Source: Thermoanaerobaculia bacterium
Lineage (GTDB): Bacteria > Acidobacteriota > Thermoanaerobaculia > Multivoradales > Multivoraceae
NCBI GenBank assembly: GCA_963664405.1
Contig: OY761158.1
Coordinates: forward strand, 3,648,001 to 3,712,000
Reading direction: 5' to 3'
Length of the DNA: 64,000 nt
The translations under genes were made by a program, and so were the position numbers. The notes beneath the pieces were generated by a model. That model made no database searches. It worked only from the letters and a program-made list of their open reading frames with translations, and had not been told where the DNA came from. Positions 1 to 64,000 of the stretch are shown here, one piece after another. Every line of letters begins with the position of its first letter. The first letter of the stretch is position 1.

Positions 1-392
1 ATGGTGACGGGATGGGTCGCAACCGCTCCTCGAGCGATCTTGGCGAGCACCTCTGGTGTCGAAAGGGGACCATCGAAGAGATATTCACCGGCTAATAGTG
101 GTGGGTCCTCGAGCACGTAAATGAGGTAGAGGCGGGCCAGGCCGGCCCTGGGGACCAGTCCACTGCGCGAGAGAAGACGGAGGATCCCGTTGGCGTCGAG
201 CCCGGCCGGTATGTCGATCACGACCTCTGCGCTGGGGCCGTACGGGCGATGCAGATCACGCCATGCCCAACCAGCGACAAGCGCCGCGACGACGCAGGGA
301 AGGATCGATAGAGAAAGAGCAAGAGCCAGTGCACCGACCCACGAATCCCGTCGGGGGATCTCGGCCCCTCCTTGTCGCTGACTAAGAAGCAT
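1..392 (-). CDS. mltG: Endolytic transglycosylase MltG, N-terminal part (runs off the window)
   Basis: Hand translation from ATG at 392 (overlaps the ruvX TGA) gives a TM anchor, then VIDIPAG...LLAGEYLFDGPLSTPEVLAKIARG, typical of the YceG/MltG N-terminus; ruvX-mltG adjacency is common. Not in the ORF track. Confidence 0.8.
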   Translation of the reverse strand, partial: MLLSQRQGGAEIPRRDSWVGALALALSLSILPCVVAALVAGWAWRDLHRPYGPSAEVVIDIPAGLDANGILRLLSRSGLVPRAGLARLYLIYVLEDPPLLAGEYLFDGPLSTPEVLAKIARGAVATHPVT

Positions 393-805
393 CAAGGTCG
401 CTCCGTGTCGATCCAGTCTTGCAGGAGGATCTGGGCCGCGACCGCGTCGACGCTCTGGCGCTGCAGCTTTCGGCTCGCGCCACCGGCGCGCAGGCGTTCT
501 TCGGCTTCCCGGCTGGTCAGGGTCTCTCCGACCCTATGGACAGGTAGGCCTCCCTCGGACTCCAATTTGGCGGCGAAGCTACGCACACGCTTGGCGGCAC
601 TGCCGATGGTGCCGTCGAGAAGTACGGGATCTCCAATAACGAACCCAACCACCTCTTGTTCGTGGCCGATGTGCAGAATGTCCTGTATGGCGCTTCCGTC
701 ACTCGACCGCGAAAGTGTCGTAAGTGGGAGGCAGATGCCGTCGTCGTCGTCGCATACGGCGATACCGATTCTCTTTTCGCCGAAGTCTATGCCGAGGTAT
801 CTCAT
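392..805 (-). CDS. ruvX: Holliday junction resolvase-like / pre-16S rRNA nuclease RuvX (YqgF)
   Basis: MRYLGIDFGEKRIGIAVCD, ETLTS, VDAVAAQILLQ motifs. Confidence 0.92.
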   Translation of the reverse strand: MRYLGIDFGEKRIGIAVCDDDDGICLPLTTLSRSSDGSAIQDILHIGHEQEVVGFVIGDPVLLDGTIGSAAKRVRSFAAKLESEGGLPVHRVGETLTSREAEERLRAGGASRKLQRQSVDAVAAQILLQDWIDTERP

Positions 806-899
806 CCGGTCTGGCTGGGCTGCAAAAAGGCTTCTCCTGCTGTGCTAGTGTCGGCCTCTTGCCGCTGGGCCCAGGCTTAGAGGAGCACGAGAAAGCAAG

Positions 900-3241
900 A
901 TGGAAGCGACCGACGGCCGGACCCAGTGCCGGCGGGCGCGAGCAGTCCCGCGAGCCCTCTCCGGACTGCTCCTGATTCTAGCCACTCTTGTCGCTCTGCC
1001 GCCAGTCGCGGCTCAAGAGCCGGCGGAGTCACAAGAGCCCGAGATCACGGAGGGTTCCGAGGAGGAGCGGCAGCCGGAAGAAGAGACCGGTGAGGAAGCG
1101 CCGGTCGAGGAGATCCCGGTCGAGGATCGGCTGCGTTTCGAGGTGCCCTTCACCGATGAGTCGGGAGGAGGAACCGCGGTTGTTCTAGCCGAGGAGCTTG
1201 AGCTCGAGGGAGACGCCTACGTCCTCATCGGTCGGGTCGAGATCGAGTATCAGGACATCAAGCTGAAAGCCGATCGTGCAGAGCTCGACCGAAGTACCAA
1301 GATCGTTACGGCGATCGGAAACATCATCCTCGATCAAGGTCCCAGTCGGCTTGTCGGTGCGACCATGAGCTTCGACCTGGAGGAGAAGACCGGCAGACTG
1401 ACCGACGCAAGAGGCTTCGTTTCCGCCGACTATTTCTTCAGCGGCGCGGAGATCATCAAGACAGGAGAGAAGTCATTCACGGTCATCGACGGAATCTTCA
1501 CTTCGTGCGACCAGGACGTTCCGTCGTGGAGCTTTCGCACCGGCCGGACCGATCTGGTGGTGGATGGGTATGCCAAAACGCGCGGTGCCACCATGCGAGT
1601 GAAGAAGGCCCCGGTTCTGTATTTTCCCTATCTGTTGTGGCCGGTTAAGTCCGACCGCAGCTCCGGCATGCTGGTGCCCAAGCCCGGCTTCTCGGAACGA
1701 CGGGGCACGGCCCTGAGTCTGGCCTACTATCAGACTCTTGGACCCAGCTACGACACGACCGTCTATCTCGACCTCTTCAGTGAGGACTATCTAGGTATCG
1801 GTAACGAATTCCGCTACCAACCCACCGAAGCTACAGGTGGCAGATTCGACGGATATTGGATCCAGGATCCCGATCGAGGCGAAGACCGCTGGAGGACGCA
1901 GCTCACTCACGAAAGTCGAGACCTGCCGTGGGGTTTCGGGGCGTGATTCGTTACGACGACGTATCAGACTTCGATTACTTTCAGGACTTCGAGCGCAATG
2001 CCGATCGCCATGCCAAACGGGCACTGCACAGTAACGCGTTCCTGACCAAGAACTGGGGTCGGCAGTCGTTCAATTTTCTCGTGGATCAGCGCGAGACTTT
2101 CCTCCGTGACAACTCGACGGTCAGTCTTCGACAGATGCCTGAGGTCGAGTATCGCCTGCGGTCGACCCAGCTCCGCGACCTGCCCCTTTACCTCCAGCTC
2201 AACAGTGCGTTTCATTTCCTCGACGTAGACCGGCGCGAGAACTACAACGACTCCTATATGCGCGCCAACTTCGCGCCGAGGCTCACCTTTCCGTACCGTG
2301 CATTTCCTTGGCTCTCTTTCTCAGTCGACGCTGGAGCCGTCTTTACCTTTTGGGGTGACAGTCTTCGTGTCTCCGGCGACGAGCCCGATCCAGAAAGCGA
2401 TTCAGTCTTCCGCAGCGAAAGCCTGAGCCGGATCACACCGAGCATCTCCGGCGAGGCGGTCGGCCCTTCCTTCTCGCGTATTTTCGACCTCAATGGCAAG
2501 ACCTGGTCCAAACTCAAGCACATCATGGAGCCGCGCTTCAACTATGCCTTTGTCGATGAGTTCGACGAGGAAGATCGGATCCCGCGATTCGATGAGCTCG
2601 ACTCGATTCGAGGCGCGAACATCGGCCGCATGGCCTTTATCAATCGTCTGTTGGCGAAGCCGGCGGGTGAAGGTGGCGGTGGCTCGCGAGAGATCATGTC
2701 GGTGGAGATCTTCCGGCTCTACAGCTTTGATGACGATCGCTTCTTGCAGAGGTCTTCCGACGGAGAGAAGCAGTCCCACTTCGGCCCTCCGACTCTGCTC
2801 TTTCGTTACAATCCCACTCGCCAGACCACCTTTCGCAACGCGCTGAGGTTCAACACTCTCTTCGGCCGCATCGAGTCGTCCGCCACCTCGGGGAGCTTCG
2901 AGGCCGGCCCCCACCGCTTCGGTGTGCGGTGGACTGCCCGAATTCGACCCGACGACGGCATGACGCGGACCAATCAGTTTCGCGTCTCTTCGGATCTCAT
3001 CCTGATACCGCGTCGACTTCGTCTCATCTCGTCGGTCAACTTCGACGCCAACGACAGCCTTGTTCAGTTGCAGCGCCACATCCTCGAGTACAACGCCAAT
3101 TGCTGGGGCGTGCGACTGGAATTCGGCGAGTTCAAGCGCCGCGGCGGCCAGCAGACCGACCGCGAGTTCCGCTTTTCCATCAATCTCAAGAACGTCGGCA
3201 CCTTTCTCGACCTCACCGGCGGCGAGAGCTCTTCTCTCTAG
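900..3241 (+). CDS. lptD: LPS assembly protein LptD, split by a -1 frameshift near 1931-1946 (ORFs 900..1946 and 1856..3241)
   Basis: Signal peptide, OstA-like jellyroll (LKADRAELD, FTSCD..PSW, PVLYFPY, RSSGMLVP) in frame 1; beta-barrel C-terminus (KLKHIMEP, YNANCWG, FSINLKNVG) in frame 2; the joined reading is DLPWGFRGVIRYDD. Confidence 0.85.
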
Positions 3242-3405
3242 TGGACCGTAACACCCAAACGTTTAGCGCCTGAGCGGCCCTCGCGGCCGATCTCTGCGTT
3301 ACGCTTCCTCGACATAGTCCCCGCTATGCCTGCGTCAGCGCGCCTTGATCTCGACCCCGAATGACTCACTCAGCCACTAAACGTTCGAGTGTTACGGTCC
3401 ACTGG
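3238..3405 (+). repeat. Repeat family A copy 1 (MITE-like hairpin element)
   Basis: CTAGTGGACCGTAACAC ... GTGTTACGGTCCACTGG terminal inverted repeats; near-identical to 50195-50362; the left CTAG supplies the lptD stop. Confidence 0.9.
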
Positions 3406-3428
3406 TGAGCTCTGCTCTAAGGCAGTCG

Positions 3429-4286
3429 ATGCGTGCATTGATATTCGGTGGCGGCGGGCTCGTCGGCACCCCGCTCGGCCAGGAGCTGGCCAGTCGCGGT
3501 TATCGGTACCGATCGTTGACTCACGGCGACACCGACATCAGCGACGCAAAAGAGGTTCGCGCAGCGATCGAGAGCTACGAGCCCGAGGTCATCTTCAATT
3601 GCGCGGCGTTCACCCGCGTCGACGATTGTGAGACCCGGGAAGAGGAGGCGACAGAGGTCAACGGTCGGGCGCTGGGGCACCTGGTGTCGGCGGCTCGGTC
3701 TCTGTCGGCGAGCTTGGTGCATCTGTCGAGCGACTACGTTTTTGACGGTCGCGCCGAGTCGCCCTATCGGGAGGGAGACCCGACGGCGCCTCTATCGGCC
3801 TACGGCCGCGGCAAACAGGTTGGGGAGCAGGAGGCCCTGGTCTATGCTCGATCATTGGTGGTCCGAACGAGCTGGATCTTCGGCAGTGCCGGGCCGAGCT
3901 TTGTCAGGACCATCCTCGGCTTGCTCGATCGGCCAGCAACGCTGCGTATTGTCGACGACCAGGTCGGCGGGCCGACCTACGCTCCTTACCTTGCTCGCGC
4001 CCTGGTAGATCTCGTCGAAGCCGGGGTCACGGGCTTGGTTCACTACCGCAACCGGGATCCGGTCACCTGGTTCGAGTTTGCGCGTGCCATTGGCGCCAGG
4101 GTCGAGCCTGGGCATGAGATCCTGCCCACCACCAGTGCCGAGTTCGTCCAGCTCGCTCCCCGTCCGTCGTACTCGGTGCTGTCGGTCGAGCGCTTCGAGA
4201 AGGTGACCGGGAGAAGAGTCGAGGCCTGGAGCGACGGCCTTCGCGAGTGCCTGGCTGCGATCGGTGACAGGGCCGGAGCCTCATGA
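3429..4286 (+). CDS. rfbD: dTDP-4-dehydrorhamnose reductase
   Basis: NCAAFTRVD, SSDYVFDG, YGRGK, VDDQVGGPT, APRP motifs; start placed at ATG 3429. Confidence 0.9.
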   Translation: MRALIFGGGGLVGTPLGQELASRGYRYRSLTHGDTDISDAKEVRAAIESYEPEVIFNCAAFTRVDDCETREEEATEVNGRALGHLVSAARSLSASLVHLSSDYVFDGRAESPYREGDPTAPLSAYGRGKQVGEQEALVYARSLVVRTSWIFGSAGPSFVRTILGLLDRPATLRIVDDQVGGPTYAPYLARALVDLVEAGVTGLVHYRNRDPVTWFEFARAIGARVEPGHEILPTTSAEFVQLAPRPSYSVLSVERFEKVTGRRVEAWSDGLRECLAAIGDRAGAS

Positions 4287-5248
4287 AGGCTCTGGTTACC
4301 GGGATCACCGGGTTCGCCGGCTCGCATCTTGCGGACTATCTGCTCGAGAATCATCCAGATATCGCTGTCGCCGGCACCTATCGCTGGCGTAGTCGGATGG
4401 AGAATATTCGCGGGATTCGCGATCGCATCGAGCTCTATGAGGCGGATCTGCGCGACTACTCGTCGCTACAGAAGACGCTTGCAGCGCTGCGTCCGGACCT
4501 CATATTTCATCTGGCTGCCCAGAGCTTTGTTCCTTCGAGTTGGACTGGGCCGGCCGAGACCTTGAGCACCAATGTGCTCGGCCAGACGCATCTTTTCGAG
4601 GCGGTTCGAAGCTTGAACCTCGACCCCATCATTCAGATCGCGTGCTCGAGTGAAGAGTACGGTCTCGTACATCCCGACGAGATACCGATCTCGGAGGGCA
4701 ATCCCCTCCGCCCGCTGTCTCCCTATGCCGTGTCGAAGGTGGCCCAGGACTATCTCGGCTATCAGTATTTTCAAAGCTACGGCCTCAGAGTGGTTCGTAC
4801 GCGGGCCTTCAATCACACGGGTCCCCGCCGCGGAGAGGTCTTCGTTGCGTCCAACTTTGCGAGGCAGCTGGCGGAGATCGAGTCCGGAAAGGCAGAGGCG
4901 GTTCTGAGTGTCGGCAATCTAGACGCGGTCAGGGATTTTACCGACGTACGCGATGTCGCCCGTGCCTACTTTGCCGCGGCCATGCAGGGCGAGCCTGGCG
5001 AGGTCTACAACATCGCCAGCGGTCGGGGTACTACGATCCGCGAACTTCTCGATAGACTGATCGCGCTAGTGGATGTGGACGTCGAGGTACGCCCTGATCC
5101 CGAACGGTTACGACCTTCGGATGTCGAGATTCTTGTCGGAGACAGCACCAGGTTCCGTGATCGCACCGGCTGGGAGCCTGAGATTTCGCTGAACGAGACC
5201 TTGCGCGATCTCCTCGACTACTGGCGAGAAAGGCTGAAGACTCGTTGA
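4283..5248 (+). CDS. GDP-mannose 4,6-dehydratase / GDP-6-deoxy-hexulose reductase family NAD-dependent epimerase
   Basis: GITGFAGS, HLAAQSFV, SSEEYG, SPYAVSK, FNHTGP, RDFTDVRD. Confidence 0.85.
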   Translation: MKALVTGITGFAGSHLADYLLENHPDIAVAGTYRWRSRMENIRGIRDRIELYEADLRDYSSLQKTLAALRPDLIFHLAAQSFVPSSWTGPAETLSTNVLGQTHLFEAVRSLNLDPIIQIACSSEEYGLVHPDEIPISEGNPLRPLSPYAVSKVAQDYLGYQYFQSYGLRVVRTRAFNHTGPRRGEVFVASNFARQLAEIESGKAEAVLSVGNLDAVRDFTDVRDVARAYFAAAMQGEPGEVYNIASGRGTTIRELLDRLIALVDVDVEVRPDPERLRPSDVEILVGDSTRFRDRTGWEPEISLNETLRDLLDYWRERLKTR

Positions 5249-5736
5249 CGATCGGGAGCACTGAAGTGAAAGATCCGGCGCGGCTGCTTGCGTTCTACGA
5301 CCGGCTGCGCGACCAGGTCGCGACCCGGCTCGGAACCGGGGCGGGGGCCGGCGTCGCGGAGTACCTGCTGGTCGCGCCTGACCTCTTCATCCTCCTTGTT
5401 CGACTCTTCCTCGACCGCGACACTCCTCCGTCCAGTCGCGCACTAGTGGGCGGCGCCCTTGCGTATTTCTTGCTCCCGGTGGATCTCATGCCCGAGATGT
5501 TTCTCGGTGTCGGCGGCCTGCTCGACGACGTGATTCTCTCTGCCGCGGTGCTGACGCACGTATTCACCGACGAGCTGGAGCCGCTCGTCGCGCGGCACTG
5601 GAGCGGCTCCAGAAGGCTGAGGACAGTTCTCGAGGACGCCACTGGTGCCGCGGATGCTCTCCTCTCGACCTCAGTGCGTGGCCGCTTGGCGAGTGTTCTC
5701 GCCCGCTATGGCGTAGTGCTCGATCGGTCGGAGTGA
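5245..5736 (+). CDS. DUF1232 (YkvA-like) membrane protein
   Basis: ALAYFLLPVDLMPE...GLLDD motif. Confidence 0.75.
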   Translation: MTIGSTEVKDPARLLAFYDRLRDQVATRLGTGAGAGVAEYLLVAPDLFILLVRLFLDRDTPPSSRALVGGALAYFLLPVDLMPEMFLGVGGLLDDVILSAAVLTHVFTDELEPLVARHWSGSRRLRTVLEDATGAADALLSTSVRGRLASVLARYGVVLDRSE

Positions 5737-5776
5737 GACCGTACTCCCGGTGACCGGCCCGCCCTTGACAGCGTCC

Positions 5777-5794
5777 TTGTGAACTTTTTCACAA
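5777..5794. promoter_or_regulatory. Rex (NADH/NAD+-sensing repressor) operator
   Basis: TTGTGAA-CTTT-TTCACAA, exact Rex consensus TTGTGAA-N4-TTCACAA; TTGACA at 5765-5770; upstream of the respiratory cluster. Confidence 0.8.
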
Positions 5795-5874
5795 GCTAGT
5801 AGTCTATGGCGCTGGGTTGGGCACGCGGCGTTCGGGACTGCGGCTCTCTCCCCCCTCATAGTAAAGTTGGGTAA

Positions 5875-6768
5875 ATGTCCGAGTCCTCTCCTATCGGAGA
5901 CTCGCCGGGTTCGTCGGCTGAGGAGCCAACGACCAGCGGTTTGCGCCAGTTTCTCGGCCTCTTCGTTGTGCCGTTGCTGGTGGTTTTGATGTGCGTCTCG
6001 GTCTTTCTGCTCTTCGGCTGGGTAGCCTACGATCGCCAGTCGGTGGGCGACTATCTGAACGATCTCAGAGATGGGCGATCCTTCTTCGCCCACCGGCGCA
6101 AGCAGGCCTCCTACGAGCTGTCGAAGATTCTCAGCGCCAATCCCGACGCGCTACGCGAGGTGCGTGGCGCGGAGGGGGAGCTGCGAACGCTTTTCGAGAC
6201 CACAGACGATCTGTGGGTGCGACGCTACCTTGCGCTGGTGATGGGGCACATCGGGGACAAGGAGGCAGTGCCCTTGCTGATCGAAGCAGCCGCCGACGAA
6301 GACTCTCAGACCAGGATCTACTCACTTTGGGCGCTGGGATCGATTGCTGATCCTCGAGGTCTGGAGACGGTCACGACAGCGGTTTCTGATTCGGATGCGG
6401 GTATCCGCAAGACGGCAGCGTTCGCATTGGGCAGGTTCGGTGATCCGTCGTCGTCGTCGAAGCTGGCAGCGCTGGTGAATGATCCGGTCGCGGACGTGCG
6501 TTGGAACGCGGCCCTGGCGCTCGCGAACCTGGGTAGTCGCGATGGCGTCGACGTTCTCGAGCAGATGCTCGACAGGCGTCTGCTCGGCCAGGTGCCCGGG
6601 ATCACGCCCAAGCAGCAGGAAGAAGCGATGATCGGAGCGCTCGGCGCTTTTGTGCGGCTGGGTGGAGGCGTCGATTCGGGTATCATTGATGTCTTAGCGA
6701 ATGAAGACCCTAGCCTGAAGGTACGCCAGGCTGCTATCGAGGCTCGCAGGAGCCTTCAGTCCGGGTAG
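5875..6768 (+). CDS. Membrane-anchored HEAT/PBS-lyase repeat protein
   Basis: N-terminal TM, then repeated D..VR..AA.ALG units. Confidence 0.85.
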   Translation: MSESSPIGDSPGSSAEEPTTSGLRQFLGLFVVPLLVVLMCVSVFLLFGWVAYDRQSVGDYLNDLRDGRSFFAHRRKQASYELSKILSANPDALREVRGAEGELRTLFETTDDLWVRRYLALVMGHIGDKEAVPLLIEAAADEDSQTRIYSLWALGSIADPRGLETVTTAVSDSDAGIRKTAAFALGRFGDPSSSSKLAALVNDPVADVRWNAALALANLGSRDGVDVLEQMLDRRLLGQVPGITPKQQEEAMIGALGAFVRLGGGVDSGIIDVLANEDPSLKVRQAAIEARRSLQSG

Positions 6769-6904
6769 GAGTGACCCATTGGAACTCCGATTCAGAGGCC
6801 GAGAATGCTTCCAAGGGTTGACACCCTGAGATTGATCCGAAACCATACGCGCGTTCCCAGTGAACTCGGGCTCACGCGTTTCCATATCGACAAGGAAAAG
6901 GCTG

Positions 6905-7498
6905 ATGGCTGAGCAAGATTCAGGTGCTTCAAACAGCCCCGCGAAGGGGGCGACCGCGACAGCAAAGGTCTCTACTAGCGGTGGAGGGCAGGGCCTGCGA
7001 GGCCTCCTGACCCGGCGTGGCATGTTCTCTTGGGCGGCCGTGGGCTGGGTAGGCTTCGCCGCGGCGATGGCAGCCTGGGCGGGAGCGCTCAACCGCTTTC
7101 TCTATCCCAATGTTCTATTCGAGCCGCCGCTTCGCTTCAAGGTCGGCCCTCCCGACGATTTTCCGCAAGGAGTGGTGGACGAGCGCTTCAAGGAATCGCG
7201 AGGTATCTGGGTCGTCAACAACGATGGGAAGCTCTATGCGCTCATCGCGATTTGCACCCACCTCGGATGCCCTCCCAACTGGCTGGCCGAGCAGAACAAA
7301 TTCAAGTGCCCCTGCCATGGCAGCGGCTACTACAAGAACGGAGTCAACTTCGAAGGGCCGACTCCTCGTCCACTCGAGCGCGCCGCGATCTCGATCGACC
7401 CCCAGGATGGGCAGTTGCAGGTAGACAAAGGTCGGAAGTTCCTTTTCGAAGCAGGGCAGTGGGATGATCCCGCGTCCTTTATCCCGGTACTCGGGTAG
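6905..7498 (+). CDS. qcrA: Rieske iron-sulfur subunit of a cytochrome bc complex
   Basis: Tat-like LTRRGMF, CTHLGC and CPCHGS boxes, GPTPRPL. Confidence 0.92.
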   Translation: MAEQDSGASNSPAKGATATAKVSTSGGGQGLRGLLTRRGMFSWAAVGWVGFAAAMAAWAGALNRFLYPNVLFEPPLRFKVGPPDDFPQGVVDERFKESRGIWVVNNDGKLYALIAICTHLGCPPNWLAEQNKFKCPCHGSGYYKNGVNFEGPTPRPLERAAISIDPQDGQLQVDKGRKFLFEAGQWDDPASFIPVLG

Positions 7499-7515
7499 CA
7501 GGGCAGAGACAGATC

Positions 7516-8295
7516 ATGCTCAAGAAGCTGCAAAAAGGCATCGTCAGGTCACAGATCTGGAAGTCGGTCTTTCGGGTCGGTATTCCGACCGACAATCGCA
7601 AGCGAGCACTCGCCATGCTCGGCAACGTCGTTCTTCACCTTCATCCGGTGAAGGTGAAGAAGTCGGGTATCCGGATGAGCTACACATGGTGCATGGGAGG
7701 AACGGCGTTCTTCCTGTTCCTGGTCGAGACGATCACCGGCTTGCTGCTCATGTTCTACTACCGGCCGACCGTCGAATACGCATATGTCGACATGGTCGAC
7801 CTTCGCGAGGCCGCCGCTTTCGGCATTATGAGAGAGCTTCACCGTTGGGGCGCCCATGCCATGGTGATCTCGGTCTGGCTGCACATGTTCCGTGTGTTCA
7901 TGACCGGCTCCTACAAGCCGCCGAGAGAGTTCAATTGGAACGTCGGGGTGATCCTGCTGGTTCTGACTCTGCTGCTTTCGTTCACCGGCTATCTTCTGCC
8001 CTGGGATCAGCTCGCAATCTGGGCTATCACCGTCGGCTCGAACATGGCTCGAGCAACACCCTTTCTCGGTCACGAAGGGCCGGGTGCAGCTTTTCTCAGT
8101 CTCGGGGGTCAACAGCTGATACATGTCGGCAGCGACGCCCGTTTCGCGTTGATCGCGGGACGAGTGATTGGTGGCGCCACGCTACTGCGTTTCTACGTTC
8201 TCCACTGCGTCGGCATTCCGCTGATTGCGGCCTTCCTCATGTCCGTGCACTTCTGGCGGGTGCGTAAGGACGGGGGCATCTCAGGGCCGGTATAG
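7516..8295 (+). CDS. qcrB: Cytochrome b N-terminal (b6-like) subunit
   Basis: YTWCMGG, HRWGAH..LHMFRVF, PREFNW, FTGYLLPWDQ, LRFYVLH. Confidence 0.92.
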   Translation: MLKKLQKGIVRSQIWKSVFRVGIPTDNRKRALAMLGNVVLHLHPVKVKKSGIRMSYTWCMGGTAFFLFLVETITGLLLMFYYRPTVEYAYVDMVDLREAAAFGIMRELHRWGAHAMVISVWLHMFRVFMTGSYKPPREFNWNVGVILLVLTLLLSFTGYLLPWDQLAIWAITVGSNMARATPFLGHEGPGAAFLSLGGQQLIHVGSDARFALIAGRVIGGATLLRFYVLHCVGIPLIAAFLMSVHFWRVRKDGGISGPV

Positions 8296-8298
8296 ATC

Positions 8299-9390
8299 AT
8301 GGAAACGATTGCCAACTTCATCAATCTACTGTCGGCGCCGCAGTACTCTTTCACTCTGTCGCTGGTCCTGTTTTGGCTGGCGATCCGGTCGAAGCGGCTG
8401 TGGACCAAGGCTGGCGGCATCGCCTTGTTGGCGGTGGGCGTCGGCTACTTCCTTGTCAGCCTCGGCAGTAAGGATTTCCGTCTCATCGTCACCAAAGAGG
8501 ACAACGTCCCCATCGTGATCATGGTCTTTCTGGTCGGTTTCTTCCTGTGGCTGGCCATGACCAAGGCTCACAAGAACGACAAGCTCGAAGAAGAAGGCGA
8601 GCCGGCCTTCGAGAAGACCGAGTCCCAAGACCGGATCTTCACCTGGCCGGACCTGGTCTTCTCAGAGCTCATCTGCATGGTCATTCTCACCGTGGTGATG
8701 ATCGTCTGGTCGATCGCTCTGGTCGCACCGCTCGAAGAGCCGGCTAACACCTCGGTCGCTCCCAACCCGTCGAAAGCTCCCTGGTACTTCTTGGGGCTGC
8801 AGGAGATGTTGGTCTATTTCGATCCGTGGATGGCCGGGGTGGTGCTGCCGAGTCTCATCGTTGTTGGCTTGATGGCCATTCCCTTCATCGATACCAATCC
8901 CAAGGGGAATGGCTACTTCACCTTCAGTGAGCGGAAGACCGAGATTACGCTCTTTACTTTCGGCTATCTCGTCCTCTGGGTCCAGCTCATCGTTATCGGT
9001 ACTTTTCTTCGGGGCCCCAACTGGAATTTCTTCGGGCCTTACGAATTCTGGGATCCGGGCAAGGTAGAGCCTCTGATCAATGTCGACGTAGCCGATTTCT
9101 TCTGGATCCGTATGTTGGGAATCGGCCATCCGTCTCACTGGCTCATACGTGAGATGCCTGGGCTGCTCTTCGTCGGCTTCTATTTCCTCGCTCTGCCCGT
9201 GCTGCTGCCAAAGCTTCGTTTCACCAAGAAGTATTTTGGACGCTTCTACGAGCAGATGGGGCCCGCCCGTTACTACGTCGGTATCACCTTGGTCCTGACC
9301 ATGATGATGATGCCGATCAAGATGTACCTGCGGTGGGCGTTCAATCTCAAATACTTCGTCCATATTCAGGAGTTCTTCTTCAACATCTGA
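8299..9390 (+). CDS. Cytochrome b C-terminal / subunit IV-like membrane protein with extensions
   Basis: WPDLV, APLEEPAN...PNPSKAPWYFLGLQE, IPFID, FLRGPNW. Confidence 0.85.
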   Translation: METIANFINLLSAPQYSFTLSLVLFWLAIRSKRLWTKAGGIALLAVGVGYFLVSLGSKDFRLIVTKEDNVPIVIMVFLVGFFLWLAMTKAHKNDKLEEEGEPAFEKTESQDRIFTWPDLVFSELICMVILTVVMIVWSIALVAPLEEPANTSVAPNPSKAPWYFLGLQEMLVYFDPWMAGVVLPSLIVVGLMAIPFIDTNPKGNGYFTFSERKTEITLFTFGYLVLWVQLIVIGTFLRGPNWNFFGPYEFWDPGKVEPLINVDVADFFWIRMLGIGHPSHWLIREMPGLLFVGFYFLALPVLLPKLRFTKKYFGRFYEQMGPARYYVGITLVLTMMMMPIKMYLRWAFNLKYFVHIQEFFFNI

Positions 9391-9435
9391 TCCGACGCGC
9401 CGCGTCGGTAAGCCAGGCGCCCGAAGAGAAGAATC

Positions 9436-12369
9436 GTGGCAGCTCCTACCCCCCCCTCCAAGACCCCGGACCGTCATTACGACTTCCGGTCGTTGAATGT
9501 TGTTTTCGCGCTGAGCTCGCTGGCTCTCCTCGCCGTCACTCTGTTTATGGTGATGGGAGACTTCGGCAGGCCCTGGAAGCGCTACCAGTCTGAGTTCCGA
9601 GATCTGGAGCGCGCCGCGATCCTGAAAGAGCTCGAGGCCGAGCGCCAGAGCCTGAATCAGGACCAGATCGCCACCGTGAATTCAGAGATCGCGGCGGAAA
9701 GGCAGCGGCTGGAAGAGCGTCGTGGCGAGATCGACTCGCTGGAATCCGACATCGTTGCCTTTGATCGAGAGATTTTCGGCTCCGACGCCGCCATGAGGGC
9801 AACCAAGTCGGAACTCGACGCCCAGAAATACGTGTACGACTCGGCCCTGCAGCGTGGTGAAGAAGACAGCATCACTGAGGAGCGAGAGACCGTCGCGTCC
9901 CTGACCAGTACCTGGATGGATGAGCGACGCACGGTGCAGGAGCTGGAGACTGAGCGTGACGCAGTTGAGGGCGAGCTCGAGGAGGCACACAGCGCTCTGA
10001 CCGCGTCGGAGGCGAAGCTCAACGACCTCAACGCGGCGCTCAGCGGTCTCGATGTCCGCCTCGAAACCGTCGCCAAAGACATCGACTACTTCATGCTCAA
10101 CGCGCCGTTGATGGACTTTCTCCAGCCAACATTGCGTATCGAGCAGGTGGTCTTGTCAGGTCTTTTTCACGACATCAACTTCACCACCATCGACCGCGTC
10201 GACCGCTGTCAGACCTGTCATATCGCGTCGGGCCGCACCGGCTACGACGGCGAGGAGTGGGAAGAGCCCTTTCGCTCCCATCCCCGGCTCGATCTCTTCG
10301 TAAACGATGGGTCACCTCACCCATACTCGCAATTCGGCTGCACGGCCTGCCACGGTGGCCTCGACCGAGCCACCGATTTTGCTCGCGCTGGACACACTCC
10401 AGTCGCGGAAGAACAGTTGCACGAGTGGACCGCCGGCCTCGGCTGGGAACGGCAGAAGTTCCTCGAGACGCCCATTCACGCCCTTCCTTTTGCCGAAGCG
10501 GGCTGCCTCAGTTGCCATGCGGACCAGGTGTGGACCCCGGAGTCGCACACCGCCGACACCGGCCGCAAGCTGATCCTCAAGATGGGTTGCTATGGCTGTC
10601 ACAAGATCGACTTCGAGGCGTTCACCGATCTGCCGAAGGTTGGTCCCGACCTCCGTAAAGTCGCTTCGAAGACCAATTCAGCCTGGGCGACGAAGTGGAT
10701 CCGCGCTCCGCGTGAATTCCGCCAGACCACTTGGATGCCGCACTTCTTCTACGGGGAGAACATCAAAGGAGCTGAGAACGAGGCGTTTCAGGAGGCAGAG
10801 ATTGCCTCGATTGTCGACTTGCTCTGGGAGAGCTCTGAAACAGTCAGCTACAACCCTGTGCGGGCAGGGAATGCCGCCAGAGGCGAGGCGCTGTTCAACA
10901 GTATCGGCTGCACCGGTTGTCACGTCATCGATGGCGAAGGGTCACGCGAGGACTACCTCGACAACCTCGAGCGGCTGCACGGTCCGAACCTGATCGGTGT
11001 CGGCAGCAAGGTCAGCGCCGAGTGGCTCTTCGCGTGGCTCAAAGACCCGAAGCAGTACCGGCCTGATACCCCGATGCCGAATCTACGGCTCGAGGATCAG
11101 GAGGCCGAGGACCTCACTGCCTACCTCATGGGCCAGCGCAATCCTGCCTGGGAGGGTCTAGCTCGGGAGCCTGCATCGAGCGTCGCCAGGGGTCGGTTGG
11201 TGCTCGAATATCTGCAGGCCACGATGACTATCGAGCAGAGTGAGGCGCGCCTGGCCGAAATGAGCGACGAAGAGCAGAGTCTCTTCCTCGGCCGTCAGTC
11301 GGTTTCGAAGTACGGGTGCTTTGGCTGTCACACCATCGCCGGCTTCGAAGAGACCAAGCCGATCGGTGTTGAGCTGACGGAGGAGGCTTCCAAGCCCACC
11401 CACCTTCTCGACTTTGGTCACGTTCACGAAGTCGAGCACACGCGCAACGACTGGATTCGCACCAAGGTCCAGCGACCCAGGATCTGGGATCAGGGAAAAG
11501 AGCTGGTGAAGAACTTCGGCGAGCTCTATCGGATGCCCAATTTTGGCATGTCCGATCGAGAGGCGGACGCCGTAACCACAATCGTGCTCGGCTTCACCAA
11601 AGAGTCGGTGATCGAACAGCGCAAGGCCGGCAACAGCCCGCTGACCCCGACCTTGGCTGCAGGCCGCAAGATCGTCAGCCATTACAACTGTCAGGGCTGC
11701 CACCTCATCGAGGGTGCGGGCCGTGCAATCCGTACCGCGATGGAGGATGACAGCAATCTTCCTCCTAACCTGTCGGCGCAGGGCGCTCGAACTCAGGCGG
11801 ACTGGCTCTTCGGTTTTCTTCACGATCCGTCGAGTGTGCAATTGCGTCCTTGGCTGAAGGTGCGGATGCCGACCTTCGACTTCTCCGACGAGCAAGCGAA
11901 CGGACTCATTTCGTACTTCGCCGCTCTGGAGGAGACGGTGCCCTTCGCCTCGGATCCTGAGCCCGCCGACCCACGAAGCCTGGGTGTCGGTACCGAGATT
12001 TTTGCGATGCTCCAGTGCGCCCGCTGCCATCCGGCCGGTGAGGACGCTCTGGCTGACCTCGGTGGCGGTACCGCCGATCTTGCTCCCTCACTCTTGCTCG
12101 GACCGGAACGGCTACGACACGACTGGGTCGCATCGTGGATCAAGGACCCGCAGGGCTGGGTTCCCGGTACGCGGATGCCGACCAATTTCCCAGTGCTGCC
12201 CGATGGCAGCTTCTCGTCACCCTTACCCAATGTAATAGACACTCCGCCCTTCGCCGATGCCAAACGCAGCATGATGCGTCATTTCGATAGCGACGCCGAG
12301 CTCGAAGAGTTCCTCGGCGACGTCGATCGCGTGAGCGAGGCATTGCGGGACTACATCTGGAGTCTCTAG
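9436..12369 (+). CDS. Membrane-anchored octaheme cytochrome c with coiled-coil stalk
   Basis: Eight CxxCH motifs (CQTCH, CTACH, CLSCH, CYGCH, CTGCH, CFGCH, CQGCH, CARCH); repeated GP.L..W...P..MP class I modules. Confidence 0.9.
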   Translation: MAAPTPPSKTPDRHYDFRSLNVVFALSSLALLAVTLFMVMGDFGRPWKRYQSEFRDLERAAILKELEAERQSLNQDQIATVNSEIAAERQRLEERRGEIDSLESDIVAFDREIFGSDAAMRATKSELDAQKYVYDSALQRGEEDSITEERETVASLTSTWMDERRTVQELETERDAVEGELEEAHSALTASEAKLNDLNAALSGLDVRLETVAKDIDYFMLNAPLMDFLQPTLRIEQVVLSGLFHDINFTTIDRVDRCQTCHIASGRTGYDGEEWEEPFRSHPRLDLFVNDGSPHPYSQFGCTACHGGLDRATDFARAGHTPVAEEQLHEWTAGLGWERQKFLETPIHALPFAEAGCLSCHADQVWTPESHTADTGRKLILKMGCYGCHKIDFEAFTDLPKVGPDLRKVASKTNSAWATKWIRAPREFRQTTWMPHFFYGENIKGAENEAFQEAEIASIVDLLWESSETVSYNPVRAGNAARGEALFNSIGCTGCHVIDGEGSREDYLDNLERLHGPNLIGVGSKVSAEWLFAWLKDPKQYRPDTPMPNLRLEDQEAEDLTAYLMGQRNPAWEGLAREPASSVARGRLVLEYLQATMTIEQSEARLAEMSDEEQSLFLGRQSVSKYGCFGCHTIAGFEETKPIGVELTEEASKPTHLLDFGHVHEVEHTRNDWIRTKVQRPRIWDQGKELVKNFGELYRMPNFGMSDREADAVTTIVLGFTKESVIEQRKAGNSPLTPTLAAGRKIVSHYNCQGCHLIEGAGRAIRTAMEDDSNLPPNLSAQGARTQADWLFGFLHDPSSVQLRPWLKVRMPTFDFSDEQANGLISYFAALEETVPFASDPEPADPRSLGVGTEIFAMLQCARCHPAGEDALADLGGGTADLAPSLLLGPERLRHDWVASWIKDPQGWVPGTRMPTNFPVLPDGSFSSPLPNVIDTPPFADAKRSMMRHFDSDAELEEFLGDVDRVSEALRDYIWSL

Positions 12370-12397
12370 AAAGCTCACTTCAAGGAGGATTTCGAAA

Positions 12398-13165
12398 ATG
12401 AAGAATGCCAAGATCGGGTTTGGCCTATCTACTCTGCTACTCCTCGCCCTCGTCGGCTGCGGCGGTGGTGACAGCTCCGCGCCGGCGCCGGCGGCAGACG
12501 CTCCGCCGCCGGCTCCGCCTGTCGATTTGTCGCAGACCGGCTCCTTAGCCGGAGTCGTTACCTTCTCTAATGGCGACGACCCCGACATCGTTATCAAGAT
12601 GGACGCCGATCCGGTTTGCGCGGGCCTGCACAGCGGGCCGGTGGAATCCGAGACTCGTCTTGCTGACGGTTCCAATCTGGCCAACGTCTTCGTGTATGTG
12701 AAGTCTGGTCTCGAGGGCAGCTTCAATGCGCCGGCCGAGCCGGCGAGTTTGAACCAGGAAGGTTGCCTCTACACGCCGCGCGTCTCGGGAATCATGGTCG
12801 GCCAGACCCTCAAGGTGGTCAACACCGACCCTACTCTTCACAATGTGCATGCGGTGCCGAGCAACAACCCGGAGTTCAATCAGGCTCAGCCTTTCCAAGG
12901 CATGGAGCTCGAACGTGTGTTCGAGAGCTCCGAGGTGATGATTCCCTTCAAGTGCGACGTCCACCCGTGGATGCAGTCGTATGTGGCAGTTCTCGACCAT
13001 CCCTTCTTTGGGGTGAGCGGTACGAATGGCAGCTTTTCGATCGAGGGGATTCCGGCTGGAACCTACACAGTCGAAGCCTGGCATGAGCTGTTCGGCACTC
13101 AGACTTCGGAAGTTACGATTGGGGCCGGCGACTCCACCGACGTTGCCTTCAGCTTTGGTGGTTAG
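12398..13165 (+). CDS. Lipoprotein with cupredoxin-like and carboxypeptidase-regulatory-like domains
   Basis: Lipobox LVGC; HNVH and CDVHPWM motifs; GTYTVEAWHE. Confidence 0.75.
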   Translation: MKNAKIGFGLSTLLLLALVGCGGGDSSAPAPAADAPPPAPPVDLSQTGSLAGVVTFSNGDDPDIVIKMDADPVCAGLHSGPVESETRLADGSNLANVFVYVKSGLEGSFNAPAEPASLNQEGCLYTPRVSGIMVGQTLKVVNTDPTLHNVHAVPSNNPEFNQAQPFQGMELERVFESSEVMIPFKCDVHPWMQSYVAVLDHPFFGVSGTNGSFSIEGIPAGTYTVEAWHELFGTQTSEVTIGAGDSTDVAFSFGG

Positions 13166-13225
13166 TGGCCTGAGTCAGGCTGTTCTCGGCATGTGGAAAG
13201 TGCCGAGGCAGCTTCTCGCGAGGAG

Positions 13226-14122
13226 ATGAAGGTGGAAACGGTCCAGATGGCGCAGGTGCACTTGAGTGCGGCCGACCTTTCCCAGCTGACAAAGCCCCGC
13301 ATCACGCTCATGGTGCTCATCACCATGGCGGCGGGGGCTTTCTTGGCCGATCCTGCCGGCTTCTCGCCTTTGCTGGTGAGTGAGGCCCTACTCGCGACCG
13401 GGTTGTTGGCGAGTGCCGCGTCGGCGCTCAATCAGGTCCTCGAGACGCGCGAAGACGCTCTTATGGAGCGCACTCGCGACCGTCCGCTGGCGGCGGGTCG
13501 GGTCGATCGCACTCTGGTGATCTCCCTGGCCTGTGCCTCCACCGCGATCGCGCTGCTCATTCTGGCGTGGCGAGTCAATCCGCTGACCGCTCTGCTCGGA
13601 GCCATTACTTCTTTCTCATACCTCTTCTTGTACACGCCCCTCAAGAAGCGCACCGTGTTCTCGACGCTGGTGGGTGCGGTTCCCGGTGCTCTCCCGCCCG
13701 TGATGGGGTGGGCGGCCGCTTCGGGACGCATCGACGCGGGCGCTTGGGTCCTCTTCGGCATGCTCTTTCTGTGGCAGGTGCCCCACTTCCTCGCCATCGC
13801 GTGGATCTATCGTGAGGACTACGGTCGCGGCGGCTTTCGCGTTCTTCCAGTCCTCGACCCTAAGGGTGGCTGGACGGCTGCGACGATGGTGGTTTTCACC
13901 GTGCTGCTCGTTGGAGTCACCCTGTTGGGCCCGGGCGCTGGTGTTTTCGATACCATCGGAGTCACCGGGGCGGTGGCTGCGGGACTGGGCTTTCTGCTTA
14001 CAGGTATCGACTTCGCCAGGCGCCGATCTCGGCAGGCGGCGCGCCGCGTTCTTCTTGCTTCTGTTCTATACCTGCCGGCGGTTCTCGCCATTTCGCTATT
14101 CGACTATTTGCCAGGGCTGTAG
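13226..14122 (+). CDS. cyoE: Protoheme IX farnesyltransferase (heme O synthase)
   Basis: LTKPRI, NQVLE..D..M.RT..RPL, YTPLK, GALPP..GW, WQVPHF; start uncertain (13193 or 13226). Confidence 0.93.
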   Translation: MKVETVQMAQVHLSAADLSQLTKPRITLMVLITMAAGAFLADPAGFSPLLVSEALLATGLLASAASALNQVLETREDALMERTRDRPLAAGRVDRTLVISLACASTAIALLILAWRVNPLTALLGAITSFSYLFLYTPLKKRTVFSTLVGAVPGALPPVMGWAAASGRIDAGAWVLFGMLFLWQVPHFLAIAWIYREDYGRGGFRVLPVLDPKGGWTAATMVVFTVLLVGVTLLGPGAGVFDTIGVTGAVAAGLGFLLTGIDFARRRSRQAARRVLLASVLYLPAVLAISLFDYLPGL

Positions 14123-14167
14123 CGGAGGTCTTCTCGGACTTCTCTTGACTCATTTGGAAGGTGATGT

Positions 14168-15937
14168 ATGGAACCAGTCGCGACTGAACCTGAAGAAGCA
14201 GACCATCACGAGGATCACCCTCATGAGAGCTTCTGGAGGCGCTACGTCTTTTCCCAGGACCACAAAGTCATCGGCATTCAATACGCCGTGACCGCCTTGG
14301 TGTTCTTGTTCCTGGGCTTTTGCCTCATGCTGCTGATGCGCTGGCAGCTGGCCTACCCAGGCCAGCCGGTGCCGTTGATTGGCGGCCTGCTTGGCGAGAA
14401 CAACGCTCCCCAGGGGCGGATGCTGCCGGAGTTCTACAACCAGCTAGGTGCTATGCACGGCACGATCATGGTGTTCATGGCGATTGTGCCGCTCGCCGTC
14501 GGTGCCTTCGGCAACTATGTCGTACCGCTTCAGATCGGCGCACCAGATATGGCCTTTCCGAAGTTGAACATGGCGAGTTACTGGTGCTTCTTTGCAGGTG
14601 GCATCCTCATGCTCACCGGCTTCTTCGTCCCCGGTGGTGCCGCTCAATCGGGTTGGACCTCGTACCCGCCTCTGTCGGTTACGGCCCCGACTGGTCAGAC
14701 CATCTGGCTCTTCGGTATGGTTCTGCTGATCACCTCGTCCTTGTTGGGCTCGGTCAATTTCATCGTGACCATCATCCAACTGCGAGTGAAGGGGCTCACC
14801 TTCATGCGCCTCCCATTCTTTGTTTGGGCGCAATTGGTGACGGCCTTCCTGCTACTGCTCGCCTTCCCTCCGCTCGAGGCAGCCGGCATCTTGCAGCTCA
14901 TGGACCGCCTCGCCGGAACCAGCTTCTTCATGCCGGAGGGCCTCGTAATCAGTGGGCAGCTCTTAGAGGTGAGCGGCGGTGGCAGCCCGCTGCTGTGGCA
15001 GCATCTCTTTTGGTTCCTCGCCCACCCGGAAGTTTACGTACTCATATTGCCGGCGATGGGTATCGTTGCCGAGATCATCGCCACCAACACCCGCAAGCCG
15101 CTCTGGGGCTACAAGTCTCTGGTCTACTCGTTGATCTTCCTCGGCTTCATGTCTTTCATCGTCTGGGCTCACCATATGTTTCTGACCGGCATGGGCACCA
15201 AGATCAGTGCCTTCTTCCAGACTACGACGATGATCATCTCGGTTCCGTCGGTGGTCATCCTCACAGCTTTGCTCTTGTCTCTCTGGGGGGGCTCGATCCG
15301 CTTCAACACGCCGATGCTCTTTGCTCTGGCGTTTCTTCCCATGTTCGGCATCGGTGGGCTCACCGGCCTTCCACTGGGCCTGATCGCCTCGGACATCCCT
15401 CTGCACGACACTTACTACGTAATCGGTCACTTTCACTACGTGGTGGCGCCGGGAACGATCTTCGCCTTGTTTGCCGGCATCTACTTCTGGTTCCCCAAGG
15501 TGACCGGGCGAAAGATGAGCGAGCTTCTGGGCAAGCTTCATTTCTGGCCCTCGTTGATCTTCATCAACGGCGTCTTTTTCCCGATGTTCATCCAGGGACT
15601 GGCCGGCTTGTCTCGACGGCTCTATGACGGCGGCGAGATCTACGACTTCCCGGATCACGTCATGGTGTGGAACAAGGTCATGTCGCACTCGGCCTTCGGC
15701 CTTGCCGCGGTCCAGATCTTCTTCGTCGTCAACTTCTTTTGGAGCATCTTCAAGGGCGAGAAGGTCGGCGCCAACCCCTGGCAGTCGAACACCTTGGAGT
15801 GGACGGACGCTCCGTCTCCGCCGGTGGCCCATGGCAACTTTCCCAAGCTGCCACAGGTCTACCGCGGTGCCTACGAGTACAGCTCGCCGGGGCAGGACGA
15901 GGATTTCCTTCCCCAAAGCCAGCCGCAGGAGGCCTGA
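14168..15937 (+). CDS. ctaD: Heme-copper oxidase subunit I (A1-like)
   Basis: DHKVIG, HGTIM, DMAFP, GWTSYPPL, HPEVY, WAHH, HDTYY..HFHY, SRR. Confidence 0.95.
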   Translation: MEPVATEPEEADHHEDHPHESFWRRYVFSQDHKVIGIQYAVTALVFLFLGFCLMLLMRWQLAYPGQPVPLIGGLLGENNAPQGRMLPEFYNQLGAMHGTIMVFMAIVPLAVGAFGNYVVPLQIGAPDMAFPKLNMASYWCFFAGGILMLTGFFVPGGAAQSGWTSYPPLSVTAPTGQTIWLFGMVLLITSSLLGSVNFIVTIIQLRVKGLTFMRLPFFVWAQLVTAFLLLLAFPPLEAAGILQLMDRLAGTSFFMPEGLVISGQLLEVSGGGSPLLWQHLFWFLAHPEVYVLILPAMGIVAEIIATNTRKPLWGYKSLVYSLIFLGFMSFIVWAHHMFLTGMGTKISAFFQTTTMIISVPSVVILTALLLSLWGGSIRFNTPMLFALAFLPMFGIGGLTGLPLGLIASDIPLHDTYYVIGHFHYVVAPGTIFALFAGIYFWFPKVTGRKMSELLGKLHFWPSLIFINGVFFPMFIQGLAGLSRRLYDGGEIYDFPDHVMVWNKVMSHSAFGLAAVQIFFVVNFFWSIFKGEKVGANPWQSNTLEWTDAPSPPVAHGNFPKLPQVYRGAYEYSSPGQDEDFLPQSQPQEA

Positions 15938-15940
15938 GTC

Positions 15941-16537
15941 ATGTCGGTCGCGATCCCTTTCAATAGCGAACCTCGTCCCGACACCGGGCTGTACAACGCC
16001 AAGCTCGGTGTATGGCTCTTCCTCGCCTCCGAGGTCATGCTCTTCGGAGCCCTGTTCTCGACCTACATTCTGTTGCGTACCGCCGCTGTCGAGTGGCCGC
16101 AGGGCTCTGAGATTCTCGATGTTCCGATAGCCTTCTTCAACACCTTGGTGCTGATCGCTTCTAGCGTGACCATGGTCATGTCCTGGGCCTCCTTGAAGAT
16201 GGGCGACGTCGGCAAATTCAGGCTGTATATGGCTCTGACCATTCTGTGCGCACTCATCTTTCTAGCGGTCAAAGCCTACGAGTACGGAGCCAAGTTCTCT
16301 CATCATCACTACCCTTCCGACAGTACTTTTCTGGCGATCTACTTCACACTCACCGGGCTCCATGGCTTGCACATCATCGGTGGCGTGATCGTCAACGGCT
16401 ATTTATGGGGCCCTGGCCTCAAGATGTGGAAGTCCGATCCTGAGCGCTTCACCAACCGCATCGAGGTTGCCGGTCTGTACTGGCACTTTGTCGACTTGGT
16501 TTGGATCTTCCTCTTCCCTGTCCTCTATCTTCTGTAG
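15941..16537 (+). CDS. ctaE: Cytochrome c oxidase subunit III
   Basis: WLFLASEVMLF, LTGLHGLH, YWHFVDLVWIFLF. Confidence 0.93.
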   Translation: MSVAIPFNSEPRPDTGLYNAKLGVWLFLASEVMLFGALFSTYILLRTAAVEWPQGSEILDVPIAFFNTLVLIASSVTMVMSWASLKMGDVGKFRLYMALTILCALIFLAVKAYEYGAKFSHHHYPSDSTFLAIYFTLTGLHGLHIIGGVIVNGYLWGPGLKMWKSDPERFTNRIEVAGLYWHFVDLVWIFLFPVLYLL

Positions 16538-16547
16538 GAGTTTTTCA

Positions 16548-16850
16548 ATGAGCGGCCATAGTGCAGAAGAGGTTCGTGCCCACGTCAAGATCTACATGAT
16601 GGTTTTCGGCGCGCTGGCGGTGCTGACCGTAGTGACGGTCGCTGTGAGCTATCTCGATATCGCGGTGGGTCCTGCGATGGTCCTCGCCCTTCTCATCGCC
16701 ACGGTCAAGGGCTCTTTGGTGGCCCTTTTCTTCATGCATCTCAAGGGCGAGGTGAGGGCCATACTCTGGACCTTGCTGTTGACGGCTTTCTTTTTTCTCG
16801 TACTGATGTCGGTTCCTCTGTCGGGCTACCTCGACTCGACGAGCTTGTAG
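16548..16850 (+). CDS. Cytochrome c oxidase subunit IV (caa3-type)
   Basis: LAVLTVVTV, IATVKGSLVALFFMHLK; ATG 16548 after AGGAG. Confidence 0.85.
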   Translation: MSGHSAEEVRAHVKIYMMVFGALAVLTVVTVAVSYLDIAVGPAMVLALLIATVKGSLVALFFMHLKGEVRAILWTLLLTAFFFLVLMSVPLSGYLDSTSL

Positions 16851-16851
16851 G

Positions 16852-17061
16852 ATGTCTCTAGCCTCGTTCCATATTCTGTTCATCGGCATGAGCGTGCTGC
16901 TTGCGGCGGTGTGCGGTCTGTGGGGAATTCGCGCCTTTGTCGCGGAGGGCAGCGCCAGTGGTCTGGCATTCGGAATTCTGTCGCTGCTCGCCGTACCCGT
17001 ACTCGTGGTCTATGGCGTACGCGTTCGGCGCAAGCTCAAGGAGCTGGGGGCCTTCTCGTGA
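16852..17061 (+). CDS. Small two-TM membrane protein of the oxidase cluster
   Basis: 69 aa, MSLASFHILFI, two hydrophobic helices, translationally coupled to its neighbours. Confidence 0.65.
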   Translation: MSLASFHILFIGMSVLLAAVCGLWGIRAFVAEGSASGLAFGILSLLAVPVLVVYGVRVRRKLKELGAFS

Positions 17062-17330
17062 ATGGGACTGCCCGTACTTCGGTGCTGATTGCCGCCGGGC
17101 TCCTTTTTCTGGTGCTCTGGCCGGTCACCACTGAGGCCTGCGCCACCTGCTTCGGCGACCCCAACTCGGCCGAGACCAAAGGGGTCAAAAACGCTGTGCT
17201 CTTCCTGCTTGGCGTGATCGGTCTGGTTCAGGTCGGCTTCGTCAAGATGTTCTGGAACTTTCGCAAACGTGCCAAGTCGCTGGAAGACCGGAGGAAAGAC
17301 TTCCGGATTCTGCGCGGAGGACTCCCCTGA
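17058..17330 (+). CDS. Small exported/membrane protein with ACxxC motif
   Basis: GTG start overlapping the upstream TGA; signal-like segment, then ACATCFGD and a TM helix. Confidence 0.65.
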   Translation: MNGTARTSVLIAAGLLFLVLWPVTTEACATCFGDPNSAETKGVKNAVLFLLGVIGLVQVGFVKMFWNFRKRAKSLEDRRKDFRILRGGLP

Positions 17331-18067
17331 TGTTGGAATTCTTGAATCTGCCGCCGGACTGGTCGGCCAATGGGTATCGCATCGACGCGCTCATCGGCAT
17401 CATCCATTGGGTCATGCTCATCCTCTTCGTCGGCTGGGGGCTGTACTTCGTCTACGTGCTCTTTCGTTTCCGACAGGGGCGTAACCCCAAGGCGTCGCCA
17501 AGTGGAGCGAAGGGGATGTGGAGTAAGTATGTCGAGGTTGCCATTGTCATCTTCGAGGTGGTGCTTCTGTTCGGTTTCGCATTTCCGATCTGGTCCGAGC
17601 GGGTAGAGGGTTTTCCAGCAGAGGAAGCCTCGACCCGGGTACGTGTGGTTGCCGAGCAATTCGCCTGGAACTTCCACTACCCTGGAGCCGACGGTGAGTG
17701 GGGGCGAACGGATGTGAGTCTCATCGACGCGGCCGTAAATCCGCTCGGCCTCGACCGCGATGATCCCGCGGCCGCCGATGACATCACGACGATCAACAAT
17801 CTGAATCTGCCGGTCGACAAGCCGGTGATTCTGTATCTCCGCAGCAAGGACGTGATCCACGGCTTCAACCTGCCTTATATGCGGGTGAAACAGGACGTCA
17901 TTCCGGGGCAGACCATTCCGATATGGTTCAAGCCGGTCAAGACCGGTGACTCCGAGATCGCTTGCGCGCAGCTCTGCGGTCTCACTCACTATCGGATGAG
18001 AGGTTTCCTACACATCCAGACTCAGGCTGATTACGACGTCTGGCTTGCGGAGCAGGTAGGGTCGTAG
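17330..18067 (+). CDS. ctaC: Cytochrome c oxidase subunit II (CuA)
   Basis: Two TM helices, QFAWNFHYP, DVIHGF, KQDVIPG, CAQLCGLTHYRM. Confidence 0.93.
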   Translation: MLEFLNLPPDWSANGYRIDALIGIIHWVMLILFVGWGLYFVYVLFRFRQGRNPKASPSGAKGMWSKYVEVAIVIFEVVLLFGFAFPIWSERVEGFPAEEASTRVRVVAEQFAWNFHYPGADGEWGRTDVSLIDAAVNPLGLDRDDPAAADDITTINNLNLPVDKPVILYLRSKDVIHGFNLPYMRVKQDVIPGQTIPIWFKPVKTGDSEIACAQLCGLTHYRMRGFLHIQTQADYDVWLAEQVGS

Positions 18068-18111
18068 CTCCTGATTTCCTCTCATTCGGGTGTCCCCTTG
18101 GTCCAGCGGCC

Positions 18112-18525
18112 ATGGACGTTAATCAGCTTCCGGCAGTCAACGCCGCCCTCAACAGCACCAGCTTTGCTCTGCTGCTGACGGGCTATTTTCTGATTCGTCG
18201 TGGCCGCCGGTTGGCGCACCGCCGGTGCATGCTCGCCGCTTTCGCGACCTCGACCTTGTTTCTCGTTTCCTATCTCTTTTACCACTCGCAGGTCGGAAGT
18301 GTGCGCTACCAGGGCACCGGTGGCTGGCGCATTTTCTACTTCACGATCCTCCTCACCCACACGGTTCTTGCGGCAACGGTTCCTTTTCTTGCCGTCGTGA
18401 CCCTGGTCCGGGGGCTTCGGGGGCGCTTCGAGCGCCATGTTCCGATCGCCCGAATAACCCTTCCGATCTGGCTCTACGTTTCGCTTACGGGTGTGATGGT
18501 CTACATAATGCTCTACTGGCGTTAG
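18112..18525 (+). CDS. DUF420 membrane protein (oxidase-associated)
   Basis: LPAVNAALN, HRRCM, LFLVSYL.YH, LLTHTVLA, PIWLYVSLTG. Confidence 0.85.
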   Translation: MDVNQLPAVNAALNSTSFALLLTGYFLIRRGRRLAHRRCMLAAFATSTLFLVSYLFYHSQVGSVRYQGTGGWRIFYFTILLTHTVLAATVPFLAVVTLVRGLRGRFERHVPIARITLPIWLYVSLTGVMVYIMLYWR

Positions 18526-18527
18526 CC

Positions 18528-18889
18528 TGCGGAACCTACGGAAGTGATGGCTATCACTTCCTCCGGTTCTGATTACACGGCGCCGAGGACGGCGCATCCG
18601 GACTCCGGAAGTGATGGCTATCACTTCCTCCGGTTCTGATTACACGGCGCCGAGGACGGCGCATCCGGACTCCGGAAGTGATGGCTATCACTTCCTCCGG
18701 TTCTGATTACACGGCGCCGAGGACGGCGCATCCGGACTCCGGAAGTGATGGCTATCATTTCCTCCGGTTCTGATTACACGGCGCCGAGGACGGCGCATTC
18801 GGACTCCGGAAGTGATCGCTATCATTTCCTCCGCTAGGCGCGCCCCGGCTTCTGTTTGGCGCCGAGGACGGCGCGTTGCGGAACCTACG
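18528..18889. repeat. 67 bp tandem array (4 full units plus a partial) of palindromic, REP-like units
   Basis: GGAAGTGAT recurs at 18540, 18607, 18674, 18741 and 18808; bracketed by direct TGCGGAACCTACG at 18528 and 18877. Confidence 0.92.
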
Positions 18890-19054
18890 AGAGGACGGGT
18901 CTCATCTTCGGCTTGCGTCCTCTGGAGGGGACAATTAGGCTTCTGCAGGTTGGGCTGAATCCGTGGGATCGCCAAAAGCCGTAGAATTCCCGGCGGGCGC
19001 TGTTCTCTTGTTCGGTAAACAGCCGATGGCATCGCACTTGCAATCTTCTCGATC

Positions 19055-21604
19055 ATGAATCCCAATAGCTCTGCCCGGCGCCGATACCTGCAGCTGGCCT
19101 CGCCGCTCGTGCTCTCGGTCGTGCTCCTGGCCGCCAGCCCACTCACCGCCGCGGGGCCGGCTACCGCGCGCTGGCCCGAAGAGCAGAGATTCTTTTTTGA
19201 TGATGGTCCCGGATGGCTGCTGTCCGATGATCAGCGCTCAGAGCTGATCGCGATGGATGAGGCCGATCGGCTGCCGTGGATGGACCGCTTCTTGGCCCAG
19301 GATCCTGTCGCCGACACCGAAGAGAACGAGCTGGCCACGGGCATCGGTCGGCGACGTCTCTTGATCTGGCAGGAGGGGCTCGTCACTTTTCTCGACGATC
19401 GTGCCAAGGTCCTTTTTCTCCACGGCGCGCCACTCGAGCGTGAGGTGATCGCTTGCGATCAAACCTTCGTGCCACTCGAGATCTGGCGTTACGGGCCCAA
19501 AGAGACGACCCCTGCGCTGATTCTGTACGAACCTCAGCCCGACTGGCCGTATCGCCTCTGGCTGCCCATGGACTCCAAACGCGTGCTCTACGGTCATGAG
19601 ATGGAGTACTGGCTCGAGCAGGTCGCCGAGCTGATCCAGAACGGGAGAGGGCCCCGTTTCGACAAGAGACTGTGTAAGCAGACCAAGGCTGTGGATTTGG
19701 CGACCGGCATCGAGGGCCTGTTTGGCTTCCGCGACAAGCGACCGACCAATACCCAGATTCTCAGCTGGGTCGAGGCGCCGGCGAGCTTGGCGGACTGGGC
19801 TTCGGAAGCAGTCCGTACTCCGCTCCCGGAGGGCCCCGGCTCTTTGGTCGTGGCAGCCCCAGAGGTGTACTTCCCAAAGAAGGAAGGTCAGCGTATGGTC
19901 GCTCGGATCCTTCTTCGCGTACCGGAGGAATCGGGCCTCGAGGTGCACGAGGACAACGAAAAGACCGAGCTGCGAATCAAGATCGATGGCATCGTCGAGC
20001 GAGAAGGCGAGCTCTTCGAGAACTTTCACATCCGCTTCCAGGTTCCGGTCGAGGACCGGCCTAGAGAGCTCGCTCTGTTGATGGACCGGCTGCTTCGGCC
20101 CGAGGACGAGTTTCTCATCCGTCTTCGTATTCGCGACGAGATCGGCGAGGCCGAGATTCACCGGGCGGTGGGCTTTCGGGTTCCAAGTGAAGCGCAGGCG
20201 GAGGAGGATCTGCCGAGCGACGTTGTCGTCGCCCACGGAGTGGACGTGGAGCCGGAGAGAGTTCCTGGCGTCGACAGTTTGGTGATCATTCCTCCCGAGA
20301 CCGATGTCGTTCTGGGTCTGTGGAGAGTGGAGACTCTGATCTCCGGGGAGAGCATTCAGAAGGTCATCTTCCTGCTCGACGGTAAGCCCCAGATGACTCG
20401 CGGCAAGCCACCGTTTCAGGCTGAGCTACGTCTCGGCAAGTATCCGACCGAGCACGTGGTCAGAGCCGAAGGCTATGACTCCGAAGGTGGGCTTATCGCC
20501 TCCGACGAGGTCGTACTCAACCAGCAGCGGGGCCAACTAGAGGTCGAGATCCTGGAACCGCGAAAGGGCGCTGTGCTCAGCGGCACCGTGAATGCGAGAG
20601 CCTCGGTCGTAGTGCCGGAGGAGGCCAATCTGACCCGAGTCGACTTCTTGGTCAATGATGCGGTCGTCGCGACTCTCGTGAAGCCGCCTTGGCAAGTCGA
20701 GATCGAAGTTCCCGAGCTGGCTCAGCGCGCGGACATCAGTTATCTGACGGTAGCGGCCTATCTCGACGATGGCACGCGCGCCGAGGACGTACGCTTCCTC
20801 AGCGCCCCCGAGTATCTCGAGCGGGTCGAGGTTGACCTGGTAGAGCTCTACACCACCGTCGAGGGAGACCGCTCGTTGTCACTCCAGCGAGAAGCCTTCT
20901 CTATCTTCGAAGACGGCCGCCCTCAGGAGATCGCCAAATTCGAGTTGGTCGAGGACTTGCCCATCACCGTGGGCATTACTATCGATACTTCGGGCTCGAT
21001 GATCGAATCGATCTCCGAGGCCAAGACGGCGGCCGTCGACTTCCTCGAGCGCATCATCACTCCCCGAGATCAGTCCTTCGCTGTGAGCTTCGCGAATCAT
21101 CCTCAGCTGTTGATGCATCGCACCTCCGATGTCGGCGCGGTCGAGACCGCGGTGTCGAGCCTCCACGCGGTTGGCAATACAGCGCTCTACGATGCGGTGG
21201 TCACCAGCCTTTACTATTTTCGTGGGGTTCGCGGCCGACGCGCATTGGTTCTCCTCTCTGACGGAGACGACACCAATAGCAACATTCCGTTCAAGGACTC
21301 CCTCGACTACGCGCGCCGCAGCGGGGTCGCGATCTACGCCATCGGGCTCAAGATCGGTGTTACCTCGATCGGCATCCGAGGCAAACTGAATGATCTGGCC
21401 GATGAGACCGGCGGCCGTGCGTACTTCATCTCCAAGGCTTCTGAGCTTCATAGTGTCTACGGTCAGATCGAGCGAGAGCTCCGTAGTCAGTATCTTCTAG
21501 CCTACTCTTCCGACGCGCCAACCGAGGCCGAGGAGTTCCGCACCGTCGAGGTCAAGGTCAAGGGAAAGCTCAAGGCGCGGACCATCAGTGGCTATTATCC
21601 CTAG
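19055..21604 (+). CDS. Exported GWxTD-like / Ig-like / VWA domain protein
   Basis: Signal peptide, DDRAKVLFLHGAP and EIWRY (GWxTD-like), Ig-like PPF/PPW repeats, MIDAS DTSGS, TALYDA, LSDGDD, ELRSQYLLAY. Confidence 0.85.
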   Translation: MNPNSSARRRYLQLASPLVLSVVLLAASPLTAAGPATARWPEEQRFFFDDGPGWLLSDDQRSELIAMDEADRLPWMDRFLAQDPVADTEENELATGIGRRRLLIWQEGLVTFLDDRAKVLFLHGAPLEREVIACDQTFVPLEIWRYGPKETTPALILYEPQPDWPYRLWLPMDSKRVLYGHEMEYWLEQVAELIQNGRGPRFDKRLCKQTKAVDLATGIEGLFGFRDKRPTNTQILSWVEAPASLADWASEAVRTPLPEGPGSLVVAAPEVYFPKKEGQRMVARILLRVPEESGLEVHEDNEKTELRIKIDGIVEREGELFENFHIRFQVPVEDRPRELALLMDRLLRPEDEFLIRLRIRDEIGEAEIHRAVGFRVPSEAQAEEDLPSDVVVAHGVDVEPERVPGVDSLVIIPPETDVVLGLWRVETLISGESIQKVIFLLDGKPQMTRGKPPFQAELRLGKYPTEHVVRAEGYDSEGGLIASDEVVLNQQRGQLEVEILEPRKGAVLSGTVNARASVVVPEEANLTRVDFLVNDAVVATLVKPPWQVEIEVPELAQRADISYLTVAAYLDDGTRAEDVRFLSAPEYLERVEVDLVELYTTVEGDRSLSLQREAFSIFEDGRPQEIAKFELVEDLPITVGITIDTSGSMIESISEAKTAAVDFLERIITPRDQSFAVSFANHPQLLMHRTSDVGAVETAVSSLHAVGNTALYDAVVTSLYYFRGVRGRRALVLLSDGDDTNSNIPFKDSLDYARRSGVAIYAIGLKIGVTSIGIRGKLNDLADETGGRAYFISKASELHSVYGQIERELRSQYLLAYSSDAPTEAEEFRTVEVKVKGKLKARTISGYYP

Positions 21605-22361
21605 CCTCAGAAAACGCGCCTTCGGCCCGTTTTCCGGCCCATCCCCGCCTGAGAACTACTCGCCTGTCCGAATTCTCGGACACGCTCCTAGCCCAAGACT
21701 CCGGCTGATTGGCCCGTTCTGCGGTCCATCTGCTCTGCTTTCGGTCTTGCTCCTACTGAGTGGGCCGTGGGCAAGTGGCGAGGAGTTCCACTTCCGGGGA
21801 CTGGACCGGACCTACAGCCAGTTCGCCGACGAGCTGGCCCCGATCGAGCTGGGAGTGGTCAAAGTGCTTCTGAAGTCTCCGGAGCACTCGATGACCCTCG
21901 AACGCCATCTTGTTCGCCTGGTGCCTGCCGAAGGCGACTCTCATAGGGTGAGCTTGGAGCTCGATCTGCACGGCAGCGGTACCCTCGACGCCCATCTCCA
22001 GGTCGGATCTCTAGCCGGTGATCTCGAGGATGAGCTGGTAGTGCCACCACAGAGCCTCCTGATCGGGGCGAGAGTCGAGATCCATCGCGTGCCCGAGGGG
22101 TTCAGGGTCACTCTCTTGGAAGGCCCCAAAGAGATAGAAGTGCGTATCGAGAGCCGGCTGGCGTCGCGCATCGTTCCTCTTTGCAGGCAGATGGCGCTGG
22201 TCCTCGTCCGCTTCGACTGTGGTGCCCTGGACGAGGCTCTGTCTCGGGTCCTAGTGCCGGTACCTCCGCCGGGGGAGCAGTTTCTGATCCCCCTCGAGGA
22301 GCTCACGGCCGCCGAGGTCTCGCAATTCGAGCACTATCTGCGTCGAGCGGCAGGACTCTAG
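21588..22361 (+). CDS. Hypothetical exported protein carrying an in-frame repeat-B insertion near its N-terminus
   Basis: ORF stays open through repeat B; signal-like SALLSVLLLLSGPWASG; ends at the CTAG of repeat A copy 2. Confidence 0.65.
   Translation: MAIIPSLRKRAFGPFSGPSPPENYSPVRILGHAPSPRLRLIGPFCGPSALLSVLLLLSGPWASGEEFHFRGLDRTYSQFADELAPIELGVVKVLLKSPEHSMTLERHLVRLVPAEGDSHRVSLELDLHGSGTLDAHLQVGSLAGDLEDELVVPPQSLLIGARVEIHRVPEGFRVTLLEGPKEIEVRIESRLASRIVPLCRQMALVLVRFDCGALDEALSRVLVPVPPPGEQFLIPLEELTAAEVSQFEHYLRRAAGL
21601..21691 (+). repeat. Repeat family B, intact copy (91 bp, CTAG...CTAG)
   Basis: Near-identical to 59392-59482 and to the reverse complement of 49421-49499 joined to 47932-47943. Confidence 0.92.
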
Positions 22362-22522
22362 ACCAGCGTTTCCAAAGTTCGCGCACATATCTCGGCCCCT
22401 TCTGCCCGCTGGCGGCGTTGCGCCTCCTCGACATATTGCCCAATATGCCTGCGTCTCCGCGCCTGGCCAACGAACAGAATGACCTCGAGCTATGTGCACG
22501 AACTTTGGAAACGCTGGTCTAG
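22358..22522 (+). repeat. Repeat family A copy 2
   Basis: CTAGACCAGCGTTTCCAAAGTTCG ... CGAACTTTGGAAACGCTGGTCTAG arms; core CCTCGACATATTGCCCAATATGCCTGCGTC. Confidence 0.88.
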
Positions 22523-22593
22523 AACTAACCAAAACATAGCGTCACACGGGTCGTTCTCACCGGTGGTATGCTGCCTGCAGGGAGGGTTTTGCC

Positions 22594-23142
22594 TTGAATG
22601 CACGTCAAATGATGCGCCGCCTCTACTACTTCACCATCGAGGATGAAGGCATGCTAGCCGAGGCCTTTTCGAAGCTCGATGAGAATACTTTCGCCATCAC
22701 CTACAAGGTGCGCGGCACTGAACATGTCTTCGTCACCACCAGCGAGACCAAGGAGGCGATGGATCTTCACGACGTCCCCTACAACCTGCTGGGGGAGGAA
22801 GAAGCTGCTCGTATCGGCATCTACCACACCGGTCAGTCTCGGGAAGAGCTCACTGACTACGAGGACGCGATCAAGGCCCTGACCACGGCCAGTCGAGCCG
22901 TAGCCGTAGCCTGCGTCGGCGTCAACGGGGAGGTCGATATCGGCTTGGACCTGAGCACCGGCCCCGAGCTCTACACCTACTTCGCCGCGCCGGCCGGGCA
23001 CACTTTCTTGTTTCGGATCTTCGATTCGAAGGATGAGGCTCGAGACTTTCTCGACCGTTTCACCGCTGGAGATAAGGAAGCTCTGGAATGGGCCGACTCG
23101 CTGGTCTTGGAGTCTGCGGAGGAGCTTCAGAGCTTTCACTGA
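22594..23142 (+). CDS. Hypothetical acidic cytoplasmic protein
   Basis: 182 aa ORF with host-like codon usage and GGGAGG upstream; no motif recognised. Confidence 0.7.
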   Translation: MNARQMMRRLYYFTIEDEGMLAEAFSKLDENTFAITYKVRGTEHVFVTTSETKEAMDLHDVPYNLLGEEEAARIGIYHTGQSREELTDYEDAIKALTTASRAVAVACVGVNGEVDIGLDLSTGPELYTYFAAPAGHTFLFRIFDSKDEARDFLDRFTAGDKEALEWADSLVLESAEELQSFH

Positions 23143-23168
23143 GTGTTGCGAGGCGGCTCGGAGCCGCA

Positions 23169-24578
23169 TTGACTCTGGACAGAACCCCCTCCTTCCCCCC
23201 CGGCACCTATCGGGTCTCAGAGCTCGCCAACGAGCTCAAGGTCTTCCTGAACGAGGTCTACCCGGCGGTCTGGGTAGTCGGGGAGATTCACCGCATGCGG
23301 ACCAGCGCCGCCGGTCATCTCTACTTCGAGCTGGTGGAAAAGGGTCATCGGGACAACATCATCGGCCGCTTGGACTGCGCTCTCTTTCGCGGCGACCTGG
23401 TTCGCGTTCGCGCCGCACTTCGCCGCAGCGGTCAAGAGCTCCAGGAGGGGCGCGAGGTGCGCTGCCGAGGCGGCATCGATCTCTTTCCTCCCAGCGGTCG
23501 GCTCCAGCTCATCGTTCGCGAGGTCGACGCCGTCTTCTCGCTGGGCCTCTTGGCGCAGCGTCGCAAGCAGATCGTTGAGCGACTCCGGGCATCGGGGCTC
23601 TACGAAGCCAACGGGAATTTGGCAATACCGGATCTACCCCTCCGTGTGGGCCTCGTGACCTCGGGGGGCAGTGCCGCTCACCATGATTTCGTTACCTCGC
23701 TCGAGGCGAGTGGGTTCGGTTTCAAGCTGTCCTTTGCGCACGCGTCGGTGCAGGGGCAGCAAGCCTCGGGCGACGTTGTGCGAGCCCTGCAAGAGCTCGG
23801 CGAGAGACCTCTAGACTGCATCGCCCTGGTTCGAGGCGGTGGTGCGCGCTCCGACCTCGCCGCCTTCGATCATCCCACCGTGGCGGAGGCCATCGCGCGA
23901 TCCCGGGTACCGGTGCTGACGGGTCTCGGCCATGAGACCGACCGGTCGATCGCCGACGAGGTCGCTCACTCGGCCTTCAAGACCCCGACCATGGTTGGCG
24001 AGTTTCTGGTGGCCCGCATGGGAGTCGCGGAAGCCCGGTTGATAGAAGTGCACCGGGGCCTCCTCCACGGAGCGCGGCTTCCGCTACAGCGCGCGGCCCA
24101 CCGACTCGCCTTGGTCGAGGCCAGAGTGCCTCACGCCCGGAATCGGATCGCCTCAGCTGGCTCCCTGGTTGCCGACATCCGGGCGCGGACATCGCGGGCG
24201 GCCTCGATGCAGCTGCGCGACGCGGGCCGACGCGTGAGTGAGCTCTCGTCGAGCCTCGCTGTGGCCGCTCCCTTGCGGGTTCGTGCTGCTCGCCCCCGAG
24301 CCGAAGCGCTGGTTCGTCGCGTTAGCGAGCTGAGCCGAGCGAGGCTGCGCCTGGAGCGAACGAGAGTCGAGACTCTCGATCGATTGGCGTCGGAATTGGC
24401 GCCGCAGAAGACGCTCGATCGTGGTTTCTCCATCACCCGCAGAGAGGACGGAGGGCTCGTTCGCGATGTGAGCGATGTGGATGTTGGCGAGCGATTGACG
24501 ACGCTGCTGGCTAGTGGCGGCATTCACAGTGAAGTGATCGGCGAGGCCGATCCGAGCCGGCCGGGAGGGAAGTCATGA
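23169..24578 (+). CDS. xseA: Exodeoxyribonuclease VII large subunit
   Basis: VWVVGEI, GHLYFEL, RVGLVTS.GSAA..DF, RGGG, GLGHETD, TPT, LDRGFS; start placed at TTG 23169. Confidence 0.93.
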   Translation: MTLDRTPSFPPGTYRVSELANELKVFLNEVYPAVWVVGEIHRMRTSAAGHLYFELVEKGHRDNIIGRLDCALFRGDLVRVRAALRRSGQELQEGREVRCRGGIDLFPPSGRLQLIVREVDAVFSLGLLAQRRKQIVERLRASGLYEANGNLAIPDLPLRVGLVTSGGSAAHHDFVTSLEASGFGFKLSFAHASVQGQQASGDVVRALQELGERPLDCIALVRGGGARSDLAAFDHPTVAEAIARSRVPVLTGLGHETDRSIADEVAHSAFKTPTMVGEFLVARMGVAEARLIEVHRGLLHGARLPLQRAAHRLALVEARVPHARNRIASAGSLVADIRARTSRAASMQLRDAGRRVSELSSSLAVAAPLRVRAARPRAEALVRRVSELSRARLRLERTRVETLDRLASELAPQKTLDRGFSITRREDGGLVRDVSDVDVGERLTTLLASGGIHSEVIGEADPSRPGGKS

Positions 24579-24829
24579 GTAACGAAGAAGACGATGCAGG
24601 GCATGAGGATGCTTCCTCGGGTGCTGAGGATCTTCCTTTCAGCGCGGCCTTGGCCGAGCTCGAAGCGATCCTCGGTCGGATCGAGGCGGAGGAGGTGGAC
24701 CTCGACCAACTGGCGACCGAGCTTGCCAGAGCCGCGGAGCTCCTCGCAGTCTGCCGCGCAAAGATCCACCGCGCCGAAATGGAAGTCACCCACATCGTCG
24801 ACAAACTCGACGACTCCGGCGCCGACTGA
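24575..24829 (+). CDS. xseB: Exodeoxyribonuclease VII small subunit
   Basis: FSAALAELEAIL..IE..EVDLD..C..KI..AE; follows xseA. Confidence 0.9.
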   Translation: MSNEEDDAGHEDASSGAEDLPFSAALAELEAILGRIEAEEVDLDQLATELARAAELLAVCRAKIHRAEMEVTHIVDKLDDSGAD

Positions 24830-25015
24830 GGGGTCTTCCGGCGGTCGTTGTCGCCGGGGCCGGCCGCGGGGGGGTCTTGGGGGTCGGGTTGCTTCGCGCG
24901 CTGGATAGAGGGTCTTGGTGAAGCCGCCCTGTGCTAGGAAGATTATGCTGCGCAACCCGACCCCCAAGACCCCTTTTGCGGCCTCCGGCTCTGCCACAAC
25001 GAGCGCCGGAGGCCC
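24830..25015. repeat. Long intergenic inverted repeat
   Basis: Perfect 22 bp IR at 24871-24892 / 24952-24973, extended by imperfect outer pairing. Confidence 0.75.
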
Positions 25016-25043
25016 ATCGTCGGGGCTGATCTGTCCGAGGGCC

Positions 25044-26594
25044 GTGGCTCGCAAGAAGTTTTCCCGGCGCAGGCTTCCAGCCGGTGTGGTTTTCGAAGGC
25101 TTGGGCCACCCGCTCGGGTTGACTGCGGGCTTCGTCTTCACACTAGCCATGCTGCTAGGGGCTCCGCGGATCTCGGCGTATTCCGGCTCTGAAGAACCTT
25201 TCGTTGGGAGACTCGAAGAGGAAGTCATGAGCGCGCTGACGAGATATCGAGTGCCGGGGGTGGCAGTGGCGCTGTTACAGGAAGGCCGAGTCGCTTGGGA
25301 GCGGGGGTTCGGCGTTGCTGATCGGGGCTCCGGGGAGCTCATCGATGTGGACTCGGTGTTCCAGGTCGCTTCTCTTTCCAAGCCGGTGACGGCTCTCGGG
25401 GTGCTCCTTCTGGTCGAAGATGGGAAGCTCGATCTCGATAGGCCCGTGGGCGACTATTTGCGGCGCTGGAAGGTGCTTTCCTCCGACTTCGACGTCGATG
25501 GAGTCACCGCCCGTCGGCTGCTCAGCCATCGCGGCGGTACCAACCTGCACGGCTATCCCGGCTTCGAGCCGGACTCGCCATTGCCGGATCTCGAAGCTTC
25601 TCTCGCCGGTGCCACCGGGGGTGCAGGGAGAGTCGTGCTTGATTTCGAGCCGGGGTCACGGGTCAGCTACTCGAGCGGCGGCTACACCGTCCTTCAGCTT
25701 CTGATCGAAGAGATCAGTGGGGAGGATTTCGCGGTCTTCATGCGACGGAGGGTTCTGGAGCCACTCGGTATGCGGAGGAGTAGCTTCGACGGCGACCCCC
25801 AGTCACAGACGGCATCAGGCCATGGTTGGTGGGGGAACACACTTCCCGCCTATCGCTTTAGCGCCCGGGCGGCGAGCGGCCTGCACAGCACCGCCGGTGA
25901 TCTGGCCCGCTTTCTCGGAGTGCTCAGTGATCCCGTCGCGCAGGCGAAGGTCGGCATCTCGCCGGATCTGGTGGAGCTGATGCTCTCGCCCTCTGCAGAA
26001 GGGCGCGGGGGCTATAGCCTTGGCTTTGCCCTCGAAGCCGTGCCCGGCACCCGGATCGTCTCCCATGCCGGGGCCAATCGGGGTTGGAGGTCGGTCCTCG
26101 GCGCCGCCGCGGAGAGAGGGGACGCTATCGTCGTCCTCACCAATAGTGATCGGGGACTCCCTCTGACGATCGACGCTCTCTGCTCCTGGGGTCGCAACTC
26201 GACCGGACTGGAGCTCGCGAGCTGTTGGGCGGAGCGCAAGAGCCGCGGCACGTTGCTCGCGGTGGCTGCTCTCCTGTGTTTTGGGCTGGTGATGGATAGC
26301 TGGTCTCTTGCGCGCTATCGCTTCGGTGGAAGGTCGAGAGTCGACCCCGATCGATATCGATGGGTGACCCGAATCCGGCTGGCGCTCTCGCTGCTCGTTC
26401 TGGTTCTGTGGTGGTTGTTCTGGTACACCGACGAGATTGTCGTCCGTCGTGAAGGAGTAGAGAACTTCCTGCCGGTCTCCTCCGTCCCTCCGACTTTTTT
26501 CTGGCTTACCCTGGTCCTCAGTGTATGGTGTCTCCTCGGAGTGGTGAGGTGGCTTGCGGGCCTACGAGATGAGCGCGCTCCGGCGGTTGGGTAA
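25044..26594 (+). CDS. Serine hydrolase (beta-lactamase/AmpC family) with C-terminal TM domain
   Basis: FQVASLSK (SxxK), LLSHRGG, YSSGGY, HAG; three C-terminal hydrophobic helices; start uncertain. Confidence 0.85.
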   Translation: MARKKFSRRRLPAGVVFEGLGHPLGLTAGFVFTLAMLLGAPRISAYSGSEEPFVGRLEEEVMSALTRYRVPGVAVALLQEGRVAWERGFGVADRGSGELIDVDSVFQVASLSKPVTALGVLLLVEDGKLDLDRPVGDYLRRWKVLSSDFDVDGVTARRLLSHRGGTNLHGYPGFEPDSPLPDLEASLAGATGGAGRVVLDFEPGSRVSYSSGGYTVLQLLIEEISGEDFAVFMRRRVLEPLGMRRSSFDGDPQSQTASGHGWWGNTLPAYRFSARAASGLHSTAGDLARFLGVLSDPVAQAKVGISPDLVELMLSPSAEGRGGYSLGFALEAVPGTRIVSHAGANRGWRSVLGAAAERGDAIVVLTNSDRGLPLTIDALCSWGRNSTGLELASCWAERKSRGTLLAVAALLCFGLVMDSWSLARYRFGGRSRVDPDRYRWVTRIRLALSLLVLVLWWLFWYTDEIVVRREGVENFLPVSSVPPTFFWLTLVLSVWCLLGVVRWLAGLRDERAPAVG

Positions 26595-27466
26595 TGGCGA
26601 TTTTCAAACGGCAAACCTCGGGCTCGGTCGTCTGCTCAGCATGCGGCAGGCTGGTCGGAGTCAACGACGAGAGCTGCTACAACTGCGGCCGCCGCAACCC
26701 CGGGATGTGGGGCTTCGCTCAGGCGCTGCGCGGCTTCGGCCAAGACCTTGGCTTTACCAAGCTCGTTGTCGGCGCCTGCGGGCTCCTGTATGCGCTGATG
26801 TTGGTTACTGATCTCGAAGGAATCGGCAACGCAGGCATGTTCGGGATGCTCTCACCCAGCCACCGAAGCGCAATGCTGTTTGGTGCTTCAGGATTCGTTC
26901 CGGTATTGCGGCTGGACCGTTGGTGGACCGTGCTCAGTGCCGGTTGGCTTCACGGTGGGCTGTTGCACATCGGCTTCAACATGATGTGGGCCTATCAGCT
27001 TGTGCCTGCAGTCGCGCGTCTCTATGGACCCGGACGCGTGGTGATCATCTACCTCCTCTCTTCAGTCGTCGGCTTTGCCGCTTCCAGCCTTGCTGTCTTC
27101 TTACCTCTTCGCATCTTCTTTCTGCGCCCGGCGCCCCTCACGCTCGGTGCCTCCGCAGCGATCCTGGGTCTTCTGGGTGCCCTGGTCTACTACGGCAAGC
27201 GCAGCGGAAGCTCGATGGTCGGAAGGCAGGCCTTGGTCTATGCTGTGGCGCTGATCATCTTTGGTTTTGTGATGTCGGGCGTCGACAACTGGGCCCATAT
27301 CGGCGGCTTTAGCAGCGGCTACCTGGTCGCGAAGTGGCTCGATCCGTTAAAGCCCGAGCGTGCAGACCACGCGATCATTGCAATCGCTTTACTGGTTCTT
27401 AGCCTGCTTTCGGTGATCGTTTCTGTTCTCCACGGTCTCGCTCTCGTTCGCGCTGGACTTTTCTAG
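26594..27466 (+). CDS. Rhomboid intramembrane serine protease with N-terminal zinc ribbon
   Basis: CSAC..CYNC, WLHGGLLHIGFNM, GASAA, AHIGG. Confidence 0.9.
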   Translation: MAIFKRQTSGSVVCSACGRLVGVNDESCYNCGRRNPGMWGFAQALRGFGQDLGFTKLVVGACGLLYALMLVTDLEGIGNAGMFGMLSPSHRSAMLFGASGFVPVLRLDRWWTVLSAGWLHGGLLHIGFNMMWAYQLVPAVARLYGPGRVVIIYLLSSVVGFAASSLAVFLPLRIFFLRPAPLTLGASAAILGLLGALVYYGKRSGSSMVGRQALVYAVALIIFGFVMSGVDNWAHIGGFSSGYLVAKWLDPLKPERADHAIIAIALLVLSLLSVIVSVLHGLALVRAGLF

Positions 27467-27529
27467 CGAAGCGCGCCCTCGTGCTGGAGGCGGCGCTGAT
27501 TGCGCGCGAACTACAGAGGTGAAAGTGGT

Positions 27530-27567
27530 CTTGCATAAATTCTCATGTCGGTGCATAATAATTCGAT
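27530..27567 (+). promoter_or_regulatory. Tandem ARG boxes overlapping a sigma70-like promoter of the arg operon
   Basis: CTTGCATAAATTCTCATG and GGTGCATAATAATTCGAT separated by 2 bp; TTGCAT-N17-CATAAT; argR is in the operon. Confidence 0.75.
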
Positions 27568-28597
27568 GTTGAACGCGAGCGTGGTTGGCGCTTCGGGGTA
27601 TTCGGGTGGTGAGCTGGTACGGCTTCTGACGTCGCACCCCGGCGTCGAGCTGGGCACAGTGACCGCCAACCAACAGCAGGGCCAACGAATGGATCACTCT
27701 TTTCCTTCTCTTCGCGCCTTCACCGAGGCCACTCTCGAGGCTCCCGATTGGCAGCGGCTTGGCGCATCCAGCGACGTGGTCTTTCTCGCCTTACCGCATG
27801 GCCTGTCGATGAGCGCGGTTCCCGAGTTGCGCCAGGGTGGGGCACGAGTGGTCGATCTGGGCGCCGACTTTCGCCTCCGCGACACCGATGCCTATACCCG
27901 CTGGTACGGCCTCGAGCACACCGCGCCGGCGCTCTTGCGTGAGGCGGTCTACGGCCTTCCCGAGCTTCATCGGGAGAAGATCCGCGCTGCCGACCTGGTT
28001 GCCTGCCCTGGCTGCTATCCGACGGCGGCGACACTCGCCCTGCTGCCGGCATTGGCGTTCCGTGAAGAAGGCGCACCGATTATCGTCGACGCCAAGTCGG
28101 GAGTGTCGGGGGCCGGGCGGGGAGCCAGTCTAGGCACTCACTTCAGCGAGGTGAACGAGAACGTCAAGCCCTACAACCTTGGCATCCACCGGCACACCCC
28201 CGAGATGGGACAGAATTTTGCCGATGCCGGTGCCGCCGAGGGAGTCTTCTTCTCGCCCCATCTGATACCGATGACCCGTGGCATTCTGGCCACTTGCTAT
28301 CTGCGTACTTCGAGAGCCGTTAGCCGGGAAGAGGCGATGGCGACCTACGTTGAGCGCTACGCCGACTGCCCCTTCGTACGGGTTCTTGGCGACAAGCTGC
28401 CCGAGACCAAAGCTACGCAGGGCTCCAATTTCTGTGATGTCTCCGTCGCGGTCGACGCCGACCAAAAGTTGATCGTGGGCCTTGCGGCCCTCGACAACCT
28501 GGTGAAAGGGGCCGCCGGCCAGGCGATCCAATGTATGAACTTAATGTTCGGACTTCCAGAGGAGGAAGGGCTATGGCAGCCACCACTCTTTCCGTAG
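27566..28597 (+). CDS. argC: N-acetyl-gamma-glutamyl-phosphate reductase
   Basis: GASGYSG, ALPHG, DLGADFR, PGCYPT, SGVSGAG, DNLVKGAAGQA. Confidence 0.96.
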   Translation: MLNASVVGASGYSGGELVRLLTSHPGVELGTVTANQQQGQRMDHSFPSLRAFTEATLEAPDWQRLGASSDVVFLALPHGLSMSAVPELRQGGARVVDLGADFRLRDTDAYTRWYGLEHTAPALLREAVYGLPELHREKIRAADLVACPGCYPTAATLALLPALAFREEGAPIIVDAKSGVSGAGRGASLGTHFSEVNENVKPYNLGIHRHTPEMGQNFADAGAAEGVFFSPHLIPMTRGILATCYLRTSRAVSREEAMATYVERYADCPFVRVLGDKLPETKATQGSNFCDVSVAVDADQKLIVGLAALDNLVKGAAGQAIQCMNLMFGLPEEEGLWQPPLFP

Positions 28598-29805
28598 ACA
28601 CCGGCTCGCCGGTGGAGACTTGTTCGGGCGACGTAACCAGCCCTCAGGGCTTCCGCGCCGCCGGAATCCACTGCGGCCTGAAGAAGACCAAGCTTGATCT
28701 GGCTCTGGTTCTATCGGATCGACCGGCCAGCGCCGCCGGCCTCTTCACCCAGAACAAAGTGAAGGCTGCGCCGGTACTTCACTCCCAGCGAGTCATCGCA
28801 ACCGGCTCGGCTCGGGCGATTCTTTGTAATAGCGCCAACGCCAACGCCTGTACCGGCGACTCCGGTTTGCGCGATGCCCGGGAGATGGGCTCGCTGGCGG
28901 CCGAAGAGCTCGGCTTGGTGTCGTCTCAGGTGGTCGTGGCTTCGACCGGGGTCATTGGAGTACCCCTCGATATGGGCGCGATCCGCAGTGGAATCCCTCG
29001 CCTGGTGGCGGATCTCGCCCCGTCGGGCGAGACCGCGGCGCAAGCGATCATGACCACCGACACTTATCCCAAGGCGGCAGCCGTTCGCTTCAAGGTGGGA
29101 GAAAAGGAAGTCGTGATCGGCGGAATAGCCAAGGGCGTGGGCATGATTCAGCCCAATATGGCGACGACTCTGTGCTTTCTCACTACCGATGCGGCGATGG
29201 CGCCGGCCCTCTTGCAGGCGACGCTGTACCAGGCCATCGAAGGCTCGTTCAACCGCGTAACGATCGATGGCGACACCAGCACGAATGATTGCGCGATTCT
29301 TCTCGCCAATGGAGCCTCGGGCGTAGAGATCGAAGCCGACAGCGACGAGTATCAGAGCTTCGTTGCTGCGCTGGGGTCGATCACGGTAGATCTGGCCAAA
29401 ATGCTGGTGCGCGATGCTGAAGGTGGAACCAAAGTCATTACTTTGACGGTCGACGGAGCAAAAGACGACGCGGAGGCGCTTCGGGCCGCTTTCACCATCG
29501 CCAACTCACCGCTGGTAAAGACCGCCTTCTATGGCGGTCAGGCCAACTGGGGCCGGGTTCTGGCAGCGGCCGGGCGCGCCGGCGTCGAGATGGACGAGTC
29601 GCGCTCCGACATTCTCTTCAATGGCGTAGCGGTGGCTCGGGGTGGCCTCCCGGTTCTGGAGAACATGGCCGCTGCCGAATTGGAGCTGCGCAAGCCGGAG
29701 ATCGAGGTCCAGATGTCTCTGGCCGCCGGCTCCGGTAGCGCTACGGTTTGGACCTCAGATCTCACCGAAGAGTACGTTCGCATCAATGGGAGTTACATAA
29801 GTTGA
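28573..29805 (+). CDS. argJ: Bifunctional ornithine acetyltransferase / N-acetylglutamate synthase
   Basis: ANACTG, STGVIG, IMTTDT, KGVGMIQPNMAT, DGDTSTND, SPLVKTA, NWGR. Confidence 0.96.
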   Translation: MAATTLSVDTGSPVETCSGDVTSPQGFRAAGIHCGLKKTKLDLALVLSDRPASAAGLFTQNKVKAAPVLHSQRVIATGSARAILCNSANANACTGDSGLRDAREMGSLAAEELGLVSSQVVVASTGVIGVPLDMGAIRSGIPRLVADLAPSGETAAQAIMTTDTYPKAAAVRFKVGEKEVVIGGIAKGVGMIQPNMATTLCFLTTDAAMAPALLQATLYQAIEGSFNRVTIDGDTSTNDCAILLANGASGVEIEADSDEYQSFVAALGSITVDLAKMLVRDAEGGTKVITLTVDGAKDDAEALRAAFTIANSPLVKTAFYGGQANWGRVLAAAGRAGVEMDESRSDILFNGVAVARGGLPVLENMAAAELELRKPEIEVQMSLAAGSGSATVWTSDLTEEYVRINGSYIS

Positions 29806-30674
29806 GCAAAGAGACGGGGGCTGTGCCGGCCGACTTCGGCAGCTACCTCTCCAGCGCTCTGCGGTATGTGGCGGAGTGGCGACAGAAACGGGTGGTGGTC
29901 AAGTTCGGTGGCCAAGCGCTGGAGAAGAACGAGCTCGGCACTCTGGTCGATGACCTGGTGCTTCTCCAGCACTCCGGTCTGCGCCCGGTTCTGGTTCATG
30001 GCGGAGGGCCCGAGATCTCGCGGACCCTGGAACGCCTCGGAGTCGAGTCCTCCTTCGTCGATGGCTTGCGGGTTACCGACGAAGAATCGATGGCAGTGGT
30101 CGAGATGGTCCTCGCCGGCCGGGTCAACAAAAGGCTCGTGTCGATGATCCACGAGCACGGTGGCCGAGCGGTCGGGCTCTCGGGTAAAGACGGCCTCACC
30201 CTCCAGGCGCGGCCCCATGCGCGAAGCGAGGAGCTCGGTTTTGTCGGCGAGGTGGATTCGATCGATACCGAGCTTCTCGACACCCTTGTCGAGCGCAACT
30301 ACATTCCGGTGCTCTGTTCGGTCGGCAGCGGGGAGGGAGGGCAGAGCTACAACCTCAACGCCGACGTTGTGGCGGGCGCTCTTGCGGTCGCGATGGGAGT
30401 GGAAAAACTCATCGTTTTGACTGATGTGAGAGGGATTCATCAACCCACCGAGAACGGCCAGGAGCGCATCGCCACGCTTTCGGTCGCAGAGGCAGAGGAG
30501 CTGATGGAGTCGGGCATAGTCTCGCGCGGCATGGTGCCGAAACTTCGTGCTTGCCTCGATGCTGTGAACGCGGGAGTTCCAAGCGCCCATATCATCGCTG
30601 CCGGAGAGCTTCACGGTGTGCTGATCGAGCTCTTCACCGAGTCGGGCATCGGCACCATGATTCGCAAAGAGTGA
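29802..30674 (+). CDS. argB: Acetylglutamate kinase
   Basis: VVKFGG, VHGGGP, GLRVTD, NLNAD, GMVPK, ELFT..GIGT; start uncertain. Confidence 0.95.
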   Translation: MSKETGAVPADFGSYLSSALRYVAEWRQKRVVVKFGGQALEKNELGTLVDDLVLLQHSGLRPVLVHGGGPEISRTLERLGVESSFVDGLRVTDEESMAVVEMVLAGRVNKRLVSMIHEHGGRAVGLSGKDGLTLQARPHARSEELGFVGEVDSIDTELLDTLVERNYIPVLCSVGSGEGGQSYNLNADVVAGALAVAMGVEKLIVLTDVRGIHQPTENGQERIATLSVAEAEELMESGIVSRGMVPKLRACLDAVNAGVPSAHIIAAGELHGVLIELFTESGIGTMIRKE

Positions 30675-30716
30675 GGGCATCGGGCGATCATCATCGGAAA
30701 GAGTGAAGGAGAGGCC

Positions 30717-31910
30717 ATGAGTGGAGAAGATTGTCTGTTCACGAATTACAGCCCGGCCCAGGTCGCGTTCACCCACGGCAACGGGGTGCGATTGTGGGAC
30801 GCGCGCGGCCGCGAGTACCTCGACTTCATCGCCGGTATCGCGACCAGCTCACTCGGCCATGCCCATCCTCGGCTGGTAGAGGCGATTGCTGGCCAAGCCG
30901 AGCGCTATCTCCATGTCTCGAACCTCTATCGCATCCCGGAGCAGGAGGTGGCGGCCGGCCTACTCATCGAGGCGACTCGCCATAAGGACCTGGGTCTCGA
31001 CCGCGTTTTCTTTTGCAACAGCGGCACCGAGGCCAACGAGGCCGCGATCAAGATCGCTCGTAAGCGGGGCTCCGCTCAGGGCCGCTACAAGATCTTGGCC
31101 ACCCACGCCGGCTTTCACGGGCGCACGATCGGCAGTCTCGCGGCAACCGGAACCCCTCGCTATAAGGAAGGCTTCGGCCCGCTGCCGGAGGGCTTCTTCT
31201 TCGTCGACTACAACGATCTCGAAGGTGCCGTCGCCGCCGTCGACGAGGAGTTCTGTGCCGTACTGGTAGAGCCCATGCAAGGTGAAGGCGGTATCCATCC
31301 ATCGAACCCCGGCTACCTCAGCGGCCTGGAGGCGCTCTGTCGCGACCAGGACCTTCTTTTCATGCTCGACGAAGTGCAGACCGGTATCGGTCGTACCGGC
31401 TCGATGTTCGGTTTTCACCACTATGGTGTGCAGCCGGACCTGATCACTCTGGCCAAGGGGCTCGGTGGCGGGGTGCCGGTAGGTGCCGTTGTCGCCCGAG
31501 ACGAAGTGGCGGCGCTGTTGGTTCCTGGCGACCACGGCTCGACCTTCGGCGGAAATCCTCTTGCCACTGTCGCCGTCGCCGCGGTGCTCGAGACCATCCA
31601 CGACGAGGGGCTTCTGGACAGCGTGCAACGAATGGGGGAGCGACTTCGCGCCGAGCTGCTGACTCTCGACGCGGTAGAGTCGGTGAGGGGTCTGGGTCTT
31701 CTGATCGCCGCGGAGCTGGTTATCGAGGCTGCCCCGGTAGTGAATCGCTGTTTGGAGCACGGCCTTCTGGTCAACGCCGTTGGACCGAAGAGTGTGCGCT
31801 TCGCGCCACCGCTGATCGTCACCGCCGGCGAGGTCGATCGTGCGCTAGCGATCTTCTCGCGGGTCCTGTCGACTTTTGCTCCCTCGAAGGAGGACGGTGC
31901 GCCGAGATGA
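30717..31910 (+). CDS. argD: Acetylornithine aminotransferase
   Basis: NSGTEANEAA, FHGRT, EPMQGEGG, DEVQTG, AKGLGGG, HGSTFGGNP. Confidence 0.95.
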   Translation: MSGEDCLFTNYSPAQVAFTHGNGVRLWDARGREYLDFIAGIATSSLGHAHPRLVEAIAGQAERYLHVSNLYRIPEQEVAAGLLIEATRHKDLGLDRVFFCNSGTEANEAAIKIARKRGSAQGRYKILATHAGFHGRTIGSLAATGTPRYKEGFGPLPEGFFFVDYNDLEGAVAAVDEEFCAVLVEPMQGEGGIHPSNPGYLSGLEALCRDQDLLFMLDEVQTGIGRTGSMFGFHHYGVQPDLITLAKGLGGGVPVGAVVARDEVAALLVPGDHGSTFGGNPLATVAVAAVLETIHDEGLLDSVQRMGERLRAELLTLDAVESVRGLGLLIAAELVIEAAPVVNRCLEHGLLVNAVGPKSVRFAPPLIVTAGEVDRALAIFSRVLSTFAPSKEDGAPR

Positions 31911-33370
31911 CCCAGGACAAATTGTGGGGCGGGCGCTTCGAGGGCGCCGTCGATTCGCGTATCGACGCCTTTACCTCAGCTCTGTCCTTTGATCGGCGGT
32001 TGGTGCAGCACGATCTCATCGGCAGCCTTGCACACGCGCGGATGCTGATGGAGCAGGAGGTCCTCGGCGGAGAAGACGCCACAGCGATTCTCGGAGGTCT
32101 CTCGACTCTGCTGGCGGAAGTCGAGAAGGGCAGTCTCGTTGTCGAAGGTGCGGATGAGGATGTCCACAGTTGGATCGAGCGCTTACTCATAGAGCGCATT
32201 GGCGAGCCGGCCTTGCGTCTCCATACCGCTCGGAGTCGCAACGACCAGACCGGGACGGCGCTGCGCCTCTGGGTCCGCGGGGAACTGGCCATGCTGATCG
32301 GCGGTGGAGTCGAGCTGCTGGAGGCCTTGAGAACGACAGCCGAGGGCCATCTCGAGACTTGGCTTCCCGGCTATACCCATCTGCAGCGAGGGCAGCCGGT
32401 GTCACTCGCCCACCATCTTCTTGCCCACTTCTGGGCTGTGGAGGCGGATGCGCGACGCCTACGGGGTCTTCACGAAGGGAGTCTGCTGAGCCCGCTTGGT
32501 GCGGGCGCACTCGCAGGCTCGCCTTATCCGATCGACCCGGCGCGTAGCGCGGAGCTGCTCGGCTTCGACGCGCCCTATGCGAACTCGATGTTCGCCGTCG
32601 CCGATCGCGACTATGTGGCGGAGGCGGTCTTCGCCTGTGCACTGTTGATGACCCATCTGTCGCGTTGGGCGAGCGAGGTCATTCTTTGGACCTCGGCCGA
32701 GTTCGGATTTGCGGTTCTCGACGACTCCATCGCCAAGGGATCGAGCCTGATGCCGCAGAAAAAGAACCCCGAGGCGGCCGAGCTCTTGCGTGGCAAGACC
32801 GGACGGGTACTCGGTGACCTTGCTGGAATCCTCACCCTTCTTCACGGTCTGCCCTTGACCTACAACAGTGACTTGCAGGAGGACAAAGAGGGCCTCTTTG
32901 ATGCCGTCGACACCGCGAGAGGGTCCCTGGTCTGTGCAACCGCGCTGGTCGAGGGGCTGCACTTTCGTCCCGAGCGGATGAAGGCGGCGCTCGAAGGGGG
33001 CTATTTGACGGCCACCGATCTGGCCGACTACCTCGTCACCAGGGGAGTCCCTTTTCGATCCGCGCATCACCATGCCGGCCAAGCAGTGCGGATCGCGGAA
33101 AAAAGAGGAGTTGAGCTCTGGGATCTCGACCTCACCGAGTTGCGCACAGTCTGGCCCGAGATCGACGAAGACGTCTTCGAGATCCTTCGTCCAGAGGCTG
33201 CTGCCCGGCGGCGCAGCCACACCGGTGGCCCGGCGCCGCAGCGAGTCGCGGAGCAGTTGCAGCAGGCGGAGGGAGCGGCCGCCGGTCTCGAGCAGTGGCT
33301 ACAGGGTTTGGAGCCCCCCCCCGTTTACCGGGCTCACCTCGAAGGCCGGCTCCTCGAGGAGAGGCTCTGA
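31907..33370 (+). CDS. argH: Argininosuccinate lyase
   Basis: KLWGGRF, RSRNDQ, PGYTHLQ, GSSLMPQKKNP, YNSDLQEDKE. Confidence 0.96.
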   Translation: MTQDKLWGGRFEGAVDSRIDAFTSALSFDRRLVQHDLIGSLAHARMLMEQEVLGGEDATAILGGLSTLLAEVEKGSLVVEGADEDVHSWIERLLIERIGEPALRLHTARSRNDQTGTALRLWVRGELAMLIGGGVELLEALRTTAEGHLETWLPGYTHLQRGQPVSLAHHLLAHFWAVEADARRLRGLHEGSLLSPLGAGALAGSPYPIDPARSAELLGFDAPYANSMFAVADRDYVAEAVFACALLMTHLSRWASEVILWTSAEFGFAVLDDSIAKGSSLMPQKKNPEAAELLRGKTGRVLGDLAGILTLLHGLPLTYNSDLQEDKEGLFDAVDTARGSLVCATALVEGLHFRPERMKAALEGGYLTATDLADYLVTRGVPFRSAHHHAGQAVRIAEKRGVELWDLDLTELRTVWPEIDEDVFEILRPEAAARRRSHTGGPAPQRVAEQLQQAEGAAAGLEQWLQGLEPPPVYRAHLEGRLLEERL

Positions 33371-33834
33371 GCCGCCGCATTCGCGAGCAGGCCATTCTCG
33401 AGATCGTCGAGAGTGAAGTGGTCCGCAATCAGGGGACTCTGGTCGAGCTTTTGGGCAAGCGAGGCATCGATTCGACCCAGGCCACGGTCTCTCGGGACGT
33501 CAAGAGGCTGGGTCTTATCAAGCGGCCGGCGCGCCGAGGCGGGTATCGCTACGCCTCGCCCTCGGAGCTTGTCCCTGGTGTTTCCGAGCAGCGCACTCGC
33601 CGCCAGCTCAAGAGCGCCTGCGAGCAGTTCGTAACCAAGATCGACACCGGCGAGTCCCTTCTGGTGCTCAAGACCCTCAGTGGTCGCGCCAACGCGGTCG
33701 CTGTAGCCCTCGACGAGTGCGGCTTCTCCGAAGTCGTCGGCAGTCTCGCCGGCGACGACACCATCGTAGTCGTCGCCAGAAGCGAGAAGGATCGCGCCAA
33801 GCTCATTGAGCTGGTGGAAGAGATGGTTCGCTAG
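33367..33834 (+). CDS. argR: Arginine repressor
   Basis: TQATVSRD wHTH, GSLAGDDT; probable CTG start overlapping the argH TGA. Confidence 0.92.
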   Translation: MSRRIREQAILEIVESEVVRNQGTLVELLGKRGIDSTQATVSRDVKRLGLIKRPARRGGYRYASPSELVPGVSEQRTRRQLKSACEQFVTKIDTGESLLVLKTLSGRANAVAVALDECGFSEVVGSLAGDDTIVVVARSEKDRAKLIELVEEMVR

Positions 33835-33890
33835 CTATGCTCGCTGTGGTGCCCAGGTACGGCTCACGGTCACGGCGAATCAGCGCGTGT

Positions 33891-36044
33891 CTAGTCCGTG
33901 GGCTTGCGGGCCGCGGCTTGCTGCAGCGCAGTCACCTCTGACAGCGTCTCCTGGATCCTGTTCTGCTCCAGGGAGTAGCGCTCGTCGGACAACCAGCGCC
34001 CGAGGAAGTGCAAGCCCTCCGCAGTCTCGTCCAGATCCGGGGCTTCCCGCGATGCTTTCAGTCGGGGAAGGAGGTCGCCGAGCCAATCCAACTTCGCGTC
34101 GGCGATCGCCTCCGCGACCTCGGCTCGCTGCCTACCGGGGTCTTCGTTCTCGGCGACGGCCTCGGTGAGGTACTTGTCGGCCTCGCGGTACGCGCTCCTC
34201 TTGAGGGCTTCCATCCCGAGGAACAGGGTCTGATAGCCCGAGGAAGGACGCAGCTCGGCACCGGACTCTAGAGTCAGGTAAAGCTCGACCTGCTTTTTCT
34301 TCAGCGAGCGGACCCAGGTCGCCCAGCTCCGCGTCCAGGGCTCGAAATCGCGGTTCTTGCTTGCCAAGTCCCTCCTGCTGGTATCGAGGGCCTGCTGTTC
34401 GGTGTACTCGTCCATGAGCACCCAGGCACCGCTGCGGGCGGCGAGCAACACGTTGTCCTGCGCTCGCTCCATGGGGGTCTTCCCCTCGGAGGCGGGCCGC
34501 CTCTTTTCTCCCTGCTGACGATAGTAGTTGTAGATGTAGGGGAGGACGTTGGTGACTACGACCAGGTCAAAGGCCCCGCCCTCGAACCCGCTGGGCAGGG
34601 TCTCGGTCATATCTCCCTGCTCGAAGCGGATCAGCCGGTCTCGAGCATCGCGGTTGAAGAGCTCGTTAGCCTTGCCTTCGTGGAGCTCGACAACTTTCCA
34701 GCGGCGGTCGATCAAACGATAGGCGTGTTTGACGAAGCCCCTGGGATCTGGCTGGACCCACAGGCTGAGGGGCACCTCGATCTCGGGGGCGAGGGTCAGG
34801 AAGCGACCGAGCAGCGCACCGGCCAGGCCTTGGTCGGCGAGCTGCCGAAACAGCACCTGGCGCTCTGCGGCCGTGGCGGCCGCGAGGACCTGTTCGTGCT
34901 GATCGGTGAGGCGGTTGACGAGACCCGCGTCGTCGTTGGCGAGTGCGCTCTCCTCGAGGATCAAGTTCCACTTGTGGTGCTGGCTGCCCGCGGCATCGAA
35001 CCGGTAGATCGGCCCATCGCGGCTCGGCATATAGGCGTAGTCGGTCGCTATGATCTCCAGTCTTAGCGAGCTCAGCTCTGCCGCGGCCTCGTCCGCGAGG
35101 TCGGAGTCGGCGCTGAGCAGGGCGAACGCCTCGTCGAGGAGCGCGGCGAGGAGGAAGGTTTGGCTGCCGTCCTCGAAGCCGGCGTGCCAGACTCGAAAAA
35201 CTCCCAATTCGCCCGGAGCGGCGAGCCTCCGGCGGAGCAGTTCCGGGAGCCCGCGGTAGGCGAGGTCCAGGTAAGCCTCCTGGTAGGCCGGCCACCAACG
35301 TGCGTTGTTCCCTCCGACCCGTCGGGTGACCGGCGGGTTGTCTCCGGACTCCTGGTTGTCCTCGGCAACCCAGGCGCTGCGGATCCAGCGAGTCGTTCTC
35401 GGCGACTGCAAGTCGCTAGGAATCTGGCCAAGACTTGGCCAGTATGCCTCCGCGGGGAACTCCGGGTAAGTCGCTACGTAATGGACTGGAGCCACGAGCG
35501 CCGCCCTTACCGCCTCGTCGAGGTCGAGCTCTTGATCGGAGAGAGTCGCGGCGAGAGCGAGAGCCTCGTCCGCGGCCGTGGTGGCCAGCTTCTCCCGCCC
35601 GCGCGATCTCCACAGGTGGCTGCCTTCGATCAATGACAACAACCGCTCGACGGAGGCGGGGTAGAGACCCGGAGCCGGGAGCGCGAGCCGCAGCCTCTCC
35701 TCGGTCTCGCCGCCTTGGCCGGCATCGGCATTTGCCTCGCGCAGGTAGCGCGCCAGGACGCGCTCGACCCCCTTCGCACTCGGGTTGGAGTCTACGATCA
35801 GCTCGTAGACGGCTCGGGCCTCGGGGGTCCAGCGGGGATCCTCACCGTCGGCCATGTCGGTGGCCACCTGTTGCTGAGCGTGGACCGCGACGAGCCGCCA
35901 CATGTCGGTCTCGCTGAAGTCTCCCTCCAGCTTGGGTTTGTAGCCCGAGAGCGAGATCTGACCCGACGCCGGGACGTACGAGAGACAGAAGGCCAATGCT
36001 GCCATCAGGCCCACCAACGGAACGAGACTTCGGCCGCGCGTCAC
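33891..36044 (-). CDS. Hypothetical protein with signal peptide and a degenerate CheR-like SAM-binding domain
   Basis: FRVWHAGFEDGSQTFLLA, LEIIATDY, IRFEQGDM, FDLVVVTNVLPY echo CheR motifs; GTG start at 36044 chosen. Confidence 0.6.
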   Translation of the reverse strand: MTRGRSLVPLVGLMAALAFCLSYVPASGQISLSGYKPKLEGDFSETDMWRLVAVHAQQQVATDMADGEDPRWTPEARAVYELIVDSNPSAKGVERVLARYLREANADAGQGGETEERLRLALPAPGLYPASVERLLSLIEGSHLWRSRGREKLATTAADEALALAATLSDQELDLDEAVRAALVAPVHYVATYPEFPAEAYWPSLGQIPSDLQSPRTTRWIRSAWVAEDNQESGDNPPVTRRVGGNNARWWPAYQEAYLDLAYRGLPELLRRRLAAPGELGVFRVWHAGFEDGSQTFLLAALLDEAFALLSADSDLADEAAAELSSLRLEIIATDYAYMPSRDGPIYRFDAAGSQHHKWNLILEESALANDDAGLVNRLTDQHEQVLAAATAAERQVLFRQLADQGLAGALLGRFLTLAPEIEVPLSLWVQPDPRGFVKHAYRLIDRRWKVVELHEGKANELFNRDARDRLIRFEQGDMTETLPSGFEGGAFDLVVVTNVLPYIYNYYRQQGEKRRPASEGKTPMERAQDNVLLAARSGAWVLMDEYTEQQALDTSRRDLASKNRDFEPWTRSWATWVRSLKKKQVELYLTLESGAELRPSSGYQTLFLGMEALKRSAYREADKYLTEAVAENEDPGRQRAEVAEAIADAKLDWLGDLLPRLKASREAPDLDETAEGLHFLGRWLSDERYSLEQNRIQETLSEVTALQQAAARKPTD

Positions 36045-36137
36045 TTCGCTCTCAACGATAGCAGGGCCGGATCCAGCCGGACGACCCACCAAAAGGGCGG
36101 GCGTTTCGTAGCTCAGCTCTGCAAGTGAGGTGTCCGG

Positions 36138-37583
36138 CTAGTCGCCTCCGACCGTTTCCGGGCTCGCCTTGGTCCGACCGCCCGAGAAGCGCTCGCGGAT
36201 CTTCTGTTGCTGCTCCTCGGAGAGGGTGTCCCAATCGATCCCGTAGCGTTCCTTGAGTATGCCCTTCATCCGCTCCGGATCGAAGCGACGGCTGCTTTCG
36301 CCCCCGGTCAACCCGGCCGCGCCGCCCTGGCTCACGTAGCCCTTTTCGGCGTCAGCGTAGGAGATGAAGCCGAACATCATCTCGGACGTGGTCGGCCCAC
36401 CGTAGGTGACGTCGATCGACGGATCGGGGTTGGAGGGGTTGTCGGCCGAGTTGTCCCAAGCCATGGTCAGCTCGATCTTGGTGCCCGCAGGGATCTTCTT
36501 GCCGCCCTGCGGATACTCGTAGTGGGTCTGCCAGTTGAAGTCGTATTTCGGAACCTCGAGGAGGACTTCTTCGGTTCCGTCGGGGTACTTCGCTAAGTAC
36601 TGGGCAGACTTGCCGCGCAGATGCATATGTGGGGTGTAGCCGAGAAGCAGGGTTTCGCGGTCGAAAGTGTGGGTCACCACCTGGCTGTAGTTGGCATCGC
36701 CGGCGGGGATCTTGAAATCGAACTTGCCTGCCGGCTCGTTCTGAACGATGTGGTCAGGCTCATAGCCCTCCGGGTAGAAGCGGACAGCGACGGAGGAGCG
36801 ATCCCAGGCGCCGGTGCCCTCACCAGCCTCCTTGTGGTAATGCATCCTCCAGGTGAGCTCGGTGCCCGGCTGGAGTTGCACGGCGAAGCCGTCGTTGTAC
36901 GTCGTCGGATCGTTACCCGGGGCGATGCCACCGAGGGGACGGGTGATGATGTGGTGCACCACCGGCGTTCCCGGACGGAACTCGACCGCCTGGATCCAGC
37001 GCGGCTCCGGGAGCATGTCCTCGGTGATTTTCGTCGTGAAGCGGATGTACTGGTCTTCGACGTCATCCTCGACGAAGTAGTCCTGGCCCATGTCCAGCAC
37101 GAGATCGGGCTCGCCGATCGTCCAGCCTTCGGACGCTGGCCATTGGCGGGCCGCGGGAGCGTCGGCGACATCGCCGGCCGGTGCGCCACTCTGAGCCCAG
37201 GTGACGAGCGTCGTGACGTCGGCGTCAGTGATGGTCCGCTCGTTCGAGAAGACGCCGTTGTGCTGCGCATCGGCGTGCCAGGGCGGCATTGTCCGAGCTT
37301 CGACCTGACGGGCGATCGACCGAGCCCACGGGCGCGTGTCGTTGTAGCTGGTGAAGGCCATCGGAGCGACCATGCCGCCGAGATTGGCACCGTTCGGGCG
37401 GTGGCAGACCTGGCAGTTCTCCTGCAGGACGGGTAAGACGTCTTTGTAAAACGTCGGCGCCGCGGTCACTGCGTCAGCAGTGTTGTTGGCGTTCGCGTTG
37501 GCAGCAGCCGTTGCCGGGATCGCCCAGAGCGCGACACATACGAGTATTGCAACGGTCCGACGGGTGAGACTTCGATCGATCAT
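36138..37583 (-). CDS. Exported cytochrome c / copper type II ascorbate-dependent monooxygenase-like protein
   Basis: Signal peptide, CQVCH..MPPW, VVHH, MHYH, PHMHLRG, YDFNWQ, EMM. Confidence 0.8.
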   Translation of the reverse strand: MIDRSLTRRTVAILVCVALWAIPATAAANANANNTADAVTAAPTFYKDVLPVLQENCQVCHRPNGANLGGMVAPMAFTSYNDTRPWARSIARQVEARTMPPWHADAQHNGVFSNERTITDADVTTLVTWAQSGAPAGDVADAPAARQWPASEGWTIGEPDLVLDMGQDYFVEDDVEDQYIRFTTKITEDMLPEPRWIQAVEFRPGTPVVHHIITRPLGGIAPGNDPTTYNDGFAVQLQPGTELTWRMHYHKEAGEGTGAWDRSSVAVRFYPEGYEPDHIVQNEPAGKFDFKIPAGDANYSQVVTHTFDRETLLLGYTPHMHLRGKSAQYLAKYPDGTEEVLLEVPKYDFNWQTHYEYPQGGKKIPAGTKIELTMAWDNSADNPSNPDPSIDVTYGGPTTSEMMFGFISYADAEKGYVSQGGAAGLTGGESSRRFDPERMKGILKERYGIDWDTLSEEQQQKIRERFSGGRTKASPETVGGD

Positions 37584-37820
37584 AGTTCTTGTCCTGTCGA
37601 GGTCGGTTGGTGGGTCAGCGCAGCATGGGGTGGCGTTGGCGGCGGCGCGAGACTGCCGCGCACTTCCTCTACCAGCACGTGTCTAGGAGACTTCAGACTA
37701 TCCTTAATTGTTTCAGATGGATGCTCTGGTGTCCAAAAACGGACTTCTGCAGGTAGGGCGCAGCATCTACCATAAAAAGTTAGCAAAAAGGTCACCTTTT
37801 TCGTAGAATCCTTGTCTCTT

Positions 37821-38762
37821 ATGACGCTGACACTCGTTACAGGAGCTCCTGCCCGTACCCTCTCAGGTCCTTGTGGACTGCTCGATCTGGTCGGGAATAC
37901 GCCCTTGTTGGACCTTTCAGGGCTGGTCGAGAACCCTGAAGTCCAGCTCTATGCAAAGGCGGAACAGACCAACCCAGGAGGCTCGATAAAGGATCGGCCG
38001 GGGCTGGCCATGGTCCAGGACGCGCTGGCACGAGGGCTGCTCGATTCGGGAAAGCGGATTCTAGACGCCACTTCTGGGAATACCGGGATCGCCTACGCGA
38101 TGATCGGAGCGGCGATGAGGATTCCGGTGACCCTCTGCCTTCCAGCAAACGCCAGCCCCGAGCGGAAACGGATCCTCGAGGTCTATGGAGTCGAGCTGAT
38201 CCTCACTGATCCGCTCGAGGGAAGTGATGGCGCGATCCGTGAAGCCCGTCGCGTAGTCGCCGAAAGCGATCAGTACGCTTATCTCGACCAATACGGCAAT
38301 CCCGAGAATTGGCGGGCTCACTACCGCGGCACCGGACCCGAGATCTGGGAACAGTGTGAGGGCAAGCTGACTCATTTCATCACCGGCCTCGGCACCAGTG
38401 GTACCTTTGTCGGTGTCGGCCGCTATCTGCGCGAGCAGGACCCCTCGGTTCAACTGATCTCGATCGAGCCCGACAGCCCTTTTCACGGCCTTGAAGGAAT
38501 GAAGCACATGGAGACGGCGATCGTTCCGCCGATTTACGATGCGGACCTTGCTAGCGAAGCTCGAAGCTGCTCGACCGAGTTGGCTCATTCGACGGTGCGC
38601 CGTTTGGCCCGAGAGGCCGGCCTGATGGTTGGAGTCTCGGCCGGCTGTAACGTTGCCTCTGCGATCAAGCTCGCTGCTGAGCTCGACCAGGGCGTTATTG
38701 TCACTGTCCTGTGTGACGGTGCGGACAAGTATCTGACGGAGCGTTTTTGGGAGGAAGGGTGA
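37821..38762 (+). CDS. cysM: Cysteine synthase (CysM-type, PLP)
   Basis: VGNTPL, NPGGSIKDR, ATSGNTG, GTSGT. Confidence 0.92.
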   Translation: MTLTLVTGAPARTLSGPCGLLDLVGNTPLLDLSGLVENPEVQLYAKAEQTNPGGSIKDRPGLAMVQDALARGLLDSGKRILDATSGNTGIAYAMIGAAMRIPVTLCLPANASPERKRILEVYGVELILTDPLEGSDGAIREARRVVAESDQYAYLDQYGNPENWRAHYRGTGPEIWEQCEGKLTHFITGLGTSGTFVGVGRYLREQDPSVQLISIEPDSPFHGLEGMKHMETAIVPPIYDADLASEARSCSTELAHSTVRRLAREAGLMVGVSAGCNVASAIKLAAELDQGVIVTVLCDGADKYLTERFWEEG

Positions 38763-39226
38763 GTTTACGTCTCTCTGCGTCGGACCTGGCGAAGATCTAT
38801 GAGCACGGCGAGGCCTCCTTTCCGGAGGAGTGCTGTGGCGTGATGATCGGTCGGTCCGCTACACAAGGCGCGCCGGCAACCGTCGAGGAGATTCTTTCGG
38901 CGCAAAACGAGCGCGAGGATGAAAACCGCCACAATCGATTTCTGATCAGTCCCCGCGCCCTTCTGGATGCGCAGAGGGCGGCTCGCGACAAGGGGCTCGA
39001 AGTCCTCGGTTACTATCACTCCCACCCCGACCACCCGGCCCGACCGAGCGACTTCGACCGCGATCATGCCTGGCCTGCGACTAGTTACCTGATTGTTTCC
39101 ATTATGAGCGGCCGAGTAGCGGACTGCCGGAGCTGGCTGCTCAAGAGCGATCGATCTGCTTTCGATGAGGAGTCCGTAGAGGACTTGGTTGGCAATAGAG
39201 TGGCGATAGAATCGCCAGTCTCCTGA
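38759..39226 (+). CDS. JAB/MPN+ (M67, Mec-like) metalloprotease
   Basis: PEECCG, YHSHPDHPARPSDFD JAMM motif. Confidence 0.9.
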   Translation: MSLRLSASDLAKIYEHGEASFPEECCGVMIGRSATQGAPATVEEILSAQNEREDENRHNRFLISPRALLDAQRAARDKGLEVLGYYHSHPDHPARPSDFDRDHAWPATSYLIVSIMSGRVADCRSWLLKSDRSAFDEESVEDLVGNRVAIESPVS

Positions 39227-39251
39227 GAATGCCTCCGGCAAGGAGAAAACC

Positions 39252-39539
39252 ATGACAATTTCGATTCAGATACCTACCCCTCTACGCGGCTTCACCGGTG
39301 ATAACGGTGAGGTGAGTGTCGAGGGGTCCACGGTGGGCGAAGCGCTCCAAGGCCTGATCGCCAAGCACAGTGCGTTAGCGCCGCATCTCTATGGTGACGA
39401 TGGCAAGCTGCGTAGCTTCGTCAACGTCTTCCTCAACGACGAGGACGTTCGTTACATGGAGAAGGAAGATACTCCGGTCAAAGAGGGGGACTCGCTGTCG
39501 ATCATTCCTTCGATCGCCGGTGGAGGAGGTGCCAGATGA
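39252..39539 (+). CDS. Ubiquitin-like sulfur carrier (CysO/MoaD/ThiS family) with C-terminal extension
   Basis: IPTPLR, FVNVFLNDEDVR, IIPSIAGG followed by GGAR. Confidence 0.9.
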   Translation: MTISIQIPTPLRGFTGDNGEVSVEGSTVGEALQGLIAKHSALAPHLYGDDGKLRSFVNVFLNDEDVRYMEKEDTPVKEGDSLSIIPSIAGGGGAR

Positions 39540-40711
39540 CCTTGGTTCAGAACGACGAGACCGCGACCCTTCCCACCCTGACTCCACAGGAGATTCAGCG
39601 CTACAGCCGGCACCTGATCATGCCAGAGGTCGGAACCCTGGGCCAACAGAAGCTGAAGGCCGCCAAGGTGCTGATGGTCGGTACTGGAGGGCTCGGATCG
39701 CCCCTTGGCATGTACCTGGCGGCCGCCGGCGTCGGCACGATGGGATTGGTCGAGTTCGATACGGTCGAGGAATCCAACCTGCACCGTCAGCTTCTTTATG
39801 GGCTTGCCGACGTTGGTCGGCCGAAGATCGAAGCTGCGATGGAGAGGTTGAACGTGGTCAACCCGCACGTGAACCTGATTCCTCATCCGGTGCGTCTCGA
39901 GTCCTCCAACGCCTTGGACATCTTCAAGGACTACGACTTGGTGGTCGACGGTACGGACAACTTTCCTACCCGCTATCTGGTCAACGACGCCTGTGTGCTG
40001 CTCGGCAAGCCGAACGTCTACGGCTCGATCTTCCGTTTCGAGGGTCAGGCATCCGTCTTCTGGGCGGAGAAGGGCCCCTGCTACCGCTGCCTCTTCCCCG
40101 AGCCGCCTCCTCCAGGCCTCGTACCGTCCTGCGCCGAAGGTGGTGTGCTTGGGGTCCTGCCCGGGATCATCGGGTCGCTGCAGGCAAACGAGGTGATCAA
40201 GCTCATCATCGGCCAGGGCGAGCCGCTGATCGGGCGCCTCGTCCTCTTCGACGCACTGCGCATGAAGTTCCGAGAGCTCAAGCTCCGACGCAACCCGGAA
40301 TGCCCGGTGTGCTCCGAGAACGCGACCCAGACCGAGCTCATCGATTACGAGCAGTTCTGCGGCTTCACGCCAGAGGAAGAGTCTCTGGGCGACGACATCG
40401 ATATCACCGCCACCGAGACCCAGGAGCTGATCGACGGGGGCACGAAGGTCACCATCTTGGATGTGCGTAATCCTCCCGAGTATGAGATCTGCCGAATCGA
40501 GGGTTCGGTGCTGATTCCGTTGCCTGAGCTGCAGGACCGGCTTGGCGAGCTCGACCCGAGGGACTTCTACGTCGTTCACTGCCACCATGGACCGCGATCC
40601 ACGCGGGCGGTGAGTATGCTGCGCGACGTCGGCTTCGCCAAGACAAAGAACCTCGCGGGCGGAATCGATGCTTGGAGCCTGGAAGTGGATCCGGACGTCC
40701 CGCGCTACTAG
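39536..40711 (+). CDS. moeB: MoeB/ThiF adenylyltransferase-rhodanese fusion (MoeZ-like)
   Basis: RYSRH, GTGGLGSP, SNLHRQ, DGTDNF, CYRC, CPVC, rhodanese HCHHGPRS, GGIDAW. Confidence 0.94.
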   Translation: MTLVQNDETATLPTLTPQEIQRYSRHLIMPEVGTLGQQKLKAAKVLMVGTGGLGSPLGMYLAAAGVGTMGLVEFDTVEESNLHRQLLYGLADVGRPKIEAAMERLNVVNPHVNLIPHPVRLESSNALDIFKDYDLVVDGTDNFPTRYLVNDACVLLGKPNVYGSIFRFEGQASVFWAEKGPCYRCLFPEPPPPGLVPSCAEGGVLGVLPGIIGSLQANEVIKLIIGQGEPLIGRLVLFDALRMKFRELKLRRNPECPVCSENATQTELIDYEQFCGFTPEEESLGDDIDITATETQELIDGGTKVTILDVRNPPEYEICRIEGSVLIPLPELQDRLGELDPRDFYVVHCHHGPRSTRAVSMLRDVGFAKTKNLAGGIDAWSLEVDPDVPRY

Positions 40712-40879
40712 TGGGCCGTAACACCCAAACGATTAGCGCCTGAGCGGCCCTCGCGGCCGATCTCTGCGTTACGCTTCCTCGACATATTGCCCGATATGCC
40801 TGCGTCAGCGCGCCTTGATCTCGACCACGAATGACTCACTCAGCCACTAAACGTTCGAGTGTTCGGGACACGACACTAG
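40708..40879 (+). repeat. Repeat family A copy 3 (mismatched right arm)
   Basis: Body nearly identical to copies 1 and 5, but the right end is GTGTTCGGGACACGACACTAG; CTAG supplies the moeB stop. Confidence 0.88.
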
Positions 40880-40907
40880 ACAGCTGGGCCGTTTGCGGCC
40901 TGAGCTC

Positions 40908-42173
40908 ATGAGGCGCCGTTGGCTTCGCGATCTCGGGAGCTATTCCGTGATTTTGCTGGTGTTGGGCGCCCTGGCGCTCTTCGCCATACTGAGTAGTAGA
41001 GAGCCCGATTCGAAGCTCTTGGAATCGGTTCAGAGCCTGCCGCTGGTGGGCCCTTTGGCACGAGGATTTCGCGATCGATATCTGACACCGAAGCCGGGGC
41101 GATCTCGCGAGCTGGCGACGACGGAGTTCTCATTCGACCTGTCGTCTCGAGATCGAGCCGACGACCAGAATGGACTGCCTTGGATCGAGGGCTTCGAATC
41201 TTGGTCGGGTGATGGGCTGCCGCCTCTTGGCAACGATCCATTGCCGCCGCGACCTCTCCCCGGCCGTGAGGCTGACCCGGAGAGGCTTGCCGAAGCGCGC
41301 CTCCATCTCCGAGCAGCAAGTGCCGAAGGTCTGCGACTCGGCCCCTACCCGTTGGTCACCGATGTGATCGACGGCGCCCTGCTCGATCGTCTCTCCCGGG
41401 CCGCTGCCGGAGTTGAGGAGTTCTATATCGATCGCTATGGCGTAGAAACCGTCGGCGCTGCGCTCGAGACCGTGGTGCTCTACCGACGGGAGGAGGACTA
41501 CCGTGCTTTGCAACGTCGCTGGGCCGGGGTCGTCGGCCCTCGGGCCGCAATCGGCAGCCTCTTGAGTCAGGGCCATAGTGGCTATGGTCTTGTTGTGCTC
41601 TTCGTGGGTTCGTCGTCGGTGGATGGCGTCGCCGGCACCCTTCTTCATGAGCTGGCGCACGTGCTCAATCGCCGTGGCCTGGGTCCAGCGCTTCCCTTTT
41701 GGCTCGAGGAAGGTATAGCCGACGATGTGGGTGCGGCCCGCCCTGATACGAGCGGGGGTATCGCTCTGGGAGACTTCATTGCTCCGGCCGCGGACGAGGT
41801 GGGAACGATTCGGCTGCAGGGGCCCTTGGCCGCCCTCTCCATCCTGGCGCGGAGTCAGCGCGACGGCTCACTCTTGTCGCTGCCTCTTCTCGTCGAGCTC
41901 GAGAGAGAGCACTTTCTAGCCGAGGCCGACGCGGCCCTCCACTACGGTCACAGCGCATTCTTTGTGCGCTTCCTGCTCTCCGAAGCGAGCGGTTTGGCGG
42001 AGTCTTTCCGACGTTTCTTGGCGGGGGTCGCAGCAGGCGAGAGCGTCGCGCCCTCCGCACTCGAGCAGCAGCTAGGGGTGACTTTGGCTCAAATCGAGGC
42101 CGAATGGAGGAGGTATCTCCTGCAGCAGATCCTGCACGCTGGGCTGGGGAACGAGCTCACCGCGCCTCGCTGA
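40908..42173 (+). CDS. Membrane-anchored gluzincin-like (peptidase MA / DUF1570-like) protein
   Basis: N-terminal TM; LHELAH...PFWLEEGIA. Confidence 0.7.
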   Translation: MRRRWLRDLGSYSVILLVLGALALFAILSSREPDSKLLESVQSLPLVGPLARGFRDRYLTPKPGRSRELATTEFSFDLSSRDRADDQNGLPWIEGFESWSGDGLPPLGNDPLPPRPLPGREADPERLAEARLHLRAASAEGLRLGPYPLVTDVIDGALLDRLSRAAAGVEEFYIDRYGVETVGAALETVVLYRREEDYRALQRRWAGVVGPRAAIGSLLSQGHSGYGLVVLFVGSSSVDGVAGTLLHELAHVLNRRGLGPALPFWLEEGIADDVGAARPDTSGGIALGDFIAPAADEVGTIRLQGPLAALSILARSQRDGSLLSLPLLVELEREHFLAEADAALHYGHSAFFVRFLLSEASGLAESFRRFLAGVAAGESVAPSALEQQLGVTLAQIEAEWRRYLLQQILHAGLGNELTAPR

Positions 42174-42199
42174 TCTCGTGGCTCCCCGGGGGCGCTACC

Positions 42200-42868
42200 T
42201 TAGAGCGACTCCTCTTCTCTCCACCGCATCTCGCCGTCGGCGTAGTGCTCCTTCTTCCAGATCGGGACCTCGGCCTTGAGTCGTTCGAGAGCCAATCGGC
42301 TTGCTTCGTAGGCCGCAGTGCGGTGAGGCGAAGATACGACGATGACCACGCTGGCCTCGCCGACGTCGAGATCTCCGAGCCGATGCACGATGGCGACTCG
42401 AGCCCCTGGAGAGCCCTCCTCGAGCTGACGACAGATGGCTCTGATCCTATCCACTGCCATGGAGTGGTAAGCAGAGTAGGTAATGCCCTCTACCTCCCGC
42501 CCCTGATGCTGATCGCGAACATTGCCGACAAAGACGACAAGGGCCCCGCAGGAGGCGTGGGTCACCTCCTTGGCGATCTCGGCAACGTCGAGAACAGTGT
42601 CGACAAGAACCGGCCTCTCGTCGACCCCACCTGAGACCGGCGGCAACAAGGCCACTTCGTCGCCGTCCTCGAGCGCCTCCGTGTCGGTCACGAGATCGCC
42701 GTTGATCGCGACAGCCACCCCCTGCCAGATGCCTTCGAGCTCCGGATGCTCGCTCTCCAAGAGCCGCTTGAGATCTCGGATCGAGCTCCCCTCCGCGAGG
42801 CTCAGATGGCGCTCCTCCCGGCCGAGGATGTCGCTGACACTGGCGAAGGAGAGGAGTCGGACCTTCAT
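42200..42868 (-). CDS. moaE: MoaD-MoaE fusion (molybdopterin synthase, MoaX-like)
   Basis: MKVRLLSFA...GDEVALLPPVSGG, then CGA.V.FVG.VR, HRLG, SSPHR, LKAEVPIWKKE; real start at ATG 42868. Confidence 0.92.
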   Translation of the reverse strand: MKVRLLSFASVSDILGREERHLSLAEGSSIRDLKRLLESEHPELEGIWQGVAVAINGDLVTDTEALEDGDEVALLPPVSGGVDERPVLVDTVLDVAEIAKEVTHASCGALVVFVGNVRDQHQGREVEGITYSAYHSMAVDRIRAICRQLEEGSPGARVAIVHRLGDLDVGEASVVIVVSSPHRTAAYEASRLALERLKAEVPIWKKEHYADGEMRWREEESL

Positions 42869-42908
42869 CTCTTCATTATAGCTCCCCACCCTCTGGTATT
42901 CTGTTGGG

Positions 42909-45080
42909 ATGAAAGGGGATACGAGCGAGGCAGCTGTTCCTTCGCTGGTCCAGCCCGAGCCCGACCTTGGGGCCGCCGAGCTCTTCATCAATCGCGAGCT
43001 GAGCTGGCTTCGTTTCAACGAGCGCGTGCTCGAAGAGGCGTTGTCTGAGGAGAATCCGCTGCTGGAGCGGGTCGGCTTTCTGTCGATCTTTGCCAGCAAC
43101 GTCGACGAGTTCTTCATGATTCGTGTTTCCGGGCTACGCCAGCAGCTCGGGTCCGGCGTGCTGGAAGCGCCCCCGGACGGCATGACGCCGAGTGAGCAGT
43201 TGGCTGCCATCCGCCAAGCCCTCCTGCCTCTGCTCGAGCGGGTCGACTCATGTTGGCGCGACGATCTAACCCCCAAGCTGCGCTCCGCCGGGGTGCGCGT
43301 GCTTGGCTATGAGGAGCTGAAGAAAAGGCAGCGAAAGCTGCTCCGCCGTCACTTCGAAGCCGAGATATTCCCTGTCCTTACGCCTCTCGCTTTCGACCCG
43401 AGTCACCCTTTTCCGCACATCTCCAGTCTCAGTATCAATTTTGCGGTGGTGATCAAGGATCCGGATCAGGGGGAGCTTTTCGCTCGACTCAAAGTGCCGC
43501 CGAGCCTTCCAAGGGTGTTGCCCATTCCCGGCGAGGCGGCGCTCGAGAGTACTTCCGAGCTTGGCCTGGCGGGGGCAGGCGATGGCGCCGAGCTGGTTTG
43601 GGTAGAGGAAGTGATCGCGGCGAACCTCAAACCGCTTTTCCCGGGGCTCGAGATCGTCGACGCATTCCCGTTTCGGGTCACTCGAGACGCCGATCTCGAG
43701 ATCGAGGAAGACGAGGCGGGGGATCTGCTTACCGCCATGGCCGATGTAGTCGGGCGACGGCACTTCGGTTCTGCCATCCGACTCGAGATCGACAGCGCGA
43801 TGCCGCCGAGGATCCGCGACATCCTGGTCAAGAATCTCGGATTGGCCCCTTATCAGGTCTATACCACGACGAGTCCCATCGGCTTGGGGGATCTGTCGGC
43901 GCTGCGAAAGCTGAACCGGCCGGATCTGAAGTTCACTCCCTTCCTGCCGACAGTGCCGGCGGCGATCACTGGCGATGCGGCGCTCTTTTCGGTCATGAGT
44001 CAACGCGACGTAGTCCTCTATCACCCCTATGACAGTTTCTCGCCGGTGGTCAGCTTCTTGAACCAGGCGGCGATCGACCCTGAGGTCCTGGCGATCAAGC
44101 AGACGCTCTATCGCACTGGGGCCAATTCCCCGATTGTCGAAGCCTTGATGCGGGCACGTGAGAATGGCAAGCAGGTATCGGTGTTGGTCGAGCTGAAGGC
44201 TCGCTTCGACGAGGAGAGCAATATCGAGTGGGCCCGAGCTCTAGAGCATGCGGGTGTGCATGTGGTCTACGGCGTGGTCGGGCTCAAGACGCACGCGAAG
44301 ATGTGTCTCGTGGTCCGGCGAGAGCGGGACGGAATCCGGCGTTATGTTCACCTTTCGACCGGCAACTACAACGCCGACACTGCTCGAAGCTATGCCGACT
44401 TGGGCTTATTCACCTGCGACGAAGGGATTGCCGGTGATGTGTCGGACCTCTTCAATTCCTTGACCGGGTACTCTCGCAAGTCTCAGTATCGCAAGCTGCT
44501 AGTGGCTCCGGTGAGGATGCGCGAGGAGATCGTGGAGCGGATCGAGAGGGAGATCGAAGCTCACGCTCGTAGCGGCGAGGGACGGCTCGCGTTCAAGGTC
44601 AATTCCCTGGTAGATCGGGACTGCATCGAGGCGCTCTATCGCGCGTCTCGTGCCGGTGTCCGGGTCGATCTTCAGGTGCGCGGTATCTGTTGTCTGAGGC
44701 CGGGAGTCACCGGCGTCAGCGAGAACATCACGGTGACCTCGATCGTCGGTCGCTTCCTCGAGCACAGCCGGATCTACTACTTCCGCAACGGGGGAGAGGA
44801 GGAGCTCTATCTCGGTAGCGCCGATTTGATGCCGCGGAATCTTCGGGGGCGTGTCGAGGTGCTTTTTCCGATCGAGGATCCCGGTCTGAGGACTGCGATC
44901 CGCGATCGCATACTCTTTTTGCACCTCGCCGATAGCGTAAAGAATCGCCGGTTGCTCAGCGATGGCAGCTACCAGCGTGTCGAGGCCGGCTCAGCCGAGG
45001 ACTCCCTCGACTCCCAGCTCGAGCTTCTCGCCGGCTCTCGCGAGTGGGTCGTGGACGATGATTCCTCGAACTCGGCCTAA
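42909..45080 (+). CDS. ppk1: Polyphosphate kinase 1
   Basis: NRELSWL.FN.RVL, DEFFMIRV, HPFP, ELKARFDE, LKTHAK, STGNYN, RFLEHSR, SADLMPRNL. Confidence 0.96.
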   Translation: MKGDTSEAAVPSLVQPEPDLGAAELFINRELSWLRFNERVLEEALSEENPLLERVGFLSIFASNVDEFFMIRVSGLRQQLGSGVLEAPPDGMTPSEQLAAIRQALLPLLERVDSCWRDDLTPKLRSAGVRVLGYEELKKRQRKLLRRHFEAEIFPVLTPLAFDPSHPFPHISSLSINFAVVIKDPDQGELFARLKVPPSLPRVLPIPGEAALESTSELGLAGAGDGAELVWVEEVIAANLKPLFPGLEIVDAFPFRVTRDADLEIEEDEAGDLLTAMADVVGRRHFGSAIRLEIDSAMPPRIRDILVKNLGLAPYQVYTTTSPIGLGDLSALRKLNRPDLKFTPFLPTVPAAITGDAALFSVMSQRDVVLYHPYDSFSPVVSFLNQAAIDPEVLAIKQTLYRTGANSPIVEALMRARENGKQVSVLVELKARFDEESNIEWARALEHAGVHVVYGVVGLKTHAKMCLVVRRERDGIRRYVHLSTGNYNADTARSYADLGLFTCDEGIAGDVSDLFNSLTGYSRKSQYRKLLVAPVRMREEIVERIEREIEAHARSGEGRLAFKVNSLVDRDCIEALYRASRAGVRVDLQVRGICCLRPGVTGVSENITVTSIVGRFLEHSRIYYFRNGGEEELYLGSADLMPRNLRGRVEVLFPIEDPGLRTAIRDRILFLHLADSVKNRRLLSDGSYQRVEAGSAEDSLDSQLELLAGSREWVVDDDSSNSA

Positions 45081-45436
45081 GAGTCTGCGCTCGCTTCCAA
45101 TGGCATCCGCTCAGCCTGCCATTCGAACATGCCCCCCGCCAGCTCGACAACGCGGAGGGCCCCCAGAGCGCGAAGAGACTGCGCGGCACGTCTGATCTCT
45201 TCGTCGTATTGATCGACGCCAACAACGACGAACTCGGTCCCCGGGGTCGATCCTTCAGGCAGAGCCTCGGCGAGGTCGGAGGCCCCCAGAGCGATCGAGC
45301 CCTCGATACGGGACTTCGATCGCTCTGCGGCGGATCGAACGTCGATTACGAGGAACGGTGGATGCGCGAATTGGATGCGCCGATAGAGCTCGGCGGGATG
45401 GGTCTTGAAAATGACGCCGTCGTAGTGGGGATCCAT
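45077..45436 (-). CDS. Rhodanese-like domain protein (no active-site Cys seen)
   Basis: VIDVRS, RIEGS, LAGGMFEW. Confidence 0.75.
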   Translation of the reverse strand: MDPHYDGVIFKTHPAELYRRIQFAHPPFLVIDVRSAAERSKSRIEGSIALGASDLAEALPEGSTPGTEFVVVGVDQYDEEIRRAAQSLRALGALRVVELAGGMFEWQAERMPLEASADS

Positions 45437-45570
45437 GCTCGTATGCCTCGGGTGGTGGTTGGCCCTCTCTCGGGCGCCGCCAGTGTACTGAGCGCTTCTC
45501 CAGTCTGCAAGGCAAGTGAGCCTGTACTAGACTGCCGACGATGACGTCGTGGGGAAGCCGGGTCTAGGCA

Positions 45571-46605
45571 GTGCAGCTGCTCGAGCTACATGAGCGATGC
45601 GGAGTCCGTTGGCGAGACGAACGTGGCGTTCAGGTACCGGCTTCCTATGGAGAGAGCGAAGCCGAGATCGCCGCCGCGCGCGAGGGCTGCGCACTCTTCG
45701 ACCTCTCCTGGGCCTCGCGGCTGGAATTGCGAGGGGCTGATCGTCAACGACTCTTGAATGGGCTGGTGACGTGCGATGTGCAGGCCCTGGAGCCTGGCCA
45801 GGGCGCCTTCGGCTTCTTCACCTCTCGAGAAGGCAAGGTCCTCTCGGACTTCTATGCGATGGCGCTCCCCGATCGTCTCTGGCTCGAGCTGCCTGCGGCT
45901 ATGGGATCTGGGGTCCGCGACCAGATCGAGAATCATCGTGTGATCGACGACGTCACGGTATATCCGCTGGAGGACCTTGTACCCCTCGCCATGCTTGGAC
46001 CGGGGACGGGCGCGGTGCTTGGCGAGGCTTCCTCAGAGCTGTCCAGGGATCTGCACCACAGGGGCTCTATCTGTGGCACCGACATCGAGCTCTCACGGCG
46101 ACTTCTCTATGGCGTCGAGGCTACGGTGATCTGGGTCCCGGCTTCGGTGGCGGAGATGTTCGTCGAGGATCTATTGGCGCAGAGCTCGCAAAGCGGCCTT
46201 CGACTGGTCGGTCTCGACACTCTCGAGGTGCTTCGTACCGTCGCCGGCGTGGGTCGCTGGGGCGTGGACTTCGATCAGGGCTGTTTGCCCAATGAGACTG
46301 GGCTTCTCGATCAGGCGGTCGACTTCGAGAAAGGCTGTTATCTCGGTCAGGAAATCGTGGCTCGCGTCCACCATCGCGGAAAACCGAGCTCCGAGTGTCG
46401 CGCCCTAGAGCTCGAAGGTCTCTCGGAGGAGCCCAGGGCCGGTTTAACGCTGTCGCTGTCGGAGCGCGCGGCTGGAGTGCTCACGAGCGTTGCGCACGAT
46501 CCTCGGGATCGGTGGCTCGGCATCTCGAGACTCTCTCGCGAGGCGTTGGAAAGCGGCGGTCCGCTGACTGTGGAGGGCGGAGGGGAGGCCCGCTTCAGAC
46601 CGTGA
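45571..46605 (+). CDS. ygfZ: YgfZ/GcvT-like folate-binding Fe-S repair protein
   Basis: KGCYLGQEIVAR signature; GcvT-like N-terminus. Confidence 0.85.
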   Translation: MQLLELHERCGVRWRDERGVQVPASYGESEAEIAAAREGCALFDLSWASRLELRGADRQRLLNGLVTCDVQALEPGQGAFGFFTSREGKVLSDFYAMALPDRLWLELPAAMGSGVRDQIENHRVIDDVTVYPLEDLVPLAMLGPGTGAVLGEASSELSRDLHHRGSICGTDIELSRRLLYGVEATVIWVPASVAEMFVEDLLAQSSQSGLRLVGLDTLEVLRTVAGVGRWGVDFDQGCLPNETGLLDQAVDFEKGCYLGQEIVARVHHRGKPSSECRALELEGLSEEPRAGLTLSLSERAAGVLTSVAHDPRDRWLGISRLSREALESGGPLTVEGGGEARFRP

Positions 46606-46981
46606 AGGAAGACCCGCAGCCACAAGTGCCGGTGGCCTTGGGGTTGTGGAATTTGAAGCCCGTTCCGGTCATGCCCAGCGAGTAGTCGATCATCGTTCCG
46701 TCGAGATAGCGACCACTGATCGGATCGACGTAGATCGTAAGACCGTCGTACTCGAGGCGAGTATCGTTGTCGCGCGGCTCCTTCTCGAAGTCCAGCGCGT
46801 ACTCGAAACCGCTGCAGCCGCCCCCGCGAACCGCTACCCGCAGGCCGCAGGAGCTCTCCATGCCTTCCTGCTCGCGGGTGAGCTTTATCATCTGCAGTGC
46901 CTTGGTAGTGAGCAGCACCGGGCCCACAGGGGCCTCTGGCGCCGGTACCGGGGGGGAGCTGTTGGGGGATTGCAGTGCCAC
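46595..46981 (-). CDS. A-type Fe-S carrier (IscA/ErpA/HesB family)
   Basis: GGGCSGFEY, NPKA.GTCGCGSSF. Confidence 0.93.
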   Translation of the reverse strand: MALQSPNSSPPVPAPEAPVGPVLLTTKALQMIKLTREQEGMESSCGLRVAVRGGGCSGFEYALDFEKEPRDNDTRLEYDGLTIYVDPISGRYLDGTMIDYSLGMTGTGFKFHNPKATGTCGCGSSFTV

Positions 46982-47064
46982 GTTGAATTCCTCCTAAGGA
47001 ATAACACAAGATAGCGGTTATCTATTCACCAAGTCAAATCGGGTAGCGGGATATCATCCAGCCA

Positions 47065-47772
47065 GTGCTACGGGCGATCCTCTTTGGTTTCAGTGGTGTG
47101 CTTGTCGATGATCAGCCCCTCCACTTGGGTCTCTTCCGCCGGGTTCTTGCCGAGGACGACATAGAACTATCCGATGCGGAGTATTCAAAGCTCTACCAGA
47201 GTCGTGACGACAAGGACTTTCTCTCCGCGGTACTAAGAGGCAGGGGACAGCGCTTTGACGAGGCGCTGTTGATGCGGCTACTCACCCGCAAGGCGAGCTA
47301 CTTTCGGGAGCAGATCCGGGTTGAGGGCTTTCCTTTCTTTCAAGGAGCTCTCCAATTGGTGAGGAAGGCCGCCGAGGAGTCCTTCACTCTGGGTGTGGTT
47401 TCTCGCGCCCTGCGCGGTGAGATCGAGGCGGCGCTAGAGCAGCCGGCTGTCGGAGGCCTGTTCAAGGTCGTCGTCTCTGCCGAGGATGTGGAGGAGACGA
47501 AGCCGGACCCGGAAGCCTATCGCCGCGCCCTGAGCGATCTGAACAGCGTGCCTCCGCTCCCTTCCAGGCTTTATCACCCGCATGAGGTGCTTGCGGTCGA
47601 AAACAGCGTCTCGGGTCTCGCCGCCGCACGAGCGGCCGGCTTGGTGACGCTCGGCGTATCGCACAGCTCTTCGAGTGAGGGGCTCGCCGGCGCGGATCTG
47701 GTAGTCGGGGGCTTGGGTGAGGTCCGCCTCGACGTCCTGCAGCAACAGCTGGCCGAGGCTAGCCGGAGCTAG
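47065..47772 (+). CDS. HAD-family phosphatase-like protein (motif I aspartates absent)
   Basis: AILFGFSGVLVDD, KPDPEAY, ENS..G..AA..AG. Confidence 0.8.
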   Translation: MLRAILFGFSGVLVDDQPLHLGLFRRVLAEDDIELSDAEYSKLYQSRDDKDFLSAVLRGRGQRFDEALLMRLLTRKASYFREQIRVEGFPFFQGALQLVRKAAEESFTLGVVSRALRGEIEAALEQPAVGGLFKVVVSAEDVEETKPDPEAYRRALSDLNSVPPLPSRLYHPHEVLAVENSVSGLAAARAAGLVTLGVSHSSSSEGLAGADLVVGGLGEVRLDVLQQQLAEASRS

Positions 47773-47935
47773 TGTCCTGTATCAGTAGTTCGTCACACAA
47801 CTCGCTGGCCCTTTTGCGCGCTGCCGTCGTTGCTCCTCCTCGCAATATTGCCCAATATACCTTCGTCGTAGCGCCTTGGCAGCACCCAAAATGACTGCGC
47901 GATTTATGCAACGAACCACTGATACAGGACACTAG
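47769..47935 (+). repeat. Repeat family A copy 4
   Basis: CTAGTGTCCTGTATCAGT ... ACTGATACAGGACACTAG arms; core CCTCGCAATATTGCCCAATATACCTTCGTC; the right CTAG is shared with the split repeat B. Confidence 0.88.
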
Positions 47936-47962
47936 GAGCGTGTATCTGGACTCCAATGTCAA

Positions 47963-48290
47963 CAGGGGTGGGTCGGTCTTCTTGTTTTTGATAGAGGTTT
48001 CCTTGGTGTGTAATCACAGGCAGTATGGAGGTCGATGGTGAGTCAAGACAGCAGACGTATCTCCGGCCTGTAGTGGGCGATTATTAGCGCCGGGCCATGA
48101 TGAAGAAATGCGCGTGAGGGAGCCGAATCGTCCGAAAGGGCCTCGAAGGCCAACGCTCCTATCGGCTTTTCCCCCCACGCCAGTCTGACTGGAAACCATC
48201 AGAATTCTCTACTCGCGCTGTCGGAGTGTTTGTGAGTGTTCAATTTGAAGTCTTCGGGTGCGTTGGGGTCCAGAGATCGAGGCCAAGGGC
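47963..48290 (-). ncRNA. Putative bridge RNA / seekRNA of the IS1111-type element (ends approximate)
   Basis: Matches to target flanks (48202-48209, 48153-48161) and to IS ends (48097-48104, 48058-48062); position as in IS1111 elements. Confidence 0.7.
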
Positions 48291-49331
48291 TCAGGCCGTG
48301 ACTTGCCGTGGAGGCTGCAGCTGGAAGGAGGTCTCGTGGGTCCAGACCGCCCAGACAACGCGTGCGAGCTTGTTGGCGAGGGCAACGGCGGCCCGGTTCC
48401 GTCCCCGCGAGCTCTCGACTCTGAGGGCCCACTGTTCGAGCCTACCGGCGGGTCCCTTTCTCCTCGCCCAGCTGAGCACCGACCTGGCGCCATGAATGAG
48501 GAGAGTTCGTAAGTACGCGTCCCCGCGTTTGCTGATCCTGCCGAGCCACCGCCGAGCGCCACTGGAGTGTTCCCTGGGAGTCAGTCCGAGATAGCTGGCG
48601 AGATGCCGGCCGCTTTTGAAGCGGCGAATGTCTCCGATCCAAGCGACCATGGCTGTGGCCGTGAGTACGCCTACGCCCTTGATCGTCAGGAGTCGCTTCA
48701 CGGCCTCGTCCTGGCGCGCGAGGGCTTGGATCTGTGCCTCGAGCTCTTGGATCTTCGTGGTCAGCTCGTCGATGTGGTCACAGATGCTTTCGAAAAAGGG
48801 TCGCAAGACGAGCGGGATCTCGGTATCCGGATCCGCGAGCCAGACGCGGACGCGCGGCAGGACCTGGGCGCGTCCCTGGGGCAGAAAGAGCCCGAGCTCT
48901 CGTAGGTGCCCGCGCAGAGCATTGATGTGGGCGGTGCGATCGTCCATGAACGACGAACGGATGCGATGGAGCGTGGTCATCGTCTGCTGCTCGAGCGATT
49001 TGACCGGTACGGGTAGGATGTCCTCGTTTCGATGCGCCTCGAGCATGCCCGTGGTATCCGTTCGATCCGATTTATTGCGCAACACATAGCGCCGGGTGAA
49101 ATGCGGTGGCAGCAGGATCACCTCGTGGCCGAGACTCTGAATACGCCGGCCCCAGTAGTGCGCCGAACCGCAGGCTTCCATGAGGACGGTCGCGGGCTTG
49201 ATCTGCGCGAAGAACCTGAGGAATTTCGCCCTTCGCACGCGCTGCCTCTCGGCGACCTTACCCGGCTCGTAAGACACCGCGATCTCGAAGACATCCTTGG
49301 CGATATCGACTGCGATACGTGTACTCTTCAT
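48291..49331 (-). CDS. IS110-family DEDD recombinase/transposase
   Basis: AVDIAK, MEACG, NKSDRTD (DEDD), GVG..TA, YLGLTP..HSSG, ISKRGD.YLR.LL..GA, A.VALANKLAR. Confidence 0.95.
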   Translation of the reverse strand: MKSTRIAVDIAKDVFEIAVSYEPGKVAERQRVRRAKFLRFFAQIKPATVLMEACGSAHYWGRRIQSLGHEVILLPPHFTRRYVLRNKSDRTDTTGMLEAHRNEDILPVPVKSLEQQTMTTLHRIRSSFMDDRTAHINALRGHLRELGLFLPQGRAQVLPRVRVWLADPDTEIPLVLRPFFESICDHIDELTTKIQELEAQIQALARQDEAVKRLLTIKGVGVLTATAMVAWIGDIRRFKSGRHLASYLGLTPREHSSGARRWLGRISKRGDAYLRTLLIHGARSVLSWARRKGPAGRLEQWALRVESSRGRNRAAVALANKLARVVWAVWTHETSFQLQPPRQVTA

Positions 49332-49420
49332 CGTGGACTCCCTTTCTACGATCAACGTTTGCGACTTAGGTGACCCCTGGCACATAGATGCCGAAGTCAC
49401 CGGGGAGTCCATTTCATCAT

Positions 49421-49499
49421 CCGAGAATTCGGACAGGCGAGTAGTTCTTAGGCGGGGATGGGCCGGAGAACGGGCCGAAGGCGCGTTTTCTGGGGCTAG
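49421..49499 (-). repeat. Repeat family B, larger part of the IS-interrupted copy (remaining 12 bp at 47932-47943)
   Basis: Reverse complement matches the first 79 bp of 21601-21691. Confidence 0.92.
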
Positions 49500-49564
49500 G
49501 CTCAGACGAGGGTGGTGATCGCCCTCGTTCTCGAGGATCCCGGTGATACGATCGCCGATCCCTG

Positions 49565-50161
49565 ATGACGGAAGCGGGAGCCAGAGAACCGGCCAGCGGC
49601 CAGATTGAAGTGATCAGTGGTGGAATGTTCTCGGGCAAGAGCGAGGAGCTGCTTCGTCGCCTCCGACGAGCGGTGATCGCGCGGCAGAAGGTTCAGGCCT
49701 TCAAGCCAGCGGCCGACACTCGGCACGCCCCCCAGCGACTGATTACGCGTGACAATCGCGAAGTCTCCGCCATGTCGGTGGGTGACAGCACCGAGCTTGC
49801 GCGAGTTCTCGCGCCCGACGTTCAAGTGATAGGAATCGACGAGCCGCAGTTTTTCGACGAGGGGCTTATAACCCTCTCGTCCACCCTGGCCGATCAGGGC
49901 GTGAGGGTGATCATCGCTGGACTCGATCAGGACTTCCTGCGTCGACCCTTCGGACCGATGCCTGGCCTCTTGGCACTGGCCGAGTTCGTCGACAAGATGC
50001 ACGCGATCTGCGTGGTTTGTGGATCTCGTGCTCACTTTACCCAGCGCATTGCGGGCGGAGCCGAGCTGGTGCAGGTTGGCGACGACGACTACTACGAGGC
50101 TCGCTGCCGTACCTGCTATGAGCTTGGTCCGCGGCCGAAGGCGGCTAGCCTGCCGAGATGA
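49565..50161 (+). CDS. tdk: Thymidine kinase
   Basis: GGMFSGKSEEL, IGIDEPQF, AGLDQDF, CVVCG, YEARCRTC. Confidence 0.95.
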   Translation: MTEAGAREPASGQIEVISGGMFSGKSEELLRRLRRAVIARQKVQAFKPAADTRHAPQRLITRDNREVSAMSVGDSTELARVLAPDVQVIGIDEPQFFDEGLITLSSTLADQGVRVIIAGLDQDFLRRPFGPMPGLLALAEFVDKMHAICVVCGSRAHFTQRIAGGAELVQVGDDDYYEARCRTCYELGPRPKAASLPR

Positions 50162-50166
50162 TGCCT

Positions 50167-50194
50167 AGGACACGACGGCTATCGTGTCCTTCTT
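50167..50194 (+). terminator. Possible intrinsic terminator hairpin after tdk
   Basis: AGGACACGA-N6-TCGTGTCCT stem followed by only a weak T-tract (TCTT). Confidence 0.4.
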
Positions 50195-50362
50195 CTAGTG
50201 GACCGTAACACCCAAACGTTGAGCCCCTGAGCGGCCCTCGCGGCCGATCTCTGCGTTACGCTTCCTCGACATAGTCCCCGCTATGCCTGCGTCAGCGCGC
50301 CTTGATCTCGACCACGAATGACTCACTCAGCCACTAAACGTTCGAGTGTTACGGTCCACTAG
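50195..50362 (+). repeat. Repeat family A copy 5
   Basis: Perfect CTAGTGGACCGTAACAC / GTGTTACGGTCCACTAG ends; near-identical to 3238-3405. Confidence 0.92.
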
Positions 50363-50366
50363 TTCC

Positions 50367-51029
50367 TTACCTTCGTTCTAGGCATGTCTTGGAGATACTC
50401 GCCGAGAGTGCAGCTCGGAGAGGGGCCACGTCAGTCGAGGTGCCGAGGTCGTGGCCAACGCCGGGGATCGCCTCAATTACTACGGCCTTTCCCCAATTCG
50501 ACGCGGCCCCGCGCAAGACCTTTTCCGGAGTCAGATCGTCGTTCTCGCCGAAAATGACTGCGGTCGGCGCCGACTCGAGCTGCCAGGAGGCAGCGTCGTA
50601 ATGAGAAATGGGGGGTGCCAATAGAAGATGAGCATGGATCTCGAGATCGGCGGCTTGCTGCGTGCCTGCCAAGGTTGCGGTTACCACCGCACCGAAGGAA
50701 TAGCCGGCGAGGCAGAGCGGCAGGCCGGGGTTGCGTCGACGCAGCTCCGACGCGCTGACCAGGAGGTCGAAGCGTTCTCCGTTGCCGCTGTCGTGGCTGC
50801 CGGAGCTGTGCCCGACACCGCGGAAATTGAAGCGAAGGGTGGCGGCTCCGGCAGCCAGCAAGGCGCGCTCGGTCTCGAGCACTACTCGGTTCTGCATGTT
50901 GCCACCATAGAGGGGGTGAGGGTGCGAGATGACGGCACACAGCCGCGGGTCACCGCGTGGCAGTGCGAGCTCGGCCTCGAGGTCGCCGGCAGGTCCGCTG
51001 AGGGCGATAGGGTTGTGAACCGCCATCAA
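50367..51029 (-). CDS. Alpha/beta hydrolase
   Basis: HPHPLYGGNM, FNFRGVG, GYSFG. Confidence 0.88.
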   Translation of the reverse strand: MMAVHNPIALSGPAGDLEAELALPRGDPRLCAVISHPHPLYGGNMQNRVVLETERALLAAGAATLRFNFRGVGHSSGSHDSGNGERFDLLVSASELRRRNPGLPLCLAGYSFGAVVTATLAGTQQAADLEIHAHLLLAPPISHYDAASWQLESAPTAVIFGENDDLTPEKVLRGAASNWGKAVVIEAIPGVGHDLGTSTDVAPLRAALSASISKTCLERR

Positions 51030-51535
51030 GGAGCTGGAGAAGATCCCTCGATGAGGCGAAACGCCTTAGCCACGGCTTCCTTGGCGGACGCTGCCCGCGG
51101 GATCTCTCCGAGGCCTTGGCCGTCTGGTCCTTCAACGCTCCAGCTCTCGAGTAGAACCAGTGGGATCTGATACTTCATTGCCAGACCGATCTCCGAGAGA
51201 GTGCCCCATTCACCCCCAATGGCAATGACGGCGTTACTCGAGAGGACGATGACCTGGTTCCGCACCTGACCCATCCCGGTGTAAACGACGAAGTCCAGAT
51301 GAGGATTGGGTTTAGAGCTCTCCGGTCCGGTACCCGGAAAGATGCCGAGAGTCGTTCCGCCTGCTGTCTTGGCACCCGAGCAGGCGGCTTCCATGACGCC
51401 GGCGCCTCCGCCGCATACCAGCACGGCATCGAAGCGGGCCAGCTGCCGGCCGGCTTCGAAAGCGAGCTTGGTCGCCGCCTCTGAGCACCGCGTACCTCCG
51501 ACAATGCCGACTGTGCGGCGCCGTTGCTCGGTCAT
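51026..51535 (-). CDS. TIGR00725 / LOG-like Rossmann-fold protein
   Basis: CGGG.GVMEA, RNQV, GGEWGTLSE. Confidence 0.85.
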   Translation of the reverse strand: MTEQRRRTVGIVGGTRCSEAATKLAFEAGRQLARFDAVLVCGGGAGVMEAACSGAKTAGGTTLGIFPGTGPESSKPNPHLDFVVYTGMGQVRNQVIVLSSNAVIAIGGEWGTLSEIGLAMKYQIPLVLLESWSVEGPDGQGLGEIPRAASAKEAVAKAFRLIEGSSPAP

Positions 51536-51586
51536 CTGCGTGGTATCCTACCCCGTCCCGCCACTGGGAGAGACCCCCCTCAGGTA

Positions 51587-52186
51587 GTGCCTACGCCGCG
51601 GACAGACGAACCCCTCGTGCCTGCCAATCGTTCCGACGCAGATTTGGTCGCGCTCGTCGAGCAGCAGGACCAGGCCGCGCTGGCCCACCTCTATGAGAAA
51701 TTTTCCGGAGTTCTGTTGGCCCTGATCTCCGGGATTCTCGGCAGATCCGGAGATGCAGAGGAGGTGCTCCAAGAAGTGTTCATGCAAGCCTGGCGGCAGG
51801 CGGACCGCTACGACGCCTCGCGCTCCTCGGTGTCCAATTGGCTCTCTCTGATTGCGCGAAGCCGCGCCATCGATCGCCTACGAAGCCGGAACGTGATGCA
51901 GCGGACTGCAACGGCCGCCTACGCGGAAAAGCGCGATGACAATGCATCCCCTGAGGGCTCGCGGAACGTACTGTACTCGGAGAGAAGGACAAGGATTCGA
52001 GCCTCTCTCGCCGAGCTTCCGAAGGAGCAGGCCGAGGTTATCGAGCTGGCCTTCTTCAAAGGCATGACCCAGAGCGAGATTGCTGATTCGACCGGAATCC
52101 CGCTCGGAACCGTAAAGACTCGTACCTTGTTGGCAATGAAAAAGCTTCGTGTCGCACTACAATCCGAGCTGAGGGACCTCCTGTGA
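51587..52186 (+). CDS. ECF sigma factor (SigK-like)
   Basis: AEEVLQEVF..W, W...IARSRAIDRLR, LP.EQ..VIELAFF.G.TQSEIA...PLGTVKTR; start uncertain. Confidence 0.9.
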   Translation: MPTPRTDEPLVPANRSDADLVALVEQQDQAALAHLYEKFSGVLLALISGILGRSGDAEEVLQEVFMQAWRQADRYDASRSSVSNWLSLIARSRAIDRLRSRNVMQRTATAAYAEKRDDNASPEGSRNVLYSERRTRIRASLAELPKEQAEVIELAFFKGMTQSEIADSTGIPLGTVKTRTLLAMKKLRVALQSELRDLL

Positions 52187-53007
52187 GCGATCGAGAAGAC
52201 GCCATCCTGGAGCGAGTCCTGCGCCAGGTCGAGAACGGTGGTCTCGAGGACCCGACTCTGGATCTCGAAGTCGAGGATCGTGCTACCTGGCGTGAGCTCT
52301 CCGAGCTGGTGACTTTGCTGCCCTACGCCTTGGACCCGATCGAGCCAGATCCGGCGGTGAAGGCCTCGCTGATGTCACGCCTCGACGAGAACCGAGTCTC
52401 TGTCGATGAGCCTTCCGCAACTCTGCCCTTTCCAGCTCCAGCTCCCAACTCGATGCGCTCGTTGCAGTTTCTCGCGGCTGCTCTCGGCGTTCTTGCTCTC
52501 GGCCTCGCGCTTCTATCAGGATGGATGTTCCGCGGTAGCCAGCTCCGCGAAGACACGATCTCTCGTCTGAACGCCGCGCTGATTGCTAGTAGCCGGCAGC
52601 AGGTGGAGCTTGGCCCCACTTATGAGCAGCTGGGAGCCATGCGCTCGGTGGTGACATCTTCGGGCATGAGTATCTGCCCGCTTCGCCCGTGGGGCGACAG
52701 CCCGGCGCAGCCGATCGCCCGCGGCGTCATGTACTTTGATGGCGCTAAGCAAAGGTGGCTGTTGACGGCGCGAGGGCTAGAGCCTTGCGACAAGGGCTCC
52801 AAATATGCGCTGTGGTTCATGGTCGGCGAGAAGGCTGTGCGCGGAGGTAGTTTCGAGGTTGAACCGAACCTCGCGGTCACTCTTGGCGCCGATCAGATGC
52901 CCGAAGGCACCACGGCTGTTCTGCTCACCCTCGAGGCCGATGCCGACGCGCCGGAGCCCACCGGCCCCAGGATCCTCTTCGGCGACGAGACCGAAGAGAT
53001 GCTCTGA
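52183..53007 (+). CDS. Anti-sigma factor (RskA-like)
   Basis: Coupled to the sigma gene; central TM; YALW...GSF...LTLE....PTGP C-terminus. Confidence 0.82.
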   Translation: MSDREDAILERVLRQVENGGLEDPTLDLEVEDRATWRELSELVTLLPYALDPIEPDPAVKASLMSRLDENRVSVDEPSATLPFPAPAPNSMRSLQFLAAALGVLALGLALLSGWMFRGSQLREDTISRLNAALIASSRQQVELGPTYEQLGAMRSVVTSSGMSICPLRPWGDSPAQPIARGVMYFDGAKQRWLLTARGLEPCDKGSKYALWFMVGEKAVRGGSFEVEPNLAVTLGADQMPEGTTAVLLTLEADADAPEPTGPRILFGDETEEML

Positions 53008-53181
53008 TCGATCCGGCGGGGGCTCGGATCACTTCCGAGGGCGGCGCGATAGACTGCTTCCTCTTGGGCGCTCGGTCTTCGCCGATCCTGCGGGTCGGAA
53101 TGTGGATCTTGTTCGAGTTGTTTCCATAAGTAACGGGTTCTCGGCGAAGAGCGAACCGAGAAGCTTTTGAAAGGTGTGTCG

Positions 53182-53874
53182 ATGTTCTATTTCGATCCGA
53201 TCTACTTCGTCGTCTTGGCGCCGGCCATGTTGTTCTCTCTTTGGGCCAGCTACCGAACCAAATCGGCGTTCACCAAGTACTCCAAGGTCCGTGCTACGAG
53301 CGGCCTGACCGGTGCCGAGGCGGCTCGGCGACTCCTCGCCTCGGCTGGCATAAACGATGTCGAGATCGTGCGCACCGCTGGAACGCTTTCGGATCACTAC
53401 AACCCCGCCACCAAGAAGCTGGCCCTTTCAGATTCCGTTTACAGCCAGCCCTCGATTGCGGCGATCGGCGTTGCCTGCCACGAGGCGGGGCATGCCATTC
53501 AGCACGCGAAACACTATGCCCCGCTGTGGGCTCGCTCAGTGCTCGTCCCTAGTGCCGGCATCGGCTCCAAGCTGGGCTATATCGTCATGTTTCTCGGCCT
53601 GATTCTCCAGATCACGCCGCTCTTTTTGGTGGGCGTCGGTCTCTTCTCGCTGGTTCTCCTCTTCCAGCTGGTGACTCTTCCGGTGGAATTCGACGCTTCG
53701 GCACGAGCCAAGAGCCTCGCTTTTTCACAGGGGCTGATCCTCGAGAACGAGCGCGCTGGCGTGGCGAAGGTGCTCAACGCGGCGGCCCTCACCTACGTCG
53801 CCGCGGTGGTGACCTCGCTGCTGACCCTTCTCTACTACCTGATGCGGTCTGGGCTCCTCGGCGGCCGCCGATAA
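53182..53874 (+). CDS. Membrane zinc metallopeptidase (Zn_peptidase_2 / YugP-like)
   Basis: LSDHYNP, HEAGHAIQH, TLPVEFDAS, AAALTYV. Confidence 0.92.
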   Translation: MFYFDPIYFVVLAPAMLFSLWASYRTKSAFTKYSKVRATSGLTGAEAARRLLASAGINDVEIVRTAGTLSDHYNPATKKLALSDSVYSQPSIAAIGVACHEAGHAIQHAKHYAPLWARSVLVPSAGIGSKLGYIVMFLGLILQITPLFLVGVGLFSLVLLFQLVTLPVEFDASARAKSLAFSQGLILENERAGVAKVLNAAALTYVAAVVTSLLTLLYYLMRSGLLGGRR

Positions 53875-54038
53875 GGTGCCGTGTCTCCGACATGGCTTAC
53901 CAATATCTCGGCCCCTTTTGCCCGCTGCCGTCGTCGCGACTCGTCGACATATTCCCAATATGCCTGCCTCGTCGCTCCTTGACAGCGAACAAAATGACCT
54001 CGAGCTCTTGGCAAGCCATGTCGGAGACACGGCACTAG
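53873..54038 (+). repeat. Repeat family A copy 6
   Basis: GTGCCGTGTCTCCGACATGGCTT ... AAGCCATGTCGGAGACACGGCACTAG arms; core TCGACATATTCCCAATATGCCTGCCTC. Confidence 0.86.
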
Positions 54039-54061
54039 CGCCTGCCGTTCAGGGCACCCCA

Positions 54062-55411
54062 CTAGACGGGCTCCCCTAGCAGGCCGACTAGAAGCTCTTG
54101 CTTCTCGGCAAGCAGTGTCTTCGTGGTCGCCTCGGCGACCAGACGCAGGAGTGGTTCTGTGTTCGACGGCCGGACATTGAACCACCAGTCCGGGTACTCC
54201 ACCGTGATGCCGTCTACGTAGTCGATGCGTCCGTCGGCGAAACGCTCGCTGAGCTCGGTGATAGCGCCACTCTTGTCTTCAACTTCGAAGTTGATCTCTG
54301 GAGTTTTGGCGTAACGCAGGAGTGGAGCGACGATCTTCGACATCGCTATCCCGCGTCGGCGTAGAAGGTTGAGCACCTCGAATACGGCCATCAGGGCACA
54401 GTCGGCGTTGAAGTTATCGCGGAAGTAGTAGTGGCCCGCCAACTCTCCGCCGAAGATTCCCTCGTGCTTTCGAAGCGTTGCTTTGATGAAAGAGTGCCCA
54501 ACCCGCTCCCGCACCGGTATGCCGCCGCACTCGGCGATGTACTCAGCCACGGCTCTCGAGGAGCGTAGATCGTAGATGACAGCCTTGCCCGGCTCCCGGG
54601 CGAGGAGTTCGCCGGCGATCAGGGCGGTTGCCAGATCACTGCCGATCGGCTCGCCTTTCTCGTCAACGAAGGCGGCGCGATCCGCGTCGCCGTCGAAGGC
54701 AACTCCCAGATCGGCTCCGGTCTCTCTGACTCTTGAACAGAGGTCGGCCAGGTTCTCCAACTTGAGCGGGTTCGCCTCGTGATTGGGAAAACTTCCGTCG
54801 AGATCGAAGTACAGTAAGTCGAGATCGACGCCGGTCTGCTCGAGGAGCGACCGATAGATACACCCCATGCCATTGGCCGCGTCGACGACGATCTTCAATC
54901 GTCGAGCCGTTGGAAGCTCCTCGAGGAAGCCGAGCAGATGCTGGGAATAGGCACCGGAGATGTCAGTGCTGCGGAGCTCGCCGTTCTCCGACCCAGCACG
55001 TTGCGGTGGAGCCTCCACCAACCCCTCCAGGCGCAGGATTCCGTTGTCGCCGGATACAGGGCGCGCATTCTCGAGGCTGAACTTGAATCCGTTGTAGCGA
55101 GGGGGGTTGTGGCTTGCAGTGACCTGAATGCCGCCGCTGGCGCCGAGGTGGCCGACCGCGAAGTAGTTCATCGGTGTGGTCACGAGGCCGATGTCGACAA
55201 CGTCGACGCCTCGGGAACGAATTCCCTTGATCAGTGCGGATTGCAAGGGCTCGCTATGCTGCCGCATGTCGCGACCTACGACGATCGGTGCGGTGCGGCC
55301 ACCCTTGTCGAGAATGTCCGGGAAGGCCACTCCGACCGCTTCAGCCGTCGCCTCGTCGATCTCTTCGGGGTAGATCCCGCGGACATCGTAAGCCTTGAAG
55401 ATTCCGGCCAT
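54062..55411 (-). CDS. Phosphomannomutase/phosphoglucomutase
   Basis: FKAYDVRG, TASHNP, DGDADR, GELAGH, VRPSNTEP. Confidence 0.94.
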   Translation of the reverse strand: MAGIFKAYDVRGIYPEEIDEATAEAVGVAFPDILDKGGRTAPIVVGRDMRQHSEPLQSALIKGIRSRGVDVVDIGLVTTPMNYFAVGHLGASGGIQVTASHNPPRYNGFKFSLENARPVSGDNGILRLEGLVEAPPQRAGSENGELRSTDISGAYSQHLLGFLEELPTARRLKIVVDAANGMGCIYRSLLEQTGVDLDLLYFDLDGSFPNHEANPLKLENLADLCSRVRETGADLGVAFDGDADRAAFVDEKGEPIGSDLATALIAGELLAREPGKAVIYDLRSSRAVAEYIAECGGIPVRERVGHSFIKATLRKHEGIFGGELAGHYYFRDNFNADCALMAVFEVLNLLRRRGIAMSKIVAPLLRYAKTPEINFEVEDKSGAITELSERFADGRIDYVDGITVEYPDWWFNVRPSNTEPLLRLVAEATTKTLLAEKQELLVGLLGEPV

Positions 55412-55632
55412 TCTCAGACCCTTTCTAGCTGGAAGGAGCGCTTGCGATCATGAGGGGCAGGTACGAGCGCGGAGATCGCCGAAGCAGGGATGCGGAGCAT
55501 AGCAAAGGCACCTGAAGGCGCCCAGGGGGTAGGCCTTTTCCAGCGTTCCTTTTTTGGCTTATACTCCCCCAACTCTCCTCCGGGAGACGCGGAAACAGGC
55601 TCCACCGAGGGGCCAGTAGGAATACCCCTGAG

Positions 55633-56100
55633 ATGGGCCGTGAGCTGGTTATTATCTGGGCGGGTCGGCATCGCAGGGATCGATTTGGCGAGTCGATCAA
55701 GGACTATCAGCGGAGAATCCGAGGCCACGTGCCGATCACTGATCGATGGATCAAGTCTCGCAGGTCCGGCGACGATGAACGGAGAAAGAAAGACGAGGGA
55801 GAAGCGCTCCTTGCGGCCTTGCCTGCTACGAGCTGGGTGGTGGCTATGGACGGAGGCGGGCGCGCGCTCACTTCGAGAGGCTTCTCCGATCACCTCGAGA
55901 GCCTCCAGGAGCGGTGGCCCCATGCCGTGGTATTCGCTCTCGGTTCGGACCTTGGATTGGATCCGTTGGTGTTGGAGCGTGCGAACGAGGTACTTTCTCT
56001 CGGCCCGATGACATTGGCTCACGAGTTGGCACGGTTGGTTCTGTACGAGCAGATTTATCGGGCAATGGCAATTAGGAGCAGCATCAACTACCACCGCTAG
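55633..56100 (+). CDS. rlmH: 23S rRNA (pseudouridine1915-N3)-methyltransferase
   Basis: F.LG...G, LSLGPMTLAHELARLVLYEQIYRA...YHR. Confidence 0.93.
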   Translation: MGRELVIIWAGRHRRDRFGESIKDYQRRIRGHVPITDRWIKSRRSGDDERRKKDEGEALLAALPATSWVVAMDGGGRALTSRGFSDHLESLQERWPHAVVFALGSDLGLDPLVLERANEVLSLGPMTLAHELARLVLYEQIYRAMAIRSSINYHR

Positions 56101-56131
56101 TCGCGGTGGTTCAAACGCGGGGAAAAGCGCG

Positions 56132-56800
56132 ATGGCGAAGACCAAGAGGGCAGCTACGAAATCGCGGGGCAAGGTCGCGGAAAAGGGCAGAGCGGGCGCC
56201 GCGAAGAAGGCCACGGCCAAGAAGGCCACGGCCAAGAAGACAGCATCGAAGAGGGCGGCATCGAAGAAGGCAGCGCCGAAGAAGGCAGCGCCAAAGAAGG
56301 CAGCGCCAAAGAAAACGGCCTCTAATAGAGTGGTTGTGAAGAAGGTCAGTGGAAAGCCGGCTGCGAAGAAGGCTTCGGCTCGCAAGACGGCTCGCAAGAC
56401 GGCTCGCAAGACGTCCAAGAAGGCGACAGGCCAGGGCGGCAGAAAGCCGTCGGGGCTCGCGAAAGTTCTCGAGGCGAAGCTTAGTGAGCAGCGTGACGAG
56501 ATTTTGAACCTCTACCGGCGCGATTTGGGTCTCGGCGTCGAGGTCAATCACGAGGGCGACGACGAGATTGATCGGGCTAACTTCGACTCCAATCGAGATC
56601 TTGCCCTTGCGCTTTCCAGCGGTGAGCGCGAGACGTTGTTGCAGATCGAGGAGGCGTTGACGAGAATCGAGCACGATATCTACGGCGAGTGTGTTTTCTG
56701 CACCAAGCCCGTAGGGGATGAGCGGCTACGCGTCATACCGTGGGCTCGCCACTGTGTCTCGTGCCAGGAGCTTGAGGAGAAGGGTCTCTTAGAGCAATGA
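56132..56800 (+). CDS. DksA/TraR C4 zinc-finger protein with Lys/Ala-rich histone-like N-terminus
   Basis: About 100 aa of KKAAP/KKATA/ARKT repeats, DEIDRA, ALTRI...YGECVFC...RL..IPWA.HCVSC. Confidence 0.88.
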   Translation: MAKTKRAATKSRGKVAEKGRAGAAKKATAKKATAKKTASKRAASKKAAPKKAAPKKAAPKKTASNRVVVKKVSGKPAAKKASARKTARKTARKTSKKATGQGGRKPSGLAKVLEAKLSEQRDEILNLYRRDLGLGVEVNHEGDDEIDRANFDSNRDLALALSSGERETLLQIEEALTRIEHDIYGECVFCTKPVGDERLRVIPWARHCVSCQELEEKGLLEQ

Positions 56801-58248
56801 CGCAGGCCTCTACCGAGAGCGATCTAGTCGGACGCGTCCGGGAAGGCGAGGCCCGCCACCTTTACTTGATCTCCGGAGAGCCGGTGCTGTCGGAGGCGGC
56901 GGGCCGGCGTCTCGGAGAGGCGCTGGCGGCTGCCGCAAGAGCGGAGCTGCATGTGCATCGGCGGCCAACCGATTTGGTGGAGATCTTGAGCGATCTGCGC
57001 ACCTTCTCGATGTTCGAATCCGCCAAGGTCACGCTGGTCGTCGAGAGCGGAGTCCTTTCGGATCAGAAAGCGGCCGCCTACCTTCTTGATCAGGCGGCCG
57101 AGGGATTGCCGATCGAGCCGGATGAGCCTCTCGTAGGTGGCTCGCGCCAGGCGGCCGGTCGCCTTTTGCAGGTTTGTAGGCTGTTCCATCTCGATCCCGC
57201 TGGTAAGCCGCCGCCACTCGTTCTCGAGGATCTACCCGCTTGGGTATTCGAAGGCGGTGCGGCGCCGGGTGCCAAAGGTCGCCGAAAGCGGCGAACGAAG
57301 TCCGCGGCGAACGAGCTCAAGGATCAGCTGGCGACGCTGCTGACCGCGGCAGGGGAGCAGGGCCTGGAAGGGTGGGCTGAGAGCGACGCTACGGATCTCG
57401 CCGTCGTCGCGGAGGAGGGCTTGCCGGCTGGGCATGCCTTGGTTCTCTGCGAGGCTGCGGCATCGCCTAGCCACCCTGTAGTGGAGCGCCTACAGCGAGA
57501 CGGTGCTTATCTCGAGTTGGCGCACCTGGAGGCCGACAGGCGCGGTAGATGGCAGGGGCTCCGGCAGATTGCCGAAGAGATGGAGCGAGCTACTTCGTGC
57601 AGGATCGCGCAGGACGCGCTCAACGAGTTGGCGCGGCGCACTCTGCGACATCGATCGCGGCGGGGCGCCGAGGGTATCGACCCGGACTCGAGTGCTCGCT
57701 TCGCTGCCGAGTATCGCAAGCTGGCTTCGATCACTGAGGGGCGAACGATCGAGGTCGATCTGGTGCGGACAGAAGTAGAGGATCGAGGCGAGGAGGACAT
57801 ATGGGCGCTCCTCGACGCGATCGGTGCGGGTCGCAGCGGAGAGGCCCTAGATCGCCTCCGCCGCCTTCAGGCGTCGGCCGATGACCCAGTCGCTACCCGT
57901 CTCGCGTTCTTCACTCAGTTGGCGCTGTTCTGTCGCACCCTGGTTGCCGTCTCCGGCATGATGGAAGTGACGGGCGTACCCGCCGGGGAGCGTAGTTACA
58001 ATCGCTTCAAGGACCGCTATGCCTCGAAGTTACAAGGGGCCTTGCCGGGGAGCGAGTTTGAGCCGATCGGGGCGCTTCACCCGTTCCGTCTGCATCGGGC
58101 CTACTTGTCGGCCGGCAGAATGTCTCGTCAAGCTCTGGCTGGGCTCCCGGCCTTGGTGCTCGATACCGAAATGAGATTGAAAGGGGAGAGCACCGACCCC
58201 GAGGCCGCCCTGAGCGGCTTCGTCGCCTGGCTCGCCAAGGGTGCCTGA
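56797..58248 (+). CDS. DNA polymerase III delta (HolA)-like protein
   Basis: LYLISGE, L.T.SMF...KV.LV, E..KL, IWALLDAI, LD.E.RLKG resemble HolA; unusually long. Confidence 0.55.
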   Translation: MTQASTESDLVGRVREGEARHLYLISGEPVLSEAAGRRLGEALAAAARAELHVHRRPTDLVEILSDLRTFSMFESAKVTLVVESGVLSDQKAAAYLLDQAAEGLPIEPDEPLVGGSRQAAGRLLQVCRLFHLDPAGKPPPLVLEDLPAWVFEGGAAPGAKGRRKRRTKSAANELKDQLATLLTAAGEQGLEGWAESDATDLAVVAEEGLPAGHALVLCEAAASPSHPVVERLQRDGAYLELAHLEADRRGRWQGLRQIAEEMERATSCRIAQDALNELARRTLRHRSRRGAEGIDPDSSARFAAEYRKLASITEGRTIEVDLVRTEVEDRGEEDIWALLDAIGAGRSGEALDRLRRLQASADDPVATRLAFFTQLALFCRTLVAVSGMMEVTGVPAGERSYNRFKDRYASKLQGALPGSEFEPIGALHPFRLHRAYLSAGRMSRQALAGLPALVLDTEMRLKGESTDPEAALSGFVAWLAKGA

Positions 58249-59065
58249 GCTTCCCGAAGTCGAGGTGCTGGCTCGCTCGCTGGCGCCTCACCTCATAGGG
58301 GACTCTATTGACCTCATCGAGGTATACAACCCGGCTCTTCGTGAGCAGGTGGATACGGCAAACCTAAAGCGCTGCGTTGAAGGTCGTCGGGTTCTCACCG
58401 TCGAGCGGCGTGCGAAGTACCTGCTGGTCGGCGTCCAGGGCGACCAGACTCTGGTGGTACACCTGGGCATGAGCGGCCGCCTCACTCTGGCTGCCGCGGG
58501 CACGGCAAGGGAGCCCCATGAGCACGCAGCCTTCTATTTGTCCTCGGGACGAAAGTTGCGTTTTCGCGATCCGCGGCGCTTCGGCCTGCTGCTCGGTCTG
58601 CCTACCGGGAGTCTTCCCCTCGATCGGCACTTTTGCCACCTAGGGCAAGAGCCTGTCGACGAGTCCTTCTCCGCGGTTACGTTGGTAGATGCGGCACGGG
58701 GCCGCAGAGTAGCCGTGAAGTCCTTCCTGATGGACGCCAAGGTGGTGGTCGGCGTAGGCAACATTTACGCCTGCGAGACTCTATTCCGAGCCGGCGTTCA
58801 TCCTTTACGCTCGGTGGCGAGAATCTCGCTGAAGCGATGGGAGAGGATCGCGGGATCTCTGGTAGAGGTGATCCGGGCTGCGATCGACGAGGGTGGAACG
58901 ACTCTGAACGACTTCGTCGACGGTTCGGGGGACCCTGGCTACTTCCAGGTCTCCCTCTCGGTCTACGGTCGCGAAGGTCAGCCTTGCCCGCGGTGCGCCA
59001 CCGCGGTCAGAAGGAGAGTGCAGCAGGGGCGCAGCACTTTCTACTGCGCTCGCTGTCAGACTTGA
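58241..59065 (+). CDS. mutM: Formamidopyrimidine-DNA glycosylase
   Basis: MPELPEVE, RRAKYL, HLGMSG, DPRRFG, GVGNIYA.E, CPRC..CARCQ. Confidence 0.96.
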   Translation: MPELPEVEVLARSLAPHLIGDSIDLIEVYNPALREQVDTANLKRCVEGRRVLTVERRAKYLLVGVQGDQTLVVHLGMSGRLTLAAAGTAREPHEHAAFYLSSGRKLRFRDPRRFGLLLGLPTGSLPLDRHFCHLGQEPVDESFSAVTLVDAARGRRVAVKSFLMDAKVVVGVGNIYACETLFRAGVHPLRSVARISLKRWERIAGSLVEVIRAAIDEGGTTLNDFVDGSGDPGYFQVSLSVYGREGQPCPRCATAVRRRVQQGRSTFYCARCQT

Positions 59066-59074
59066 GGAGCTCTA

Positions 59075-59332
59075 TCAGGAGCCGCCGCCACGCGGCTGTC
59101 TCGGCCGGGCTTCGTTGACGGTCAGATCGCGGCCTCCGAAGGAGGAGGCATTCAGAGCGGAGATCGCGCTCTCCCCACCGTCGCCCATCTCGACAAAACC
59201 GAAGCCCCTGAGCCGTCCGGTCTCTCGGTCGGTGATCAAGCTCACCGATTCCACTTGACCGTAATCGGCGAACAAAGCTCGCACCTCGTCTTCGGTGGCG
59301 GTGAAAGGTAGGTTGCCGACGTAGATTCTCAT
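59075..59332 (-). CDS. RRM (RNP) RNA-binding protein
   Basis: IYVGNL (RNP2), RGFGFVEM (RNP1), VNEARPR. Confidence 0.93.
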   Translation of the reverse strand: MRIYVGNLPFTATEDEVRALFADYGQVESVSLITDRETGRLRGFGFVEMGDGGESAISALNASSFGGRDLTVNEARPRQPRGGGS

Positions 59333-59391
59333 TGGGTCTCCTTTCTTCCGCTGGGCGCTGCGCTCATTGTCTCAGCCGGCGCCTGTTTCAG

Positions 59392-59482
59392 CTAGCCCCG
59401 GAAAACGGGCCTGCGGCCCGTTCTCCGGCCCATCCCCCCCTAAGAACTACTCGCCTGTCCGAATTCTCGGACACGCTCCTAG
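59392..59482 (+). repeat. Repeat family B, intact copy (91 bp)
   Basis: CTAGCCCCGGAAAACG...TGTCCGAATTCTCGGACACGCTCCTAG. Confidence 0.92.
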
Positions 59483-59577
59483 CCTCCAGAAAGGGTCGCT
59501 ATCTTCTCGTCCGGGTGGGTAATATGACGCCGCGGACGGAGTGACCCTCTCGTGGGCATGAGATCCAGCAGGCTAAC

Positions 59578-60600
59578 ATGGCGTTGCGCGAGCCTCAACA
59601 TCGAGCCGACGACTCTCGTCTTCCCCGAGCTTCGCGATGGCGCTCATGGATGGTTCAGCTGGGGGTGGTTGCCGGTTGCGCGGTGCTCCTGTATCTGGCA
59701 CTGGCCTTTTGGACCGACTTCGAGCGCGTCGGGCAGTCTCTGCGAAGTTTCCCTCCGAGGGCCGTTCTGCCGGTCTTGGCCCTGGTCATCGTGGGGTTGT
59801 TCTTGCGCGGCTTGCGCTGGCTCTACTACACTCGCCTGCTTCGCCTCGATTTGCCGTCAGGTCCCAGCTTCCTCGCCTTTCTCGCCAGCTTCGCCTTCAC
59901 CGCGACCCCCGGCAAAGTAGGAGAGGTCGTAAAGTCGCTGTTACTGCGCCGGCGTTTCGGCTCCCGTGTCTCCAAGACCGCTGGAGTCTTGGTTGTCGAG
60001 CGTGTGACCGATCTACTCGCGGTGCTCCTGCTTGCCTGCTTAGGCCTCAGCACCGTAGCCGGTCGAGGCTGGGTCATAGCGGCCAGCTCTTTGCTCCTGG
60101 TGGGGGCGATGGCCTTTCTGCTCAGTGAGCGTATTCATGCGCCTGCTCTTGCCGCGCTAACTCGGCTGCCAGGCCTGGGGCGCTTCGCTGTCTCGCTGCC
60201 GGAGCTCGTCGGCAGCAGTCGGCAATTGCTCGGTCCAGCGGGTCTCGGGGTGGGGTTGGGCCTGGCGGTGCTTGCCTGGTCCTGCGAGGCTGTGGCTTTG
60301 TGGATCGTGCTGTCCGCTCTTGGGGCGGAGGTTGCTTGGACCGGGGCCTTTCTAGCCTTCGGCCTCTCGACACTCCTCGGTGTCCTGTCGATGTTGCCTG
60401 GAGGGATTGGTGGTTTCGAAGCGAGTATGGTCTTCATATTCCAGCAGCTGGCCGTCGCATCGACGACCGCGGTCGCCGCCACTCTAATTTTCCGCCTGGC
60501 AACCCTCTGGGGAATGAGCCTTCTGGGCCTCTTCTTTCTTGGCGTCTGGATGGCGATCTTCGGTCTCGGCGAGGAGGGAGAAGTAAGCAGTAAGCAGTAA
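59578..60600 (+). CDS. Lysylphosphatidylglycerol-synthase TM / flippase-like membrane protein (UPF0104)
   Basis: LRW, TPGKVGE, ERVTD, PGGIG.FE, FRL motifs. Confidence 0.85.
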   Translation: MALREPQHRADDSRLPRASRWRSWMVQLGVVAGCAVLLYLALAFWTDFERVGQSLRSFPPRAVLPVLALVIVGLFLRGLRWLYYTRLLRLDLPSGPSFLAFLASFAFTATPGKVGEVVKSLLLRRRFGSRVSKTAGVLVVERVTDLLAVLLLACLGLSTVAGRGWVIAASSLLLVGAMAFLLSERIHAPALAALTRLPGLGRFAVSLPELVGSSRQLLGPAGLGVGLGLAVLAWSCEAVALWIVLSALGAEVAWTGAFLAFGLSTLLGVLSMLPGGIGGFEASMVFIFQQLAVASTTAVAATLIFRLATLWGMSLLGLFFLGVWMAIFGLGEEGEVSSKQ

Positions 60601-60744
60601 AGGCAAGGAATGGAGTTGACCTTGGAGCTACCCTTGTCTTTACTGAATGCTGATGGCTTCCTACTTCTCCTCTCCTCCCTGCCTTGACTGCTACTTCCCC
60701 TTCGGCGCTGGGGGGCTGTCCTGACTGGCGAGGGCCAGATGCGA

Positions 60745-62523
60745 CTAGATAGAGAAAGGCCAGAGGACAGGGATCAACAGGGTGGAGATGATCCAGAAGC
60801 CGATCTTGAGCGGCGCTCCCGCCCACACGTAGTCGAGGAATCGATAGCCACCGGGGCCGAAGACCATGGCGTTGGTCTGGTAGCCCATCGGGGTGAGGAA
60901 GCTCGAGGAGGCGGCGAAGGCCACAGCGAAGAGGAAGGGCTTCGCATCGAGGCCCAGGGTGGCTGCGACGGTGATGGCGATGGGTGCCATCACGACCGCC
61001 GTCGAGTTGTTCGAGGCGATCTCGCTGAGCAACGCAGTCGCGATGTAGATGACCGCCAACACGGTGTAGGGCCCGAGCTCGGTACCTAGTCCAGCGATGG
61101 CGGATCCCAGGCGTTCGGTGAGGCCGGTGTTCTCCATTGCCGAGCCCAGGGGCAGGATCGAAGCGAGGAGGAAGATGACCGTCCAGTTTATGGCCTTGTA
61201 AGCCTCTTGGATGGTGAGGCTGCGAGTGACGATCATTGCGACCGCGCCGAGAAGCGATGCTTTGAGGAGGGGCATCGCCCCGGTCGCACTCAGGATGACG
61301 ACGGCGGGAATGATCGTGACCGGTAGCCACCACAACTTCGGCAGGCGAAGCTTGAGCTCGAGCTCTTGCAAAGGGATGAAGTCTTCGTTCTGCGAGATCG
61401 CTTCAATGCGGGTACGGGGGCCGAAGACCAGTAGGCAATCCCACTGCTTGAGGGGGATCGAGGCGAGTCGCTCGCGGATCACATCGCCGGTGCGGTTCAA
61501 GGCAAGCACGAAGCAGCCATGGATACGTCGGAAGTCGACCTCTTTGAGGTTACGACCGATCAGGCTCGAGCTCGGGGCGAGTTGGAGCTCGAAGAGGATG
61601 TTGCTTTCATCCGCGAGGTCGTCGTCGTGGAGCTTGACGTCGGTGAGCAGCTCTAGATCGTAGTGGTCGCGGAAACTGACGATGTCCTCCATCGACCCGC
61701 GCACGATGATCTCGTCCAAAGCCTCCAGTTTTGTATTGCGCAGATCTACCGAGAAGCGCTCGCCGTCGCGAAGCACTTCGAGCACGTTGAGATCGAAGCG
61801 CTCGCTGATCTGCTCGTCGACTACGGTGCGGCCGACCAGCCCTCCTCCTTTCGGGATCCGCAGCTCAGTGAGGTAGGCACCCATCTGGTACTTACGGGTC
61901 AGACTGGAGATGATGCTGCGAGAGGGGAGTAGGCGAAGCGGAACGAGCAGAACGTAGATCAGCCCGCCACCGAAGAGTATGAGCCCCAGCGATGCGAACT
62001 CGAAAACCGAGAAGGCGCCGACCCCGGACTGCTCCGAGATCGAGCTTACGATCAGATTCGTCGAGGTGCCTATGAGAGTGCAGGTCCCTCCCATGATGCT
62101 GACGTAGGAGAGCGGCAAGAGGATCTTCGAGGGACTGAAACGATAGTGCTTCGCCAGCTGGATGCCGACCGGCATGAAGATGGCAACTGCCGCCGTGTTG
62201 TTGATGAAAGCGGAGAGCACGCCCGAGGTCAGAAGCAGAAGCGTGCTTCCTCGCCAGTGAGTGGGTCCCGAAATGCGCGAAATGCGGTGCGCGAACTGGT
62301 TGATCAAGCCGGTGCTAGTGAGCCCATAACTGAGGATGAACATCATCATGACCGTGATTACGGCAGGGTTGCTGAAGCCGGCGATGGCTTCCTCGGGGGT
62401 GATCAACCCGCAGACCAGGAGTGCGCCTAGGCAGGTGAAGGCGGTGGCGTCGATCGGCATCCACTCGAATGCGAAGCCCGCAAAGGTGAGGGCGATGATG
62501 CCGATCAGAAGAATCTGGTCCAT
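60745..62523 (-). CDS. SLC13/DASS permease with TrkA-C domains
   Basis: GFSNPAV, SAFINNT, GGTCTLIGTSTNL, two TrkA-C repeats, SNNS, TPMGYQTN; start placed at ATG 62523. Confidence 0.9.
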   Translation of the reverse strand: MDQILLIGIIALTFAGFAFEWMPIDATAFTCLGALLVCGLITPEEAIAGFSNPAVITVMMMFILSYGLTSTGLINQFAHRISRISGPTHWRGSTLLLLTSGVLSAFINNTAAVAIFMPVGIQLAKHYRFSPSKILLPLSYVSIMGGTCTLIGTSTNLIVSSISEQSGVGAFSVFEFASLGLILFGGGLIYVLLVPLRLLPSRSIISSLTRKYQMGAYLTELRIPKGGGLVGRTVVDEQISERFDLNVLEVLRDGERFSVDLRNTKLEALDEIIVRGSMEDIVSFRDHYDLELLTDVKLHDDDLADESNILFELQLAPSSSLIGRNLKEVDFRRIHGCFVLALNRTGDVIRERLASIPLKQWDCLLVFGPRTRIEAISQNEDFIPLQELELKLRLPKLWWLPVTIIPAVVILSATGAMPLLKASLLGAVAMIVTRSLTIQEAYKAINWTVIFLLASILPLGSAMENTGLTERLGSAIAGLGTELGPYTVLAVIYIATALLSEIASNNSTAVVMAPIAITVAATLGLDAKPFLFAVAFAASSSFLTPMGYQTNAMVFGPGGYRFLDYVWAGAPLKIGFWIISTLLIPVLWPFSI

Positions 62524-62586
62524 ATCCTGAGCCGCTTTCCGGGGGGTAGTAGGAGTAAGGAGGCGGTTCGAGATAGATTCTATCTG

Positions 62587-62970
62587 GTGAGATACGAGCT
62601 CAGGGTTCGCGCGCGATTCGAGGCGGCCCACCATTTGACCGCTTATCGAGGTTCTCCTGAGCCGGTACACGGGCACAGTTGGGTGGTGGAGGCGTGCGTG
62701 TCTTCTAGGTCACTCAACGAAGAGGGCTATGCGGTGGACTTTCTCGACATCAAGACCGCTCTCGACGATCTTGCTGCGCGCTTCCACCACAACGACATCA
62801 ACAGCGTTGCCCCCTTCGATTCCCGAAGCCCGACGACGGAGCACTTGGCGCAGTGGTTCTGGGAGCGGCTGGATGAGCGGCTTCCTGAGGTGACGGTCGC
62901 CTCGGTCGAGGTCCACGAGGGCCCCGACTTCTCTGCGACTTACTTCCCTCCTAGCGGCGGCGCGGAATAA
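62587..62970 (+). CDS. 6-pyruvoyltetrahydropterin synthase / QueD family (PTPS-III-type motif)
   Basis: FEAAH.L, EPVHGH, DF..IK, PTTE.LA, V.V.E. Confidence 0.85.
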   Translation: MRYELRVRARFEAAHHLTAYRGSPEPVHGHSWVVEACVSSRSLNEEGYAVDFLDIKTALDDLAARFHHNDINSVAPFDSRSPTTEHLAQWFWERLDERLPEVTVASVEVHEGPDFSATYFPPSGGAE

Positions 62971-63006
62971 GCCGCAACTGGGGCAGCGTTTTCTTTAGAT
63001 AGAGAG

Positions 63007-63867
63007 ATGTCCACCGAGGTCCAATTGTCGAGCCCCTGGCCAGCTCGCCTTGCCTGCGTGGCCTTGCCTTCGGTCGCGGTGGTCGGCAGTGTTGGAGCCT
63101 ACTTCCGGAATCGACTCCAGCACTCCCGACTTTTTGTTCCTAGCCTTTATCCACACGGCGTTTGGGACCGTGGCTCCCATGGCCTCCCGGTCGAAGACGA
63201 GTGGTTCGAGACCGAAGACAAAGTCAAGCTCCACGCTTGGTGGATCCGCAGCGAGCGAGCGAGGGGTACGGTTCTCTACTGCCATGGCAACAATGGCAAC
63301 ATCACCCACCGGATCGGTGTGTTGGAGCAGCTGTGGCGGATGCGCCTCAACGTCTTTGCGTTCGACTATCGCGGTTATGGAAGAAGCGAAGGGGAGCCCA
63401 GCGAGGAAGGTCTGTTCCGTGACGTCCGCGGCGCGTTGGATCATCTGAGTGGGAATCTGAATCAGAGCTCGGAGTCGATCTTGCTCTTTGGTCACTCTCT
63501 GGGGGGTGCGGTGGCTATCGATGGGGCACTCCATCGGCCGGTGGCGGGTCTGGTCGTGCAGTCGAGCTTCACTCACATCAGGGACATGACTAGGGCCCTC
63601 TTTCCTCGCCTTCCACTTCATTGGGTGGCTCGCAATCAGTTCAAGAGCATCGACAAAGTAGGTCGGCTGGAGATCCCGAAGCTCTTCATCCACGGTACTG
63701 ACGATCCCACCGTGCCGCACCGATTGGGTCGCCGGCTCTTCGGGGCTGCAGCCGCTCCCAAAGAGTGGTTCGAAGTGCCGAGGGCGGGGCACAACGACGT
63801 CTACCGTGCCGGCGGCGTACGTTATCTCTGGCGTCTTCATCGCTTCACGAGGCGATGTTTAGCCTAG
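63007..63867 (+). CDS. Alpha/beta hydrolase (ABHD17/BEM46-like)
   Basis: HGNNGN, DYRGYG.SEG.PSE.G, GHSLGG, HGTDD, GHND. Confidence 0.9.
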   Translation: MSTEVQLSSPWPARLACVALPSVAVVGSVGAYFRNRLQHSRLFVPSLYPHGVWDRGSHGLPVEDEWFETEDKVKLHAWWIRSERARGTVLYCHGNNGNITHRIGVLEQLWRMRLNVFAFDYRGYGRSEGEPSEEGLFRDVRGALDHLSGNLNQSSESILLFGHSLGGAVAIDGALHRPVAGLVVQSSFTHIRDMTRALFPRLPLHWVARNQFKSIDKVGRLEIPKLFIHGTDDPTVPHRLGRRLFGAAAAPKEWFEVPRAGHNDVYRAGGVRYLWRLHRFTRRCLA

Positions 63868-63916
63868 CCCCTTCGGCCCGTTCTCTGGTCCATCCCCACC
63901 TGAAAGCTACTCGCAC
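63864..63916 (+). repeat. Degenerate/partial repeat B copy lacking the IS target hairpin
   Basis: CTAGCCCCTTCGGCCCGTTCTCTGGTCCATCCCCACCTGAAAGCTACTCGC; CTAG supplies the stop of the upstream gene. Confidence 0.65.
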
Positions 63917-64000
63917 TGCAAGATACTCGTAGCTTGCGTATCCTCCTCATCTGCGGCCGCTTTCCTTGGCCTCCTCGTCGGGGTGATCAACTGCGTTCCC

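Follow-up and report, generated by a model that had tools for sequence, protein, structure and literature searches.

CTAG-bounded hairpin repeats with a covarying, strand-asymmetric centre form a probably mobile family in Thermoanaerobaculia-type Acidobacteriota

Small hairpin repeats are common in bacterial genomes, and for most of them both the mobiliser and the selection acting on them are obscure. The Correia/NEMIS, ERIC and YPAL elements are single hairpins of ~100-170 bp that adjoin genes and are co-transcribed either way, and we know of no description of them that includes a centre which is conserved, has covarying stems and shows a wobble bias on one strand. The source that tabulates these three among repeat elements depicts bcr1 of the Bacillus cereus group, about 155 bp long, as a two-stem cruciform-like RNA flanked by 5-bp direct repeats (PMC3184786). 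REPs, by their descriptions, are hairpins acted on as ssDNA, with a conserved GTAG tetranucleotide at the stem base (PMC8266576; PMC3733652).

Here we analysed a family of repeats, family A, in a 64-kb stretch of Thermoanaerobaculia DNA (the window) and in related genomes. Family A resembles Correia/NEMIS, ERIC and YPAL in being a palindromic single hairpin of similar size adjoining genes; those elements, however, are defined by conserved terminal repeats and have no sequence similarity to it, searches of Rfam, plasmid and phage sequences being empty. With bcr1, as portrayed in its source, it has in common that it is small, non-coding, dispersed and limited to one lineage, with features of mobile elements and compensatory changes that preserve a fold (PMC3184786), but unlike bcr1 it is one long CTAG-bounded hairpin in which variable arms surround a conserved centre, and it is known from DNA sequence alone. 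A hairpin repeat with a conserved tetranucleotide at the stem base also recalls REPs and REPINs, yet REP units are 20-40 nt long and come with a RAYT, whereas family A has CTAG on both sides and neither a REP-type unit nor a RAYT was found.

The window contains six copies of family A, all non-coding, hairpin-forming throughout and in a single orientation:

3238..3405, minus strand: family A copy of 168 nt, 3238 subfamily, flanked by LptD-like and RmlD-like genes
22358..22522, minus strand: family A copy of 165 nt, a subfamily of its own, CTAG at both ends
40708..40879, minus strand: family A copy of 172 nt, 3238 subfamily, 88% identical to the 3238 copy
47769..47935, minus strand: family A copy of 167 nt, a subfamily of its own
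50195..50362, minus strand: family A copy of 168 nt, 97.6% identical to the 3238 copy
53873..54038, minus strand: family A copy of 166 nt, a subfamily of its own, the exemplar copy

In the window, a degenerate core pattern matched only these six copies (0 expected, 100 shuffles), and a covariance model likewise gave exactly six window matches, the best match lying on the same strand for all, which confirmed the six positions and lengths (165-172 nt) of the original prediction. Its further statements on the window held as well, namely that every copy follows a plus-strand gene in the same orientation, that the copies are mostly CTAG-bounded, and that in four of them the terminal CTAG is the stop of the upstream gene. 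In these four the left CTAG contains the TAG stop of ORF 1856-3241 (copy 3238, CTAG at 3238-3241), of ORF 21588-22361 (copy 22358), of a ThiF/rhodanese gene at 39536-40711 (copy 40708) and of a HAD hydrolase gene at 47065-47772 (copy 47769). The other two lie between convergent genes, copy 50195 between thymidine kinase (plus strand, ends 50161) and a hydrolase (minus strand, ends 50367), and copy 53873 between a Zn-peptidase (plus strand, TAA stop 53872-53874) and phosphoglucomutase (minus strand, ends 54062). Ten of the 12 window ends are CTAG, the exceptions being the degenerate right end of copy 3238 (CTGG, 3402-3405) and the left end of copy 53873 (AAGG, 53873-53876). The right CTAG of copy 47769 (47932-47935) also belongs to a family B repeat in inverted orientation that an IS110 element splits in two, and in copy 40708 the outer arm on one side mismatches its partner.

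Scanning public genomes with the core pattern gave at least 14 loci (L001-L014), and all 14 matches listed belong to Acidobacteriota/Thermoanaerobaculia MAGs; together with the six window copies, 21 copies were examined. Identity within subfamilies is 88-100%, and the three 3238-type window copies (3238, 40708 and 50195) sit at unrelated loci. Two window subfamilies recur at different loci in another assembly, L001, at 92% and 96% identity (91.5% between copy 22358 and L001:1071-1236, and 95.8% between copy 53873 and L001:1430-1595). One MAG has eight copies that are 95-100% identical among the matches listed, and in six of these the contig stops within the copy, as is expected where a repeat disrupts short-read assembly. 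The fixed orientation of the window did not extend to these genomes: relative to the gene with the stop codon, L003, L010 and L014 are oriented as in the window and L006, L008, L011 and L013 oppositely, and the two copies of L001, 194 nt apart, are opposed to each other. L012 has convergent genes on both sides, and in L004 and L005 the copy precedes the start of a gene. Rfam gave no match in the window at the gathering threshold and none around 22358, the best sub-threshold match being RF02662 (21.6 bits vs a cut-off of 61, E = 0.12), and plasmid and phage sequences gave no match to family A.

In the covariance-model alignment, all 19 observed 5′ ends read CTAG apart from a single mismatch (CCAG). 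Of the 17 observed 3′ ends, 15 read CTAG; copy 53873 has a degenerate CCTT there, and in L009 an IS200 interrupts the end. The two arms of each complete copy are complementary and form terminal inverted repeats, and in every copy TG and CA abut CTAG directly. All subfamilies have the same termini, CTAG-TG...CA-CTAG, which points to a single target and probably to a single mobilising activity. This sameness speaks against the earlier idea that the copies are carried by different IS-like ends. Beyond CTAG, the left and right flanks carry different bases (L008, L014 and copy 50195 are examples), and together with the abutting TG and CA this rules out a 6-bp NCTAGN duplication. CTAG on both sides fits a 4-bp duplication, a TA duplication within CTAG, or insertion 3′ of a CTAG with a second CTAG borne by the element, which cannot be told apart; CTAG always precedes family A, compatible with a duplication-free insertion 3′ of a fixed tetranucleotide. 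Of the 59 genes called in the window, 23 end in TAG and 12 of these in C-TAG; six of these 12 stop-codon CTAGs are occupied (four by family A, two by family B), and none of the ~55 intragenic CTAGs is.

Family A is essentially one long interrupted hairpin of about 166 nt, whose central parts in the exemplar copy are:

53907..54004, minus strand: conserved core, CUCGAGGUCAUU ... GGGGCCGAG, with covarying helices
53946..53964, minus strand: terminal hairpin, GCAUAUU-GGG-AAUAUGU

Across the 21 copies, 95.7% of the 796 cells of the consensus hairpin are paired and compensatory double changes occur in 29 of 41 pairs, although these copies make up about 10 subfamilies and the cell counts are therefore not independent events. 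None of 500 shuffles reached the observed covariation, and slid controls were 31-43% paired. The internal loops of the core (minus strand) are fixed and purine-rich, AAGG / RACG and GAnGnAGG / CGAsGA, so that the expectation of paired segments changing together around constant loop bases was borne out. In the terminal hairpin the A-U-A / U-A-U pairs are near-fixed, two of them invariant in 21/21 copies and the third in 20/21, and the loop-adjacent pair covaries (GC 10, UA 9).

The two strands of the element are unequal. On the minus strand, the 41 pairs hold 87 G:U cells vs 9 A:C, and when whole elements are counted the numbers become 92 vs 24, with G:U exceeding A:C in 14/14 copies. Folding energies favour the minus strand in 15/15 copies, be it with RNA parameters (-102 vs -76 kcal/mol) or with DNA parameters (-52 vs -41). 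Compared with shuffles, folding is far better on either strand, with z-scores of -14.2 for the minus and -10.7 for the plus strand. The asymmetry is independent of the direction of a copy relative to its neighbouring genes.

Conservation is 0.85-0.90 at the extreme termini (CTAGTG...CACTAG), 0.85 in the centre and 0.59-0.68 in the arm interiors. The view of family A as the reverse of a MITE thus stands as to the conserved centre and drifting arm interiors, but not as to the termini, which are conserved equally. Likewise, of the four outer repeats said to be unrelated, the 3238-type arms are near background (29-45% identity), while those of 22358, 47769 and 53873 are 49-52% identical to one another. 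Swapping of arms and core is seen in L008, which compared with copy 3238 has a core identity of 0.83 and an arm identity of 0.38, and compared with copy 53873 an arm identity of 0.66 and a core identity of 0.64. This subfamily is a clear arm/core mosaic with a 3238-like core and 53873-like arms, as had been predicted.

Taken together, family A is probably a lineage-specific, non-autonomous, MITE-like hairpin element of Thermoanaerobaculia-type Acidobacteriota that targets CTAG and has a centre under selection in single-stranded form. The element would insert at the palindrome CTAG to yield CTAG-TG...CA-CTAG; selection would purge insertions inside genes, and at a stop codon the flanking CTAG would regenerate the stop, so that copies would pile up there and the association with stop codons would be a by-product of the target rather than a sign of 3′-UTR function. 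From the covarying stems, the fixed loop bases and the wobble on one strand, we infer selection on the single-stranded minus strand (window coordinates), in the form of ssDNA or RNA. Most likely the centre would be a cis-acting structure required for the propagation of the element itself, putatively a recognition module, while the arm interiors would need only complementarity and so drift, and arms may have been exchanged between subfamilies through conversion of the central tract. Among MITE-like hairpin elements it is unusual for the centre to be conserved and under structural constraint. With such a centre, its covarying stems and fixed loops, one-strand wobble and an exact palindromic target coinciding with stop codons, family A provides an unusually clean signal, which makes directly testable both the use of a single-stranded intermediate in the propagation of such repeats and the identity of the enzyme that recognises them. 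As for the mobiliser, a single-strand mechanism of HUH/Y1-like type could well be at work, a DDE transposase of IS481-, IS630- or IS5-like type may be, and a function at the RNA level is improbable, the remainder falling to other mechanisms. In a bolder version, which we regard as a long shot, the machinery would read the centre and not the ends: a structured single-stranded module with fixed purine-rich loops and the fixed AUA/UAU hairpin would be recognised and the CTAG pair, kept at a set distance by the long stem, would be cut, leaving the arms free to diverge and swap, through a new HUH-/nuclease-driven single-strand or, less likely, an RNA-templated mechanism.

The best-surviving rival, though a doubtful one, is that family A is an ordinary MITE moved by double-strand cut-and-paste by a CTAG-preferring DDE transposase (IS481-, IS630- or IS5-like), with the hairpin a by-product of inverted ends and the centre a hitch-hiking remnant. 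MITEs typically have such a size and such an intergenic distribution. The terminal inverted repeats abut CTAG directly, and perfect ones with TG...CA termini are what is seen in DDE elements. The targets of these families are also CTAG-centred: that of IS5 is YTAR, and IS630 reportedly prefers TA within CTAG, judging by the title of Tenzen & Ohtsubo 1991 (cited in PMC2170065). Ends beginning with TGTG are of IS481 type, and one IS481-family element is listed with TGTG... ends and an NCTAGN duplication (PMC2516522), which is at odds with the CA/TG abutting CTAG and the unequal outer bases of family A. Recognition of double-stranded DNA, moreover, cannot explain 87 G:U vs 9 A:C on one strand, a strand-specific structural constraint foreign to these families, and leaves unexplained both the covariation of the whole stem and the stronger conservation of the centre relative to the subterminal arms, although a transposase would be expected to bind those arms. 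No autonomous partner IS with the same termini and no associated transposase gene was found in the window or among the 14 loci listed, the only transposase in the window being the IS110 that interrupts the family B repeat.

It is rather unlikely that family A is a REPIN/PATE-like element moved as ssDNA by a CTAG-cleaving Y1 (HUH) transposase, its long hairpin joining both CTAG junctions at the stem base. The strand asymmetry that persists with DNA energy parameters (15/15), the conserved mismatched loops and the single orientation of the six window copies would accord with such movement, but the opposed copies of L001 do not, and no Y1 gene was found in the window. The architecture is unlike that of IS200/IS605 and REP doublets, a continuous hairpin with inverted ends being unlike the PATE layout, which has no inverted ends and two separate, similar subterminal hairpins, one at the left and one at the right. 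In L009, from the same clade, an IS200-type element (NF033573) lies exactly between the flanking CTAG and the family A terminus, 3′ of the CTAG; its Y1 protein, the sole one found, scores 142 bits with the IS200 model (cut-off 55) and 41.5 bits with the REP-associated model (cut-off 80), and its two classical subterminal hairpins have no sequence in common with family A. If the insert is taken out together with one CTAG, the symporter gene at this site retains an in-frame TAG in addition to two further in-frame stops, so L009 is no proof of clean insertion into a working gene. With family B, which is CTAG-bounded and lacks terminal inverted repeats, the L009 IS200 gives a hint of a CTAG-specific single-strand mobiliser in this clade. 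IS608-type elements have a lagging-template bias. GC skew and gene direction suggest that the plus strand of the window is the leading strand, and the better-folding strand lies on the minus strand in 6/6 window copies, which is opposite in sign to that bias.

The original prediction of a structured 3′-UTR RNA, made alongside an ssDNA alternative that may still hold, is improbable. Such an RNA would be co-transcribed with the upstream gene, serve the host as a stabiliser, processing site or terminator, and spread through its usefulness. A plus-strand gene precedes each of the six window copies, four of which touch its stop codon, folding on either strand is far stronger than in shuffles, and stems covary around conserved loops as in functional RNAs; bcr1-like repeats are described as transcribed, their RNA structure kept via compensatory changes (PMC3184786). 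However, it is the minus strand that has the G:U pairs and the lower energy, and in 6/6 window copies this strand runs antisense to the upstream gene, which speaks against a fixed role in the 3′-UTR of the plus-strand genes; copies in other genomes lie in either direction relative to the stop-codon gene, none of the six window sequences has a T-run following its hairpin, and no Rfam family matches. An integron attC-type site or other recombinase target, which imperfect hairpins at gene 3′ ends in one orientation and arms keeping structure more than sequence might suggest, is effectively refuted by the housekeeping genes around the copies, spread over 50 kb (LptD, RmlD, ThiF, thymidine kinase, phosphoglucomutase, cox and arg operons), and by the absence of an integrase from the 61 window ORFs scanned, the stem base being CTAGTG rather than the R-box consensus and the element longer than the attC size range.

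The probable MITE-like element is also an annotation issue for Thermoanaerobaculia MAGs, in which family A breaks assemblies and creates false ORFs. One false ORF, L001:1050-1430, runs through a family A copy.

Six family A copies were identified in the window by sequence reading, alignment and a covariance model, all of them minus-strand elements:

3238-3405, minus strand, family A copy
22358-22522, minus strand, family A copy
40708-40879, minus strand, family A copy
47769-47935, minus strand, family A copy
50195-50362, minus strand, family A copy
53873-54038, minus strand, family A copy

The copies could be aligned end to end and were also clustered by a repeat finder (families D2-D5). A degenerate core pattern matched these six sites alone in 64 kb, with 0 matches expected from 100 shuffles, and the covariance model found them strongly on the minus strand (141-160 bits), with plus-strand echoes of 40-50 bits. 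This confirmed the six copies of the original prediction, as well as their shared orientation, each (6/6) following a plus-strand gene, and the use of a terminal CTAG as a gene stop in four of them: CTAG was found at 10 of the 12 ends, and the left one holds the TAG stop of the upstream plus-strand gene in 4/6 copies. Copies 3238, 40708 and 50195 form one subfamily, with identities of 97.6% and 88% to the 3238 copy, and the arms of the other three (22358, 47769 and 53873) differ from it. One outer arm of copy 40708 (TGTCGTGTCCCGAAC, minus strand) does not match the arm opposite and looks like those of other subfamilies; this copy has the lowest folding energy among the six and is possibly a recombinant or decayed one. 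A short CTAG-flanked hairpin at 50165-50194 (GGACACGA ... TCGTGTCC, then TTCTT), lying between the thymidine kinase stop and copy 50195, has a stem similar to this odd arm, and could be a terminator or the leftover of another element.

Scanning of species-representative genomes with the core pattern revealed at least 14 loci (L001-L014) from six assemblies, and among the matches listed all 14 loci were Acidobacteriota or Thermoanaerobaculia MAGs. The covariance model added one copy within L001, so that 21 copies were analysed in total. One short-read MAG carried at least eight copies that were 95-100% identical, six of the eight being interrupted by contig ends, and two window subfamilies were also found in assembly CAXWPL01, at different loci, with 95.8% and 91.5% identity. 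Finding almost the same sequence at unrelated places in several genomes of a single lineage is characteristic of a mobile repeat. This shows that family A is a non-coding, scattered hairpin whose inverted TG...CA ends lie next to CTAG and which multiplies within the genomes of one lineage.

Each copy folds as one long interrupted hairpin. In a model-based alignment of the 21 copies, which was fitted to the model and is therefore biased toward structure, standard pairs were found in 95.7% of 796 cells, and both sides had changed in 29 of 41 pairs. None of 500 column shuffles matched any of five structure measures, pairing fell to 31-43% when the partner was slid by 1-3 columns, and an independent MAFFT/RNAalifold run gave 28 compensatory pairs out of 41. 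The covariation claimed for the paired segments was thus borne out beyond the shuffled and slid controls. The unpaired centre bases had also been described as fixed, and they are: AAGG against RACG, and GAnGnAGG against CGAsGA, where tandem G·A pairs can be drawn; the A-U-A/U-A-U at the foot of the terminal hairpin is fixed as well.

The minus strand folded better in all six window copies and in 15/15 complete copies overall, with mean folding energies, minus versus plus, of −102 versus −76 kcal/mol under RNA parameters and −52 versus −41 under DNA parameters. The better folding is due to wobble pairs: the 41 consensus pairs contained 87 G:U cells versus 9 A:C cells (an A:C being a G:U on the opposite strand), and, while the 21 copies represent about ten subfamilies and so are not independent, the G:U bias was present in every copy. 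Over whole elements, 92 G:U versus 24 A:C were counted, with G:U exceeding A:C in 14/14 copies, and the bias was unrelated to the direction of a copy relative to its neighbour genes. In our judgement, rather than by a computed test, this approximately tenfold bias likely exceeds what strand-biased mutation would give; family A, which is under structural constraint on one strand, thus seems to be under selection in single-stranded form, with minus polarity. This choice of strand is the chief departure from the original prediction, which had proposed a structured 3′-UTR RNA or an ssDNA recognition module.

A fixed role as 3′-UTR RNA of the plus-strand genes was not borne out, because the stronger fold lies on the minus strand and the orientation is mixed across genomes. 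Based on neighbours assigned by Pfam scans, GC3-based gene calls being too noisy, the orientation is as in the window at L003 (trpA), L010 (cofE operon) and L014, and opposite at L006 (surE), L008 (short-chain dehydrogenase), L011 and L013 (macB). At L012 the copy is flanked by convergent genes, and the stop of each is one of the two CTAGs; the copies at L004 and L005 are located upstream of gene starts. L001 holds, between divergent genes, two copies that belong to different subfamilies, inverted relative to each other and separated by 194 nt (1071-1236, plus strand; 1430-1595, minus strand); a spurious 127-codon ORF at L001 1050-1430 traverses the first. A fixed 3′-UTR sense orientation is thus not a property of family A, which is best filed otherwise than as a 3′-UTR RNA of plus-strand genes.

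The association with stop codons has a simpler cause, namely the distribution and two-sided presence of CTAG. This tetranucleotide is depleted in the window (90 observed, whereas base composition predicts 222 and a Markov estimate 124), and the ends of family A or of family B, a second window repeat, account for about 18 of the 90. TAG is the stop of 23 of the 59 called genes, 12 of these as CTAG; 6/12 CTAG stops carry an A or B element, while none of the approximately 55 intragenic CTAGs is occupied. Because CTAG flanks the element on both sides, the stop codon outlasts insertion in either orientation. TAG stops are unusually common for a 61% G+C genome.

Conservation, measured as mean column majority over ten subfamily representatives, was 0.85-0.90 in the CTAGTG/CACTAG termini and 0.85 in the centre, versus 0.59-0.68 in the arm interiors. 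Arm identity between subfamilies spanned 0.18-0.91. The claim of swappable, unrelated arms therefore held in part: the L008 group is one clear mosaic, but the arms of 22358, 47769 and 53873 are about 0.5 alike, and only the 3238/L009-type arms are at background level versus other subfamilies. In the L008 group the centre is 3238-like (0.83; 0.64 versus 53873) and the arms are 53873-like (0.66; 0.38 versus 3238). Since swapping a contiguous central tract alters both sides of the inner stems together, a single conversion event accounts for this mosaic.

Family A behaves like the long palindromic bacterial MITEs, and its likeness to bcr1 of the Bacillus cereus group is especially close, where compensatory changes keeping the RNA fold are reported in a review (PMC3184786). 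It differs from these in its own single long hairpin, CTAG ends, one-strand wobble bias and conserved centre, with arms that drift and are exchangeable. Membership tests for REP/RAYT, IS200/IS605 PATE, IS481-type duplication, attC sites and any Rfam family all failed. A gathering-threshold Rfam search of the window gave no match, and E-value searches around two copies returned only one to an antisense RNA of Bacillus, at chance level. With copy 53873 as the exemplar, distant blastn found no match in plasmid or phage collections, and the literature listings and abstracts covered contained nothing specific on an acidobacterial CTAG hairpin MITE. Family A is real, was described well in the original prediction, and is best classed among the bacterial hairpin MITEs, as a new variant specific to one lineage. 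The remaining interest lies in its structurally constrained centre and strand specificity, which make its propagation mode testable.

Family A would be mobilised in trans, with the centre as its cis-acting part. A single-strand (HUH/Y1) mobiliser fits part of the evidence: it would account for why one strand is favoured, mismatches are conserved and covariation runs along the whole stem, and family B is also CTAG-bounded, yet lacks inverted ends. The architecture of family A, however, differs from IS200/IS605 and REP elements, and a linked Y1 gene was not found. A relevant element lies at L009, exactly between the flanking CTAG and the family A terminus:

L009 1628-2275, IS200-type element with matching, classical subterminal hairpins
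L009 1731-2159, minus strand, tnpA of this element

From this placement, CTAG-directed Y1 transposition seems to exist in this clade. The Y1 gene is IS200-type and was rejected as a RAYT. Both the element and the A copy lie within a sodium:dicarboxylate symporter pseudogene with two further in-frame stops, and the single-CTAG reconstruction still has an in-frame TAG; L009 was therefore set aside as a case of insertion into a gene, being clean evidence neither for nor against any duplication model. A CTAG-preferring DDE mobiliser also fits part of the evidence, having precedents in an IS481-family element with TGTG... ends and NCTAGN duplication (PMC2516522) and in IS630, whose preferred target is the TA in CTAG (a reference title in PMC2170065); however, the flanks of family A rule out a 6-bp duplication, and double-stranded recognition leaves the strand wobble bias and conserved centre unexplained. 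An RNA-level role may exist, wobble pairs being most at home in RNA, but would require minus-strand transcription. An AAA_22 ORF adjacent to the L005 copy was rejected as a TniB/IstB-like transposition ATPase, being a PEP-CTERM-system ATPase homologue.

The window is ordinary chromosome of about 61% G+C, with LptD, rhamnose-pathway, cytochrome oxidase, bc-type, arginine biosynthesis, polyphosphate kinase, ThiF/MoaE-type, thymidine kinase and phosphoglucomutase genes. About 46 of its 59 called genes are on the plus strand, cumulative GC skew climbs along it, and copies 50195 and 53873 sit between convergent genes. Family B, of about 91 nt and CTAG-bounded, lacks terminal inverted repeats, has two different internal hairpins and gave no Rfam match; one inverted copy is interrupted by an IS110-family element carrying the sole transposase in the window:

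21601-21691, family B copy
59392-59482, family B copy
63864 to ~63950, diverged family B copy
47932-47942 and 49420-49499, inverted family B copy
47943-49419, IS110-family element, 1477 bp
48291-49412, minus strand, its transposase

Two B copies lie on the CTAG stops of genes 19055-21604 and 63007-63867. The IS110-family element has only 7 nt upstream of the ATG, and its non-coding stretch 3′ of the gene measures about 348 nt, the layout of the repeat-targeting IS1111-like subgroup. A tandem repeat at 18539-18833 (67-nt unit, 4.4 copies, 98% matching) begins just 3′ of the DUF420 gene, where the cytochrome oxidase cluster ends.

Follow-up and report, generated by a model that had tools for sequence, protein, structure and literature searches.

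ISA, an IS1111-group insertion sequence whose comparative anatomy fits an RNA guide matched to a dispersed host repeat

Introduction

The RNA-guided recombinases of IS110-group and IS1111-group elements are under development as programmable DNA-insertion tools, and structural knowledge of them comes mostly from the IS110 group, in the form of IS621; the IS1111 group is less studied. In IS621, the crossover core is the dinucleotide CT. The bridge RNA system of this element was reportedly described by Hiraizumi and colleagues in 2024, and IS110-family elements that target repeats are said to have been reported by Tobes and Pareja in 2006. Here we consider ISA, an insertion sequence that lies within the window (the whole stretch of 64,000 nt of a Thermoanaerobaculia genome that was analysed), and set it beside its closest described relatives.

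As presented by Durrant et al. (2024, PMC11208160), IS621 uses one RNA with a target loop and a donor loop for the joined ends, the two arms of each loop reading opposite strands of the left and right halves, and it inserts into a host repeat (REP). The same layout and a comparable target are predicted for ISA, with the differences that its RNA lies 3' rather than 5' of the gene, that the strand-specific order of the arms is reversed, that its subterminal repeats are long and that its crossover shows only a 1-nt shared base. For IS1111 elements, the same report places the predicted bridge RNA in the right end in 93.0% of cases.

Nearer still are the IS1111 elements ISEc11, ISPa11, ISKpn4 and ISPst6, for which Siddiquee et al. 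(2024, PMC11187229) describe seekRNAs in which the complement of the top strand stands 5' of the complement of the bottom strand. With these ISA shares a DEDD transposase of ~340 aa with the GL-P----S(t)G motif, subterminal repeats with short extensions, a long non-coding region (NCR) 3' of the gene, the same arm order, and insertion that is specific for site and orientation and leaves no duplication; at ~165 nt, its RNA also falls within the 145-170 nt given there for the 'long seekRNA'. The ISA family has a different target and different hosts, its homologues coming from environmental genomes and metagenomes, and its two matches to the target either adjoin or share just 0-2 nt, unlike those of the elements in that report. 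Moreover, the end-matching arms in the second half of its RNA covary, in a part of the molecule whose role is left open there.

Dispersed extragenic repeats also serve as landing sites for ISPpu9 and ISPpu10 in the REPs of Pseudomonas putida (Pares-Guillen et al. 2025, PMC12288879), which are described as forming circle intermediates, ISPpu10 with a junction promoter. Unlike ISA, these belong to the IS110 group, are presented as having no subterminal repeats and carry their RNA upstream; their target is the REP palindrome as a whole, whereas that of ISA is a module of ~23 nt found in two repeat families.

Results

An intact element of the IS1111 group

Comparison of empty with occupied sites delimits ISA as below, an extent of 47943-49419 being equally possible because one A is shared at the boundary.

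47944-49420, minus strand: whole insertion sequence ISA, 1477 bp
49404-49420, minus strand: left end of ISA, its layout repeated in 61 homologous elements
47944-47962, minus strand: right end of ISA
48291-49331, minus strand: transposase gene (346 aa); GGGAG stands 7 nt before the ATG
49411-49416, minus strand: -10-like TGAAAT, 4 nt inside the left end

The transposase contains both domains that define the IS110 family, the DEDD N-terminal domain (PF01548, Pfam E 6.4e-11) and the IS116/IS110/IS902 C-terminal domain (PF02371, Pfam E 2.5e-27), each above its gathering score, and it reaches 316.8 bits against a cut-off of 140 with the NCBIfam model NF033542, 'IS110 family RNA-guided transposase'. 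A sequence search of the PDB matched it to the transposases of IS621 (E 1.5e-10, residues 182-332) and ISCro4; at E 0.001, the search returned nothing for its N-terminal half. The IS1111 group is marked by a C-terminal GL-P----S(t)G and a transposase of 330-350 aa (PMC11187229), and the 346-aa protein of ISA carries GLTPREHSSG. The remaining anatomy is that of the group as well: subterminal repeats within its range of ~7-17 bp and with short extensions, a longer NCR 3' of the gene (347 nt, vs 89 nt 5' of it), and site- and orientation-specific insertion with the target duplication absent. Protein family, anatomy and insertion specificity agree, and the IS1111-type identity proposed in the initial annotation stands.

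Read on the minus strand, the left end opens with a 9-nt terminal extension, ATGATGAAA (49412-49420), inward of which lies the subterminal inverted repeat TGGACTCC (49404-49411); at the right end, the repeat GGAGTCCA (47947-47954) is followed by a 3-nt extension, GAT (47944-47946). These repeats measure 8 bp in ISA and 9-14 bp in homologues. The right end also holds a -35-like TTGACA (47957-47962), 13 nt from the ISA terminus, and many homologues likewise have TTGAC ahead of the right repeat. Only once the ends of ISA are joined, as we did in silico, do TTGACA and TGAAAT come to stand 17 nt apart, and this consensus match predicts a junction promoter for a circular ISA. Inside linear ISA we found no sigma-70-like promoter, the single promoter-like site being outside the element.

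Three copies of ISA are present in the genome, with identities of 100, 100 and 99.66% and with open frames, and the ends and target of a sister element, ISB, are identical to those of ISA. On these comparative grounds, we take ISA for an intact member of the IS1111 group that was active recently. We also checked the assemblies of 4 sequencing runs from 2 studies, which are not independent support because the runs may be from the source organism: in each run, one contig covers ISA and both junctions, and the depth of the ISA interior is ~1.4-4.7x that of unique flanks. No contig joint across ISA and no circle joint appeared in the 4 runs, contigs being unable to reveal rare forms. Among the sequencing runs listed for this stretch, none is registered as RNA.

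One site, shared by two repeat families

The element interrupts a unit of a host repeat, repeat B, uninterrupted copies of which are found at both positions where the initial annotation had placed empty targets.

47932-47943: final 12 nt of the repeat B unit, forming the right half of the split target; the plus strand reads CTAGGAGCGTGT
49421-49499: left half of the interrupted target and the rest of the repeat B unit (79 nt)
21601-21691, plus strand: uninterrupted repeat B, empty target; the cut would be after 21679
59392-59482, plus strand: uninterrupted repeat B, empty target

Removal of ISA does restore a full-length, 91-bp member of the repeat family, but not the exact copy that had been claimed: the rejoined unit agrees with the two window copies at 88/91 and 87/91 positions and with the best copy in the genome at 89/91, and identical copies number 0. 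ISA is flanked by CTAGGAGCGTGT and CCGAGAATTCGG, and a single base, an A, is shared at the boundary, as the initial annotation had read; empty sites agree, with no duplication and the one shared A only. The crossover may fall on this A, the one shared nt, or on a core of 2 nt, AT/AC.

Across the genome, the six junction pairs, contributed by two IS lineages, all share the site TCTCGG^ACACGCTCCTAG and its orientation, each junction string occurring 6 times and always the same way round; genome-wide mapping of the copies, as had been proposed, brought up no unrelated sites. The empty 17-nt target core has 61 genome copies, 35 of which end repeat B and 26 a second repeat family. As the shared sequence has it, the targeted unit is a module of ~23 nt that ends two otherwise unrelated repeat families, and there would thus be ~61 landing sites outside genes. 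The notion that ISA is aimed at a dispersed repeat is therefore right, but repeat B as such is not the target, the module also ending the second family.

A conserved RNA 3' of the transposase gene

Homologues were collected with a single-protein query of genome contigs (4 loci) and a metagenome scan with a 7-protein alignment (80 loci). The RNA was aligned on a covariance model, R1 (alignment A3); a MAFFT alignment, A1, was dropped, its loop region being mis-registered.

48041-48204, minus strand: conserved structured RNA (bridge RNA or long seekRNA), ~165 nt, 131 bits with model R1
48171-48179 with 48113-48121, minus strand: helix P1, closing loop 1; 8/8 pairs change on both sides
48162-48166 with 48122-48127, minus strand: helix P2, closing loop 1; 3/6 pairs change on both sides
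48139-48151, minus strand: hairpin P3, GGCC-UUCGA-GGCC, capping loop 1
48065-48096, minus strand: hairpin P5, preceding the right-end guide

R1 matches 88 of 93 homologous sources, 84 of these in full; every match stands 3' of the transposase gene and on the gene's strand, and the five sources that lack a match are contigs ending <115 nt past the gene. A scan of the whole genome gave 7 matches, every one within ISA, ISB or ISC. Between ISB and ISA, identity is 84-85% in the RNA region vs 73% in the transposase gene.

Taken alone, the 347-nt NCR folds no better than its shuffles (z -0.56; 28/100 as good), so the evidence for structure is taken from the homologues. Among 87 distinct sequences, 91.9% of helix cells are paired, vs 83.4% in shuffles, and pairing drops to 31-40.5% when the helices are slid by 1-3 columns; 24 of the 38 pairs show changes on both sides, the pair counts of P0, P1 and P5 leaning to structure because A3 was fitted to the helices of R1, from which P2 and P3 are absent. 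An Rfam scan of 47700-49700 (E up to 10) returned 4 weak matches, all far below gathering score and none relevant.

Two probable target-binding arms in one loop

The four short matches on which the initial annotation had built its guide RNA are indeed present, and on the minus-strand RNA those to the target precede those to the donor. We gauged them against 2000 mononucleotide shuffles of the NCR, its first 30 nt left out: the 9-mer matching the right flank was equalled in length in 10 shuffles, the left-end 8-mer in 46 and the left-flank 8-mer, GAATTCTC, in 80, while for the right end (12 nt) the longest match had 7 nt, a length attained in 354. By this measure two of the matches are unlikely to be chance and GAATTCTC is borderline; the 5-mer TATCT alone is not expected to stand out.

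48153-48161, minus strand: right-target guide, RNA UAGGAGCGU, 5' arm of internal loop 1
48130-48137, minus strand: 3' arm of internal loop 1, RNA UUUCGGAC, the probable left-target guide as corrected here

RNA UAGGAGCGU is complementary to the right-flank sequence ACGCTCCTA on its top strand, and in 47 elements this right-target arm tracks its own flank, with a cognate score of 6.68 vs 4.03 for non-cognate flanks and 0/10000 permutations as high, although this and the other permutation tests overstate independence because the family members are related. ACGCTCCTA holds as a guide match. When complementarity between 5' arm and right junction is tabulated position by position, the homologues give a blurred matrix because the spacing between cut and paired block varies, and it was left out of the evidence.

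For the left half of the target, the initial annotation had named GAATTCTC (48202-48209, minus strand), and as a guide in a loop separate from ACGCTCCTA this would have in its favour an 8-nt match to the left flank that few shuffles equal. This match sits just outside the conserved RNA, on its 5' side; in ISB, alike in ends and target, the sequence there is unrelated; and 52 family members show no cognate signal (4.10 vs 4.18; 7781/10000 as high). Loop 1 offers a better-placed, conserved alternative, so that GAATTCTC reads as a chance match, the claim made for it falls, and a role for it as left-target guide is highly improbable. Most likely, by comparison with homologues, the left-target guide is RNA UUUCGGAC, and the two target guides then share an internal loop. 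The sense of UUUCGGAC is that of TCTCGG^AC over the cut, so it would pair with the bottom strand. In ISA it is short, with 6 contiguous nt and 7/8 overall; ISB has a perfect 9-mer, UUCUCGGAC, at this position, and in the family test (47 elements) the arm scores 3.98 vs 3.11, with 0/10000 permutations as high. The conserved structured RNA thus has arms that match both target strands, the top-strand complement first, as in IS1111 seekRNAs.

Could the protein alone read the target, with the conserved 3' region serving mRNA stability, as a terminator or as an antisense regulator? With the conservation seen in the IS ends and in the target core, recognition by protein would be conceivable. However, the arms change along with the flanks among relatives that keep the same scaffold (UAGGAGCGU/ACGCTCCTA in ISA vs CAACUGCGU/ACGCAGTTG in the homologue L001), a search for terminator-like sites for the RNA found 0, and the family is annotated as RNA-guided and is experimentally so in relatives; we regard a protein-only reading as scarcely credible.

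Arms that match the ends of the element

48097-48104, minus strand: putative left-end (donor) guide, RNA UUCAUCAU, complementing ATGATGAA of the IS left end
48057-48062, minus strand: putative right-end (donor) guide, RNA AGAUAC, which reads in the sense of the right end CCAGAT and the next A(C)

At the right end, terminal extension and arm agree in 59/59 elements, in three classes (GAT with AGAUAC in 47, TAC with AUAC(A/C)C in 7 and TAT with AUAUAC in 5), the guide being only 5-6 nt long and the three classes perhaps just three clades. TATCT (48058-48062) holds as a candidate guide match to the right end, as first proposed. The left-end arm follows its own left end across 53 elements with a small signal (cognate 5.43 vs 4.88; 6/10000 permutations), small because left-end extensions vary little.

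The left-end arm is also engaged elsewhere: CAUCA, the 3' part of UUCAUCAU, pairs with UGAUG in the RNA's 5' segment, within UGAUGG at 48196-48201, and this helix covaries (5.38 vs 4.16; 0/10000 permutations as high), the variation in the arm being located in its unpaired part. The proposal that the ATGATGAA match is a guide holds, then, in that it covaries with the left end, but the arm is not free of stems, lying partly inside a covarying helix, a placement that the initial annotation had named as counting against it. Tried as a direct mimic that would follow the left end, the 5' segment gave no cognate signal (4.55 vs 4.47; 2438/10000). Perhaps UGAUGG is a built-in anti-guide, such that the left end is captured by strand displacement only; the conserved part of the guide would be paired and its 3-4 variable nt free as a toehold. 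We consider this unlikely, if worth stating: if true, the anti-guide would gate donor binding or excision, would be specific to the long RNA of this IS1111 subgroup, and would give the 'long seekRNA' a role, its function having been left open in print.

These observations bear on whether loop 2 guides at all. In a 'short seekRNA' scheme, loop 1 alone would guide, the transposase would read the ends through the subterminal repeats, and the second half of the RNA would be structural or regulatory. For ISEc11, PMC11187229 describes an 82-nt seekRNA with target matches only that moved a mini-ISEc11 better than the long form did, the role of the long RNA being called unknown by its authors; as the 82-nt seekRNA sufficed for transposition, loop 2 may not be needed. 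The helix that ties the left-end arm to the 5' segment, and the small arm-versus-end signal, lean the same way. Against this stand the complete agreement of right-end extension and loop 2 3' arm in three sequence classes, the left-end arm's correspondence with its own end in the permutation test, and the donor-complementary loops in the IS1111 elements inspected by Durrant et al. (PMC11208160). We think it quite unlikely that loop 1 is the only guide, and favour a reading in which both loops take part.

Discussion

The comparative tests that we ran all fit an IS1111 element whose guide RNA matches a host repeat in dispersed copies. Comparison yields the anatomy of ISA, its specificity for site and orientation, the covariation of the RNA helices and that of the four arms with flanks and ends, and we hold it very probable that ISA selects its insertion site via its own RNA, from the 347-nt 3' region, through two internal loops. 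By analogy with relatives, we infer production and processing of the RNA, its binding by the transposase, its pairing with DNA and a circular intermediate. In such a scheme, the right-end -35 and the left-end -10 of the circle, 17 nt apart, would drive a single transcript with both transposase and RNA. Loop 1 would then take hold of the target, its 5' arm UAGGAGCGU on the top strand of the right half and its 3' arm UUUCGGAC on the bottom strand, and loop 2 of the donor, its 5' arm UUCAUCAU on the top strand of the left end and its 3' arm AGAUAC in the sense of the right end. Held together by the complex of transposase and RNA, the circularised element and its target would be recombined by it at TCTCGG^ACACGCTCCTAG, in one orientation and with no target duplication.

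ISA is a clear new example of the mechanism described in 2024, and the mechanism itself is not new. As a case within the IS1111 group it is unusually complete, bringing together ends, empty target, arms, two lineages and ~61 free sites in one genome. Together with their flanks, the 84 homologous RNAs of full length amount to a comparative map of the programmable RNA positions in this subgroup. For the organism itself, the proposed guide would explain why the IS copies reside only in repeats: the sequence recognised would be the common terminal module of these repeats.

The element and its insertion site

The transposase of ISA, the insertion sequence at window 47944-49420 (minus strand), matches Pfam DEDD_Tnp_IS110 and Transposase_20 and, at 316.8 bits (cut-off 140), NCBIfam NF033542 'IS110 family RNA-guided transposase', and its sequence also matches the solved transposases of IS621 and ISCro4.

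48291-49331, minus strand: transposase ORF, 346 aa (Pfam, NCBIfam and sequence matches to solved structures)

By the list of Siddiquee et al. (accessible text of PMC11187229), ISA is a member of the IS1111 group: its transposase of 346 aa lies inside the range of 330-350 aa and carries the GL-P----SG motif as GLTPREHSSG, its 8-bp subterminal inverted repeats (TGGACTCC/GGAGTCCA) bear terminal extensions of 9 nt and 3 nt, and its non-coding regions measure 347 nt downstream of the gene versus 89 nt upstream. TTGACA lies 13 nt from the right-end tip and TGAAAT 4 nt from the left-end tip; with the boxes at opposite ends, the predicted promoter (17-nt spacing) would be present only when the ends of ISA are joined, a junction arrangement described for the IS family in the available part of PMC12288879. 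Inside linear ISA, no promoter-like or terminator-like sites were found.

Plus-strand positions 47932-47943 read CTAGGAGCGTGT; the 1477-bp insert (47944-49420) comes next, and then CCGAGAATTCGG, in agreement with the description of the occupied site in the initial annotation. Repeat B, the dispersed 91-bp host repeat that ISA interrupts, is uninterrupted at 21601 and 59392 in the window, where it reads ...TCCGAATTCTCGGACACGCTCCTAG, and comparison of the filled site with such copies places the insertion point at TCTCGG^ACACGC, with one A ambiguous. Removal of the insert had been said to restore an exact 91 bp repeat B; it does restore a full-length 91-bp member of the family, but not an identical copy, as it agrees with the two window copies at 88/91 and 87/91 positions and with the best in the genome at 89/91, identical copies numbering 0.

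Both junction strings occur six times each in the genome, in a single orientation relative to the target, and the empty 17-nt target CTCGGACACGCTCCTAG occurs 61 times: 35 of these sites have the form seen in repeat B (TTCTCGG...), the other 26 a TACTCGG... form. The latter lies mostly within a second repeat family, otherwise unrelated to repeat B, in which two of the three ISA copies reside. Since empty targets are found in two repeat families, we take the recognised sequence to be the ~23-nt terminal module CGAAT(T/A)CTCGGACACGCTCCTAG and not the whole of repeat B; the element is thus aimed at a dispersed host repeat, as had been proposed, but at a module common to two families rather than at repeat B as such. 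The second family is seen, for example, at 1965003-1965092 and 2160057-2160146 of the genome's own contig (G000:C1, outside the window), and has only its last ~23 nt in common with repeat B. Just past the right flank of the IS, window 47802-47905 has a contig depth of ~85-400 versus 5-8 in adjoining unique sequence, which suggests another high-copy repeat.

Copies and sister lineages

The genome carrying the window (6.78 Mb, single contig) holds three copies of ISA at 100, 100 and 99.66% identity, with frames open in all, and this near-identity argues for recent movement. Contigs from four runs in two studies contain ISA with both junctions, and their interior depth of ~1.4-4.7x that of unique flanks is consistent with three copies without being independent evidence of them. 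None of the sequencing runs in which the stretch occurs is recorded as RNA.

A second lineage, ISB, shares ~73% identity with ISA in the gene and 84-85% over part of the non-coding region 3' of it; two of its copies are full, a third is truncated and one more is a fragment. Its end sequences are identical to those of ISA, it is inserted at the same site and its guide arms are near-identical; the two lineages may mobilise one another. ISB lies at L036 (G000:C1:6025400-6028500) and L033, with a full and a 5'-truncated copy in neighbouring repeat B units. The third lineage, ISC, is a single copy (L035, G000:C1:590822-594838) with 54% aa identity and a guide arm that fits ISC's own right flank; the 200 nt read upstream of its gene showed no left-end inverted repeat, and ISC may be truncated.

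A predicted conserved RNA downstream of the transposase

Taken whole, the 347-nt non-coding region of ISA folds no better than shuffles (z -0.56) and has no match in Rfam, and for these reasons we turned to homologues. Relatives of the transposase came from the same genome (ISC), related genomes (14 of 41 with a match), a genome contig collection (4 loci) and metagenomes (80 loci, 47-62% identity), and the covariance model R1, built from 10 sequences, describes an RNA of ~165 nt (48041-48204, minus strand). Over the whole genome R1 gives seven matches, every one within ISA, ISB or ISC, and among 151 sampled genomes of the phylum five were matched. It matches 88 of the 93 sources with a homologous transposase (84 full-length), and every match lies on the strand of the gene and 3' of it; the five others have <115 nt of contig beyond the gene.

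The fold that RNAalifold predicts from 82 unique sequences opens with a small hairpin, P0, followed by the long helix P1 and the inner helix P2; hairpin P3 caps an internal loop, and beyond it a further loop, with a short closing helix, surrounds P5, a hairpin in two parts. In a model-based alignment of 87 distinct, related sequences, fitted to the P0, P1 and P5 of R1 (P2 and P3 lie outside the model), standard pairs fill 91.9% of cells versus 83.4% in column shuffles, and sliding the partners by 1-3 columns lowers the share to 31-40.5%; two-sided changes are found in 24 of 38 pairs overall and in 8/8 of P1. In one metagenome element the full RNA is followed downstream by another, partial copy of the target-loop module (L075:1482-1549; R1 positions 24-90, 24.2 bits), whose arm sequences differ from those of the full RNA and which could serve as a spare or alternative guide.

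Proposed guide arms and their DNA

The predicted RNA of the window presents four arms, two in loop 1, which lies between P2 and P3 and matches the target, and two in loop 2, which matches the IS ends:

48161-48153, minus strand: loop-1 5' arm UAGGAGCGU, top-strand complement of the right-flank sequence ACGCTCCTA
48137-48130, minus strand: loop-1 3' arm UUUCGGAC, same sense as TCTCGG^AC over the cut
48104-48097, minus strand: loop-2 5' arm UUCAUCAU, complementary to the left end ATGATGAA
48062-48057, minus strand: loop-2 3' arm AGAUAC, after P5, same sense as the right end CCAGAT and the A(C) that follows it

This order of strand complements is like that of published IS1111 seekRNAs, the complement of the top strand first and that of the bottom strand second (accessible text of PMC11187229). 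At the two loop-1 positions ISB has UAGGAGCGU plus one extra base, and a perfect UUCUCGGAC. Both 3' arms end x-C-G; the IS left end has x-T-G at the same point and the window's empty target has C, so that the crossover could be the single shared A, or a 2-nt core differing between donor and target. Among relatives, the distance from the cut to the stretch that pairs with the loop-1 5' arm varies by a few nt.

The four short matches picked out in the initial annotation are all present where it had placed them. In shuffles of the non-coding region, a right-flank match as long as the 9-mer was reached in 10/2000, a left-flank match as long as the 8-mer in 80/2000 and the left-end 8-mer in 46/2000; the 12-nt right end has a longest match of 7 nt (354/2000), and TATCT is too short, at 5 nt, to be expected to rise above chance.

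Subterminal repeats were located in 61 elements. From these, L065 and L085 (where the left-end match is not a real end) and elements with short flanks were left out, and each arm was scored against its own and all other elements' DNA.

Mean longest match, cognate and non-cognate, with permutations as high (10000, ignoring kinship)
Loop-1 5' arm, right flank: 6.68 and 4.03; 0/10000; n=47
Loop-1 3' arm, left flank: 3.98 and 3.11; 0/10000; n=47
Loop-2 3' arm, right end: 6.55 and 5.76; 0/10000; n=47
Loop-2 5' arm, left end: 5.43 and 4.88; 6/10000; n=53

The proposed match at 48153-48161 is the loop-1 5' arm, a putative right-target guide that tracks its own flank across relatives. The class of right-end extension agrees with the loop-2 3' arm in 59/59 elements (GAT 47, TAC 7, TAT 5). 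Arms are redirected with the scaffold kept in L001 (CAACUGCGU with right flank ACGCAGTTG) and in ISC (CGAAAGGC with ACGCCTTTC), and in a 38%-identical family (G010, G021, G022) the arm changes together with a REP-like target. This relative (L008, L020, L028 and L034 in G010) has >20 copies in one related genome (27 transposase matches including partial ones); the repeat that it targets is a GC-rich hairpin, and between genomes the guide arm varies in step with that repeat.

The assignment of GAATTCTC (48202-48209) as left-target guide had to be abandoned. It lies directly 5' of the modelled RNA, ISB has an unrelated sequence at that place with the same target, and the 18 nt there carry no cognate signal (4.10 for the own left flank versus 4.18 for others; 7781/10000; 52 elements). 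We regard it as a chance match, favoured by the GAATTC palindrome in the target.

A helix over the proposed left-end guide

The 5' segment UGAUGG of the RNA (48196-48201) pairs with the 3' portion of the putative left-end guide (48098-48102) in a helix of 5-7 bp. Compensatory variants of this helix are numerous, among them UGACGG/CCGUCA, AAAUGG/CCAUUU and CAUGG/CCAUG (cognate 5.38 versus 4.16; 0/10000 permutations as high; 69 unique pairs). The segment gives no signal of tracking the left end (2438/10000), and in the per-element values the left-end covariation appears to lie chiefly where the arm is unpaired, towards its 5' side. Burial of matches in stems had been named as grounds for refutation; the ATGATGAA match does lie partly in a stem of the free RNA, yet is still guide-like. 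The helix may be an anti-guide or toehold gating donor binding, or may simply be structural, as the closing helix of a three-way junction.

Implications

The mechanism of IS110/IS1111 elements has been in print since 2024, as bridge RNA (available text of PMC11208160) and seekRNA (that of PMC11187229), and by its sequence the ISA system is most likely the same; members of the family such as IS621 and ISPpu9/10 are likewise known to land in dispersed host repeats (PMC12288879, in its accessible part). The initial reading of an RNA-guided recombinase was right in substance, with one of four guides misassigned and the target narrowed to the module common to both repeat families. The ISA locus is a clean natural example, readable in full, of the less-studied IS1111-type RNA, and the starting point of a comparative set of 84 members for that RNA.
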